Source: Chiloscyllium plagiosum (lineage: Eukaryota). Taken from it: 64,000 nt of DNA. Below, piece after piece: positions 1 through 64,000 of this stretch. Location: assembly GCF_004010195.1 (NCBI RefSeq), contig NC_057719.1, forward strand, positions 9,463,112-9,527,111, given 5' to 3'. A program made the translations under genes and the position numbers. Positions within the stretch are counted from its first letter, which is position 1, and each line of letters starts with the position of its first letter. The notes under the pieces were generated by a model that ran no database searches, was not told the DNA's origin, and worked only from the letters and a program-made list of their open reading frames with translations.

Positions 1-497
1 TGTCCAGCGGAGATTCACACGGATGATCCCTGGAATGGTAGATCTAACATACGAGGAACGGCTGAGGATCCTGGGATTGTATTCATTGGAGTTTAGAAGA
101 TTAAGGGAGATCTAATAGAAACTTACCAAGNNNNNNNNNNNNNNNNNNNNNNNNNNNNNAGGAAATTGTTTCTGTTAGGCGAGGAGACTAGGACCCGTGG
201 ACACAGCCTTAGAATTAGAGGGGGTAAATTCAGAACAGAAATGCGGAGATATTTCTTCAGCTAGAGAGTGGTGGGCCTGTGGAATTCATTGCCACAGAGT
301 GCAGTGGAGGCTGGGACGCTAAATGTCTTCAAGGCAGAGATTGATGAATTCTTGATGTCTCAAGGAACTAAGGGCTACGGGGAGAATGCGAGTAAGTGGA
401 GTTGAAATGCCCATCAGCCATGATTGAATGGCGGAGTGGACTCGATGGGCCGAATGGCCTTACTTCCGCTCCTATGTCTTCTGGTCTTATGGTCTTA
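1..497 (+). mobile_element. CR1-clade LINE 3' fragment (ORF2 C-terminus and 3' UTR), containing an N gap at 131-159
   Basis: Encodes the CR1-type C-terminus (VQRRFTRMIPGM..LTYEERLRILGLYSLEFRRLRG; RTRGHSLRIRGGKFRTEMRRYFF). Ends in aatggccttacttccgctcct plus a (cttatggt)n tail. Confidence 0.9.
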
Positions 498-829
498 TAT
501 TGGTTCTTAAGGGGTTTTGGGCCAACCTGAGGTAGTGAAAGGTGCTACAGAAATGTAATTTCAACCAACAAACATGCAAATTTAGAGCGGGGTAGGCCAC
601 TTCCCCCTTAGCCTTCTGTGCCATCAGTAAAATCATTGATGATTTGATGACTCCATATTCTCACCAAACCATGATGAGCTTTAACCCCCAGAATCTCAGA
701 ATTGTTACAATGCCATTCGGCCCATTGTGCCTGCACTGGCTCTTCAAAAGAGCATCATTATCTTTTGTTAATCTCTTGCCTTTCCCCCATAGCCTCGCAT
801 AATATTTCCAGATAAATAATCATCAATGT

Positions 830-905
830 CAAAAAGTGTGGCACTGGAAAAGCACAGCATCTGAGGACCAGGAGAGTCGGTGTTTCGGCTATAAATCCTT
901 CATCA
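830..905 (-). mobile_element. Penelope terminal-repeat mini-insert (family A) with a degenerate, truncated hammerhead
   Basis: gtgtggcactggaaaagcacagc...gtttcggctataaatccttcatca is homologous to the end of the PLE at 58590-58725. Confidence 0.7.
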
Positions 906-919
906 AAAAGCAGGGATCC

Positions 920-1230
920 CGCAACCGAATTTTGGGGAATTCCACTATAAACCTTCCTCCAGCTGAAAAATATCCATTGACCTTGACTCTCTGTCTCCTA
1001 ACCCTCAGCCGATTTTGTATCTAAGTTAACACAGTCCCTCTTATGACATGACCTATTAGTCTCCTGTTGTGGGGCACTTTATGAAATGCCTTCTGGAAAT
1101 CGACGTACACCACACCACTAGTGTTACCCTCGCCCTTATTGTTAACTCTTCAAAAAAAAAACTGTTAGTCAAACACGATTTCCCCTTTAGAAACTCATGC
1201 TGAATCTTTCAAATCAACCCCCCTTTCTCC
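920..1230 (-). mobile_element. Degenerate CR1 RT fragment
   Basis: Reverse strand shows remnants of FLKGKSCLT and VYVDFQKAFHKVP. Confidence 0.65.
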
Positions 1231-2052
1231 ACGTGTCTGTTAATTCTATTCCGAATTCTATGTGACGACTAGTTCTACTTCAGACTGTGCCTCCACTGCC
1301 ATTTGAGGATGAGAGCTTCCAAGACACATGACCTTTTGAGAGCAAGTAGAAGAGGCAAGATATTTTCCATATCCAACTTGTCAAAGTACCCTTCAGGATC
1401 TTGTATATTGTTGCCTCTTAGACGTCTAAACCCATGTGGATGTAAGCCTAGTCAATCCAATCTTTCCTCATAAGACAACAAGCCCATTCTGGATTCCAGC
1501 CTATCTTTCTTTGGAGACCCAGCAGAATGTTGGGACTGCTGGACTGACTCGACAGACAGCAACATGACAGAAGTTTCTTTTTGTTGATTTGTTGGTTGTC
1601 AGTGTTAATAATAACATAAATGCATATTCATATGTATAATAAGCAAGTATTTGCATGCGGGGGAGAGTGTGGGAGGTGGAAGGATGCTAATTTTAGAACT
1701 GACACATCATTTCCAGGTGTCCTGAGCAACAAACCTGGATTTCTGCAGCCAGGCCTCCGGAGTGAAGCATTGGTGCCAAACCCAATTGTGGATTTCACAC
1801 TCTGAGCTGTGTCACCACCTCCACAATCAACACGATGACAAGCAAGCTGCCGTCCCACCCATCTGGTACTTACCAGCTTTCCTGGAGTCAAAGGACAGGT
1901 TTTCCTGTCTAAATGCCTCAGTAATCCTCAATTTTCAGAATATTTCATTGCAAGGATGTGGATTTTCAAGAACTATTCTTATTAACTCTCATTCGTCTAA
2001 CTGCCTATCCTTCACAATTATACAGGTTCCATCCACTTGTCAGTACTGATTG

Positions 2053-2850
2053 GACAAAAATCACACAACACCAGGTTATAGTCCAACAGGTTTAATTGGA
2101 AGCAGTAATTTTCGGAGCACCGCTCCTTCATCAGGTGGCTGGGAAGTATAAGATTGTAAGACACAGAATTTACAGCAAAAGTTTATAGTGAGATGTAACT
2201 GAAATTATATATTAAAAAAGACCTTGATTGTTTGTTAAGTCTTTCATCTGTTAGAATGACCATGTTGGTCTCAGTTTTTTCATATGTAAATCACAAAACT
2301 TGTTTTAAAAATGGTTACATTCTCTTGTGAACTTTAACAGTTGGTGTCTGCCAGCCCAGATAATGTATTGAAGGTGTGAGTTCCCCTATGTGATACTGGC
2401 TGTGCCCCAATGATTAGATTGATTCTAATCTAAAAAAATGAATTTACAGAATCTTACAAGGATTCATGCAGTTTTTGAGCAAAGTAAAATGTAACTCTGC
2501 AAGTACAAATTCACCCCACACACTTATAGGTGTATGTGTGCATGTGGGTGCGTGTGTAGGGAGGAGGAGGGGAGACGTTGTGAGTGTCTGTGAGAGAGTG
2601 TGGGTGAGTGTGAGTATAAATGGGTATAAGTCTGTGAGAGGGTGCATGTGTGTGTGCATGTATGTGTGTGTATGTGTGCGTGTGTGTGTGTGTGTAGTGC
2701 AATGGGGTCACCTGTAGTGTGACATGAACCCAAGGTACTGGTTGAGGCCACCCCATATGGGTACTGAGCTTAGCTATCACTCTCTGCTCGGCCACTTTTC
2801 GTTGCTGCCTGTCCCGAAGTCCGCCTTGGAGGATGGTCACCCGAAGGTGC
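2053..2850 (-). mobile_element. 5'-truncated Penelope-like element (family B): GIY-YIG C-terminus, CA-rich 3' UTR and terminal repeat with a degenerate hammerhead
   Basis: Minus strand reads LRVTILQGGLRDRQQRKVAEQRVIAKLSTH/GLNQYLGFMSHYR*, resembling the PLE endonuclease end. CUGAUGA-GGAGC/GCUCC-GAAA lies at about 2110-2138. Confidence 0.8.
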
Positions 2851-2869
2851 TAGGACAAGGTTGTTGTTT

Positions 2870-3155
2870 TAAATTCATTCATGGAATGTAGGCACACTGC
2901 CCAGGCCAGAATTTTATTGCCCATCCCTAATTGCATGGGGCAGTTAAGAGTCACATTGAGTCACATGTAATCCAGGGCAGGTAGGGATCATAGCTTATTT
3001 GAACTAGATGGGTTTTCCCTGACAATCAATGGACTCATGGACATCATGAGAATCTTACTTTGTTTTATATTTCATTCAAATTCTGCATGGCGGGATTCGA
3101 ACTGGAATCTCTGGGTTAACAGTTTAGCGAAACTATCACAAAGCTGTCAACTCCC
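2870..3155 (-). mobile_element. tRNA-derived SINE (family sharing its 3' tail with LINE family 2)
   Basis: tttattgcccatccctaattg...gttaagagtca...ggcgggattcgaac; homologous to 13485-13795 and 18541-18888. Confidence 0.7.
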
Positions 3156-3329
3156 CCCAATAGATGTTGAGCGAATTTTGTTGCTAAACTGAGTCTTAAC
3201 CTCAGCCTCAAAAATAAAAGATATCTCTTAGAATGTTAGTCTAGATTGGCTCCCTTCTGTTCCTTCCCTTGGATAAATCTGCACAAGGAATATTAGAATG
3301 TTGGAATTGAGGTACAGCAAGAAGGCAAA

Positions 3330-3770
3330 GTTTATTTTTTAATTCTTTCATGGGACAGGAGTATCGGTGGCTGAGCCAATATTTATTGCCCACTGCCCTT
3401 GAGGTGGTGGAGGGTGAGCTGTCTTCTTGAATTGCTCTGTCCACATCTGTGTGTGGACCCATAATACTATGAGGGAGGGAATTCCCGGATTTTGACCCAG
3501 CGAAACTGAAGGAATGGTGATATATTTCAAAGTTAGGATGGTGAGTGGCTTGGAGCAGAACTCGCAGAAGGTGGTGTTTCCACTAACGTGCTGCCCTTAT
3601 CCTTCCAGATGGAGGTGGTCATGGGTTTGGAAGGTATCTGCCAAGGATCTTTGGTGATATTTCTGCAGGGCATCTTGTAGATAGTACACACGGCTGCTAC
3701 TGAGCATTTGTGGTGGAGGGAGAGTATATTTGTGGATGTGGTGCTAATACAGCTGGATGCTTTCTCATTA
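3330..3770 (-). mobile_element. LINE family 2 (CR1/L2 superclade) 3' fragment
   Basis: Reverse-complement homolog of 5200-5610; minus ORF contains SVAAVCTIYKM. Confidence 0.75.
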
Positions 3771-4849
3771 TTGCAACAGAACAAGTGCAAAAACAAGCAA
3801 TCTTGCTCCAGATGTGCTGAGTTGTTTAGTCCACCCAAGGAGTATTGTGCACATGTTTTGTGTCCATGTCTAAGGTCTTGGAGATGGTATCACGAAGATT
3901 TATGTCATATGAGGCTAAGTAAATAGGAGCAAACATTTGGCATTGTGAAGTGTGCCGAATACAGAAGGTTCTGAAGGGGCTTGTTTGGATTGACACTGGA
4001 GGTCACCTATTCTAGGTGAGGAAATCAGAACATGGGTTGGGGAGCATGAGTTGTTAGGGGGAGTGGCACAGCCTCAGATAAAAAAAGTCAATCAGAGAAG
4101 GAAAATGTTTTCACTAAGAGGATTGCGAATCTTTGAAATTTTCTACTTCAGAGGATGGTGATGCTCCATGATTTAATTATGAATAATTGGATCTCTCGGG
4201 ATATAGGGAGTGGCTGGGAAAGCAGCATGCTGAATAACAGAATGGTTACATCACAGGAGTGGACAACTTGGCCTGTTGAGATCATGCTGGCTCTCCAACT
4301 CACCCAGACCCACTGACCCCCTTTTCCCTGTAGCCCAGCAATGAACATAGAACATAACCCCGCAGTACAGGCCCTTTGGCCCTCAATGTTGCTCCAACTT
4401 TTTCACTTGAGTATGAATTATTGTTGAAGCAGAAGACCAGCCATGATGGTATTGACTGTGGGAGGCGACTCAAGGAAACATTTGGCTACTCCTGTCTCTA
4501 TTTCTTATGGCTATTTTAATCAACCTGCTCAGCCATGTGACAACACACATCTGAAGCGAGAAGAACCCGGGTATCCTGGCCCAGAGTTAGGGATGCTACC
4601 ACTGTACCACAAGAGCCCCTCTATTTCTTGTATGCTTATCATTGTAATTCATGTCCACAGCTGACACTTGGCTCTGTTAGGATCTGCTTTGTGTAGATTT
4701 GTTGTCACCAACCCCTCCTGTAATGTGAGTCCAAGGGGTTTACTCGTATTAAGCAGTGAAGGATGAACTATTAATGTGACTTCAGCAGAAGAGATACATA
4801 CTTGAGTAACAAGAAGTGTTTATTATGAAATAGGAATTGCAAAAAAATC

Positions 4850-5612
4850 TGGACAATATCCATGCTAGGGCTGACAAGTGGCAAGCAAAATTCACGCCAC
4901 ATGAAAGGCAATCACCATCTCCAAAAAAAACTATCTAATCAATACCAATGATGTACCATCACTGAATCTCCCACTATCAACATCCTTGTAGTTACCATTG
5001 ACTCAACTGGACTAGTCATATAAATACAGCAGCTACAATATCAGGTTAGAAGTTGGGAATAAGGCTGCGAGTAATTCATCTCCTGACTCCCTGTCCATCA
5101 TCTAAAAGACAGAATCGGGAATGTGATGGAACATTCCCCACTTGCCTGGATGAACGCAGCTCCAACAATGCTCAAGAAGCTTGAAACCATCCAGGTCAAA
5201 GCAGCCGACTTGATTAATGCTGCATCCACAAACATCCAAGCTCAGTAGCAGCAGTGTGTACTATCTACAAGATGTCCTGCAGATATTCACCAAAGTTGCT
5301 CAGACAGCACCTTCCAAACCACAATCGCTTCCATCTAGAAATACAAGGGCAGCGAATACATGGGAAAACCATCACCGGCAAGTTACCACTTACCACTCTG
5401 ACCTGAAAATATATTGGCTTTCATTCATAGTCATCAGGTAAAAGTCTTAGAACTCCCTCCCTCAGGTCATTGTGGGTCAACCTACAACAGGTGAGCTGCA
5501 ACAGTTCAGGAAGCAGTTCACCACCACCTTCTCAAGGGCAATTCGGGACAGGCAATAAATTTGGCCCAGCCAGCGACACCCACATCCCATGAGTGAATAA
5601 GTATTTAAAAAA
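4850..5612 (+). mobile_element. LINE family 2 (CR1/L2 superclade) 3' fragment
   Basis: Degenerate RT C-terminus (WADKWQ..F, ILVVTID..NWTSHINT, VMEHSPLAWMNAAPT.LKKLETIQ.KAA.LI). 3' end is ggcaataaat...cccacatcccatgagtgaataa followed by an A-rich tail. Confidence 0.85.
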
Positions 5613-5996
5613 AGACAAGAGGTTACATTAGCTTAAGACTGATTAATTACATTTACCTTAGGAAATAGACAGTATCCCTGAAGAATAACTAGATCTACGT
5701 CTGATAGCTCTAGACTATAGAACTGGTGAACAATTAAGAACAAAGTGAGGAGAGCCTGCCACAGACATTATTTACACATTATTGAGTGGAACTGCTGCAG
5801 AGCTTTTGAATTAACCCTTTCAGACCTACTGTCATATGCAATGCTTATTTTCTTAGTAAGATGCTGAGATGGATTATCCACTTGATACTACTGAAAATGG
5901 TTGTAAATGCTTCTGCCTTGGTGTTTGTTCTCACTTGCTGGACTCTTACCATCATTCAAGGACAGGGGATGTTTGTGATCCCTCCTCCAGGCATTA

Positions 5997-6250
5997 GTTA
6001 GAGTCATACAGATGTATAGCATTGTACATCCTTCGGTCCAACCCGTCCATGCCGACCAGATATCCCAACCCAATCTAGTCCCACCTGCCAGCACCCGGCC
6101 CATATCCCTCCAAACCCTTCCTATTCACATACCCATTCAAACGCCTCTTAAATGTTGCAATTGTACCAGTCTCCACCACTTCCTCTGACAGCTCATTCCA
6201 TACACATATCACCCACTGTGTGAAAAAGTTGCCCCTTAGGTCTCTATTGT
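5997..6250 (-). mobile_element. HER1-like CR1 LINE 3' end
   Basis: Reverse strand shows LRGNFFTQ.VV..WNEL and a tail ttggaccgaagg...tatgactctaa. Confidence 0.85.
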
Positions 6251-6385
6251 GGCCTTATGTTGTAGCTTCACTTTATTGCTGCGTATACCTGCAGCTGATC
6301 TTGGCACGTTCGATTATTCTTACCATTGAACTAGGGTTGACATCCTGACTTGATGGTAATGGTAGAATGGGGGATATGCCGGACT

Positions 6386-6595
6386 GAAAATGTGTTGCTG
6401 GAAAAGCTCAGCAGGTCAGGCAGCGTCCAAGGAGCAGGAGAATCGACGTTTCGGGCATGAGCCCTTCTTCAGGAAGGCGTTCGGACTCATGCCCGAAATG
6501 TTGATTCTCCTGCTCCTTGGATGCTGCAACACATTTTCAGCAACACATTTTCAGCTCTGATCTCCAGCATCTGCAGTCCTCACTTTCTCCTCGAA
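6386..6595. mobile_element. Fold-back Penelope mini-element (family A) with a 13-bp TSD
   Basis: The left arm is the reverse complement of the right arm. Flanked by gatatgccggact (6373-6385) and gatctgccggact (6596-6608). Confidence 0.85.
6441..6475 (-). ncRNA. Minimal type I hammerhead ribozyme motif, core intact
   Basis: Minus strand: UUC CUGAAGA A GGGC-UCAU-GCCC GAAA C GUC GAUU. Palindromic ACGU helix III; helix I is only 2 bp. Confidence 0.7.
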
Positions 6596-7547
6596 GATCT
6601 GCCGGACTATCAGGTTCAATGCAATTCAGAAGTTGTTGATGGCCCACAGAGTCTCACGGCTGCCCAGTTTTGAGTTGCTCAATGTTCAACGTCTGCCCAT
6701 TTGGCATGGCGACATGACCGACAGTATCCTGAGCATTCAGGTGGACCTTCATCTCCACAAGAACGGTACAGTTAGAACTCTTACCACAACGGCCACATCT
6801 GTGACAGTTCAGTGACGATGAGGTCTACAATTGTACAAAAGTATGCATTGTTCTCTAAGAGCAGTACAAGGCTATGTGGCTCTGAATGTAGGGTTCAGGT
6901 CAAGTGATGGAGTGATCTGAGTTAGACTGCTTCGATGAAGCATGAAGGAGGTGGTAAATGTGATTAATAATGATGGGAAGAATGAAGAAGACACATTGAC
7001 AATGTGTCAATTAATGGAAAGGATGTGTGCCTTATTCAATGACGCTATATCTCAAGGAGATCAAACCCAGGAGTGGTTTTGTTAATCACCCAGATGACTA
7101 AGAGGACATGTACTCGTGTTAAACAACTTTGAAAACACCTATTCAACAGTGATGATGTAAACCAATTCAAACCATATCACTTTGTCACTTGCACACAACA
7201 GATTGGCCAACCAAAGGGAAATGTCAAATATTTTACACAAAGTTTGCAGACGCAAAACCAATGTAAGAGTCACACAGCACAGAATGAGGTCATTCAGACT
7301 ATCCGGTCTGTTTCAGTTAAGTTTTTCAGTTAACCCCTACAGCCCAGATCTTTCTTCATTGCCCAAAATCATCCTTTCACTTGTATCTTCGACTCTCTTG
7401 CAAAGGTTACAAAGGAATCTGTTTTCAGCATCCTCAAAGGAACGACATTACGTAGTATAACAGTACATTAACAAACCTTCTTTAAATGGTCAAGAGATGA
7501 CAAATTAATGGTTAATCTGTTATGCTATTTAAGATGATTAAAGGGTA

Positions 7548-8070
7548 AAGTCATAGAGTTGTACAGCATGGAAACAGACCCTTCGATCCATCTCGTCCAT
7601 GCTGACCAGATATTCTAAAAAAATCGAAACTCTTCCGATTCATTTACCCTTCCAGATGCCTTTTAAATGTTGTAACTGTATCACCCTCCACCACTTCCTC
7701 TTTCCATACACGTCCCACCCTCAGCATGAAAAAGTTGCCTCTCATAAATCTTTCACCTTAAACATATGCCCTCTAGTTCTGGATTCCCACAGCCTGAGAG
7801 AAAGACCTTGATAATTCACTCTATCTATGCCCCTCATGATTTTATAAACCTCTGTAAGATCACCCCTCAGCCTCCGAAGCTCCAGGGAAAATAGTCCCAG
7901 CCTATTCAGCGTCTCCCTATAGCTCAAATCCTCCAACCCCAGGAACATCCTTGCAAATCTTTTCTGAACCCTTTCAAGTTCAGCACCTTCCCTATAGCAG
8001 GGAGACCAGAACTGAATGCAGTATTTCATAAGTGGCCTGACCAATGACACTCAATTCCTATACTTGATGT
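7548..8070 (-). mobile_element. HER1-like CR1 LINE 3' fragment
   Basis: ORF 7742-8050: LVRPLMKYCIQFWSP...LERVQKRFARM...LGLFSLELRRLRGDLTEVYKIMRG. Confidence 0.9.
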
Positions 8071-8169
8071 AAATGAAAAGGTAATCTTTCCTCTGGCTGG
8101 GGCAGCAAGTATTTCCTCCTTTAAGCCCACAACATCGCAATACCAGTATTTAGTCAATTCGAATCACTC

Positions 8170-9610
8170 TACATGGTTGGAAGCATTGGATACTGCAAAG
8201 GTTATAGTCCCTGACCACATTCCAGCAGTAATACTGCAGACGTGTACCCCAGAGCTTGCCTCTCCCCTAGCCAAGCTCTTCCAGTGGAGCTACAACACCT
8301 ATCTGACAATGTGGACAATTGTCCAGTGATGTTCTGTCTATAAAAGCGTGCATAAATCCAATCCATCAATTACTGTCCCATCAATGTGCTCATCAGTAAA
8401 GTGATTATGAGAGTTTGTCCATAGTGCTACCAGCACTTGCAAAGGAATAACCTGCTCAGTGATGCCCAGTTTGGCTTCTGAGATGAGCCAGTCGACTCCT
8501 GAATTCATTATAGCCTTCACTCAAACATGGAAAGAAGTGCTGATTTCCAGAGGGGAGGCATGACTGAGTACTCATTGTCAAGATTGCATTTGACCGAGTG
8601 TGGCATCAAGGAGCCCGATCAAAACTGGAATCAATGGGAATCAGAGGAAAATTCTCTGCTGATTGAAGTCAGACCTGGCACAAAGGAGGATACATGGGGG
8701 TGTCAAAGGGCAATTATTGCAGTCCAAGATTATCTCTGCTGGAGTATTGCCCTCAGCTCAAACATATTCACCTGCATCATCTCTGAGTATACCTCAATGT
8801 AAGATCCAAATTGGGGGTTGGTCATTGATCATCAGCCCGATTCACAATTTCTTAGATACTGAAGACGTCCATGAGCAACATCCAGGTTTGCACTGATAAG
8901 TGGCAAGCAACATTTGTACCACACAGATGCCTGGCAATGACCGTCTCTTACGAGAGAGAATCTAAGCATTGCCCTTTGACATTCAATGGCACGGCATCAC
9001 TGAATTCCCCAATACTAACATTCTAAGGGTTAATATCAACCAGAAACTGACTGGACTTGCCAAATAAATACAGTGGCAGTAACAGCAAGCCAGAGGCGAG
9101 TGATGTTGCTGTGAGGAACTCACTTAATGACTCCCCAAAGCCTGGCCACCATATAGAAGGAATAAATTATGCAATGGAAATCCAGTTGCCTCGATGGCTG
9201 CAGCTCCAACAACACTCAAGAAGCTCAACACCATCAAGGAGAAAGTAGTTTTCTTGTCAAGCACCCATGCATCATCTTCAGTCCCACTCCCTCCACTAGT
9301 GAAACACAATGACAGCAATGTGTACCAACTACAAGATGTATTACAGTAACTCACCAAGGCACCTCCAACAGCACCTTCCAAACCCACAGCCATGACCATC
9401 TGGAAAGACAAGGGCAGCAGATACGTGAGAACATCGCCACCTGAAAGCTTCCCTCCAAGCCACATAGTATCCAAGCTTGGGAACTTATTACCATTCCTTC
9501 ATTATTGCTGGATAAAGTTCCTGGAACTCTCTCCTTAATGACAGCGCAGTGTCCCTACATCAAAGGGGCTGCACCTTCTTCAAAGCAATTATGGATTGGC
9601 AATAAATGCC
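8170..9610 (+). mobile_element. Degenerate LINE family 2 copy (RT region to 3' end)
   Basis: Remnants PLAKLFQWSYNT, NNLLSDAQFGF, AFDRVWHQG and DKWQ; tail gggcaataaat-like. Confidence 0.8.
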
Positions 9611-9644
9611 ATGATCCCTCCTCTGATGAATAACTGAGAATGAT

Positions 9645-10000
9645 GGGCATAGTGGTAATGTCACTGCACTAGTAATCTAGAATCCCAGGGTGACATTCTG
9701 GGAGCGTGGGTTCAAATCCTACAATGGCAAAGGGTGTAATTTGAATTCAGTAAAAATCTGGAATGACAAGCAAGTTGACTGTCCCAGAATTAGGCTTAGT
9801 GATATCCAGTTAGGGAAGAAAATCTGCCATCCCTACATAGTCTGGCCTACATGCAACTCCAGACCCACAGCACTGCAATTGACTCTTAACTGCCCTCTGA
9901 AATGACTCTCTCCAGTCAGTTCAAATGGCAGCCATGAATGGGCAATAAATACTGGCACAGCCCGTGATCCTCTGATCCCGTGAATGAATAAAAATAAAAC
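9645..10000 (+). mobile_element. tRNA-derived SINE (LINE family 2 partner)
   Basis: A-box-like ggcatagtggtaatg and B box ggttcaaatcc. Body ggtctggcctacatgcaactccagacccacagc; tail gggcaataaat...gaatgaataaaa. Confidence 0.8.
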
Positions 10001-10850
10001 TGGAACAAGGTTATTCGGATTAATGTCTACATTCTTTCCTCCTCCTGAAGGCAAGTAGCGACCCAGCAATTGCTTACCCAAACATTGTTGAGCTATGTGG
10101 GGTGGGGGGGGAAGATGTGGTGATTGTCAATCAACTGGAAGCTTGAGAAAGGCTGCCATGATAAAGAGAAAGCATCCCAGTTCCATTAAGATACTTTCTC
10201 TCGCAGCCTAATCAAGTGTTAGGAGTTCAAGTCCAGATATTCTTTGAGAAATATTGTCACAGACACAACCTAATCAAATGCGCTTTACCAGAAGGAATCA
10301 ATAAACAATGAGCCAGAAATTGAACATTAAATAGATAACAGAAGGATAAGATTTTAGAAAGATCCCCCTTCAAACACTTAGTGAGTACTGAGGAAAAGTA
10401 TGAATATTTTTGCACTTGGAGTGTATTCCAAAGATCTCTGAGAGCTGGTGTCGGCCTCACAATAGAGCAGATTTAGGTACTGTTTACAGTGCAGCTGGGA
10501 ATTTGCATTTGTTGAGAATTTTGCAGCAGATGCTGGTTCACATTTACATATTTTGAACAGCGGGTAAGCTGCTTTCTCTCATCCTGGTTTAGATTCAACA
10601 CATTCCCGGCAGCTGGGCTCAATTTAGAAGGAGTACTTTTTCTTCGTTTTTGTTTTGTCGGGGAGCGAGTTAACACTGCCTTCTGGTGCCCACCAATCCA
10701 GTTCTATTCGCGAGGGTCTCAGAGACCACTCTGAGCCAGGAGGCTATAGGAGACCACTCTGAGGCAAGAGGCTGTAGGAGATCACTCTGAGGCAAGAGGC
10801 TGTAGGAGACCACTCTGAGGCAAGAGGCTGTAGGAGATCACTCTGAGGCA

Positions 10851-11220
10851 AAGTTAAAAATCACACAACACCAGGTTATAGTCCAACAGGTTTAATTGGA
10901 AGCACGCTAGCTTTCGGAGCGGTGCTCCTTCATCAGGTGATAGTGGAGGGCTCGATCGTAACACAGAATTTATAGCAAAAATTTACAGTGTGATGTAAAT
11001 GAAAATACACATTGAAAAATTGATTGTCTGTTAAGCCTTTCATCTGTTAGAATACAGTGATAGTTTCACTTTTTTCATGTGTAAATCACAAAACCAATTT
11101 TTTAAAGTTGCATTCTCGGGTTAGCTGTTAACAATGGTGATAGCTAGACAATATGTTGAAGGTGTTAGACCCCTGTGTTCTCTGTCTATGCCATGATGTT
11201 TAGATTATCACTGTATTTAC
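10851..11220 (-). mobile_element. Penelope family B 3' fragment inserted in the minisatellite
   Basis: aaaaatcacacaacaccaggttatagtccaacaggtttaattggaagca... is colinear with 2056-2420. Confidence 0.85.
10905..10939 (-). ncRNA. Minimal type I hammerhead ribozyme motif (family B)
   Basis: Minus strand: CAC CUGAUGA A GGAGC-ACC-GCUCC GAAA G CUA GCG. Palindromic AGCU helix III; one mismatch in helix I. Confidence 0.65.
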
Positions 11221-13050
11221 AGGAGGCTGTAGGAGATTACTCTGAGGCAAGAGGCTGCAGGAGACCACTCTGAGGCAAGAGGCAGTAGGAGACCACTCTG
11301 AGCCCTGTGTTCTCTGTCTATGCCATGATGTTTAGATTATCACTGTATTTACAGGAGGCTGTAGGAGATCACTCTGAGGCAAGAGGCAGTAGGAGACCAC
11401 TCTGAGACAAGAGGCTGCAGGAGACCACTCTGAGGCAAGAGGCAGTAGGAGACCACTCTGAGACAAGAGGCTGTAGGAGGATCACTCTGAGCCAAGAGGC
11501 AGTAGGAAACCACTGTGAGGCAAGAGGCAGTAGGAGACCACTCTGAGGCAAGAGGCTGCAGGAGACCACTCTGAGCCAAGAGGCTGTAGGAGGATCACTC
11601 TGAGCCAAGAGGCAGTAGGAAACCACTGTGAGGCAAGGGGCAGGAGGAGACCACCGTGAGGCAAGAGACTGTAGGAGATCACTCTGAGCCAAGAGGCTGC
11701 AGGAGACCACTCTGAGGCAAGGGGCAGGAGGAGACCACTCTGAGCCAGGAGGCTGCAGGAGACCACTCTGAGGCAAGGGGCAGGAGGAGACCACCGTGAG
11801 GCAAGAGACTGTAGGAGATCACTCTGAGCCAAGAGGCTGCAGGAGACCACTCTGAGGCAAGAGGCTGCAGGAGACCACTCTGAGGCAAGAGGCTGCAGGA
11901 GACCACTCTGAGGCAAGAGGCTGCAGGAGACCACTCTGAGGCAAGAGGCAGTAGGAGACCACTCTGAGGCAAGAGGCTGCAGGAGACCACTCTGAGCCAA
12001 GAGGCAGTAGGAAACCACTGTGAGGCAAGAGACCGTAGGAGACCACTCTGAGGCAAGAGACCGTAGGAGACCACTCTGAGGCAAGAGACAGTAGGAGACC
12101 ACTGTGAGGCAAGGGGCTTTAGGAGATCACTCTGAGACAGGAGGCTGTAGGGGATCACTCTGAGGCAAGAGGCTTTAGGAGATCACTCTGAGACAGGAGG
12201 CTGTAAGAGACCACTGTGAGCCAAGAGGCTGTAGGAGATCACTCTGAAGCAAGAGGCTGTAGGAGGATCACTCTGAGCCAAGAGGCAGTAGGAAACCACT
12301 CTGAGGCAAGAGACCGTAGGAGACCACTCTGAGGCAAGAGACCGTAGGAGACCACTCTGAGGCAAGAGACAGTAGGAGACCACTCTGAGGCAAGAGGCTG
12401 TAGGAGACCACTCTGAGCCAAGAGGCTGCAGGAGACCACTCTGAGCCAAGAGGCAGTAGGAGACCACTGTGAGGCAAGAGGCTGTAGGAGACAAGAGGCA
12501 GTAGGAGACCACTGTGAGGCAAGAAGAATGTACACACACACAGAGCACCAAAATGGGAAGCTGGGAAGGGAACAACAAATGATAGGATATTATGATAAGG
12601 TGAATGAATAACAGGTTGGACTATAACCTGGTGTTGTATTAATAAGAAAGGGAAGAGGGATAGCATTAACATGTTACAACAAACCTTATAACTTAGCTGC
12701 TAACTGGTTAGCCTGTCCCTAGTTGCCTTTGAGAAGGTGGTAGTTAGCTGATTTCTTGAACCTAACTCAAACATTCATATAAAAATAAACAAACAACTCC
12801 TAAACCAGAGAGGTCTTTCAGCACAAGGCTGTGGCCTAAGTGACATTTTCTACAATACTGGAATCTTCTGACATACTTGTAACAGATATTTTTAAAAATA
12901 TGCAATAGTAATTCTAACAGAATTTAATTATATTAATTGTGTTTGAATGTGGCATGTTTGTAAGGCTTTTACATTAATCACCAATCTAAGTATCTGAAAT
13001 TTATCACCCTTGACCCATTCATCTGAAACAAGCATGTTTATTGTAACAGT

Positions 13051-13130
13051 CGAGAGTGTGGTGCTGAAAAAGCACAGCCGGTCAGGCAGCATCCAAGGAG
13101 GAGGGGAACCGATGTTTTGGGCAAAAGCCC
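13051..13130 (-). mobile_element. Penelope family A mini-insert
   Basis: gtgtggtgctgaaaaagcacagc...gggcaaaagccc, flanked by ttgtaacagt / ttgtaccagt. Confidence 0.75.
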
Positions 13131-13484
13131 TTGTACCAGTTTAGTGCTTAATCATTAAGGGTATGAGAGACCCAGTCAAGAGGATTAACGAATTTAGAAA
13201 AACACTCACTTGGTATATCGTCTTTCTTTCAGAAGGACTGAAATTCCACAAAAATAGGGCAGCATCTCAGGGAGGAAATTGTAATGTTCTGTTGTTCAAT
13301 TGCTCTTTGTTGGATTGCGTTTCTTTTTGACTACTCCCCTTCTCTACCTCTCCACTTTCCTGAGATGTGGTGATCTTCAGTTTAAAACACTTCCTGTATA
13401 ATGCGAGCACAAACCTCTGGGGGTCCGGCATGACTACGGAGACATCACCTTTATCAATGAAGCTGGGGTGTTTGTTTATTTATT

Positions 13485-13795
13485 TAACAGTCACTGCCTA
13501 GGCTAGCATTTACTGCCCATCCCTAATTGCCCAGAGGGCGGTTAAGAGTCAACCACATTGCTGTGGGTCTGGAGTCACGTGTAAGCCACACCAGGTAAGG
13601 ATGGCTGTTTCCTTCCTTAAATGGAGTGAACCAGATGGGTTTTCCAAACAATCGTAAGACTGTTATTTACAGGTTTTTATTGAATTCACATTCCATCATC
13701 TGCCATGGTGGAACTCGAACCCAGGTCCCCAATATACTATCTGGGTATCTGGATTAACTGTCCAGCAATAATGCCGCCAGGCCATCTCCTTCCCT
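13485..13795 (-). mobile_element. tRNA-derived SINE (LINE family 2 partner)
   Basis: Reverse complement of the 9645-10000 family, with B box gggttcgagttcc. Confidence 0.8.
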
Positions 13796-14219
13796 TAAGC
13801 AGTTACTTAGAAACAACTAAACTTGGAGAAGAAACTGGAACACATTTTAAAATCCCTGTCACAAAATCCCTGCCTGTTTAAACACAGACACTGATGTGCC
13901 ACCTGTGTAGATCTCTGAAGTACAAAACACAGCAACTGATAACAGAGATGGAGAATAGTTTAAGTTCCCCAGCCCCAGAGCCTTTCCTTCCTTCATCATA
14001 TGATCCACCCGCACCATGGGATTGATGGATTCCAGGATTCAAGCCATGGGTATGAGTAATCTGCAGGCAGCTGTGATCCCAACAAGAGGAAGCGTCACCA
14101 TCTCATGGTAGGTGGTTGGGTAGATTTCTAGCAGCTCACAGAGGCACGTCTATGTTTCATATGGGTGTGAGTGGAGGTGGTGAGCCCTTTCTGCAAAATA
14201 CTTTACAGCAAAGAAATGC

Positions 14220-15236
14220 TTGCGTGATTTAGGGTTTTATCAGTAATGCCAGTGTAATGGATGCATCTTTTCATAGTCTGTTCTTCTTTTAAACTGTGGA
14301 CGGAAATGAGAAAGTGCTATTTTAAAAAACAATATTTCATAGGGTGGCCACAGTTTTGAAAAGAAGTAACCTGACACCCACACCGAACATTAAGCAACAA
14401 TCGTTTGAACAAGCCATAATTGTAGTTTGGGCTGTAGGCGCTTTGGAACTGCAGGTGTGTGCATTTGGAGCTTTCGCTGGCAACAAGAAGTTGATTAGTC
14501 TTTGCGCTAGTTACCAATGACAGAGTCCTTTCACATGCAAACAACAGTGCAATTGGTTCTCAGGTAACTGAACAGCTTAGAGCTAGAAACAACTAAAAGA
14601 AAAAGTTCTTCTACAGCATGGGAGCAGTCTCTCTGTTCTCTGCAGTAAAAGTTCATTGAAAAACTGAAGGAAATGAGTTTACCTTTCATGCAACTGTTCT
14701 TGTAAGATGTGACTTTTAAATGATGAGTCCACCTTGTGTCTTTTAACAACCAGTGAAAACATCTGGAGAAAAATGACTGAAGTAACATGCTGGCCAGCAG
14801 AACAATCATAAAGATCATCTCAAAAAAAGAACATGGGAATGAAGATGAGTGAACAATGTTTGTAGTTTTTCCCTTTGTCCATAATCTATTTTCACCCTGT
14901 CTGTTTATCTGTGTGTGTGTGTGCGTGTGTGTGTGTGCGCGCGCGCGCATACGCGCACATTAGGGAGAGCTTATAAGGGCATGAGAGTTTTAATTAGAAG
15001 CGTTATATATTGATAGCTTATGACAGCTTTCTTTTTCTGGAGCTAGATTCTATTTACTTGCAATAAACAGTAATTTTTGTTCAATACAGAAACCTGGCCT
15101 GTGCTACTATCGATCTGGACTTGAAAGTCAAGTAATTTAAGGAATTTTGCATACATTATAAAATCTTTAACTTTTATAACAACTCTGAGAATAGTGGGAA
15201 TTGATTTCGAGGGTACTACCCCAGTGAGTCACAACA
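14220..15236 (+). mobile_element. Possible solo LTR-like element
   Basis: AATAAA near 15062, terminal ...cacaaca, and a general LTR-like layout. No TSD confirmed. Confidence 0.25.
14910..14959. repeat. (TG)n(CG)n alternating purine-pyrimidine microsatellite
   Basis: tgtgtgtgtgtgtgcgtgtgtgtgtgtgcgcgcgcgcgcatacgcgcaca. Confidence 0.95.
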
Positions 15237-17632
15237 CCTGTAAACCGAATCACGTCAAATGCCTTCAAAGATGTGCCCAAATTTTGGAGGTACCCTTTGC
15301 TTCTATTCACCATCTGGACATTTTGATTGGCATGGACCAGGTTGGACCAAAGGGCCTGTCCCTGTGCTGATAATGAAAAAAAAAATCCAGTTCAAGGGAA
15401 AAAAGTATAAATTGTGTTTAAATTGGAATCATTTTACAAATGTGTTTAGGTAGAGATAGTCTGAGAGTGAGATATGTGTACACCATCGCAGATAATAAAG
15501 CACATTTTTTTCAAGACTGGTTGAGATAGAGAACATTTGAACATTGATTTCCATTGATGTTGGTACATAAGCAACGATGGTGAGTGACAAACTCTACTAT
15601 TGTTATGCTTTGCAAAGTTCTCACTCCTGCAACGGACACTCTTCAGGGTTATGATGACTTGATTATTTCAGTTTTGGGAATGTTCACATTTCCAGTTTAC
15701 TACAAAAGCGTCTCCCTAGACAGGCTCATGTTCTGTATAAGCGGGGACAGAAGTCTTCTGAAGGTAAACCTTTTTGTTAAACTTGAAGACCCCACTAGAG
15801 CTCAAGGTGATGTGAACAATTACAAGGGCTGTAAGTAGCAGTACCCTTTCTTATGGAGTGAATGTGGGGTACTTACATGTTTCTCACATTACACATCAAT
15901 TCCACCAGTTTGTCAACCTGTTAGACAGCTATCATTTGCCATCTGTGCCAAGGTGTGAAATGACTTGAAGCAGGTCAGATTGTTGAACAAATCAATTCAA
16001 AGCATGGATGTCAAGATTAGCCACAGCATGAGGCACAAATAGCAAATGTGTCATCCTTAAGGTGGTCAACAATGAGATAAACCGAGACAAGAGTCTGCTT
16101 CCTACGATTCAAAAACCATCTGCATCATCTCATGACTCTACAGTTTTCAGAAAGATCGATAAATGATGGAGCTACCACTAACAGAGCAAAGCCAGTAACA
16201 TAAAGATGTATTAATGAAATAGCACCAGGTTATCCATCTTAAATACCCACCCAGGCAAGCACCTTACTGGAAAAAATAAACAATTACATTCTATGACAGT
16301 TGTGCTTGTTCATGGAGAATTTTACATTTGTTATTGTGCAAAAGTATTTTTTTTACATAATTGAAAACAAGTCAGTACAATTTCAGATACATTTTGAGTG
16401 TAACTTCCTGATTGCACTCAAAGCTGAAGATTGATCTTTTAGTAGTTATGTCAACATACCATAAGAAAAATTCTGTGAAATTACAATAATGGAAATGTCA
16501 GCCTGATGCTATTGTTGAGTCCGAAAGGCCTGAGGTTCTCTAATTGTATTCTGCGGCTTTTTCCCAATGTCATTTAATCTTTACCCTTTGCAATTATCTC
16601 ATAAATTGCCCGTATAACAACATTGATTGTGCTTTGAAAGTAGTTCAATGTTAGTGAAGTGCTCTGGGATACTTCATCTGTAGTGGGTGTGCTATACAAA
16701 TGCATGTTCTTTCCTTGTACATGTTAAATGACAGCCTGAACAGTCACTTGGAGCAACACACTCCATAACCTGCTTCTTGTCAATAAATTCCTCATAAATA
16801 AGACTGAAAAAAAAAGCAGCATGTTACCAAAGCTTTTTATCTCACACTCATCAGGACAAATGCAAGAATGCCAAATTTCAACTGATCACAACAATTTGAA
16901 CAATAAGAGAAAAGGGTGCTGAATGGTTAGCAAGTTGAATCTGATGTTTTGCGTCTGCTTTAAAATTTAGACAAAATCTGGTCATTAATTGTCACTCCAT
17001 AATACCTCTTTTTATGCATTAAAAAAGATGCATTGTGTGGAATTTTTTTATCCATATGTATACAATCTGTATATTTCATGAAACGAAACAAGTGTCATGG
17101 AGGCTGCCAATTTCTGCGGCATTCCCATGGCAACACCCTGACCAATCAGAGTGTACTTGCCTTGTCAGAGAACAACGATTAACATTTAACTGTTCTTGCT
17201 GCCTGATCCCGGCCAACCAGCACCCTGTATAAAGTGGTGTTTATTTTCTCAAGTCTGCTTCTTATATCCTGGACCTGATGAACTGATGATAAAAAGACTT
17301 TAACTTCCGCTCTCCATTTAGTGATGTTTAACTTCTGTACCCTCAAACAATTTATAAGCACTTCCAATAGATCATCATTTTATCTTTACTACTTTCCAAG
17401 TCTCTCATCCTGTTTCCACCTTAGTGAATCAATGCTGCATCATGTCTGTGGCCCACTACTCTCTCTGTGATGGTATGGCCAAATGTCCCAGTAATGATGC
17501 TTGTTTGAAGGGCTGGTGCAGGTGTGATGGGCTGAATAGCTTCCTTTTGTTCCTTGTTTGTACACTTGTGTATCAACTGTCATAAACTGCTCATCTGAAA
17601 GTCAGTACTAGATGAGCTGAAATGTCCTTCTA

Positions 17633-17920
17633 TATGGGTGACACAGTGGCTCAGTAGTTAGCACAGCTGCCTCACAATACTGGGGACCCAGGTTTGATTC
17701 CAGCCTCATGCAACTGTCTGTGTGGAGTTTGTGCATTCTCCCTGTGCCTGCGTGGGTTTCCTCCAAGTGCTCTGGTTTCCTTCCACAGTCCAAAGGTGTA
17801 CATGTTGGGTGGGTTGGCCATGCTAAATTGTCCAGGGATGTGCAGGTTAGGTGGATTAGCCATGGGAAATGCAGGGTTATAGAGATAGGTTGAATGGCCT
17901 CCTTCCACTCTGTGGGGATT
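17633..17920 (+). mobile_element. HE1-type SINE
   Basis: tRNA head (gtggctcagtagttagcacagctgcctcac...ggtttgattcc) and V-domain tgtgtggagtttgtgcattctccctgtgcctgcgtgggtttcctcc. Confidence 0.9.
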
Positions 17921-18540
17921 CTTAAAGACCAGGAAGACGAAAGCTATTGTTTATGGTCATCACTCCGAACTTCACCCACTACCAAATCCATCCATCTCAC
18001 TAACAACAGTTTGGGGTCAAGGCAGTCTGCTTGCAGATTTGATGTTATATTTGACCTCAAGATGAACTCCCATTCTCATATTTGTGCCACCTCCAAATCT
18101 GTTTCATTTCGACTTCCATGATTGTGCTCCGGCCTCTGCTCATCTGCTGCTGAAACTCTCAGTCAAGCCTTTACCAACTCTAGACTCGACAATTCCACAT
18201 GCTGGCTGATCTCCAATATTCTACCTTCTGTGAGCACAAGGTGACCTGGACCTTTGCTGCTAATGTCTTATCTTGCAGCAATTGCCAGTCCCCTGTGCTG
18301 CCTGAACCAAGCTGGCTCCCAACCAAGCAACTCCTTGGCTTTAAAATGCTCACCCCTGTTTACAAATCCTTCTGTGACCTCATTCACACCCCAAATCTTG
18401 ACAATCTTCTCCCCCAGAGGCATCTGAGATAATTGCCCTCAACTAATTCTGGCTGCAAGAGTCTCTCTGACTTTAATTGGTCCACCATTGCTGTTATTAG
18501 AAAACCATTGTTATCAGACTTATAAACATGCTCCTCAATT

Positions 18541-18888
18541 TCTTTTTACTCATTCCTGGGATGCGGACATCATTGGCTAGGCCAGCATTTATTGCCCATC
18601 TATAATTGCCCAGAGGATAGTTGAAAATGAACTACATTGCTGTGGGTCTGGAGTCACATGTAAGCCAGACCAAGGAAGCATGGCAGATTCCTTCTCTAAA
18701 GGAGATCAGTGAACCAGGTGGGTTTGTCCGACAAAAGATTCATGGTCATCATTGGACTCTTAATTCAAGACTTTCAACTGAATTCAAATTCTACCATGGC
18801 AGGATTCAAACCCAGGCCCCCGAACGTATCCTGGCTCTCTGGATTAACCGTCCAGCGATAATATCACGAGGCCATTGGCTCCCCTATT
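18541..18888 (-). mobile_element. tRNA-derived SINE (LINE family 2 partner)
   Basis: gccagcatttattgcccatc...ggattcaaacccagg. Confidence 0.85.
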
Positions 18889-18889
18889 A

Positions 18890-19056
18890 GAGATGATGTT
18901 TCTCTGCACCTTCTCTGTAGGTGTAACACTATATTCTGCATTTTGTTCTATTACCCGGACATACTTCTGTAAGGTATGATTTGTCTGTATAGCATGCAAA
19001 ACAACTTTTCACTGCACTTCGATACATGTGACAATAATAAATCACTTCAAATCAAA
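18890..19056 (+). mobile_element. Rex1/Babar-like LINE 3' UTR
   Basis: ttttcactgcacttcgatacatgtgacaataataaatca...aatcaaa; homologous to 43203-43380 on the opposite strand. Confidence 0.65.
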
Positions 19057-20067
19057 CCACTGGATGCCATGTGTCCAGTGAGCCTAACCCCGAAGTCTGA
19101 AGCTCTTTCCATTTAGTTCTGCGCCTCACTATCACTTTCATCCTTTGAGTCTCTCCTTCAAATCTACCTTGGCATCTCAGCCAATATGCCTTGCTGTGTG
19201 TTTTATTAAGTTTCCTTCCATAGAGTACCTTGGGACACTTTGTTACAGTTAAGGTGCTATGAAGTTATAAGGTGTCACCAGTATTAATTCTAAACTTTTT
19301 CCAGTTCAAACATGACTGAAATGTTAACTCTGTTCAGATACCAACCCAGACACTAAATGTTTCCCAGTTGTTTCTTCTTCCGTTCACTTATGCTGCAATT
19401 TATTCCAGAATTCACATTGTTGTATGGCAGAGGATTTACAAAATGCGGTGCACAGGTTCAAGATGCTGTAAAAGCAGCTGCTATGTACATCTGAGCCCTC
19501 AGACTGGAATCCCATTTGACATGGTATTCCACATGTATTACGACATGTCTTCAATTTATCACTGCTGTGTTTGATGGGGAGTCTCTCTGGTGCACAGCTG
19601 ACAACAACAGCACATTGGGATTAAGCAAGAAGTTACCTCAGTCATGTTTGACTAGCAGATTGCACTTACTCCCATTTCAGCTTGGTTATTTTTACCTGAA
19701 GACTGAGTGGGTGGAATGAATACCCTTCACCTTTTCTCATCCTACATCAACGTTGTAACCAGCAGCACAGGCTCAAGGCCATATGATTCGAGATCTATGC
19801 TTTGCTCGAAAAGGGTTTAAATTGAACATATTCCCAAACCCTCCAAAGGCTTTGTAACAGGGCAGGCAGATGCACATAATATATGCCAGAAATACGAGTT
19901 AACAACAAAAGCTTTCATTTACATAGCATTCAATGTAGTAACACTTCCCAATGCACTACTGGACCAGAGATTGACAATGAGCCATGTAAGAAATATGAGC
20001 TGGCCAAAAGTTTCATCAAAGGTGCATGTTGAAAGGGGCATCTTCAACCTGAATAGGGAGGTAGCAA

Positions 20068-20565
20068 AGTCATAGAGTCAGAGAGTTGGACAACGTGGAA
20101 ACAGACCCTTCAATCCAACACGTTCATGCCAATCAGGCATCCTAAATTGATCTAGTCCCATTAGCCAGCACTTGGCTCATATTCCTCTCAACTCTTCCAA
20201 TTCATGTACCCATCCAGATGTCTTTTAAATGTTGCAATTGTGCCAGCCTCCACGACTTCCTCTGGCAGCTCATCCCATACACGCACCACCCTCTGTGTGA
20301 AAAGATTGCCCCTTAGGTCCCTTTTATATCTTTTGCCTCTCACCCGAAACCAATGCCCTCCAGTTCTGGACTCCCTCACTTCAGAGAAAAGACTTTGTCT
20401 ATTTATCCTATCCATACCCCTCATGATTTTATAAACCTCTATAAGGTCACCCCTCAGCCTCCAACGCTCCAGGGAAAACAGCCCCAGCCTGTTCAGTCTC
20501 TCCCTGTAGCTCAAACCCTTCAAACCCTGGCAACATCCTTGTAAATCTTTTCTGAACCCTTTTAA
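20068..20565 (-). mobile_element. HER1-like CR1 LINE 3' fragment nested in an old L2 remnant (about 19910-20900)
   Basis: ORF 20188-20661: LSYRERLNRLGLFSLERWRLRGDLIEVYKIMRG...FTQRVVRVWDELPEEVV. Confidence 0.9.
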
Positions 20566-21164
20566 GTCGGCTGGTTGAGGGAGGAAAGCCCAACACTTAG
20601 TGCACATGCAGCGAATGAAATGGTCTCCAAGTGAGGAATGATTAAAATGGGAGATGCACAATAGACCCTGAATCAGAGGTCACAGAGATCTCAGAAGGTA
20701 GTTAGTGTGATGGGTGACTGAAATAAAGTGGGATGAAGCCATGAAATGATTGGAAATAAAGATAATGATTTAAAAATTTCAGGCTTTGCTGGACTAGAAG
20801 CTAATGTAACTGTGTGAACAGGATTTGAAATGAGTGAGGATAAGGGCAGAGTTTTGGATAAGCTCAAATTCCCATGGTGTTCAATGCTAGAAATATCAAT
20901 AAATGTACAATCCCATGATGGACTGTGGATTAAGTTAAAGAGAGTTGAAAAATAGAGACCAGAAATTATGCTTGTCACATTCTGTTTCCAATCCATGTTC
21001 CGTGTTAAGATTCATTAAAAGAGAAGTCAATTGCAATTGCAATAAATAAGTTACAATAAAAAATTATGAATGGCATCATGAATTCCTACTTCACCTGTTC
21101 CTGGAAAGGTTAGAAAAGAAAGATACTGTGAACTGACATATTCAAAGGAAATACTACACTAGCT

Positions 21165-21285
21165 ATTTCTGAAGAAGAGCCAGAAGACTTGAAATGTTTT
21201 CTCTCCACAGATGTTGTGAGATCTGCTGAGTTTCTACAGCAAATCTTGTTCAGACTTCCAACATCCGCAGGCTTTTATTTTACAT
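21165..21285 (+). mobile_element. Penelope terminal-repeat remnant with a degenerate hammerhead
   Basis: ttctgaagaagagccagaagacttgaaatgtt followed by ctctccacagatgttgtgagatctgctgag. Confidence 0.55.
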
Positions 21286-22076
21286 ATCCCTGTTTCTAAC
21301 GTTTATTTAGTGTACCTCTAGGTCTACAGATCAGCAATTATTAATCACAACACAGATAGACAATAGACAATAAACAATAGGTGCAGCAGTAGGCCATTCT
21401 GCCCTTTGAGCCTGCACCACCATTCATTATGATCATGGCTGATCATCCTTAATCAGTATCCTGTTCCTGCCTTATCTCCATAACCCTTGATTCCACTATC
21501 TTTGAGAGCTCTATCCAACTCTTTCTTAAATGAATCCAGAGACTGGGCCTCCACTGCCCTCTGGGGCAGAGTATTCCACACAGCCACCACTCTCTGGGTG
21601 AAGAAGTTTCTCCTCATCTCTGTCCTAAATGGTCTACCCCGTATTTTTAAGCTGCGTCCTCTGGTTCGGCACTCACCCATCAGCGGAAACATGTTTCCTA
21701 CTGCCAGAGTGTCCAATCCTATAATAATCTTNNNNNNNNNNNNNNNNNNNNNNNNNNNNNNNNNNNNNNNNNNNNNNNNNNNNNNNNNNNNNNNNNNNNN
21801 NNNNNNNNNNNNNNNNNNNNNNNNNNNNNNNNNNNNNNNNNNNNNNNNNNNNNNNNNNNNNNNNNNNNNNNNNNNNNNNNNNNNNNNNNNNNNNNNNNNN
21901 NNNNNNNNNNNNNNNNNNNNNNNNNNNNNNNNNNNNNNNNNNNNNNNNNNNNNNNNNNNNNNNNNNNNNNNNNNNNNNNNNNNNNNNNNNNNNNNNNNNN
22001 NNNNNNNNNNNNNNNNNNNNNNNNNNNNNNNNNNNNNNNNNNNNNNNNNNNNNNNNNNNNNNNNNNNNNNNNNNNN

Positions 22077-22533
22077 CATCAGCAAATTTGCTAATGTTAC
22101 TATTAATACCATCTTCTATATCATTAATATATATTGTAAAAAGCCGCGGTCCCAGCACTGATCCCTGCGGTACCCCAGTGGTCACTGCCTGCCATTCCGC
22201 AATGGAGCCATTTATCACTACTCTTTGTTTCCTGTCAGTCAACCAACTTTCAATCCAAGTTAGTACTTTGCCCCCAATACCATGCGCCCTAATTTTGTTC
22301 ACTAACCTCCTATGTGGGACTTTATCAAAAGCTTTCTGAAAGTCCAGGTACACTTCATCTACTGGATCTCCGTAGTCCATCATCAGAGTTACATCCTCAA
22401 AAAATTCCAGAAGTTTAGTCAAGCATGATTTCCCCTTCATAAATCCATGCTGACTCTGACCTATCCTGTTACTACTATCCAGATGTGTCGTAATTTCAGC
22501 CTTTATAATTGACTCCAACATCTTTCCCACCAC
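22077..22533 (-). pseudogene. CR1 ORF2 reverse-transcriptase core (fragment)
   Basis: Open frame with canonical non-LTR RT motifs; disrupted upstream and runs into the N gap. Confidence 0.9.
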
Positions 22534-22837
22534 TGAGGTCAGACTAACTGGTCTATAATTTCCTGCTTTCTCCCGAATCTATCAAACTCTGGAAAATAAT
22601 CACCAACGCATCCACAATTTCTCGAGCCACCTCCTTCAGTACCCTGTGGTGTAGACCATCAGGCCCCGGGGACTTATCAACCTTCAGACCTAACAGTCTC
22701 TCCAACACCAATTCCTGGCAAATATAAATTCCCTTAAGTTCAGGTCCTTCAGCCACTGTTACCTCAGGGAGATTGCTTGTGTCTTCCCCAGTGAACACAG
22801 ATCTGAAGTACCAATTCAATTCTTCTGCCTTTTTTTT

Positions 22838-23156
22838 AGATTAGATTAGATTACTTACAGTATGGAAACAGGCCCTTCGGCCCAACAAGTCCACACCGAC
22901 CCACCGAAGCGAACTCCACCCAGACCCATTCCCCTGTATTTACTCCTGCACCTAACCCTATGGGCAATTTAGCGTGGCCAATTCACCTAACCTGCACATT
23001 TTTGGACTGTGGGAGGAAACCGGAGCACCCGGAGGAAACCCACGCAGACACGGGGAGAATGTGCAAACTCCACACAGTCAGTCGCCTGAGGCGGGAATTG
23101 AACCCGGGTCTCTGGCGCTGTGAGGCAGCAGTGCTAACCACTGTGCCACCGTGCCG
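22838..23156 (-). mobile_element. Full-length HE1-type SINE inserted into CR1 ORF2
   Basis: ggcacggtggcacagtggttagcactgctgcctcacagcgccagagacccgggttcaattccc...(aatct)n tail. Interrupts the NKEM/AEELN codons of the CR1. Confidence 0.95.
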
Positions 23157-23669
23157 CCCATTTCTTTGTTCCCCGTAATATATTCCCCTGTTTCTGTCTT
23201 CAAGGGCCCAATTTTAGTCTTAACCATTTTTTTGCCTTTCACATACCTAAAAAAGCTTTTACTATCCTCCTTTATATTTTTGGCCAGTTTACCTTCGTAC
23301 CTCATTTTCTCTCTGCGTATTTCCTTCTTAGTAATCCTCTGTTGTTTTTTAAAAGCTTCCTAGTCCTCCATTTTCCCACTAATCTTTGCTATGTTATACT
23401 TTTTCCCTTTTAACTTTATATGTTTCTTAACTTCCCTCGTCAGCCACGGCCACCCATGCCTCCTCCTAGGATCTTTCTTCCTTTTTGGATGCTAAAGTTA
23501 CCTTCTCTGTGAGGAAATTCTCCATAATGTGCAATATGTAAACAACTTGTCCAGATGTAGAAGTCTTATTTATTTAATTCATACTTTACAGACTTCAATA
23601 ATTTCAAATCATAACTCTGTTTCCACTTCTTTCAGACAATAAATGCTGGTAATGGCTCCTCTGCTGATT

Positions 23670-23946
23670 GTAGTATCCCGACAGTGTGGAAAAAGGCCCA
23701 TCGAGTCCACATCGACCCTCCGAGGTGTAGCCAACCTCCCTACCCTATCCCAGTAACACCGCATTTCCCATGGCCAATCCACCGAACCTGCACATCTTTG
23801 TGGGAGGAAACCGAAGCACCTGGAGGAAACCCACACAGACACGGGGAGAATGTACAAACTCCACACGGGCAGTCACCCGAGGCTGGAATCGAACCTGGGT
23901 CCCTGGCACTGAGAGGTAGCAGTGCTAACCACGGATGCACCGTGCC
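23670..23946 (-). mobile_element. HE1-type SINE
   Basis: tRNA head and V-domain as in 22838-23156. Confidence 0.9.
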
Positions 23947-24779
23947 ATCCTTCCATATGTTCACCGTACCTCCTCCAGATCCACCTTCATTTTCTTTACT
24001 CAGGCCGTACAATGAAGGAGCAGAAGCAGGCCATTCAGCCCATCTGCTCTGCCATTCAATGAGATCATCACTAATCTGATCATCCTCAACTCCACTTCCT
24101 GCTTTTTCCCACAACTCCTGATTCCCTGACTGATTAAAAATCTCAGCTTTGACCCACCATTTATTGCACCGTCACTCTCTTTTTGCCTTACACAATCACA
24201 CTTCTTTTAAATCCCTTCTGCCTCCCGCCCTATCACAGAGCTTCCCTTTTGGTTTCCTTGACCTCTCGTTAACCATTAGCCTGTATTAAAGCCAATAAGA
24301 GCCAACACTGAGAGAAGCAGGATTGAAAGGAATAGCAACTATCTTCACCGTTTTTCTGGATCCTGTTGATGTTTCGAAAACTTGCATTTAAATTGCAAGT
24401 TGCTCATAACATCATCAGTTAACAAGCCTGGAGAAGCTAATGTACTGTGGCAGAGCCAAATTACAATGTACAGTTCCAGCTGTTGACCAATGAATGTTAA
24501 TTCAGCTCCTTCACATTGTCAGTCTCAGGCACCTCTCACTGTCAAATTCCCCTGACAGCATCAATTATGCTGTAGGTTAAAAATATTCCATCCCCTCTCC
24601 ACATTTGTTTCAATCCAATTCTTAGATTCTCAGGAAACCAGAACTGATTGAAGAAAAATAAAGAAAAGCCAGTAACATACATGATGTGAAAATCTCGTCG
24701 ACAAACAGCTAACGTAGGGAGTGTTAAGTTCCCAGTTACCCTGCGATGCTGTGGCTGGCTCTGTCACTGTTGGGACAAA

Positions 24780-25060
24780 AGGTGGTACAGTCTGAGAATA
24801 AGGGCCATACCATTCCAGAGAGATGTCAGGAAGCACTTCTACATACAAAGGGTGGTAGATGTTTGGAACTCTCTTCCACAAATGGCAATGGATGCTAGAT
24901 CAGTTGTTAGTTTTAAATCTAAGGTAGACACATTTTTTTTACAAGCAAAGGTACTAAGGGATATGGGCAAAAGAATCAGGTCACAATCGGGCCTCAATGT
25001 CATTAAATGGTAGACAGGTTCAAGGGGCCGAATGGCCTACTCCTGTTCATTTGATCTGAT
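24780..25060 (+). mobile_element. CR1 3' end fragment
   Basis: agggtggtagatgtttggaactctcttccac...gaatggcctactcctg. Confidence 0.75.
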
Positions 25061-25309
25061 ATCAAATTCACATAAACGAAAGGGAAAAGAACATCAAATA
25101 CTTTCTGTAACTGTGGCTTTATCCTTCGACCAACACTGCAAACAGAGCATCTGGCCATGAATACGTTATATTTTGTGTGGGAGATAAATAAAGGGCTGAT
25201 ATCTGTGTTGAAGACTGCTTTGACGACAGGGCTTTTAGAGAACGAGTTAATGCAGTCTCAGTCTGATTCCGTCCGCACCATTGGAATGCACAACACTGCC
25301 ACGTAGAAA

Positions 25310-25610
25310 CTTAGCAGATAGCATCAGGAGGCCAGTCGGTCCTTCACATCTGCTCCCCCGTTCAATATGATCATGGTTGAGCAGCTAACTATATATCATG
25401 TCCCTGCTTTCTTCCTATACGCTTTGACCCCTTTAGCTCTAAGGACTATATCTGACTCCTTTTTGAAAACACTTAATGTTTTAAAGCCTTGACTGCCTTT
25501 TCAGTGGCAGAGAATCCCACAGATTCACCATTCTCTGGGTGAAGAGATTTCTCCTCAGCACAGACCTAAATGACCTACCCAGTATCCTTAGACTGTAATC
25601 CCTCTTCTGG
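25310..25610 (-). mobile_element. CR1 3' end fragment
   Basis: Reverse of LRRNLFTQRMVNLW plus 3' UTR. Confidence 0.75.
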
Positions 25611-25825
25611 AAATTGTTTTCCAACCAGAAGACATGAACGCTACCTCGAGTGTTAAGTTGCTCCCCAAACCCCTTTCACTTTGATGTAAAGGAGCTCTCC
25701 ATGCAACCCTAGTGGATGCAGACTATGGGGGGCATGTCTTGTTAACAGTCCCTCACACTTCCCTTGATAAGGGAGTCAAGGGTTATGGGGCAGCAAGTAG
25801 GAAAGCAAAGACAAGCCACAATCAG

Positions 25826-26315
25826 ATCATAGAAACATAGAAACTATGAGCTGGAGTAGGCCATTCAGTCCTCATTCTTGATGAAGGGCTTTTGCCCGAA
25901 ACGTCGATTCTCCTGCTCCTTGGATGCTGTCTGATCTGCTGTGCTTTTCCAGCACTACACTCTCCATTCAGTCCTTTAAGCCAACTCCATCATTCAACAT
26001 GATCATGGCTGATCATCCAACTCAGTCCCCTGTTCCTACTTTCTCTCCATATCCTTTGATCCCTTTAGCCCTACCAACTATGAATCCCTACTTGAAACAT
26101 TCAATGTTTAGGCCTCAACTGCTCTCTGTGGTAGAGAATTCCAACGGCTCACCACCCTTTGGGTGAAGAAATGTCTCCTCATCTCAGTCCTAAATGGCCT
26201 TCCCCATATCCTCAGTGTGTGACCCCAGTTCTGGGCCGCCTGATCATCAGGAACAGGGGCTTCTTGTGTTTACATTGTCTGGGTCCTGTTAGAATTTTAC
26301 AGGTTTCTATGAGAT
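25826..26315 (-). mobile_element. CR1 3' end fragment hosting a hammerhead mini-insert
   Basis: (ctatgttt)n tail, aatggcctactccagctc, and MRRHFFTQRVV-like frame. Confidence 0.85.
25873..25963 (+). mobile_element. 91-bp Penelope family A insert (hammerhead plus short tail) with a perfect 12-bp TSD
   Basis: TSD ccattcagtcct at 25861-25872 and 25964-25975. AUUC UUGAUGA AGGGC-UUUU-GCCC GAAAC GUC (core C3 changed to U). Confidence 0.85.
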
Positions 26316-27107
26316 CAGTCAGGAGAAAATAATATAGAAATGACTTCTGGAAGGAAAATAATGCTGAAATACATTACAGATTTACAATTTACAGATGACA
26401 CAAAGGTAGGTGGAAAGGCAGGTTGCAAGAAGGATATGAATAGTTTACAGAAAAATATTGATAGTTTAAGTAAGTGGGCATAAAAGTTGGCAAAGACATA
26501 TAATGTGGGAACTTGTTCATTTTGTAAGGGAGAATAAAGGAACAGAGTATTATTTAAATGGAGAAAAACTGCGGGACGCTGCAACACAAAGTGACTTGGG
26601 GCTACTCATATGCAAAACACAGAAAGCTAGCACTCAGGTAATCAGGAAGGCCAATGGAATGTTAGCACTTATTTCAAGTGGACTTGGAGTATAAGAGTTG
26701 GGAAGTCCTACTGCAATTGTACAAGATGCTGGTGAGACTGCATCTGGAGTACTGGGTGCAGTTTTGTTCCCCTCATTTAAGAAAAAATATCATTTCATTG
26801 GAGGCAGCTCAGAAGAGGGATCCTTAGTGTGGAGGGATTGTCTTTTAAACAAAGCTTAAACAGATTGGGACTCTATTCACTAGAATTTAGAGCAACGCGA
26901 GGTGATATTATAGAAACTTATTGGCTTCTTAATGGGCTTGATAGGGTAAATGCTGAGAGGATGCTTTCCCCATGGGAGAGTCTGGGATAAGAGGCCATCG
27001 TGTCAAAATAAAGGAGAGCCAACTTAAGGCTGAGATGAGGAGGAATATCTTCTCTCAGAGGGTTGAGAGTCTTTGGACTCCTTGTCACAGTAAATTGTGA
27101 AAGACAG

Positions 27108-27226
27108 AAAAAAGTATAGATGCTGGAATTCAAGGTAGACAGGCAGGGGGCTGGGAGAACACAGCAATACAGGCAACATCAGGAGGCGGAGAAGTCAATG
27201 TTTCGGGTGTAAACCTTCTTCAGGAA
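27108..27226 (-). mobile_element. Penelope terminal-repeat insert with a hammerhead-like motif
   Basis: agatgctgga...aatgtttcgggtgtaaaccttcttcaggaa (minus: CUGAAGA..GAAA). Confidence 0.65.
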
Positions 27227-27303
27227 AGTTGTGGGGGCAGAGTCCTTGTGTATATTTAAGGCTGAGATGGATAGATTCATAATCCTTCGGGAAAGTAAGG
27301 GTT

Positions 27304-27399
27304 AACAGTCAATAGTGTGGCACTGGAAAAAGCACAGCAGGTAAGGAGCACCTGAGGAGCAAGAGAGTCGACATTTCAGGCATAACCCTTCATCAGGAA
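27304..27399 (-). mobile_element. Penelope family A insert with a hammerhead motif
   Basis: Minus strand: UUC CUGAUGA AGGGUUAUGCCU GAAA UGUC GAC. Confidence 0.7.
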
Positions 27400-28431
27400 A
27401 GGATAGGAAAGTGGACATGAGAAATGCTGGATCAGTCACGATCCTTTTTAATGGTGGAGGAGCTTTGAATTGCAAAATGGACTACTCTTGTTCCTATTTC
27501 TTGTAGGCCTTACAAACCCCCCTCATTTTTCCTGAACTCCAGTGACTATAATCCATACAGATCAGTCAGGATCTTACTGAGCAGCAGAATGGGCTTGAGC
27601 AACTGAATATTCTGCTCCTGTTTCCTATGATCTGATGGTGACATTCTCAAAGAAGTACATCAACAGCTACCCAATTGATTAGGATGTAGGAAGGTCATAC
27701 TGGGATGAGAATAATTGGAAGTATTTCTAACATCGGAGTTCTGTATACTCATAACAGATTGGCAGTGGGCCTTTATTCAAAGAGCTATGAGAACAATTTC
27801 AAAAATAAATGATTGGAATCATAATTCTTTTCCACCTTCCTCCCCAGAAGACACAATAATAAACTGAACTGTGGCTATCCCTGACCATGATTGTTTTATT
27901 TCTCTCTGCATTGGATCTGTCTCATTTCTATTTGCAGTATTTCATTAAAAAGGAGCTGCCCTCGTGAAATCTCTGCAATTTGCAAAGAAATCGAATGCAA
28001 CTGTTCCTTGACTTCAAAGATATATGACCAGGATTTGGTGTCATTAATAACTTAAAACTTGTGCTGCCTGGCCTTCTGAAAACTGCATTTACTCCTGTCA
28101 TAATGTGATGCTGTGATAGCGAGCGCATGATTTCCAATAGGGGAGAGCCAGACACAGATGGGGAGAAAAGCAAAATCCACCTATACCGATCTTTGAAGAT
28201 GACCGGACAAATCGAGGAGTCCGTTTCAAAAGCGTATGATAAGGCCCTGTAACCAAATGCCTGCATGTTTTGCCCAACCTTTATAGAAGCACAGCATGTG
28301 GGCCTCAACTAGATTATTGAATGCTTTTTCCACACTTTAGACAGGATGTCAAGGCATTGGCGAGGGTTCAGAGGGTACTTACTGCAAACCTACCAGGGAC
28401 TAGAGGTTTCAGTGATATCGAGACACCAAAG

Positions 28432-28599
28432 TCAGAAGTCACACAACACCAGGTTATAGTCTAACAGGTTTATTTGAAATCACCAGCTTTCAGAGCGCTC
28501 CAAAGCTTGTGATTTCGAATAAACCTGTTAGACTATAACCTGGTGCCTAGGGACTTCTGACCTTGTCCACCCCAGTCCAACACTGGCACCTCCACATCA
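28432..28599. mobile_element. Fold-back Penelope mini-element (family B variant) inside a degenerate CR1 (about 28340-28960)
   Basis: Inverted arms caccaggttatagtctaacaggtttatt / aataaacctgttagactataacctggtg. TSD gagacaccaaag / gagataccaaag. Confidence 0.85.
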
Positions 28600-29317
28600 G
28601 AGATACCAAAGAGGTAGGGATTGTTGCCCCTCGGATTTGGAGGGTTAAGGGGAAAATAAACAGTAATGTTCAAAAAACTACAAACCAGTGAGGATCTAGA
28701 AACTGTTCACTCACATAAAAGTTGGTCACGTGGACATGCAAGAAAATCGCCAAATTGGAAAACGAGGACAATTTTTTTAAATGCAGTCAGTAGTTATGAC
28801 ACGAGGAAGCTGCTTTTAATTGTTATTTTTAAAAGTGGATTGGACATGTACTTGAAAAGGAACTATGTCAGGTTCTATTAATGAAGTGGGATAAACTGTA
28901 TAGCTTTACCAAATAGCTGGTGTAGACAAAATAGGCTGAATAGTTTTTTTGTGCCAATAAAGCCAATGAGTTTGTTTGTCGCTGGAATCCAAATTGGTCA
29001 TGTCCAATATACTGCGCAGTCCCATCCACTCTCTTTGTTATAATTATCAACACAATCTCCAAGGCATGTGCAATCAGTCCAAATGGATGGGAGGTGAGAG
29101 CAAAAGCAGAGAATATACATATCTCTTTGATTGCAGATGGACTAACACAAAACAGCTATAAACTCTCCAGTCGCTTCAACTCCAGGGATCACACTGAACA
29201 AAAGAAGAGATTAAAATTTAACCGGTGATAGACATGAGTGAATGGACATTTATAAGCTTCCATTGTATCATGGTTTCAAGTTTCAGAAGTGTTCACCATA
29301 AACATCACCCCATTGTA

Positions 29318-29434
29318 GGAACAAATTACTGCAAATGCTAGAATCTGAACTAAAAACAAATAATTCTGGAGATCACAATGGGTCATCCATAGATGCTGCC
29401 TGACCTGCTGTGATCTCCAGCATTTTTGTTTTCA
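29318..29434. mobile_element. Short fold-back Penelope terminal-repeat remnant
   Basis: aaaacaaa..ctggagatcaca is inverted against tgtgatctccag..tttgtttt. Confidence 0.6.
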
Positions 29435-29732
29435 CGAAACTTTGGATAACAACTTTGCACTTACAAAGGTCGCATGGTGAAAAAGCCATGTTTTCTGCCT
29501 GATTTTTACAAATTAGCGCTAGCTGTCTGCCTGTGGTTTCACCAGAAAACAATTGACCAACATCTCAATTGACAAAAGGCCAGACCACAAAATAGCTTTA
29601 AGTAACCAAACAGCCAAAGTAATTGTCAAAGGGAGATCCAAACAGAGAAAAGGATTGCTGTTTCCTGTTTGACATTTGAGTTCGTCTGAGAAGCAACCCT
29701 CACAAATTGCTGAGAATCACTTGCTTTACAAG

Positions 29733-29942
29733 ATTAAAATCCACACAACACCAGGCAATAGTCCAACAGGTTTATTCAGAAGCACTAGCTTTTGGATTGC
29801 TGCTCCTTCAGCCACAACCACCTGATGAAAGACCTGCGCTCTGAAAGCTGGTGCTTCCGAATAAACCTGTTGGACTATAACCTGGTGTGGTGTGATTTTT
29901 AACTTTGTACACCCCAGTCCAACACCGGCACCTCCAAATCAC
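29733..29942. mobile_element. Fold-back Penelope mini-element (family B) with an 11-bp TSD
   Basis: Inverted arms; TSD tgctttacaag at 29722-29732 and 29943-29953. Plus-strand CUGAUGA...GAAA at 29822-29847. Confidence 0.85.
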
Positions 29943-30709
29943 TGCTTTACAAGCCATTTCAAAGCCTTGAAAACCATCTTAGAAACTTCACTCCGACCAT
30001 GAGGGAGACCAAAGATCATAAGGTAGAGACTGTGATAATTCTAGTCTGCAATATCACATTCACCTGTGCCTATTTTTTGAGTGAGTGTGTCTTTCTGTGA
30101 GACATTGTATTTAAAATCAGCCTAAGTGTGTGGGAACAAATCAGCTTTTCTGTTTTACTCAGTAAAGCTTGTTGAAGTTCAATTAAAGTATACAATCCAA
30201 ATGGGAAGAGTATATGCACCTCCCTCGTGCAAAACATACCGAGGTGACAAGAAAACACGAACATCCTGATCATGACACTTCACAAACTGATTGATGTTGT
30301 CTAGCTGCTAACTTCAAGAACACAACAGAAGGTTCCCCACCCCGGTGTGGTGTGAGTAAAGTCAAGAGAGGTGGGAAAATGCAAAAGGAGCAAAAATAAA
30401 TCAGAATTTCAATCCTGAAAAAAATCATGTGTGATTCTTCCCTCAAGCCTTTGAGTGGTGACCACCTTAGTTCAGGATAACAGTCACTGAACCCAAAACA
30501 TTGACTCTGCTTTCTCTCCACAGATGTTGCCAGATCTGCCGAGTTACTCCTGCAATTTCTGTTTTTCCTTTAGATTTCCAGCTTCTGCAACTCTTTGTTT
30601 TACCTTATTTCCAGAGGCTAGCAATACTGAAGCGAGTAACTCATCTCCTGATTTCCCAAAGCCTGTTCACCATCGACGAGGTACAAACCAGGACTATAAT
30701 GAAATACTG

Positions 30710-30800
30710 TCAAGATTAGAGTGGTGCTGGAAAAACACAGCAGGTCAGGCAGCATCTGAGGTGCAGGAAAATCGATGTTTTGGGCAAAAGCCCTTCATCA
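30710..30800 (-). mobile_element. Penelope family A insert ending inside the hammerhead core
   Basis: gtggtgctggaaaaacacagcaggtcaggcagcatc...gggcaaaagcccttcatca. Confidence 0.8.
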
Positions 30801-30904
30801 TACTTCCCACTTACCTGGACAGGTGCAGTTCTGAAAACACTTAAGCAGCCTGCCTGATTGGCACCATGACTACATGCATTCACTCCCTCCACTACTGACA
30901 TTCA

Positions 30905-31124
30905 ATAGCATTCCCTACAGTGTGGAAACAGGCTCTTCAGTCCAACAAGTCCACGCCAACCCTCCGAAGAGTAACCCACCCAGACCCATTCCCCTACCCT
31001 ATATTTACCCTGACTAATGCACCTAGCACTGTGGGCAATTTAGCATGACCAATTCACCTGGCCTGCACATCTTTGGATTGTGGGAGGAAACCGGAGCACC
31101 CAGAGGAAATCCACACAGACACGG
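30905..31124 (-). mobile_element. 5'-truncated HE1-type SINE
   Basis: V-domain and tail ctgtttccacactgtaggga. Confidence 0.85.
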
Positions 31125-32029
31125 GTTGTATGACTTTTAACTTTTACCATCTACAAGGTGGAAAAATTCACTGAAGATCCTTACAGAGCACCTTCCAAAC
31201 CTATGACCACTTGCAACTAGAAGGACAGGAGCAGCAGGTATGGGAACACCACCACATGCAAGTTCACCTCCAAGGCACTCACCTTCCTGACTTGGAAATA
31301 TATTGCCGTTCCTTCACTGTCACTGGGCCAAAATCCTGGATTTTCCTCTCTAAGGGCATTTTGGGTCCAGCACGTGGACTGCAGCGGTTCAAGAAGACAG
31401 GTCACTGCCTCTTTCCGAGGGGCAATCAGGGACAGGCAATAAATGCTGGGCCCAGCCAGCAACACTCGCATCCCACGAGTGAATAAAAGAAAAAAAACAC
31501 GCACATTGACATGACTGAGTGAGTACTCAGGATAAACTATCAACACTTCTCTTGCAAATTATATTTCATCAGACGCAAAGCAATTTGGTCAAACAATGAT
31601 GACAGGTTCATCTTGGTTGTTTAAGCTGACAGCACACTCTTTTTGTCAATCCTTCGCAAAATAAGAAACATTGAAATGCGTCGCTGGGCAACCGTGTTGA
31701 GAGACTTTCCTTCCAAGTGTCAATTTGTCAAATTTCAAATTTGCTACCAGATCGTGTAATGTTCCACTAGACTGGAACTGTTTCTTTATATTCTGGCATG
31801 GAGTACATGTATTGCTGGCAAGGCCCATATCTACTGCTTTTCCCAAATTGTCTTTGGGAGGGGAGTAATGAGCTGCCTTCTTGAAGTCGGCAGGCCTTCG
31901 CTGTTGGAGAGATTTTCAACTTGTTTGGACTTACCAAGGACAAACAGTTCATAATATAGTGCAGTATCCTGATGCACGACAGCACTTCAAGCTACGAGCC
32001 ACACCCTGGTTGAATTCGGCGAAGGCGTG

Positions 32030-32310
32030 GCAGGTTTAAAACAGAGATGAGGAGAAGTCACTTTGCTCAAAGGGCTGGCAATCTGTGGGCGTTTACTACC
32101 CCAGGTTGTGCTGGATGCTTAAGGAGGAGATTGAATAAACTTAAGGAAGAGATAGAAACATTTTTAAGATTGTAATGGAATGAAGGGTTATGGGAAATGG
32201 GCAGGAAAGTGGAGTTGAGACTAAGATGTGATCAGCCATGATCTTATTGAAGAGCAGAACAGTTTCATGGAACTGAATGGCCTCCTCCTATTCCTCATTC
32301 TTATGAATAG
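32030..32310 (+). mobile_element. CR1 3' end fragment
   Basis: tttaaaacagagatgaggag...tcagccatgatcttattgaa...aatggcctcctcct. Confidence 0.75.
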
Positions 32311-32499
32311 TGCAGCAGGCGAGCGGATCCAAATTGCCCACTCCTGTCTCTATCTCCTATGTTCCTTAGCAGCAGTGTTACAGGGCAATGAATATACCTG
32401 TTCACATTCTTCTATAGTTTGACCCATCTCATTCCTGATATTTGTCAGAGAGGGAAAGGGGAGAAAAGTTTTGAATTTATATAGTGCCTTTGCTCTGTG

Positions 32500-32895
32500 G
32501 AAACCCTGTGATGCAGAAGATTGACCTGTTCAAGCCTCTAATTCATATATATGAACACACAAGCTCCAGAGCAATACAGAGGGAACACTGCCCTGTCAGA
32601 ATGTGTGCGACTTTAGTGAGGCATCTGGGTCTTCATCTGCCTTTTCAGGTTGTCATACAGGACCACAGACGACCTTAAAGAAATGCAGGAAAGTTCTGCC
32701 GCCGTCCCGGCCAATACTTATTGCTTGATCAACATCAGTCACGATAACTTATCTGGTCATAACCACTCTCCAAAAACCTGGCTACTGCACTTCCTACGTT
32801 ACAGTGGTTACTGCCCTTCCAAATATCACGCTGCCTTTAAAGGAGTTGAGGTAGACTGGGATCCTGACAAACAGATGTGCATAAATGCAGGATTT
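32500..32895 (+). mobile_element. Old DeuSINE (SacSINE1-like) copy
   Basis: gtcccggccaatac, ttatctggtcat, ttcctacgttacagtggttac and an L2-like tail ataaatgcag. Confidence 0.6.
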
Positions 32896-34375
32896 GCTGT
32901 TCTGTGTGCCCCGTATCTTGTTGCTCTTTTGCTTATCATTAGGTTCATCCCTTGCCTGCTCTTCAACCCCATCTTTCATAGAGCTGCAGATGAAAAGGGC
33001 ATAAACTAAGAGTGCATGAGTAGAACATTCTTGCATTTCCGAAGACAAAGAAGGGTGTGGAGATATCTGTCTGTGCATTCCTCGCACCGATGCCACGAGG
33101 ACATCTTTGGTCTTTAACAATCGACTGAAATGTCACACCCCCACTGCTTGAAGGGAGTGAGGTTACAAACTCCAACACTCTGCGGCATGTAGTCGTTTGG
33201 TGATTCAGAACTTTGAGGATTTCTCGAAAGCATCGCATTTTGCCAAAGCTTTTTGCCTTGTACTCATCAGGAAGATTCCCCAAGGTAGAGTGAAATCAAC
33301 ATTTATAATAACTGAGAGGAGAGTGCTCAACTTAACAAAATAGGTGACAGCCATTTCTCAAAGCAATGCCTGGACCGATCACAGGCAAACTGCTTGGCAG
33401 TTAACTGTCACCCATCATCAGTTGGGTCATTCTCCATGGTAACACCACCTCTCGAGTCTGCTTCCCAATCAATGATAACTCTCTTGTCATGCAGTGTAAA
33501 CCCTATTTTCCTGTTTGCATTGTCCCTTTAAGTTCAAATTGAATGTTTTTGACAATATTGTGTTTTTTTTCTCAACAATATTCAAACTCTATGATGCATA
33601 ATGGCCCGTGGTTCAGTCTGCCTTCTTCAGTACTGTATTGGGAATGTGTGCAAATTCTACTAAATGCTTTCGTTGCAAAATAACATTTGAGTAATATGTC
33701 CCAGGTGCATTCAAATAACTGATGCAACCGATTAGCTCATATCAGTCAGTTAAAGTGGATGCAGGGCTTTAAAAGCTTCTGTGGGCTCGTAATTAAAGGA
33801 GATGAGATCGCATCTTGTAAGACATGGTTAGCAGAAGTCCTTAACCACAACACAATGTGAAGGGTGAGCAGTGCAGCAATTAATCTTCCAATGTGAACAG
33901 AGTGTTGATGTCCATGTTGCCCACAATTAGAAAGGTGGTTGACATATTACTCTCTCTGCCCTTGTGTTGGCATTGAACTTTTCTCTGGCAGTGATCTTCA
34001 GCTCTCAGGATGAGGGAGAAGGGACATGCAGGATCAATGCTATTTGCAGTATCTTCTGTCTAACTGATACACACATTTTCGAGGCTTCATTTTCGTGCAC
34101 TCTTTTCATCCCTGACTAAGGTAGAGAGCTTCATACTGATAAGATATTGGAGGTACGTGAGTAGCAGGCACAATCTGAACACCATGTTTCACTGCTCTGA
34201 GTTCCACGTCATGCTGAATCCCATTCAGAAATAACACCATTACCCTCACCCAAAACATCACGCTGCTCTTTCCAGCCCTTTTCTCAATTCCCCCTTAAAT
34301 GGGGACTTTTTTGACTCCTCCACTTGATTTCTAGTTTTCCAAAGCACTGTAGAACTTCAAACAAGGAATGGGGTT

Positions 34376-34675
34376 TGCCATGGTAGCTCAGTGGTTAGCA
34401 CTGCTGCCTCACAGACTCAGGTTCAATTCCATCCGCGGGTGACTGTGTGGAGTTTGCACATTCTCTCCTGGTGCTCCTGTTTCCTCCCACAGTCCAAAGA
34501 TGTGCAGGTTAGGGTGAAGTGGCCATGCTAAGTTGTCCATTGTGCCCATAGATGTATAAGCTAGGTGGATTAACCATGGGAAATGCAGAAGTTATTAGGG
34601 AGGTGGGGTGGTCTTCTCAGGGTCGGCGTGGACTTGATCGGCCAAATGGCCTGCTGCCACACTGAGGATTCTATA
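34376..34675 (+). mobile_element. HE1-type SINE
   Basis: gctcagtggttagcactgctgcctcacag...tgtgtggagtttgcacattctc. Confidence 0.9.
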
Positions 34676-34989
34676 GGTAGGCCAGTCTGCTTAGTCTTTG
34701 AAATGGTTTAATCATGTTGCTCCCTGCTGCACCTATCTTTTAGATATTCCAAATTGCTGGAAGATTGGTGAATGTGCAGGTTTCCACTGGATAACGTAAG
34801 GGTTGTGCTCACCTAACGGCAGTGTGATGTGTGCAGCAAACGATTCTGAGTCACATAAAATTCAGAAAAAGAAGTGTTGGAGAAACTCAGCAGGTCTGGC
34901 AGCATCTTTGAGAGTGAAACAGAGCTTAAGTTTCAAGTCTGTTATAACCGCTCTCGAGAACCCATTTCTATTTCTCTCTCGACAGAGCT

Positions 34990-35630
34990 GGAGGCGATGG
35001 CCTCATGATGATATTATTCCAGAGACCCAGGTAATGTTCTGTGGAATCGGGCTCGAATCCTGAATTCAAATCTGGTTGGTTCTTAACAGCCCTCTGGGCA
35101 ATTAAGGAAGGGCAATAAATACTGGCTTAGTCAGTGACACCCATATCCCATGAATGAGCAAAACAAAATGTAGACCAGCTGAGTTTCCCCAGCACTTTCA
35201 GTACTTTTACTTCAAATCGCTAGCGTCCACTGACCGTTGCTTTTATCTGAGTCTTTTGGAGAAACAGAGGAACAAGGGAAGCAAAAACTACATGGTATTA
35301 TCGCTGAACTGTTAATCCAGACACCCAGGTAATGTTCTGGGAATCCAGGTTTGAATCCTGCCACAACAGGTGGTGGAATTTGAATTCAATAAAAATCTGG
35401 AATTAAGAGTCTAATGATGACCGTGACTCTGTGAAGTTGATTGTTGGAAAAACCCATCTAGTCACTAATGTCTTTGTGAGAAGGATAATGCCATCCTTAC
35501 CTGGTCTGGCCGACATGTGACTCCAGACCCACAGCAATGTGGTTGACTCTTAACTGCCCTCTGGGCAATTAGGGGTGGGCAATAAATGTTGGCTGAACTA
35601 GAGTTGCCCACATCTTATGAATTAATAAAG
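34990..35630 (+). mobile_element. Two tRNA-derived SINEs (LINE family 2 partner) at about 34990-35165 and 35292-35630
   Basis: Each has ccagagacccaggtaatgttctg and a gggcaataaat tail. The first sits inside a PLE fold-back remnant (about 34860-35245). Confidence 0.8.
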
Positions 35631-36520
35631 AGTGGTCCCACATTTGGAAGCAAATGGTCAAAAGGGAACATTTACTTCATCCATTTACCCATTAAATTTT
35701 GTGCCCAATCTTAGAATTTGGCTTGCGAACTGGTCTAAATCTTTTCAAAATTAGCATCTTGATGGACACCCATTTTATCATCACCACACGATTGAAGAGT
35801 AAACTTAGCACTCAGAGGCTCTGTGTTTGCTTTGAAAGTCTGCAATAAATCGTCACTTTTCCTACTTAATTCATACAAGGGCCATTACAGCTGTGTTTGA
35901 GCTTGAGGGATGGTTCCATCATCAGGGAGGCCAGTCCACAAGACAGACAATGAAAACTGACAGTTTCGTGCCACAGTTAAAATTGAAACCTGTGCAGAAA
36001 CGTTCTCAACAAATAATGAGACAAACCGAATTCAAACATCTCAGGAAATAACCCTGAGTTGTAAGCCACTGAAGTTTAACAATTCCTCAATCAATGTAGC
36101 CAAGACTGCAGCCTCAAGGCAAGCACTCTGCCTGTTGGTGATAGTTCAGACCCTGGCACTCTCTCCTTCAGACCACAGGTTCATTTCCACTCAGAAAGAT
36201 TCCCCTCATACATTTACTTCTGACTGCTCCAAAAATCAGTAAATTTCCAATTGAAAGACGTTCTATTTAGACTATCCATCAGCACACTCAAACTCATAAA
36301 AGCCATGCACAAGAAGGTAATCAGGGGAAACCGAACAATTCACAGGAAGAAAGCACCATATTGATTGTAGGATTTTATGTGTTGGTTTATACTATAAATT
36401 CGAACTGCAAACATAAGGTGATTGATGGCTCCTTGGGCACCGCTCAAGCTTAAAGCAAACTATGCGCAGGTTGCCTGAAGGTCACATAGCTATAACAAAC
36501 AAATGGATTTTCTCCTTTCA

Positions 36521-36688
36521 GTATATTTCCTTGATGGGCAGTTCAATAAGTCTTTTCAGAAAATAGCCAATTTAATGAGTTTAACTCGTGTGCCTTTATC
36601 TAAATTATGACAGTAAAATAAAATAAAGAGAAAAAAGCGAAGAGGCGAATTTACCAAATCTTACAAATCAATATAGCGGAAGACAAGG
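36521..36688. repeat. AT-rich block, copy 1 of a dispersed duplicate
   Basis: Aligns end to end with 37703-37870. Confidence 0.9.
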
Positions 36689-37702
36689 GTGGATCAGAGT
36701 GAGATTTCTTCACAAGCTGAACCAATGAACAATGCTGGATAAATTCACAAGGGGAGTTTTTGTATGAAATTAACACCTGCGTGGATTGTATGTTAAGGAG
36801 CAGTGTTGTTATGGATTATTGGATGCAAACGATTATATGCAAAGCTAAGTATGCTGATTGAAAATGAATACCGAGTGGTGTGGAGAGGCTGGAGGTATGG
36901 AGTGGAGCATGGACAGTTGCTGGACTGGGGTCTAGCGCGGGAGGGGTCAGCAGCTTGTGAGGCCAGTCAGACCACATGTGGAAGCCCCTGCACTAACCTA
37001 CTGCAATTTAATGTTTATCTGACTGTAATGTTTGCCTTGTTAACTATGTCTTATTTCTAACTTATACTATGAATCACTGAAAGGTAATGCAATTTCTTTT
37101 CATCTTTATTGCTCTTTTGTATCTAAGATTTGTACCTAAGATGGCGCCATGAGAGGTGTCATTACAAATTGAGTACACGTGACAATAAACCTAATTCTAA
37201 TTCTATTCCTCTTCTGCACCTTGATTCAGATATTAGCACCTTTGGTTGGCTAAGGGATACCTAATGTGGAACATGGGACAGGATACTCTGATGACCATCA
37301 CTTTATCTCAGTGATGCTGACCATGAAATATAGCACCATTGTTGTTACAAACCACCTGATTCACTAATCTCCTTAAAGGAAAGAAATCTGCTGTCCTTAC
37401 CCACTCTAACCAACACTGAAAGCCACACTAATTGTAGTTGGCTCTTAATTAGCCTCTGAAATGGCCTAACAAGCCACTCAGTTCAACCGCGATTAGGAAC
37501 GGCCAACTGATGATGACCTTACCAGCAATGGTCACATCCCATGGAAGATTAAGGAGAAAAGGCCTTTGGTGTTAGGAGAGTTACGAAGATGTTTGCCCCT
37601 TGATCTTTCTAGCTTGTCGAAAATAGCTGAGAATCTTTCTGAAAACCTAAGCAACATGTTTCACTTCTGATTGAGATGTTGCCTCAATTTCAGTCAAAAA
37701 CT

Positions 37703-37870
37703 GTATATCCTTGATGGGCAGTTTGCTAAGTCTTGTCAGAAAATAGCCAATTTAATGAGTCTAACTTGCATGCTTTTATCTAAATTATGGCAATGAAATA
37801 AATTAAAGAAAAAAAAATCGAAAAGTTGACTTTTAGCAAATCCTACAAATCAATACAGCAGAAGACAAGG
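37703..37870. repeat. AT-rich block, copy 2 of a dispersed duplicate
   Basis: Aligns end to end with 36521-36688. Confidence 0.9.
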
Positions 37871-38121
37871 CTGGGTGAAATAATTTCTGTGAGAAACTAC
37901 TGAGTGACACCTATATTTCTACCCAAGATAATTGGTGTCCCTTGCTCTAAATCACAGTTTAAAATCATTGATTCATACTGATATATACTGCAGAACAACA
38001 CAGCTATATGATCCTCATACTGTGAAGAGAGTTGCCAACTCTTTGAATGGCTTTGGCGTCTTCAGCAATTGAAGATTAATTTTCCGTATGCTGCTGCAAG
38101 CAAAGATCCTTGGTGCATGAC

Positions 38122-38449
38122 TAGATTAGAGTAGATTCCCTACAGTGTGGAAACAGGCCCTTCAGCCCAACAAGTCCATACCTACCCTCCGAAGAGCAAC
38201 CCCACCCAGACCCATTCCCCTACATTTACCCCTGACTAATGCACCTAATACTACAGGCAATTTAGAATGGCCAATTCACCTGACCTGCACACCTGTGGAC
38301 TGTGGGAGGAAACCAGAGCACCTGGAGGAAGCCCACACAAATACGGGGAGAATGTGCAAACTCCACGGAGACAGTCACCCAAGGTGGGAATTGAACCCAG
38401 GTCCCTGGCGCTGTGAGGCAGCAGTGCTAACCACTGAGCCACTGTGCCG
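38122..38449 (-). mobile_element. Full-length HE1-type SINE
   Basis: tRNA head, V-domain and tail are all present. Confidence 0.93.
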
Positions 38450-38542
38450 TCTGCATTATAAAGAGTATGTTTCTTACTTTATTTTCTTTGAAGACTTTCA
38501 TTTACTAATTGCAGAAAAATTGCCAAAGACCTTCAGAAGAAA

Positions 38543-38885
38543 AATCATGAAGGGCATGGATACGATAAACAGACAAGGTCTTTTCCCTGGGGTGGGGGAG
38601 TCCAAAGCTCGAGGACATAGGTTTAAGGTGAGAGGGGAAAGATTTAAAAGGGACCTGAGGGACAATGTTTTCATGTAGAGGGTGGTGCGTGTATGGAATG
38701 AGCGGCCAAAGGAAGTGGTGGAGGCTGGTACAATTACGACACTTAAAAGGCATCTGTATGATGAATAGGAAGGGTTTAGAGGGATGTGGGCCAAATGCTG
38801 ACAAATGGGACTAGATTAATTTAGAATATCTGGTCAGTATGGACGAGTTGGACCGAAGTGTCTGTTTCCATGCTCTACGACTTTA
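38543..38885 (+). mobile_element. HER1-like CR1 3' end
   Basis: KIMKGMDTINRQGLFPGVGESKARGHRFKVRGERFKRDLR. Confidence 0.9.
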
Positions 38886-39264
38886 AGAATATTCAAGATT
38901 AATTCAGTTGGGCAGGAAGGTGTCTGCACTAATTGATTCGGGGTTGGCAGGAGCATAGTGGATGACCAATCTGCAGATTTTCAAATGGTGGGGTGGTGCA
39001 AAGTGGCAGGGCAACTGATGAAACCTCCAGTAAGTCAACCAAGCAAGACGTGGCAACCCAAACTCTACCCTGGGACAGCAGACTTTGTAGGCATTCCAGA
39101 TGAATTCCTCCCAAAACAGCTGCAGCCTCTGCTTGGGCTTTTCTTCTGACCAGCCTCATTTATTGCTTAAATATTTACCAACTGCATTCTTAAGGAATTC
39201 ACTCCGAACATTGGTCTTTCTATGCCTGAGTTTAGTGTGGATATCTTGCTGCAATTGTCTTGAC

Positions 39265-39772
39265 CTTAGTGAGACGCAGCTGAAATATTACATGCCTTGT
39301 CTGAGGAAGAATGTCCTAGCGATGGAGAGAGTGCAACAAATGTTTATCAGACTGATTCCTGGGATGGCTGGGCTGACATACGAACAGAGATGGGATCGGT
39401 TAGGCCTATACTTACCGAGGTTTAAAAGGAAGATGTGGGAAACTCACAAAATTCTAACAGGAGAAATGCAGGAAGGATGCTCCAAGGACTGGAGAGCCCA
39501 GAACCAAGGGTTACAATTTAAAACTGAGAGGAGGAGATATGTCTTTACCCAGGGAGTGGTGAGCCTCTGGAATTCTCTGCCACAAAAAGAGGTCAAGGCG
39601 AAACAATTGAATGCTTTCAAGAAGGAGTTAGATATTGTTCTGAGGGTGAAAGGGATCAAAGGGTGTAGGGAGAAGGCAGAACAACGGTTGGATGATCAGC
39701 CATGATCATACTGAATAATGATGCAGGCTTGAAGGGTCGAATAGCCTACTCCTGTACCTAGTTTCTGTGTAT
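39265..39772 (+). mobile_element. CR1 3' fragment
   Basis: MERVQQMFIRLIPGMAGLTYEQR...FTQGVVSLWNSLPQ. Confidence 0.88.
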
Positions 39773-40195
39773 CTGCCTCCAGCCCTCTAAGTAGGTGCTA
39801 TCCCCAATTGGATTAATGCACTGAGCAATGTTTAACCGAGTCAGCATGGTTTTCAGGAGAGCTACATTGTGATTCATTGGCAATATTGCAGTGTCTATTT
39901 TTTTTCCTGGCTGACTGCTCACTTATATAGTTATTGCCATCTAAGAGCCAGCGACAAGCAAATCTTCGCACAAAAATAAACAAAAACAGCGTTAAAAAAG
40001 TATAATCTAAGAGTTAGATCACTAAGAACGAGTGCAGAAAATTCTCTGGGAATCTTCAACACAGATGTAATCTCAAAGATCCTAGTAGGGAGAGAATTTT
40101 GTAATATGTAAAACTCAATCTCTCAGGCTGAGAGAGAATTTTGTTAATCTTTTTGAACTTGCAGGGAAGGTTTAATAGCTTAGAAAGGAATTATT

Positions 40196-40447
40196 TCATA
40201 GAATCCCTACAGTGTGGAAGCAGACCATTCAGCCCATCAAGTCCACACCAACCCTCCAAAGGGAATCCACCCAGACTCTATAACCTTGTATTTTGCATAA
40301 CCTAACCTGCACATCTTTGGAGCGTGGAAGGAAACCCCCGCAGACATAGAGAGAATGAGCAAAGTCCACACAGACAGTCACCCGAGGCTGGAATCGGAGC
40401 CGGGTCCCTGGTACTGTGAGGCAGCAGTACTGTGAGACAGCCACCAT
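40196..40447 (-). mobile_element. HE1-type SINE
   Basis: Homologous to 38122-38449 with internal deletions. Confidence 0.85.
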
Positions 40448-40869
40448 GTATTACTCGTAAAGGAAAAGAAGATAATTGATTCAGAGGCCCTATGCATAAA
40501 TCAATAAAAGGTAAATTTCAATCAGGTATCAAAGGAAATCTATTCCTGGAAAGAGTGTAAAATGATGTCAACAACCTGCATTTTGATTGCTCCTTTACTG
40601 CAGTAAAATTACCCAGGGGTAATTACACAGGAGTGCCATGGAGGAAATTTTGACACCAAGAAATGTCGGGCTTGGTCAAAGATGTAGATATCAAGGACAG
40701 GCTTAAAGGTGGTAACAGAAGAGGAGATTTGGAAATATGTAGCGAGGAAATTCCAGTGTTTAGAGGCTGCAGACTGCAAAGGAAATTGCAGCCAGAAATG
40801 GTGAAGCCACTAAAATCTCAGAGGTCAGAGTTGGCAGAGTGCAAAGATTAAGGGCAGGTGTAATGGAAA

Positions 40870-41142
40870 CCTACAAAGCCAGGCTAATGCATTACTGTCA
40901 TGGTTTCAAACCCCACCAGAGAGATTGTGAAATTTGAATTCAGTAAAAATCCAGCCTCATGGCGTTTACCTGGTCAGTGCTCTTTAGGGAAGAAAATCTG
41001 CCATCCTTACCTGGCCTGGCTTATATGTGAAATCCACGGTAAAAAATAAAATTCAATCAGATATCACAGCAATATCATTGATTCTTAATTGGCCCCTGGC
41101 CCAGCCAGCAACAACCCCACATCCTTCAAATGAATAAAACAA
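40870..41142 (+). mobile_element. tRNA-derived SINE (LINE family 2 partner) nested in an L2 remnant (about 40570-41170, minus strand)
   Basis: gaaatttgaattcagtaaaaatc...atctgccatccttacctgg...aatgaataaaa. Confidence 0.65.
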
Positions 41143-41439
41143 AAATTGTCAGGCTGGAGGACATTACAAAGATTTCCACATTTCATGTAAAAACACAATG
41201 CACCAAGCACAATGTCAAATGAACTGTGATGAATACTTAACCCTTCAGATTCACCCATCACCCTTCCTCAATCAATTTTGTTACTTACCCTTCTTTGCAG
41301 AAAACATTGACAAGGTAGAATTCTGTGGATGCATCTTGTTTTGTCTAACCAGATATTCAACACATGTCAAACTCATCGCCCACTTTGATAGTCCCCACAT
41401 TGCAACACTGAGTTCAAACAAATTCGCTGACATAAGAAA

Positions 41440-41710
41440 GACTAGCATTTCATGACCTCAGGATGTCTCAATGTGATACAGACAGTGAAGCTCTTCTGAA
41501 GCACACTCACTGTCGAAGTGAAGAAAACTTTACAAGGCACCGTGCACGCTGTGAGCTCCCAACAAAGCAACAACATGATTAACGAGCAGATAATCTGTTT
41601 TTTTTTTAAACTGACGTTGATTGAGGTGTTAATGTTGACCAACATGTTCAGAGACAGCCTTTTCCTCTGGGAATGACATTGCGTTTCATCTGATGAGCTT
41701 TAACAGCCTG
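41440..41710 (-). mobile_element. Old DeuSINE-like copy
   Basis: Reverse of aacagattatctg...ttgctttgttgggagct...cttcagaagagcttcactg...catcctgaggtcatgaaa. Confidence 0.6.
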
Positions 41711-42833
41711 CGTGATTTCACCTCAGCCTTATTCACCTTAAAATTCAAGCTATTTATCAAAAGAAAACATCCTGGATTCACCAGATCATCCTGGTTACCC
41801 CATTCTAACCATTCATCACTCACGGCAAACTCGTACCTCCGGATAGCTATCCTCAATTTGTCCTTGAGAATCCTCAAACCATGTCCTCCAGTCTGCATTC
41901 TAATGGCTTTTGATTTGATTTGATTTATTTATTGTCACGTGTACCTCAGTACAGTGAAAAGCTTTATTTGTCAGCAGTACAGGCAGATCATCATAAGCAA
42001 GGACATACAGATGTTAGGGTGAAAACAAAAGTTGGACAGAGTAAGTCATACAGGTTACACTGCATAGGACATGTGCTAGACAAGATCAACATTGATCTAA
42101 CTTGGGCATGGCTCATGAGATGATATGGGTTTTTCATACACAGGTCTATTGCTGGACTTTCATCAACATAGAGCACAAGTCAACGTTCTCATGCTCTGAC
42201 TGCGTTGGATTACCATCCCTGTTAGGACAATGGCAGCAGAGTTATCTCTGCTTACCAGAATCAAAGATTGGAAATTGGCCAATCTTGTTTTGCTACCAGA
42301 GATTTAATAACTTCTTGCCTCAGCCCCTCTCATCTTTCGTTATCAAGGCGACGTGAACAATTTCCTATTTCACCAGAAGTAGATTACCAGAATTTGGATT
42401 GTGTACCTGTTGGAGACACTTGCTGCATTAATCACATTTTCTGCATGTAGTGATTTTTCACCACATAGTTCAAACCTGCACACTCAACTGTCTCCTTGCA
42501 AATCGACCATCATCTCCCTTACACTTCCTTATTTTATAACAGAGCCACCTCAAGTCAGTACAGCGGGGCTGATTGATGGATGCTCCAATCGCTAATAAAT
42601 CTCCTGGCCCTTCATCGCCTGTCACCAGCGCTGGATTTAGTTAAGTGAGGATGTGCAAAACACCAGATGCTAATGCAGCCAATAAAACATACCTCCTATT
42701 TTGTCTCTTTTGAAAACCATCATCAATGCTCAGTGATTTAAAACATGTATAATCTCCCGACAACTGGAGCGAAATAAACTGAAAGGGGAAATAGGCACAG
42801 CACATTCGGTGAGAACTCAGGAGGACTTCTTTA

Positions 42834-43069
42834 TGCCTTAGTTTGGCAGCTCCCCATTGGCTTGTATGACCTTGCCTGGATGATTTGGCCAGTCACAGGC
42901 CACAGCTTTGCATCCAGTCTGTGCTGTATTGGTTACCTTAGCCAACAAGTTGCCTTAGTTTGAAGCTCCCAATTGGCTTGTATGACCTTGCCTGGATGAT
43001 TTGGCCAGTCACAGGCCACAGCTTTGCATCCAGTCTGTGCTGTATTGGTTACCTCAGCCAACAAGTTGC
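42834..43069. repeat. 117-bp direct tandem duplication (two copies)
   Basis: tgccttagtttg...gccaacaagt starts at 42834 and again at 42951, with only a few differences. Confidence 0.95.
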
Positions 43070-44109
43070 AAGGGGCAATAGAGGGGCTCACTGCAATTAG
43101 TAAACCATTCATGCACTCTTTACTGCTGCTCACCAGTCTCTGGAAGAAAGTAAGCACTTTTGGATGTACAGGTAGTGGATGGGTTCCATTCTGCAGTCCA
43201 CTTGATTTGATTTGAATTATTATTGTCACATGTACCTCAGCACAGTGAAAAGTTTTGTTTTGTGTGCAGAACAGGCAGATCATACCGTACAAAGTGCATT
43301 GGAGTGATAGAACAAAGCAAGGAATACAATGTTACGGCTGCAAAGAAGGTGCACAGAGATCAACATTAAATTTAAAATTTGAGTGGCTTATTCAGAAGTC
43401 TAATAAGTCTAATAAGCTATTCTTGAATTTATTTGTATGTGTTTTCAAACTTTTGTACCTTCTGCCTGATGGAAGAGGGTGGAAGAGAGTATAACCGGGG
43501 TCATAGAGTCAGAGAGATGTACAGCATGGAAACAGACCTTTCAGTCCAACTTGTCCATGCCGACCAGATATCCCAACCAATCTAGTCCCACCTGCCAGCA
43601 CCTGGCTCATATCCCTCCAAACCCTTCCTACTCATATACCCATCCAAATGCCTTTTAAATGTTGCAATTGTACCACCCTCCACCACATCCTCTGGCAGCT
43701 CATTCCACACACGCACCACCCTCTGTGTGAAAAAGTTGCCCCTTAGATCTCTTTTATATCTTTCTCCTCTCAACCTAAACATATGCCCTCTAGCTCTGGA
43801 CTCCCCAACCCCAGGGAAAATACTTTGTCTACTTATCCTATCCATGCCCCTCATCATTTTTTAAACCTCGATAAGGTCACTCCTCAGCCTCCGATGCTCC
43901 AGGGAAAACAGCTCCAGCCTGTTCAGCCTCTCGCTATAGCTCAAATCCTCCAACCCTAGCAACATCCTTCTAAATCTTTTCTGAACCCTTTCAAGTTTTA
44001 CAACATCTTTCCAATAGGAAGGAGACCAGAATTGCATGCAATATTCCAACAGTGGCCTAACCAATGTCCTGTATAGCTGTAACATGACCTCCCAACTCCT
44101 GTACTCAAT

Positions 44110-44241
44110 GAGTTTTGAGAAGATTTGTAGTTCAGGTTGAGGCTTTGTATGTAGGTTTGCTCGCTGAGCTGAAAGGTTCATTTCCAGACGTTTCGTTACC
44201 TTATTAGGTAACATCTTTAGTGGACCTCAGGCAAAGCAATG
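44110..44241 (-). mobile_element. Penelope-type insert (distinct family) with a hammerhead fold
   Basis: Minus 44184-44223: CCA CUAAAGA U GUUACCU-AAUA-AGGUAAC GAAA C GUC UGG. Flanked by ctcaat repeats. Confidence 0.7.
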
Positions 44242-44393
44242 CTCAATACTCTGTCCAAGAAAAGAAAGCAAACCAAACACCTTCTTCACTATCCTATCTA
44301 CCTGTGATTCCATTTTCAAGGAGCTATGAACCTGCACTCCAAGCTCTCTTTGTATAGCAACACTTCCTAGGACCTTACCATTAAGTGTATAAG

Positions 44394-44762
44394 GAGAAAG
44401 TGAGGTCTGCAGATGCTGGAGATCAAAGTTGAAACTTTATTGCTGGAACAGCACAGCAGGCCAGGCAGCACCCAGGGAACAGGAGATTCGACGTTTCGGG
44501 CACAGGCCCTTCACAATTGTAAGGTTCTGGGGAATTTCGCTGAACAAAGGGACCTTGGAGTGCAGGTTCATAGTTCCATGAAAGTGGAGTTTCAGGTAGA
44601 TAGGATAGTGAAGCCTTCATTTAGTAGGTTTTCCTTCAGACCATTGAATATAGGAGGTCATGTTGCGGCTGTACAGGACATTGGTTAGGCCACTTTTGGA
44701 AAGTGGGAGGGGGAGTTGAAATGCTGTGCCACAGGTTGGTTGGGTTGGTTCGTCCGGGTGGC
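44394..44762 (-). mobile_element. Composite Penelope family A insertion containing an oppositely oriented CR1 piece, with a 16-bp TSD
   Basis: TSD ccattaagtgtataag at 44378-44393 and 44763-44778. Ends match 58592-58711 and 59068-59124. Confidence 0.85.
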
Positions 44763-45819
44763 CCATTAAGTGTATAAGTCCTGCTAAGATTTGCTTTCCC
44801 AAAATGCAGCATCTCGCATTTATCTGGATTAAACTCCATCTGCCACTTCTCAGCCCATTGGCCTATCTGATCAAGGTCCTATTGTAATCTGAGGTAACCC
44901 TCTTCACTGTCCACTACGCCTCCAATTTTGGTGTCATCTGCAAACTTACTAACTGAACCTCTTATAGGGCTAGGAGGGGTCTTTAATTATATTGGTTGTT
45001 TCCTGAGGCAGTGGGAAGTACAGATGGAGTCAATGGATAGAAGGCTGATTTGTGTGATGGACTGGGCTATGTTCACAACTCTCTGTAGTTTCTTGAAGTC
45101 TTGGGAAGAGCAGTTACCAAATAAGATTATGATGCATCTAGATAGGATGCTTTTTATGATGTATCTATTTGCAAGTTGATTTGTTCGCAGTCAGAACGTA
45201 ATGCAGGACAATGTAAAGCAGCTGTTTGTAAGGACAGGAAATGTTCATACATCGGTCCGTAACATGACATTTCTGTGTGAGATTGCGTTTGTAAATCAAG
45301 AACACTCTATACAGTGAGGACTGGATCATGTTCGGGTGCTGCCAAGCGTACTTCAACATAGAGTATTCCCAGGGAGCAGAGACCACCAACCACCCCACTG
45401 CATTCTCAACGAGTGGCCTCTTAAACATGTTCAGTAAGGGGTACTCAGTATCTAAATGGTAACACATTCCAAAACAGGTGGAGGATCCAAAACTTGCACA
45501 GGAACATTAATGAAAGAGAAAAACACCAATCAGCTCTGACTTGAATGTCTCCACTGAAATAAAGACACTAAGAAGATCAACACCAACTCAGTTCAATTCC
45601 TAGGATTTTTAAGATTTACAACTAATTTAAGATTTAAAATTGAATTTACAACTTAATAAAAATGTAAGACCAAGATTACATCCAGTCTCAGTTCCAATGC
45701 AAGTTCCCTTACAGAATGGCTATGAGGTAAACAGGAATGTCCCACTGGAAAAAGGTCCCCACTCCGAGATTGGGCGTTGAGTTGAAATGGAGATGAATCA
45801 AAAGGTAGGTAATGACATT

Positions 45820-46000
45820 GAGGCAGAAGATCAAAATCCTGGAATTCCCTCCCTAAGGGCAATGTGGGTCAATCCACAGCAGATGGACTGCAGCAGTTCA
45901 TGAAAGTAGCTCATCCCCACCTCCTGAAGGGCAACTAGGGACGGGTAGTAAATGCTCGCACAGCCAGAGTCATTCAAAGTCCACAAGTGAAACAAAAAAA
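45820..46000 (+). mobile_element. LINE family 2 3' end
   Basis: tcaaaatcctggaattccctccctaa...aagggcaactagggacggg. Confidence 0.75.
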
Positions 46001-46237
46001 GATCAATATTAAAACAAAAACAATTGTAAAAATCACAGAATCCATCTTAATCCTACGTGTAATGTTTATTCACCATGACAATGCAGTGTTTGCCAGGTCA
46101 AATTTGTAATCAGAGAAGGTAGTATATCTACAGATAGTAAATCTATTCTTCCAACTCTTCCAGACAAAGGTACAAGTTTAAACATTAACATGAATTTTCA
46201 CACTGATGTGATTTAGGTTGCATTCCCAAAGCCTTTT

Positions 46238-46548
46238 GCCCATGGTGGCTCAGTGGTTAGCATGGCTGCCTCACAGTGTCAGGAATCCGGGTTCTATTCC
46301 ATCCTCGGGTGATTGTTCATGTGGAGTTTGCATGTTCTCCTTGTGTCTGCATGGGTTTGCTCTCACAATCCAAAGATGTGCAGGTTGGGGGACTGGTCAT
46401 GCTAAATTGTCCCACTGTGTCCAGGAATATGCAGGTTAGGTTGACTAGCCATTGGATATGGGGATAGGGGGGTCTGGGTGAGATGCTTTTCAGAGGGTCA
46501 GCATGACTCAATGGGCTGAATGGCCTGCTTCTATACCGTAGGGATACT
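46238..46548 (+). mobile_element. HE1-type SINE
   Basis: gtggctcagtggttagca...gtggagtttgcatgttctcc. Confidence 0.88.
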
Positions 46549-46695
46549 ATCTCTTCGGTGGGCCATCCTTGCCAAAGGTTGAACACCCTCTCATCCACGA
46601 ACAGACTTGATGACCAGGGAAAGGTTAGAGCGATGGTCATGAAAAGACAACCATCATTTTCTCCAGCACACATGGCCAGTTAATTAATTTCAGAG

Positions 46696-46883
46696 CTTAA
46701 AAATGTGTTGCTGGAAAAGCGCAGCAGGTCAGGCAGCATCAAAGGAGAAGGAGAATCGACATTTAGGGCTTATGCCCGAAACATCAATTCTCTTTCTCCT
46801 TTGATGCTACCTGACCTGCTACGCTTTTCCAGCAACACATTTTTAAGCTTCGATCCCCAGCATCTGCAGTCCTCACTTTCTCC
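46696..46883. mobile_element. Fold-back Penelope mini-element (family A) with a 15-bp TSD
   Basis: Inverted arms centred on gggcttatgccc. TSD taattaatttcagag at 46681-46695 and 46884-46898. Confidence 0.9.
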
Positions 46884-48226
46884 TAATTAATTTCAGAGAC
46901 AGCTTAACCACCTCATGGACGCACAACCTTCACAAGATAATGGCCTTAAAAAAATAGTTTTAAATAATTCAAAACAAAATAAAGGTTGTACAAGATAGGT
47001 TCCCTTGTTTGCAAAAAGCTACGTAGCCAATTTTCGCATCTCATGTACTAACTTCTGCAGAACACTGTGAAATATTTGTCCCATAAAAGAGATCAAATTT
47101 TAATAAGTTTGGCATTTTATTTGCACGCATTGAGATGGCTCAACAAATGTATGTTATCAAGACTGGAGGGAAGAAATCCAAGGAGCTTCATTGTGGCAGG
47201 ATTTTCTTTTTCCGAAAGGCAGCAATAACTGAGCTCCCTCTTTCCTGCAGCATGTCTCATAGCCAGAAACATTTCCAAGTGTTTATATGAATAGCACCTG
47301 AGATTGGGTTACATGGAATTCAAATCATGTTGTCACCTGTAGGAGCAGTGCTTTTTTTGAGTAGTTTATAATGTCTTTCAAACCCTTAAGCATGTAATGG
47401 ACTCAAACACACTTCCCAACACATTTATGTTTTCTTTTTCTGTTGTTGCCAAGGAGCGAAAACCATAAAGTACCATTTCTTACTCTCAGTCAGACATTTT
47501 TCTCCCTTCTCATTCTGCTGGTGGAGTTTGCAGAAACTGAAGGATGTTCATATTCTTAGGCCTTGTGGATATACTCCAGAGGTACAACTGGATGCTCCCT
47601 CCCTCCCTCCACCCAAAAGCGTCCAGCGGTGGGTTTACAGCCTCGGGTACTTGAAACAGATCTCCTCTCATCCTGAGCAGGGCCTTCTCACCACTGTCCT
47701 GCCCTGACAGAATCTGCCTGACATCCTCACAGGGGGAAGGCGGAGTTGCGTGCTCTTGCTAAACTTCAGATCCTCAAGTGGTCCAATAACATCCGCTTGC
47801 TACCCCAGCTTCAACTCAGTGGCCAGTGGGAAGGGTTCAGAGTCAGGTGAGGACCTCCCAGGTAGGCTGATTGGGGGGGGGGGGGGGGGATGGTTTGGGG
47901 CACAGTTGTTCAGAACAGGGGCGGGAACGGGGTCTGCGTCAGGGGCCACCTTTGAAGGTCAGTCACCCTCTCCCCCAAGGATTTCAGTCCTGGATTCTGT
48001 ATCACCAGTTGCCCTTCAAATCACAATACCCACACTCCTGGCATTTCCCCCCACCACATCCCCCTATCCAAATGACCCTCATCTCCCATCCCAGCCATGG
48101 CACACTCGTCCCCCACCACAGCTGGTGGCGCCAACCTGCTCTTATGGACCAGACCAAACTGCCTCGAAATATTTTAAGAAGGTGAGCCTGACCCGAACAT
48201 TTTCTTATTTAAAGGCAAATATAAAG

Positions 48227-49022
48227 TGTTGCATTGCAGCTGCAACTTGATTGGTCAAACTACTTGACATTAAGCAAAACACCATTTATTCATACACTAT
48301 AGTTAAAATATGACAAAAGAAAAAATAAAGAAATGAATTGGCTTAGCTGTGACTCTATTGCAAAACACAACGCAATAATAGATTCAGTAATTATTTCTAA
48401 TTAACTGCTCCAATATAGTAACATCCCATAAGCACACACTTGGAAAAAGGCAAATTCAGAAAGCAGATTGTCTCACATGCAACTCCAGCAGGTAAAAAAA
48501 AAATCAAGGGAAAACTCGGAGAGAGTGCAGCGGAGAGAGATGTACTGCTGTAATCGACCAGCGACAACTGCTACTGAGAAACTAACAAACTAAAAACAAA
48601 AACAGAAATTGCTGGAAAAGCTCAGCAGGTCTGGCAGCATCTGCGGAGAGAAATCAGCGTTGACACTGTGGGTCCGGTGATGCTTCCAATAGAAGGCTGC
48701 TGCCCAGGCCCCTCACCAGGAATCATCAGTTATCACAACCCTGATGAGGGGCTGTTGCCTGAAATGTCGACTCTCCTGCTCCTCGGATACTGCCTGACCT
48801 GCTGTGCTTTTCCAGCACCACACTTTACGACTCTGATTCTCCAGCATCTGCAGTCCTCACTTTCTCCTAGTTGCTTCTATTGATCCAACTTCAAAAAAAT
48901 ACCAAGGCCTCACAAGCTGTTTACTTGACTGGCTTTCCAAATTGACAGCTTGGTAGCCCTGCCTGAAAACCTCTCTTTAAAAAAAGGACAATGTAACCTC
49001 TTAAAGCCATAGTATTATCACA
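48227..49022 (-). mobile_element. Possible LTR-like element interrupted by PLE inserts
   Basis: TG...CA termini and a minus-strand AATAAA near 48285. No TSD confirmed. Confidence 0.25.
48590..48869. mobile_element. Two Penelope terminal-repeat inserts in opposite orientation; plus-strand hammerhead motif at about 48739-48773
   Basis: CC CUGAUGA GGGGC-UGUU-GCCU GAAA UGUC GAC followed by the family A tail ending ctcactttctcct. Confidence 0.75.
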
Positions 49023-49429
49023 CTGCTTCCCGGCTTCAGCACTTTGACTCTGGAGCGGCTTGCAGTCTCAGAAGTGGCCACCAGTCTTGGTGGCGCTGCT
49101 GAGATTATAGATTGGCAGGATCTGCCATCCTGAGATGAAATGTCCTCCCCTCTGACAGGAGTCTTGCCTCCCGCCTGAAAGCTCTGCTTGCATTCCCGTT
49201 TCAGCTACCAGCTGGCACAGGCGAGAAAGGAAAGCCCACCATCAGAAAATATCTGCTCAAGTGTCGGTCCAGTCAATAAGCATCGTCAGGCATGTAAAAG
49301 GAGGGAGGTGCCGTATCAATAAAAGTGAAATATGGCAGATGGTGGGCATCTGAAACACAGAGAATGTTGGAGAAACTCAGCAGGTATGGGGGATCCTGCA
49401 GAGAGAGAAACAGAGCTCCCGTTTGGGGG

Positions 49430-49740
49430 TTTAGATTCCTAACAGCATGGAAATAGGCCCCTCAGCTCAACAAGTCCACACCGACTCTCTGGAGAATAAC
49501 CCACCCAGACCCATTTCCCTCTGACTAATGCACCTAACGCTATGGGCAATTTAGAATGACCAATTCATCTGACCTGCATATCTTTGGGCTGTGGGAGGAA
49601 ACCAGAGCACCCAGATGAAAACCCACGTAGACATGGGGAGAATGTGCAAACTCTACACAGACAGTCACCCAAGGCTGGAATTGAACCTGGGACCCTGGTG
49701 CTGAGAGGCAGCAGTGCTTACCACCGAGCACCATGCCACC
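49430..49740 (-). mobile_element. HE1-type SINE
   Basis: Full head, V-domain and tail. Confidence 0.9.
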
Positions 49741-49754
49741 CAGAAAGCAACGAA

Positions 49755-50147
49755 GCTTGAGGGATGACCGTGTACAGGGGTTCTATAAAATAATGAGGGG
49801 CATAGATATGGTGAATAGCCAACATCTTATTTTGCAGGGTTAGGGGAGTCCAAAACTACAGGGTGTAGGTTTAAGATGAGAGGGGAAAGATTTAAAAGGG
49901 ACCTGAAGGGCAACGTTTTCATGCAGACGGTGGTCCGTGAATGTAATGAGCTGCCAGAGGAAGTGGCGGAGGTTGGTACAATTACAAAATTTAGAAGGCA
50001 TCTGGATGGGTATATGAATAGGAAGGGTTTAGAGGGATATGGGTCAAATGCTGGTAAGTGGAACTAGATTAATTTAGGATATCTGGTTGGCATGGACAAG
50101 TTGGACAGAAGGGTCTATTGTTGAAATGTACAATGCTATGACTCTAC
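49755..50147 (+). mobile_element. HER1-like CR1 3' end
   Basis: MRGERFKRDLKGNVF...ELPEEV..FRRHLDGYMNRKGLEGYG. Confidence 0.88.
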
Positions 50148-51374
50148 AATACTGTACAAGAATCTCACGAGTCTCAAAGCATTACTGCTGTTTTTCTCTG
50201 TCTCCCCAGATGCTGCCAGACCTGCTGAGTTTCTCCAGCGTTCTCTGTGTTATGTACAGCATGAAAGCCATATCCGACCATGGGACAAGCTGTCTACACA
50301 CTCAAAGACTTCAATTTTAAATGGTATGGCAAACCTCCGGGCTCAATTGCCTATGGCTGTTCCTTGCATTTTGTGTTCAGACTGAAAACAAATTATCATC
50401 AAGTTGCATTTACTTTTTTTCCCAATGACCATAAAGCTGTGCTTTCCAGGTTCTTAATCCTTCTACCAGTGGGAACAGTTTCTCCCTGTCTACTGTATAG
50501 GCAAATGTTATGGGGTCATGGGTTCAAATCCCTCAATGTATTTGAATTGAATAAAAATCTAACCTAATTTGAAACCGAGGTGAGGAGGAATTATGTTCCT
50601 CAAAGGGTTGTGAATCTGTGGAATTCACTGTCCCAAAGTGTGGTGCTGGTTGGGAGTCTGAGAAAACTGACTTGAAGGGGGTAAACTGAGTTAACGGATC
50701 TTTAATAAGTGAATGGTTATGGAGAGTGGACAGGAAAGTGGGCTTGAGAGTGAGGTGAGATCAGCCACCCTATTAAAAAACAGAGCAGTCTCACGATTGG
50801 GATGGGCTGATGGCGAATTGCTGACTCCTGTTCTTAATGGTAACCATGTAATTGGCATAAAAACTCAGCTAGTTCACTCATCTCCTTCAGGGAAGAAAAT
50901 CTGCTCTCCCGACCTGGTCTGGCCTACATGTAACTCTAGATCTAAAATAATGGTTTTGACTTGTAACTGCCCACTAGACAGTTAGGGATGGGCTTAGACA
51001 TGAACACATTTGTTGAAAATGGCGAGATTCTTATCAGACTGGAATTGACCACTGTGGTTCAGAAACAGCAGTGCCACCCACTGAGCTACAGTCTGTACAT
51101 AATAGGGTCCTCATGTGGTCCACAAACACACTGGTCCTGATAACACCTTTTCATGTTCTGCCACGTTATGGTGCTATATAAATTGGGGTTACAGTTGCTG
51201 TGTAGACTGGCTCCTGATTCTCAAAAAGTCAATTCAGGACCTGGTATTTTGCATCCTTCATCTGAAGAAGCTGTCTTCAGCAACACCCCTCACCCCACCA
51301 GGATCATAACTCATGCTGACATGTAATTCAGCTGACTGAAGCAATGCATCAGCTCAGTTTCCTTTGCAAACCAG

Positions 51375-51792
51375 AGAAAAAGAGAATGATGGACAGAGAC
51401 AGACAGACAGGAAAAAAGGAGAGAGAGTGTAAGAGACGGAGAGAGACAGAGAGTGAGGGGTGAGACAGAGAGAGACACAGAAAAACAGAGAGAGAGAGAA
51501 GAGAGTAAATGTGAGAGACAGAGAGAGGCACAGAGTGAGGGGTGAGACCATGAGAAACTTAGAGAGACAGAGAGAAAAAAGAGACACAGAGAGTGAGGGG
51601 TGAGACAGAGAGAGACATATAGAGAAAGAGAGAGAAAATGAGAGGCAGAGAGAGTAAGGAGAGAGAGGAGAGACAGAGACAGAGAAAAGAGAAAGAGAAA
51701 GTGTGAGACAGAGAGAGAGAGAGCGAGAGACAGATAAAGTGAGGAGACAGAGAGAGGGAGACTGAGGGTGGAAAGAGAGAAAGTAAGAGAGA
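51375..51792. repeat. GA-rich low-complexity compound microsatellite
   Basis: Nearly pure purine strand with recurring cagagtgaggggtgagac units. Confidence 0.93.
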
Positions 51793-52194
51793 ACAAGTGG
51801 TTGTTTTTAACTGGTGTGGGCATGATGAGGAGAAGGGCCTTTTTTTTGTGCTGTAGATCTCTATTACCCTGTTGAAGGGTTGAATACCATTGGTGAGCAT
51901 GGAGAGAATTATGCCTCATGGTACTCAAAGTAAACCGTTGCTGCCAGCCAGGTTGAAGTCAACCAAACAAATGGAAGCCGGACAAGTCAACTGTGATGGT
52001 ATTGAGGGAGGTCTTGGTTCTTGAACTTCAGAACCAGGACTGACTAAAGCTACTCTTGGTTTTACATGAGAAGGCAGCAAACTCTATGGTCAATCAGCCA
52101 ACCTGACACTTTGAGAAGTTTTTGAGACCATGAAAGATGCTCCATAGTGAGCTCCACAAATTCTCACTTCAGGTGACCTGCCACACTATTCCAG

Positions 52195-52440
52195 AGTCAG
52201 CCGGATTGCTGTAGGTCTGGAGTCACACGTAGGACAGGACGACAGATTTCCTTCCTTAAAGGATATTGGTGAACCACATGGGCTTTTACATCAATTGATG
52301 ATAGCTTCATGGTAAACATCACTGAGATTGGCTTTCATTTTGAGATTTATTAACTGGATTTAAATTCCACCAGCTTTGAACACGTCATCCCAGAGTATTG
52401 GGTGTGTTTACAGCACTATCCCAGTGATATTCCCACTGCA
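52195..52440 (-). mobile_element. tRNA-derived SINE (LINE family 2 partner), degenerate
   Basis: ttgctgtaggtctggagtcaca...cagatttccttccttaaagga...aaattccaccagc. Confidence 0.65.
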
Positions 52441-53914
52441 GAAATCCATTTTCCAACTTTATCAAACGACACGGAAAGACAAATTTCTGCCACCAATCTC
52501 ACACCCATACAACACCACTTTCCTCCTACTCTCCCTCATCCTCCCTTCGCTCCCTCCCCCTCTTCCATCCCATCTCCCTTCCAGAATATATTACAAAGTA
52601 TAAGAACTTGAGACCTGGCCAACAGGAGCAAAATATGCAACACATTTGTGATGGAAACCAAATTTAAACACCAGGGGTAACGTTTCACTGCTTTTAAATC
52701 AAATTTCTTGGAAAAGGGAAGTAATTATTTTGCTTAGAGAGAGAAACTCCTTTAGGAATTGTGCACCAACAATTCATTCAACAAATTTCCTGATTTAAGA
52801 AATTTCTGAACTCATGGGAGATATTCCCTCCGCGGTCTTACGAGCAAACAGTGATAAATTCAACATCCTTCACCACCTCCTGCCTACTCACAGTTCAAGT
52901 GTTGATGAAGTGTCTCTCAGGTTTCCCAATTCCCTCTTTCTTCCCCACTGTGGAATGATGCCTTCAGTCTCCACCCAAAATAGGACCTGCTGTGTGACTT
53001 CAGCGACCTGAGTCCAGCTTATCCGAGGCTGAATACAAAATATCTGCCTGACGGCCAGAAATCAAATAACTCATTTCATCAAGGAGGACACATCCTGTTT
53101 ATTTTAAACGGCTTCCTCACTGATTTCTATAAATTTGTAAATTACAGGTTAAATTGGAAAAACTGCCAAGATCACAGAATTGTTACTGTACCAAAGGAGG
53201 CCATTTGGCCCATCCTTCCTGTGTCAACTCCCCAAAGGAGCAACTTAATGAGCAGCTTCCCTACTTTCTCCCAGATAGCCCTGGATATTCTTCCTTTCTT
53301 AGGTAATGATCTACCTCCCCTGGAGGAATGTCTTCCCTGCGTTAATCTGTGGAATTCTTTAGGGCTGTTGAAGCTGGGTCCTTAAGTAAGATCAAGACAG
53401 ACAAATTTTTAAGGGAAGCATGGGTAATAAGGAAAAGGCAGGAAAGTGGAGTTAAGGTCTATCAGATCAGCATGATCTCAATGAATGGGGGAACACACTC
53501 AATGAGCTCAACTGCCTACTGCTGTTCCTTGTATTTTGTTTTAGGCATGAAAGCAAAATTATCTTCAAGTTGCATTTACTTCTTTTCCCAATGACCTGAA
53601 AGCTGTGCTCTCCACGTGCTTGTTTCTTCTACCAGTGGGAACAGTTTCTCCCTGTCCACTCTACAGAGTGCCCTTTATGACAGAATCATAGGATCGTAGA
53701 ATTTAACGGTACAGAAGGAGGCCATTCAACCCATCGTGTCTATACCGGCTTCCAGAAGAGCTACCCAGCTCGTCCCATCCTCCAGCCCTCTACCTGTAAC
53801 CCTGTCAATTCATCAAATATATGTAGATAATGTTGAAGAACTCTATCAAATCGCCCCTCAGCCATCTCTCAAGGGAAACAGTCCCAACTTCTACCTTTTT
53901 GTAAACAGTTACAG

Positions 53915-54703
53915 AAGCATAGAGATGTACAACATGGAAACAGACCCTTTGGTCCAACCGTCCATGCCGACCAGATATCTCAACCCAATCTAGTCCCATT
54001 TGCCAGCATTTGGCCCATTTCCCTCTAAACCTTCCTATTCATATACCCATCCAGATGTCTTTTAAATGCTGTAATTGTACCAGTCTCCACCACTTTCTCT
54101 GACAGCTTATTCCATACATGCACCACTCTCTGTGTGAAAAAGTTGCCTCTTAGGTCCCTTTTATATCTTACCCCTCTCACCCTAAACTTATGCCCTCTAG
54201 TTCTGGACTCCACCACCCCAAGGAAAAGACCTCATCTATTTACCCTATCCATGCCCCTCACGATTTTACAAACTTCTATATGGTCACCCCTTAACCTCTG
54301 ACACTCCAGGGAAAACAGTCCCAGCCTATTCAACCTCTCCCTATGGCTCAAATCCTTCAACCCTGTCAATATTCTTGTAAATCTTTTCTGAACCATTTCA
54401 AATTTCACAACATCCTTCTGATAGGAAGGAGGGCCAGAATTCCACACAATATTCCAAAAGTGGCCTAACCAATGTCCTGTATAGCTTCAACATGATCTCC
54501 AACTCCTATACCTAAAGGAAAGCATACCAAACGCCTAAAGGAAAGCATACCAAACACCTTCTTCACTAGTCTATCTACCTACGACTCCACTTTCAAGGAA
54601 CTATGAAACTGCACTCCAAGGTCTCTTTGTTCAGCGACACTCTCCAGGATCTTATGATTAAGTGCATAATGACCTGCTCTGATTTGCTTTTCCAAAATGC
54701 ATT
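53915..54703 (-). mobile_element. HER1-like CR1 3' fragment with an internal 23-bp tandem duplication at 54512-54558
   Basis: VQKRFTRIL.GL.DLS.RERLNRLGLFSLE; RTRGHKFRVRG..YKRDLRGNFFTQRVV. Confidence 0.92.
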
Positions 54704-54924
54704 CTTTTTTTTTGTCTACCTCAGTGATTTTGATAGATTCCACACCAATAGAAATTTAAAAAAGAATATGTACAAACAATGTTAATACAGGAAGAAAGGA
54801 AGATTTTAGATGCAAGGGAGGAGTAGCAATCTGGTGACACCATTGCACAGGATGATTTGTGGACTATACAGAAGCAGCATGTGATGGATGTCAGATCTAG
54901 GTTCCACAATCCTGCCATGAATAC

Positions 54925-55595
54925 TGGTGGGCAATTAACCAACTACCAGAACATAGGGGCTTCATAAATATCTCCATCCTCAGCAATGGGGAATTGTGCA
55001 TATCAGTCCAAAAGATCAAGCTGAAGCATTTGCAACAATCTTCAGCCCGAAGTGTCAAGTGGATGATCCATCTCAGCCTCCTCCAGTGCTCCCCAACATC
55101 AGAGGTGCCCGTCTTTAGCCAGTTTGATTCATTCCACGCGATATCAAAGAATGGCTGAAGGCACTGGATTCCACAAAGATTATGGGTCCTGTCAATATCG
55201 CAGCATGAGTACTGATGATAGTGCTTCAGAATTTGTTGCATCTCTCGTCAAACTAATCCAGTACAGCCATAACACTGGCATCTATTGGAAAATGTGGAAA
55301 GTTGCCCAGGTACATCCTGTACAAAAAGCCGAAAAAATCCAACCAGGCCAATTAATGCCTCATGAGTCTATTCTCAATCATCAGTAAAGTGATGGAAGGT
55401 GTCATCATGTGATGCCAATCAAGCAGGCAGCTTTGTCCTGTATGGTATCAAGCTTCTTAGATTTGTTGGAGCTACACCCATCCAGGCAAATAGTGAGTAT
55501 TCCATCACACTTTTGACTAGATGGTGGACAGGTTTTGGGGCGTCAGAAGGTGAGTTACTCGTTGCAGGATTCTTCACCTCTGACCTGCTCTTGTT
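54925..55595. mobile_element. Two LINE family 2 pieces joined tail to tail (plus strand about 54925-55404, minus strand about 55405-55595)
   Basis: Plus: LVKLIQYSHNTGIY..WKVAQVHPV. Minus: VKSVMEYSLFAWMGVAPT. Confidence 0.75.
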
Positions 55596-56801
55596 TGTCA
55601 CTGTGCTAATTCCATCACTTATTGCAAAGCAAACATTGTTTGCAATGGGTCAGCCATGTTCACCAAATGACTGTTTGCCATCCTCCCAAAGGCTTTGTGT
55701 TGTGTAAAATGGGCACTGGACCAGAACACTAACCCCTACTAAAGGACACCTGTTAGCAAAGCAGAAGCTTGGCGTTCCTTAACTACAGATCCTGCAGGAC
55801 ACTTCCCCTGTTCAGGAGAGTGGTAAAAGTCTGTTATTCCTACTCTTGGACTCTTGCCTCCCAGCCAATTTCCTAACCAGGTTAATTACTTGCCTTCAAA
55901 TCTATAAAGCGCCAAATTTGCTGATCACTCTCTTCTGAGAGATGTGATTAAATTCCTTTGGAAACACATATTAATATCCACAGACATTCCCCTGTCCAGC
56001 AGTGACGCCACCTCTTCAAAAACTTCAATCAGGTTTGTCAGGCATGAGCATTCCCTTTACAAATCCAGACTGTTATCTCTTTCTAATCACCTGGGATATT
56101 TTGTGTTATTATTTTCCTTATTCCTTCTGGAGGGAGAACTGAGAATTGAAATGATGCAATTCATTAAGCTGCTTTATCTTCCAGCTGATTAGTGAACATA
56201 TGGATACAAATAATTCCCATTTCCTTTACCTGGCTCATGATCTCTCCTTGGAAAACAAGAATAAATAATTAGTAATGTGCCCTGCCTGATTTTTGACTTT
56301 TTCCCCCCCTCATTTTTGGCATTCCTTTCCTTTCTATTCCATATCCACACCGGCCTCTTACTGTTCGCATTCTGACAATCTCCTTGTTGACTCTATTCCT
56401 ATCTACTCAAGCAGTAAGGCTGAGGACGAAGCCAAGTAACTAACCCTATCTCCCACGATGATGTTTGCAACAAACAGTCTAAGCAACGCTGTCAGAAATA
56501 ACAACCGTCTCTTCAATAGTTGGGAATGTTCCCGGAAACCTCTAAACTAACTTGTGTCATCTAAACGACTCCAGCAGAGATGGTATGTCTGATTTTTAAT
56601 CTGTGCTGCTTGCTGTATTTAACATTGCACCCTTGGATAGAACCCATGGAGAGGAACACCTAACCAAAGAGCAGCATCGTTCATTTGGTCCCAGAAGTTA
56701 ATGCCTTGAAAGCCTCCAAACATGGCTACAAAATACATGTTATACAGCAATATCCTGACCATATTTCACTCGATTCTTTTTCTCAGGGGTATAAAAACAC
56801 T

Positions 56802-57068
56802 TGCAGGAGCAAAGTGCTGGAATCCGTACTGAAAACAACAAATGCTGGAGATCTCAACAGGTCAGGTAGCATCCGTGGAGAGAGAGCAAGGTAATGTCTC
56901 AAGTCCAGATGACTCTTCATCAGAGCTTGGTCTCTCTCTCTCTCTCTCAGTCTCTCTCTCTCTCTCTCTGTCTATATGTCTGTTTCTCTCTCTCTCTCTC
57001 TCTCCTCTCTCTCTCCCCCCACAGATGCTGCCTGACCTGCTGTGATTTCCAGCACTTATGTTTTCGGC
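56802..57068. mobile_element. Fold-back Penelope mini-element with an internal (CT)n expansion and an 11-bp TSD
   Basis: TSD ataaaaacact at 56791-56801 and 57069-57079. Inverted arms; degenerate minus-strand CUGAUGA..GAGA. Confidence 0.75.
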
Positions 57069-57214
57069 ATAAAAACACTCTCATTCCCATAATGACTTTT
57101 ACAATGTCAGGATGCTCCAAGTGCACTGGAATCGAATGAAGTACTTTTGAAGTTTAGTACCAAGTTGCAATGAATGAAATGCAGCTGTCAATGTGTGCAC
57201 AACATGTTCCATAA

Positions 57215-57852
57215 CATAGAGTCCTACAGCACGGAGACAGGCCCTTTGGCTCAAACTGGCCCATTCCAACTAAAATGTCCACACTCTAACCCCATTTCCC
57301 TGCACTTGGCCCATATCCCTCTATCCTTTCCTTCCATGTATTTGTCCAAATGCCTTTTGAATGGTGTTAATGTACCTGCCTCAACCACTTCTGCTGGAAG
57401 CTCATTCCATATGTGTACCACCCTCTGTGTAAAAAAGGCTGCCCCTCAGGTTCCCTTTTATTCTTTCCCCTCTCACCTTAAACTGATGCCCTCTAGTCCT
57501 CTACTCCCCAACCCTGGGAAAAAGAACTGTTTGCATACACTTTATCCATGCTTCTCATGATCTTATACACCTCTATAAAATCCTCCCTCAATATCTTAAG
57601 GTCTGAAGAAAAAAGTCCTAGCTTGACCAACCTCTCCCTACAACTCAGACCACTGGGTCCTGGCTACATCCTTGTGTATTTCTTCTGCCCTATTTCCAAT
57701 TTAATAGCATCCTTCCTTCAGCAAGATGACCAAAACTGAATATAATACTCCTAGTGAAGCCTCACCGATGTTCTGTATAACTCCAATACAACTTCCCAAC
57801 TTCTATACTCAGTGCCCTGACTGATGAAGGCCCTGTGCCAAAGCCTTCTTCA
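57215..57852 (-). mobile_element. CR1 3' fragment
   Basis: Reverse of FTQRVVHIWNELP and QFWSS; tail ctgtctccgtgctgtaggactctatg. Confidence 0.85.
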
Positions 57853-57864
57853 CTGGATTGAGTC

Positions 57865-58230
57865 TTTTTTTGTTCATTCATGGGATAAGGGCATCGCTGG
57901 CTGGACCAGCATTTATCACCCATGGCTAATTGCCCAGAGGCCAGATAAGAGTCAACCACACTGCTGTGGGTCTGGAGTCACATGTCAGCCAGACCAGGTA
58001 AAGATGGTGATTTCCATCCATATAGGACATTGGTGAACCAGGTGGGTTTTTCCAACAATCGACAATGGATTCATGGTCATTGTTAGACTCTTAATCCCAG
58101 ATGTGTTTTTAAAATTGAATGCAAAATCTTTCATCTACCACAGCGGGATTCAAACCTGTATCCCCAGGACATTAGTTTGGTCTTTGGATGAACAGTCCAG
58201 CGGTAATACCACTAGGCCATTGCCTTCCCA
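57865..58230 (-). mobile_element. tRNA-derived SINE (LINE family 2 partner)
   Basis: Near full-length homolog of 18541-18888. Confidence 0.85.
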
Positions 58231-58589
58231 GTGAGGGACATATACTGGCGACCTTGACAAATCCAGATGTGGGGAAAAGCACATCAATCTGCTGACTTCG
58301 GCCATTTGGAATGTCAAAAAAGTAACAGCCACTAACAGTAACTAACGTACTTGTACATTCTGCAGATTGTGTAGGGAGGCTGGTGGGAATGTTCTTCCAG
58401 TGGATAGTCACATGCCATTGTAAATTAGCTGGAAGCTGTAGATGGAAAGGGTTATATTTCAGTGATTCAGCAGAATCATTAATACTGTAAGAAGACTTGT
58501 CTACATGAATGCAAATGCGACACAAGGTGAAATAGCAACTGAGGCCATTCTATGTATATCTAACCAGCTTAGGGTGACATGAATATATC

Positions 58590-59206
58590 GAGGAGAAAGT
58601 GAGGTCTGCAGATGCTGGAGATCAAAGTTGAAACTTTATTGCTGGAACAGCACAGCAGGTCAGGCAGCATCTAGGGAACAGAAGATTCGACGTTTCGGGC
58701 ACATGCCCTTCTTCAGGAATGAGCAGAGAGTGTTCAGCAGGAGAAGATAAAAGGTAGGGAGGAGGGACTTGGAGGAGGGGCGTTGGAAATGTGATAGGTG
58801 GAAAGAGGTCAAGGTGAGGGTGATAGGTCGGAGTAGGGTGGAGGCGGAGAGGTCAAGAGAAGACTGCAGGTCAGGAAGGCGGTGCCGGGCTGGAGGGATC
58901 CGGCTGAGACAAGGTGGGGGGAGGGGGGATGAAGAAACTGGTGAAGTCCAAGTTCATCCCCTGCGGTTGGAGGGTTCCCAGTCGGAAGATAAGACGCTCC
59001 TCCTCCGACCGTCGGGTTGTTGTGGTTTGGCGGTGGATGAGTCCAATGACCTGCATATCCTCGGTGGAGTGGGAGGGGGAAATGCTATGCTACAGGGTGG
59101 TTGGGTTGGTTCGTCCGGGTGGCCCAGAGGTGCTCTCTGAATCGCTCCGCAAGTAGGCGGCCTGTCTCCCCAATATAGAGGAGGCCACACCGGCTGCAGC
59201 GGATGC
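58590..59206 (-). mobile_element. 5'-truncated Penelope-like element (family A): GIY-YIG endonuclease, 3' UTR and hammerhead-bearing terminal repeat, with an 8-bp TSD
   Basis: Minus strand: (VI)YCIRCSRCGLLYIGETGRLLAERFREH...EEERLIFRLGTLQPQGMNLDF. TSD aatatatc at 58582-58589 and 59207-59214. Confidence 0.92.
58685..58720 (-). ncRNA. Intact minimal type I hammerhead ribozyme motif
   Basis: AUUC CUGAAGA A GGGC-AUGU-GCCC GAAA C GUC GAAU: 4-bp helix I, helix II, palindromic ACGU helix III and a GUC cleavage triplet. Confidence 0.85.
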
Positions 59207-59214
59207 AATATATC
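58935..59214 (-). pseudogene. Penelope GIY-YIG endonuclease domain (disrupted)
   Basis: Y-C-x-x-C-x-x-C-x3-YIGET, R..EH, catalytic-type E and terminal G.N. A stop codon and deletion lie near 59085-59092. Confidence 0.85.
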
Positions 59215-59583
59215 ACCTTGGTGACTGTTTCCTTCTCAATATCTTTCCAACCTTCTATTTATTTTAAGCTGGTAAATGCATCCTAGTAAGCTCTGGGAGA
59301 ACAATGAGAACTTCCAAGGCTAGAATTGATGCATTTCTATTCCTTTGTTAACTTTAACAGGATATTCTTTTATTCCTTCTTTCCCTTATGTACTAATTTA
59401 AGTTTCTCTTTAATACCTCTCCGTTGTACCATGTTCCCCACTCTAAACACTCTCTAAAAGAGAGGCACTGGATTTATTAGTTGACTATGACAGATATCTG
59501 ACCCCAATTTTAAACTTTGCTACAAGTGGAAACAACTTCTTTGCAACTACTTTGACAATCTCTTTCATGGTTTCAGAGAACTC

Positions 59584-59651
59584 AGGAGAAAGTGAGGACT
59601 GCAGATGCTGGAGATCAGAGCTTAAAAACGTGTTGCCCTTCTTCAGGAATG
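59584..59651 (-). mobile_element. Internally deleted Penelope family A terminal repeat
   Basis: aggagaaagtgaggactgcagatgctggagatcagagcttaaaaacgtgttg joined to cccttcttcaggaatg. Confidence 0.75.
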
Positions 59652-59989
59652 AGGACCTATACAGGTGTTTAGCCAACACAGAAGCTTCCTTCCACCTGAC
59701 CTCATTGAACACCACCAGGAAAAATTACTTCTTTCTCAAAGAACCTTTTGTTTATTAAGAGTCAAACCTCATATTAAATAATAAAGAGTTTAGTCTAGTA
59801 GCAAAGATTAGATAACTGCAGACTTTAGAAGCTCGTAGGTCATGGACAGAGGCAAACAGAGGGAGTTGATGCTTTGTGAGGCAGATGTAGATGGATCCTT
59901 GATTTTCAAGAGGAGGAAAGATTATCGGGGGTATACAGGGATGGAAAGGTGAGGTAAAAATTGGAACAGTTCACGCTGTTCTTTCATTG

Positions 59990-60380
59990 AAGTTTTGAGG
60001 AGGCATATTCAATCCCAGCGCACTTGCTGAGGGAGTGCTACTTTGTTGGATGTGCTTGTTTTTCATTTTGAGGCATTAAACTGAGGACCTGCCTTCCTTT
60101 TCTCGGGGCTGTGAAAGATTTCGTTGCACCATTTGGAAGGACTGCAGGGTGACTCCCCTTCGCTGTGACTGCTGATATTGACCCTCTAACACCACACACA
60201 CACAAAAATAAAACCCAGATGGTCTTACCATTATTGCGTTTTGCTTGTGGGAGCTTGCTTTGCTCAAATTGGTGGCTGCACCTCCTACATTATAACAGCG
60301 ATTACTCGTCAAGAAATACTTCAATGGCCATAAGTGCCTTTCTGTACATTTCCATGTTACGAAAGGGACTGGACAAATGA
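59990..60380 (+). mobile_element. Old DeuSINE (SacSINE1-like) copy
   Basis: ctgagggagtgcta, ttaaactgagg, ttgtgggagcttgct...tcctacattataacag...aatacttcaatggc. Confidence 0.7.
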
Positions 60381-60549
60381 AGGTCGTTGGATTGCAGCTT
60401 TTTTCTGGGCCAGCATTTGCTGCCTGTCTCCTGTCTTTGAATTGAGTGGTTTGCGAGGAAGCCACGCTGAGTCACATCGTTGCTTGGGCTAGTTCTCCTG
60501 ATGAGGGTCCACAGTCACACTTCTTGCCAGACCACCTTGCTCTCCCTAC

Positions 60550-60888
60550 ATGGAGTAAGTCACAGCACGGAAACAGGTCCTTCGGTCCAACGCGTCCATG
60601 CCAACCAGATATCCTTAATTAATCCCATTTGGCTTTTGTCCCCTTTCTATTCAAATACCCATCCAGATGCCTTTTAAATGCTGTAATTGTACCAGCCTCC
60701 ACCACTTCCTCTGGCAGCTCATTCCACATATGCATCCACCCTCTGTGTGAAAAAGTTGCCCCTTAGGTCCCTTTTAAACTTTTTCCGTCTTGTGCCTTCT
60801 AGTTTTGGATTATTCTATTTACCCTTTGCATGTCCTTCATGGTTTCCCAAACCTCGATAAGGTCACCCCTCAGCTTTCAACACTCCAT
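60550..60888 (-). mobile_element. HER1-like CR1 3' fragment
   Basis: gggacctaaggggcaactttttcacacagag on the minus strand, plus tail. Confidence 0.85.
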
Positions 60889-61867
60889 TGAAGAAGATGG
60901 GGTTTTGAATGTCAAAAAAAGGCAGTTTCCTGGTTGCCACGGTAGCTTTTAATTCCACATTTTGTTTAAATCCCATTGGTTGCAGGGATGGCATTTAAAC
61001 CCCTTGCCTCAGTCAAAGCATTAATCTTTTAATAACCAGTGCCAAAGGCATAACCACTACACTACTATTTTTCCCTCCAATGCACCCTTGGAAACCTGGC
61101 ACCATTTGCAGATGGATTACTGATGTTCATTTGTGATCTTCTGTGAATGATAAAACATGGGCATGGAACCCAACTGTGCAACTGGCCTGTTGAACAAAGA
61201 GGGCTGAATATTTCTTCCCCAACCCCAGCACTCAAGAGCCTTTTATTTGATTCGAAATATGACCGTATTGAATGCCACAGTACCATCTTCTGTGCAAGAA
61301 AGCTATCTAATCAATGGGAAGAAAAATGCAGAAACAGCAAAAAATTAGGTCATAAACATAAAAAGAATGCATTCATTACATGGCTTGAATGAACATTCTC
61401 CAAGGTAATTGGCATTTGGGGCAATGAAAAGACTGATGATGAGTTAGGCACGGAGCAGCATTTAATCAGATGAATACTGGAAAATTCTGCACAGATTTCT
61501 CTTTCTGTGTTGTTTAAAAGTCACGATACTGCATCAAAGGAAAAAAAGCCCCTTAAGAAAACAGACAGGAAGTGCACAGCCCCATCCCTCATCATAAAAT
61601 CGTCATTTGTTTTCAATGGGTAAATTTATAACATTTGAGTCTTAATCAGTAGGACATACTTTGCTTTATTTTATTTTTGAACAGTTTGCATTGGGAATAT
61701 TGGCTTTCAAAAGCCCTCCATCTCCAAAATTGATGTGGACAGAGGCAAAGATTTACACTGTTAGAGAAGCAGAAAATAAATCCCTTCCTCCATACGTCTT
61801 TCAGAGTCTTTCTCCTACAAATTACCGTGAAAGGGGGTGAGACACATCTCTGCCCAAACTAGTGTCA

Positions 61868-61886
61868 CAGCACCATCTAGTGTCGC
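61868..61886 (-). promoter_or_regulatory. Candidate CTCF binding site
   Basis: Minus strand GCGACACTAGATGGTGCTG resembles the CTCF core CCAC(C/T)AG(A/G)(G/T)GGCGC. Lies in non-repeat DNA. Confidence 0.45.
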
Positions 61887-62009
61887 TACCCTATCTGAAA
61901 GGACTCAGCCAAATGTTTCCAAGATTTGGACCTGCACTTGGCTGTATGCTTCATTGATAAAATGCAGATAAAGTGCGGTTAGTGAGTACCTAACTTGATT
62001 GTTGCACAT

Positions 62010-62670
62010 TTAGAGTCACAGAGAAACACAGTCCGGAAACAGACCCTTCGGTCCAACTCGTCCATGCCGACCAGATATCCTAAACTAATCTAGTCTCATG
62101 CGTGGCACAGTGGTTAGCACTGCTGCCTCACAGCGCCAGAGACCTGGGTTCAATTCCTACCTCAGGCAACTGACTGTGTGGAGTTTGCACATTCTCCCTG
62201 TGTCTGTGTGGGTTTCCTCTCACAGTCCAAAAAATGTGTAGTTTATGTGAATTGGCTGTGCTAAATTGCTCGTAGTGTTAGGTGTAGGGAATGGGTCTGG
62301 TTGGGTTGTGCATTGGAGTGGACCTGTTGGGCCAAAAGGCGTGTTTCCACACTGTAAGTAATCTAATCTAATTTGCCAGCATTTGGCCCATATCCCTTGA
62401 AACCCTACCTATTCATATATCCATCCAGATACCTTTTAAATGTTGCAATTGTACCAGCCTCCACCACTTCCCGTGGAGGCTCATTCCATACATGCACCAC
62501 CATCTGTGTGAAAAAATTGCCCCTTAGCTCCCTTTTAAATATTTCCCCTCTCACCTTAAAGCTATGCCCTCTAGTTTTGAACTCCCTCACCCCAGGGAAA
62601 AGATCTTGGCAATTCATCCTATCCATGGCCCTCATGATTTTCTAAGCCTCCGACGCGCCAGGGAAAACAG
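62010..62670 (-). mobile_element. HER1-like CR1 3' fragment split by an HE1 SINE
   Basis: ORF 62405-62635: KTRGHSFKVRG..KRELRGNFFTQ. Confidence 0.9.
62100..62371 (+). mobile_element. HE1-type SINE
   Basis: gtggcacagtggttagcactgctgcctcacagcgccagagacc...gtaatctaatctaa. Confidence 0.93.
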
Positions 62671-62684
62671 GGTTTCTGTGATCC

Positions 62685-63405
62685 AGGACTGCAAGGGGAG
62701 ATAGTAATTGCTGGAAGAACTCCACAAATCTGTGGACAGAAAGCAGCGTTGATGCTTCAAGTCCAGTGGCCTTTCTTCAGAACTGATTGGAGCTGAGGAA
62801 AAGTGGTGTATACGCTGATGACAGGGGTTTGGAGGGGGGGGGAGTAAACCAATAGGTGGATGTGGAGCCCAGAGAGCAAGAGAAAGCAAGCCAGGGAAAA
62901 AGAAAAACTGAGAATGGGGACAATGAGTAGGTGGAAATCATAGAATCTCTACAATGTCAAAGCAGGCCATTCAGCCCATACCAGTCCTTGCAAGACCCTC
63001 CCACCAAGAGTCAACCCCCTACCCCTGCAACCCTATGCACTATGGGCAATTTAGCACAGCCAGTCCACCTAACCTGTACATTTTTGTACTGTGGGAGGAA
63101 ACCCACACAGGCACGGGGAGAATGTGCAAACTCCACACAGACCGTCGCCCGAGGCTGGAATTGAACCTGGGTCCCTGAAGCTGTGAGACAACACTGTCAA
63201 CCTGTGGCGTTGGTTATATTAAAAGTAGCCCATGTGGTGACAGAAACTAGGGGCATGGGGGTGGATAAAAGACATGAAATGCCCCAAACTTGATGTTGAG
63301 CCCTGAGGACTGCAGGGTCCCCAAGCAGGAGACATGCTATTGTTCTCCCAGCTTGCGCTGAGTCTTGTTGGAGCACTGCAGCAGATCCAAAACACAGAAA
63401 TGTCT
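62685..63405 (-). mobile_element. Degenerate Penelope-like 3' fragment (GIY-YIG C-terminus and terminal repeat) split by an HE1 SINE
   Basis: Minus strand VLDLLQCSNKTQRKLGEQ*HVSCLGTLQSSGLNIKF. Degenerate CUGAAGA motif at about 62750-62783. Confidence 0.7.
62935..63210 (-). mobile_element. HE1-type SINE
   Basis: ggggagaatgtgcaaactccacacagac...ggaattgaacctgggtccctg. Confidence 0.88.
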
Positions 63406-63689
63406 AGAGAGCAGTGATTTTTTTTCTTCACTCTTCTTTCCAGTGGGGATAAGTCCCAGCTTTTGGTCCCCTGTGTATCTATGCAGCAAGGACAGTTTCG
63501 TGCATATAAGGAGTTTAGATCCTACTGCTTTCTGTCAGCAGCAACACCCAATTTTAACATAAATTCTTAGTCTCCTCAAATAAGATAGCTGCCCTCATGC
63601 ATGTTTTACTTTATCATTCACTTATTTCTCTTATTCCTACAGTTGTCAATACACTCTCAAGGATGCAATTTAGAGTTGGTAAGAGGTAA

Positions 63690-63895
63690 TCAGCCACAGG
63701 ACCACAGGCATCTCTCTGTTGACAATTGACAGTGTTTACATTGTGATCATTCAGCTTTTTTAAAATTCCAGATTATTATTAATTTCAAATTTCACTATCT
63801 GGCACGATGGGTTAAATTCCACCTTCTCGGAACATTAGCCTAGCATTCCAGATGACTAGTCCAGTGTCTTTACCATTTCGACATCACCTCCCCCA
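63690..63895 (-). mobile_element. Degenerate tRNA-derived SINE (LINE family 2 partner)
   Basis: ttccagatt...tcaaatttcactatctg...cattagcct...actagtccagtg. Confidence 0.55.
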
Positions 63896-64000
63896 TTCAA
63901 ATGATAGCACCTGTGCCAGCTTCCAAAGGTGACAGATATTTGCTTCCATCTCCCAACATCAAATATTTATCTATTTGCTTCTTTTTAGAAGATATGACAG

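Follow-up and report, generated by a model that had tools for sequence, protein, structure and literature searches.

Hammerhead-bearing ends of Penelope-like elements in a shark genome: 5'-end clustering and an extra G consistent with copying to a capped RNA end

The window analysed here, a stretch of 64 kb (64,000 nucleotides) from Chiloscyllium plagiosum contig NC_057719.1, contained 33 hammerhead-family arms in about 27 insertions, or one arm per 1.9 kb. A family profile search identified 32 of these arms, and none when the window was reversed; the remaining one, additional to the profile arms, is an internal-deletion arm at 59584-59660. The first-pass annotation had recognised about 20 inserts, whose motifs were real, and its count was slightly low for remnants. 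The insertions, which we assigned to families A to E, were as follows.

826..905, minus: old family A arm, C3 and helix II damaged
2055..2695, minus: family B long copy, C3 at 2134, core letters intact, helix I damaged; its 3' UTR extends to a (TG)n tract and its upstream limit is approximate
6377..6591, unstranded: family A head-to-head pair, target duplication about 11 nt; the left arm (minus) is short-ended and keeps its core intact (C3 6472), the right arm (plus) carries the tail
10847..11222, minus: family B long copy, core intact (C3 10936), one helix I mismatch; sits within a 28-bp tandem array
12615..12640, plus: weak 26-nt family B fragment, profile E 2.9e-05
13032..13132, minus: family A arm beginning within the core (profile)
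21165..21275, plus: family D arm, core letters intact, helices decayed
25872..25967, plus: family A solo stub in a CR1-type LINE, 12-nt target duplication, C3U; begins 5-7 nt before the core
27104..27233, minus: family E arm (A-related; absent from the earlier list), C3 27223
27303..27401, minus: family A arm with complete core letters (C3 27396) and helices affected by CpG decay
28427..28599, unstranded: family B head-to-head pair lacking the 5' half of the core, target duplication about 15 nt; right arm alone has a tail
29331..29434, unstranded: small fold-back remnant of family D type, to which the profile gave the label A
29727..29941, unstranded: family B head-to-head pair, target duplication about 15 nt; right arm with tail, beginning about 7-8 nt before the core (C3 29822)
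30482..30596, plus: family D arm beginning within the core (profile)
30720..30801, minus: family A arm, C3 and G12 changed
34866..34948, minus: family D arm beginning in helix II (profile)
35172..35230, plus: weak, uncertain family D-like fragment, profile E 1.5e-05
44105..44246, minus: family C (Penelope/Poseidon-like) copy with tail, G5A; the element ORF opens with an ATG at the start of helix II
44389..44765, minus: complex family A insertion with one 14-nt target duplication around the whole; hammerhead end and tail (44389-44513), rearranged CR1 pieces, GIY-YIG fragment (44703-44765)
46694..46884, unstranded: family A head-to-head pair, fold in helix II, 15-nt target duplication; right arm alone has a tail
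48575..48664, minus: family D arm, 3' block only (profile)
48736..48868, plus: tailed family A arm with all core letters kept (C3 48741)
49328..49424, minus: family D arm, 3' block only (profile)
50158..50260, plus: family D arm, decayed (profile)
56809..57070, unstranded: family D head-to-head pair with (TC)n between the arms, left arm A14G (C3 56923)
58591..59207, minus: young 5'-truncated coding family A element, 8-nt target duplication; GIY-YIG C-terminal part, 3' UTR, the sole hammerhead intact throughout (C3 58716; cleavage predicted between 58689 and 58688) and tail; missing from one contig of sequencing run X15
59584..59660, minus: family A arm with tail, most of the ribozyme removed by an internal deletion
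62701..63405, minus: family D long copy, tblastn E 1.2e-06; endonuclease C-terminal remnant (63256-63393), SINE-interrupted 3' UTR, hammerhead (C3 62780, A15.1G)

A strict scan for the core and helix II gave 6 perfect matches in the window, against 0, 1, 0, 0, 0 and 0 in six dinucleotide shuffles; with up to one core mismatch there were 13 matches, against 1-7 in the shuffles. Both core halves were kept in 15 window arms, and the conserved letters (CUGANGA ... GAAA ... UH) were complete in 8 of these 15 (C3 at 2134, 6472, 10936, 21169, 27223, 27396, 48741 and 58716) and in 57 of 95 sampled family A copies. Only the arm at 58716 had core letters, palindrome, helix II and a 4-bp helix I all intact. 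An Rfam scan of the window returned no hammerhead family at E values up to 5, only sub-threshold matches to hairpin-like miRNAs.

The earlier identification of these motifs as minimal type I hammerheads of several families of Penelope-like elements (PLEs) was borne out, as were the ACGU/AGCU palindrome and a helix II specific to each family. The sequence contexts, described before as at least four and unrelated, form three unrelated groups (A/D/E, B and C), with the block after the cleavage site common to A, D (the 56802/21165 type) and E (a fifth type, 27223). In addition, what had been read as a hammerhead at 63250-63405 is a C-terminal endonuclease remnant upstream of the family D hammerhead at 62780.

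All five types had a helix II with the G10.1-C11.1 pair and an unpaired base after A9, although helix II formed part of the search patterns, so that its pairing in the fetched loci holds by construction. The suggested covariation between families was upheld for helix I, which lay outside those patterns. Pairs were tallied by a script that took the core as its origin, since MAFFT had put the families out of register. Pair 2.1-1.1 was C-G in A (93 of 107 paired) and B (32/36), A-U in C (17/18) and U-A in D (26/30); pair 2.2-1.2 was U-A in A and D, A-U in B and C-G in C. Helix I was 3-4 bp long, with a U-U mismatch at 2.3-1.3 in most A subfamilies (39/107 paired). Helix III was reduced to the palindrome, in which 15.2/16.2 was C/G in A (74/107), G/C in B (34/36) and C/G with CpG decay in both C and D. 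When three copies were cofolded at minimum energy, no canonical dimer resulted; by analogy, any ribozyme activity would depend on a dimer or on the protein of the element.

Several protein-coding Penelope-like retrotransposons are the source of the inserts, which are their hammerhead-bearing terminal repeats. Families A to D each continued upstream into PLE coding sequence; no such link was found for E. In family A, positions 59088-59228 of the window encode a GIY-YIG domain (PF01541, E 1.2e-05), a region for which a first look at the genome gave 75,679 candidates. A reverse transcriptase (RT) motif was detected in loci L087 and L078 (RVT_1, E 0.0058 and 0.00011, both under the curated cut-off). 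A PLE-type RT with a C-terminal GIY-YIG ending just upstream of the repeat was found for A and C, and B and D were linked to the endonuclease C-terminus only (B at locus L006, E 1e-06; D within the window). No intact full-length ORF was seen, and eight loci with open frames of 629-927 aa were mostly N gaps. Family A has the CX2-5CxxC linker of Neptune/Nematis, which is missing from C; judged from this Zn-finger-like linker only, A resembles Neptune and C resembles Penelope/Poseidon.

Short and long copies with identical diagnostic bases occurred together in 5 of the 6 subfamilies of family A. The 13 copies of subfamily A6 included no long one; A6 could be non-autonomous or have its UTR missing from the reference set; most family D copies were short. 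Among 65 classifiable long copies, a set enriched for A1 by targeted loci, one was a chimera between A subfamilies, so that transfer between the RNAs of different subfamilies does not look frequent.

Insertion shapes were regular. A tail was carried by exactly one arm in 44 of 49 and in 7 of 7 head-to-head pairs, 28 tail-bearing copies were flanked by target duplications of 9-17 nt, and there were two fixed 3' ends about 38 nt apart. None of the 18 Tandem Repeats Finder rows in the window was a tandem array of hammerhead units. A few partial tandems occurred outside it (L064, L161 and R1). Only two junction strings recurred in 117 short copies, both simple fold-backs, and these near-unique junctions indicate that the hairpins arise anew at each insertion. 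The copies decay neutrally, with core CpG positions changing as fast as non-catalytic ones (G12A in 22 of 95 family A copies, against 18/95 and 19/95 at non-catalytic CpG sites).

Genome-wide, there were 145,977 exact hammerhead cores and 0 in reversed-pattern controls. In a 1.18-Mb sample of 24 other regions we found one arm per 3.3 kb, with hammerhead-bearing ends occupying about 3% of the sequence, from which about one million arms are estimated by extrapolation. The high density reported before was confirmed but is near the genome average, and the window, where arms occur every 1.9 kb, exceeds the sampled regions only modestly. This abundance is at least 15 times the largest count of the 2014 survey (PMC4209133), and with such a copy number the genome offers statistics unobtainable in other hosts.

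We used 144 family A copies, chosen by a motif 3' of the cut site, for the analysis of where copies stop. Of 100 copies at risk, 64 ended at 0 to -12 relative to the core, a stop rate of 0.049 per nt; the nine remaining bins had rates of 0.001-0.015. Of these stops, 45 adjoined an inverted arm, 5 a target duplication and 14 other sequence. The ends spread from about -12 to +7 and do not fall on one base; the alignment method blurs them by a few nt. A pile-up just before the core was also present in family B (11 of 31 copies), and family C had none at the core. If a very abundant PLE simply underwent ordinary random 5' truncation, this would be in keeping with the heavy truncation typical of PLEs (as described in the accessible text of PMC8557442), with the 35-44 of 144 copies that stopped downstream of the core start and with the 36 that reached beyond -12. 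Such truncation has no special boundary, however, and the rate in the 13-nt bin was 3-50 times that of the other bins (p 4e-25 against the highest neighbouring rate); it would also leave a single-position excess of G, described below, without explanation. We consider it very improbable. Copying from hammerhead-cut RNA is disfavoured for the bulk of the copies and seems scarcely credible as their source: two family A copies started exactly at the first base after the cut, but there was no pile-up at the cleavage site, 129 of 144 copies extended upstream past the cut region, and the stop rate at +24 to +28 (5/134) was the same as in the neighbouring bin.

The base at the boundary was unusual. 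At position -5 of family A there were 15,481 G and 9,366 A (62% G among purines), where long copies carry C or T; at -9 of family B, 2,255 of 2,607 purines were G (86%). The expected G share is 33-37%, and a family A control at -6 had 35 G and 65 A in the first 100 listed of 9,940. The corresponding control in B was flawed, as its pattern admitted the reference base; it had G at -8 in 4 of the first 100 listed of 17,915. Family D provided only 9 cases, too few for a G share. The excess was seen in two unrelated families, and the modal start after the extra G was an initiator-like A, which lies 4 nt ahead of the core in A and 8 nt ahead of it in B.

Several sources of this G were rejected. A fold-back origin explained just 629 of the 15,481 cases in A; when 30 of the G's in family B were inspected by eye, some 10-12 could be attributed to an inverted arm or target duplication. 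A splice junction does not fit, as long copies lack an AG acceptor at that point and the sequence ahead of the G is variable. We likewise discarded a long subfamily carrying G at -5, since 0 of 13 G cases continued into the 3' UTR. The extra G marks an RNA end, although the RT may have added it there without a cap. In X20, the one informative RNA run, whose library type cannot map starts, there was no pile-up of starts or ends at the core or cut site; both strands were present and 92-93% of reads ran into other loci.

The boundary could also reflect a block to synthesis, with RT starting in the 3' repeat and stalling or dropping off at the 5' edge of a folded (dimeric or protein-bound) hammerhead, the stubs being structure-induced truncations. 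The family A pile-up does coincide with the 5' strand of helix I, the core itself held further stops (19 of 119, between +1 and +11), and 3 of 40 family B ends were at -4. A stall gives no reason for a G at one fixed position, however; position -9 in B is 6 nt beyond a 3-bp helix I, and family C copies, with the same ribozyme fold, mostly run through. We regard this explanation as unlikely.

Based on the clustered ends and the extra G, we think it probable that the short copies are dead-end cDNAs, integrated by the enzyme of the element itself, whose synthesis went from an internal start site as far as the capped 5' end of uncleaved mRNA. Transcription would start at the initiator-like A, in which case the hammerhead would be the first structure in the mRNA and helix I of family A its first four nucleotides; the Drosophila Penelope repeat holds an internal initiator-type promoter (PMC2377424). 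The GIY-YIG endonuclease would nick both target strands, each priming at one of two internal start sites, as both nicked strands of an anole element do in vitro (PMC11167929, accessible text). Synthesis begun in the 5' repeat would reach the cap after 95-135 nt and copy it as an extra base, an untemplated 5' G being an accepted cap signature for L1 and SVA (PMC4859970, accessible text). The run-off cDNA would be integrated singly or as a fold-back pair, and in longer copies synthesis would carry on into the 3' UTR.

Independent non-coding families, SINE- or retrozyme-like, which are transcribed from an internal promoter of their own and depend on PLE proteins in trans for copying, would yield a cap signature too. 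They would suit the defined ends, target duplications and huge copy numbers, the internal promoter of Drosophila Penelope (PMC2377424), the trans-mobilisation for which rotifer repeats alone are enough (PMC3846280, in the text available), the short copies of A6 and the mostly short copies of D. The shared diagnostic bases of long coding-linked and short copies in 5 of 6 A subfamilies, the almost entirely unique junctions, the neutral decay and the lack of tandem arrays among the window's 18 Tandem Repeats Finder rows speak against such families, as does the finding that stubs end at RT start sites, without the downstream RNA that the anole protein needed in vitro (PMC11167929, accessible text). 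We judge them improbable. The first-pass view of separate non-coding mobile units is not supported, given the coding links of A to D, the junctions and the decay; the preferred 5' boundary is in keeping with its sense of the "mini-element" as a defined unit.

A stronger form of the capped-end proposal, which we hold only tentatively, is that Penelope makes a strong-stop-like cDNA. RT would start only in the 5' repeat and run off at the cap before the hammerhead, and a full-length copy would arise only via transfer to the 3' repeat or via hammerhead-cut, circularised RNA. The roughly one million stubs would then be integrated failures that fix the transcription start to the base and show how the pseudo-LTR is regenerated, for which PMC2377424 gives "no obvious mechanism". 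We found no publication with this strong-stop or capped-end proposal for Penelope in a search that covered few subscription journals. If the pile-up and G do mark where the capped RNA begins, transcription starts 4-8 nt upstream of the catalytic core, the stubs were copied from uncleaved templates, and hammerhead cleavage would decap the message. This bears on the in vivo role of the PLE hammerhead, an open question in PMC4209133 and in the accessible text of PMC11167929. The 5'-end signature renders the Penelope replication cycle testable, and exact positions are now available for CAGE and the existing in vitro system.

The ribozyme, inverted arm and tail are already published, and what is added here is the 5'-end pile-up and extra G. 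The metazoan PLE hammerheads described by Cervera and De la Pena (2014, PMC4209133) have the same type I fold with short helix I, unpaired base between A9 and G10.1, G10.1-C11.1 pair and palindromic 15.2-16.2, and likewise occur as several families per genome, mostly as solo copies of truncated PLEs and opposite-strand pairs. Counts noted there as remarkable were about 4,000 (coelacanth) and 9,000 (Xenopus), against 145,977 exact cores here; the terms "shark", "cap" and "transcription start" are absent from the main text as accessible. Endonuclease-bearing PLEs (PMC8557442 and PMC3846280, accessible text) show the same 5' truncation, adjacent inverted copy and 30-40 bp one-end tail; the pair here differs in often being just two ribozyme-sized arms and in the clustering of its 5' ends. 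The green anole Poseidon element, PAc (Frangieh et al. 2024, PMC11167929, accessible text), shares the two internal RT start sites defining the tail and the nicking and extension of both strands, with uncleaved RNA as main substrate. Its ORF start at helix II is like that of family C, whereas in family A the ORF likely starts after the tail (locus L064). That study was in vitro with synthetic templates, and its accessible text describes no genomic run-off copies or cap signature. Full-length L1 and SVA insertions likewise carry an extra G at the RNA 5' end (PMC4859970, accessible text). Non-LTR retrozymes, found in one cartilaginous fish, are also non-coding, type I hammerhead-bearing and PLE-derived (bioRxiv 10.64898/2026.07.22.740005; PMC6155905). 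Retrozymes are head-to-tail tandem units with a hammerhead in each, whereas the inserts here are solo or head-to-head and give no sign of self-copying. Retroviral strong-stop cDNA is a short cDNA made from an internal start to the RNA 5' end; the short product proposed here would differ in being target-primed and integrated in very large numbers.

Profiles built from copies fetched elsewhere in the genome identified 32 arms (single copies of a hammerhead family) in the window and 0 in the reversed window; with a deleted arm at 59584, the total was 33 arms in approximately 27 insertions. In a strict scan, six cores of the window were perfect and had helix II paired, compared with 0–1 in six shuffles; allowing one mismatch raised the count to 13, compared with 1–7 in the shuffles. 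The hammerhead motifs of the first-pass annotation were thus borne out. An Rfam scan of the window gave no hammerhead match. Both core halves were present in 15 window arms (the family D arm at 62780 was read by eye in this tabulation), of which eight kept all core letters and only one, at 58716, retained every helix.

Features noted in the window are as follows.

58591-59207: 5'-truncated coding family A element with GIY-YIG (PF01541, E 1.2e-05), 3' UTR, hammerhead, tail and 8-nt target duplication
10722-12492: 28-bp minisatellite (~50 units) that a family B copy breaks up; the edge of the array carries a 132-bp duplication
5999-6248, 20068-20567, 21673-22578, 43500-44110 and 53904-54672, among many: 3' fragments of LINEs that we take to be CR1-type; 21673-22578 includes a frame of 301 aa that has an RT motif and extends into an assembly gap
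17634-17889, 22837-23177, 38122-38449 and 49431-49742, among a dozen copies: tRNA-headed SINE of ~330 bp, presumably resembling the elasmobranch HE1 SINE
36524-36692 with 37704-37874, and 50341-50500 with 53506-53666: two-copy local duplications, 84–85% identical
42834-43069: 116-bp tandem pair

Neither the local duplications nor the tandem pair matched the Penelope-like element (PLE), LINE or SINE families of the window.

Searches of the 3.56-Gb genome identified 124,974 exact cores of family A, 19,889 of B, 849 of C and 265 of D, and the reversed-pattern controls returned 0. A sample of 24 regions, each 50 kb long and picked by round coordinates (1,178,246 non-N bases), contained 359 arms by profile, which made up 3.0% of the sequence at one per 3.3 kb and extrapolate to ~1.08 million arms in the genome. 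The high density noted earlier held for the window, which at one arm per 1.9 kb was somewhat above the sample, but it was not exceptional. A 2014 survey deemed 4,000 and 9,000 motifs remarkable (PMC4209133).

The first-pass annotation had also described at least four unrelated sequence contexts. This did not hold: family A has a block after the cleavage site in common with D (the 56802/21165 type) and E (27223); families B and C (the 44110 type) were unrelated to these three. Helix covariation between families was confirmed in helix I, which swaps pairs in compensatory fashion across A to D: at pair 2.1-1.1, families A and B have C-G, C has A-U and D has U-A, and pair 2.2-1.2 is U-A in A, A-U in B, C-G in C and U-A in D. 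Helix I lay outside the search patterns. The cut triplet is GUC in A and C, CUA in B and GUU in D.

Coding sequence was linked to families A, B, C and D, and none was found for E. An endonuclease C-terminus precedes family B in locus L006, fetched from elsewhere in the genome, and family D in the window at 63256-63393; the latter had been annotated as the right-hand limit of the hammerhead inserts. The protein piece of the family A element at 58591-59207 had 75,679 first-look candidates in the genome, of which 150 were scored. No intact full-length ORF was recovered from the genome assembly because young long copies (those running on into 3' UTR or coding sequence) are gapped in it. The same family A element was missing from one contig of sequencing run X15, which skips 625 bases (58582-59206) with 8 letters fitting both sides, indicating that the insertion is recent or polymorphic. 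This empty site represents an insertion polymorphism or a species difference, and is a usable marker of recent activity.

Each family has two 3' ends, ~38 nt apart, the longer carrying the tail. In head-to-head pairs, comprising two inverted arms, the tail was on exactly one arm in 44 of 49 pairs found with the family A anchor, which also picks up D and E, and in 7 of 7 family B pairs. Target duplications were identified for 28 tail-bearing copies and measured 9–17 nt. In one study, the tail is explained by the spacing between the two start sites that RT uses internally, and synthesis extends both target strands (PMC11167929).

To define the 5' ends, 211 copies were chosen for carrying a motif that lies 3' of the cut site; 145 were classed as family A, and 22 D copies, 44 unclassified copies and a single A copy located at the edge of a block were excluded. 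The family A copies, aligned copy by copy to 23 long copies, stopped most frequently just upstream of the ribozyme.

Table. Stops of family A copies per nucleotide at risk, with positions counted from the start of the core (C3)
+46 to +29: 0.004
+28 to +24: 0.008
+23 to +12: 0.007
+11 to +1: 0.015
0 to -12: 0.049 (64/100)
-13 to -30: 0.014
upstream of -30: 0.001-0.009

The modal ends were -4 and -3, with 12 copies each, and only two copies in this sample started at the cut site. Among the 64 copies stopping at 0 to -12, 45 adjoined an inverted arm and five a target duplication, which makes these true ends rather than the edges of unknown UTRs. The pile-up was weaker in family B, where 11 of the 31 copies at risk stopped there (n = 40), and family C copies mostly pass through their ribozyme.

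The base at -4 in family A is an A within YYANWYY; family B has an A at -8, within BBCABW, and D has TCAGTT at the position matching that of family A. These contexts were read against the initiator consensus. C or T precedes this A in long copies. Genome-wide, the preceding base in family A was G in 15,481 cases, of which a simple fold-back junction accounts for 629, and A in 9,366, with an expected G share of 0.33–0.37. The position control, one base further up in family A, gave 35 G and 65 A by hand count among the first 100 of 9,940 matches. In family B, G made up 2,255 of 2,607 purine cases, against the same expected share; at 30 loci inspected, ~10–12 G were explicable as overlap with an inverted arm or target duplication, and discounting that share left roughly four G per A. 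Family D provided only nine cases. An untemplated 5' G has been read as a reverse-transcribed cap in L1 and SVA (PMC4859970), and Drosophila Penelope is described as having an internal initiator-type promoter within its repeat (PMC2377424).

Most likely, the element mRNA begins at the A at -4 (family A) or -8 (family B), which would make the hammerhead the first structure of the mRNA. RT may then begin in the 5' repeat and meet the cap after 95–135 nt. The short cDNA would integrate singly, whereas priming of both target strands would yield a fold-back pair in which one arm has the tail. The template of the stubs, the short copies ending near the ribozyme, would be uncleaved RNA, in agreement with PMC11167929. 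No report of such a run-off or cap reading was found in the literature searched, which omits most subscription journals.

Long copies might arise in three ways: RT could initiate independently in the 3' repeat, the short cDNA could be transferred to that repeat, or a hammerhead-made circle could be involved, as proposed in PMC4209133. UTR and downstream subfamily agreed in 64 of 65 long copies, giving no support for transfer between different RNAs. One contig of sequencing run X3 connects, at L064 2454 to 2199, the ORF-start region to the base that immediately precedes the inferred transcription start, six letters separating them. It is the only such record and may reflect a tandem or a product of assembly. 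Partial tandems at L064 2204-2560 and L161, in which the tail runs into an apparent ORF start and then back to 3' UTR, reveal what follows the tail in full-length family A elements. Family C loci (L071-L085) have a TATA-like box ~48 nt before the core, and the one window C copy concerned (44105-44246) starts ~24 nt before the core, where such a box would put the start.

One target duplication at 44389-44765 holds a family A end, inverted local CR1-type LINE pieces and a GIY-YIG fragment, which suggests that the template switched to nearby sequence as the element inserted. At L012 1640-2330, the two arms of a family B inverted pair flank an RT fragment resembling family A, which may reflect a template switch across families. 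Insertions of family A are also found within family B copies, in the tail region (L006 1340-1420 and L062); where one PLE family inserts into another may not be random.

The stubs themselves are probably not mobile. They had been viewed as independent mobile units, which is unlikely given that long copies occur in five of six family A subfamilies (A6, with 13 copies, has none) and that junctions are nearly all unique: among 117 short copies, only two junction strings were seen a second time, each a plain fold-back. After removal of gapped or very diverged copies, catalytic G12 was lost in 22 of 95 copies, much as the non-catalytic CpG positions 15.2 and 16.2 were (19 and 18 of 95, respectively). 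Nor do the stubs fit the definition of tandem retrozymes in a study that covered one cartilaginous fish (bioRxiv 10.64898/2026.07.22.740005).

By sequence, these families have the minimal PLE hammerhead as defined in PMC4209133, and their pairs match the inverted-copy-plus-tail pattern published in PMC8557442 and PMC3846280. The family A locus L087 has an RT motif and a CX2-5CxxC linker like that of Neptune; family C sits behind RT and endonuclease without this linker, and resembles anole Poseidon in that its ORF begins at helix II. The elements are a very abundant addition to an already known kind of element, and what this analysis adds to known PLE ends is the 5'-end signature.
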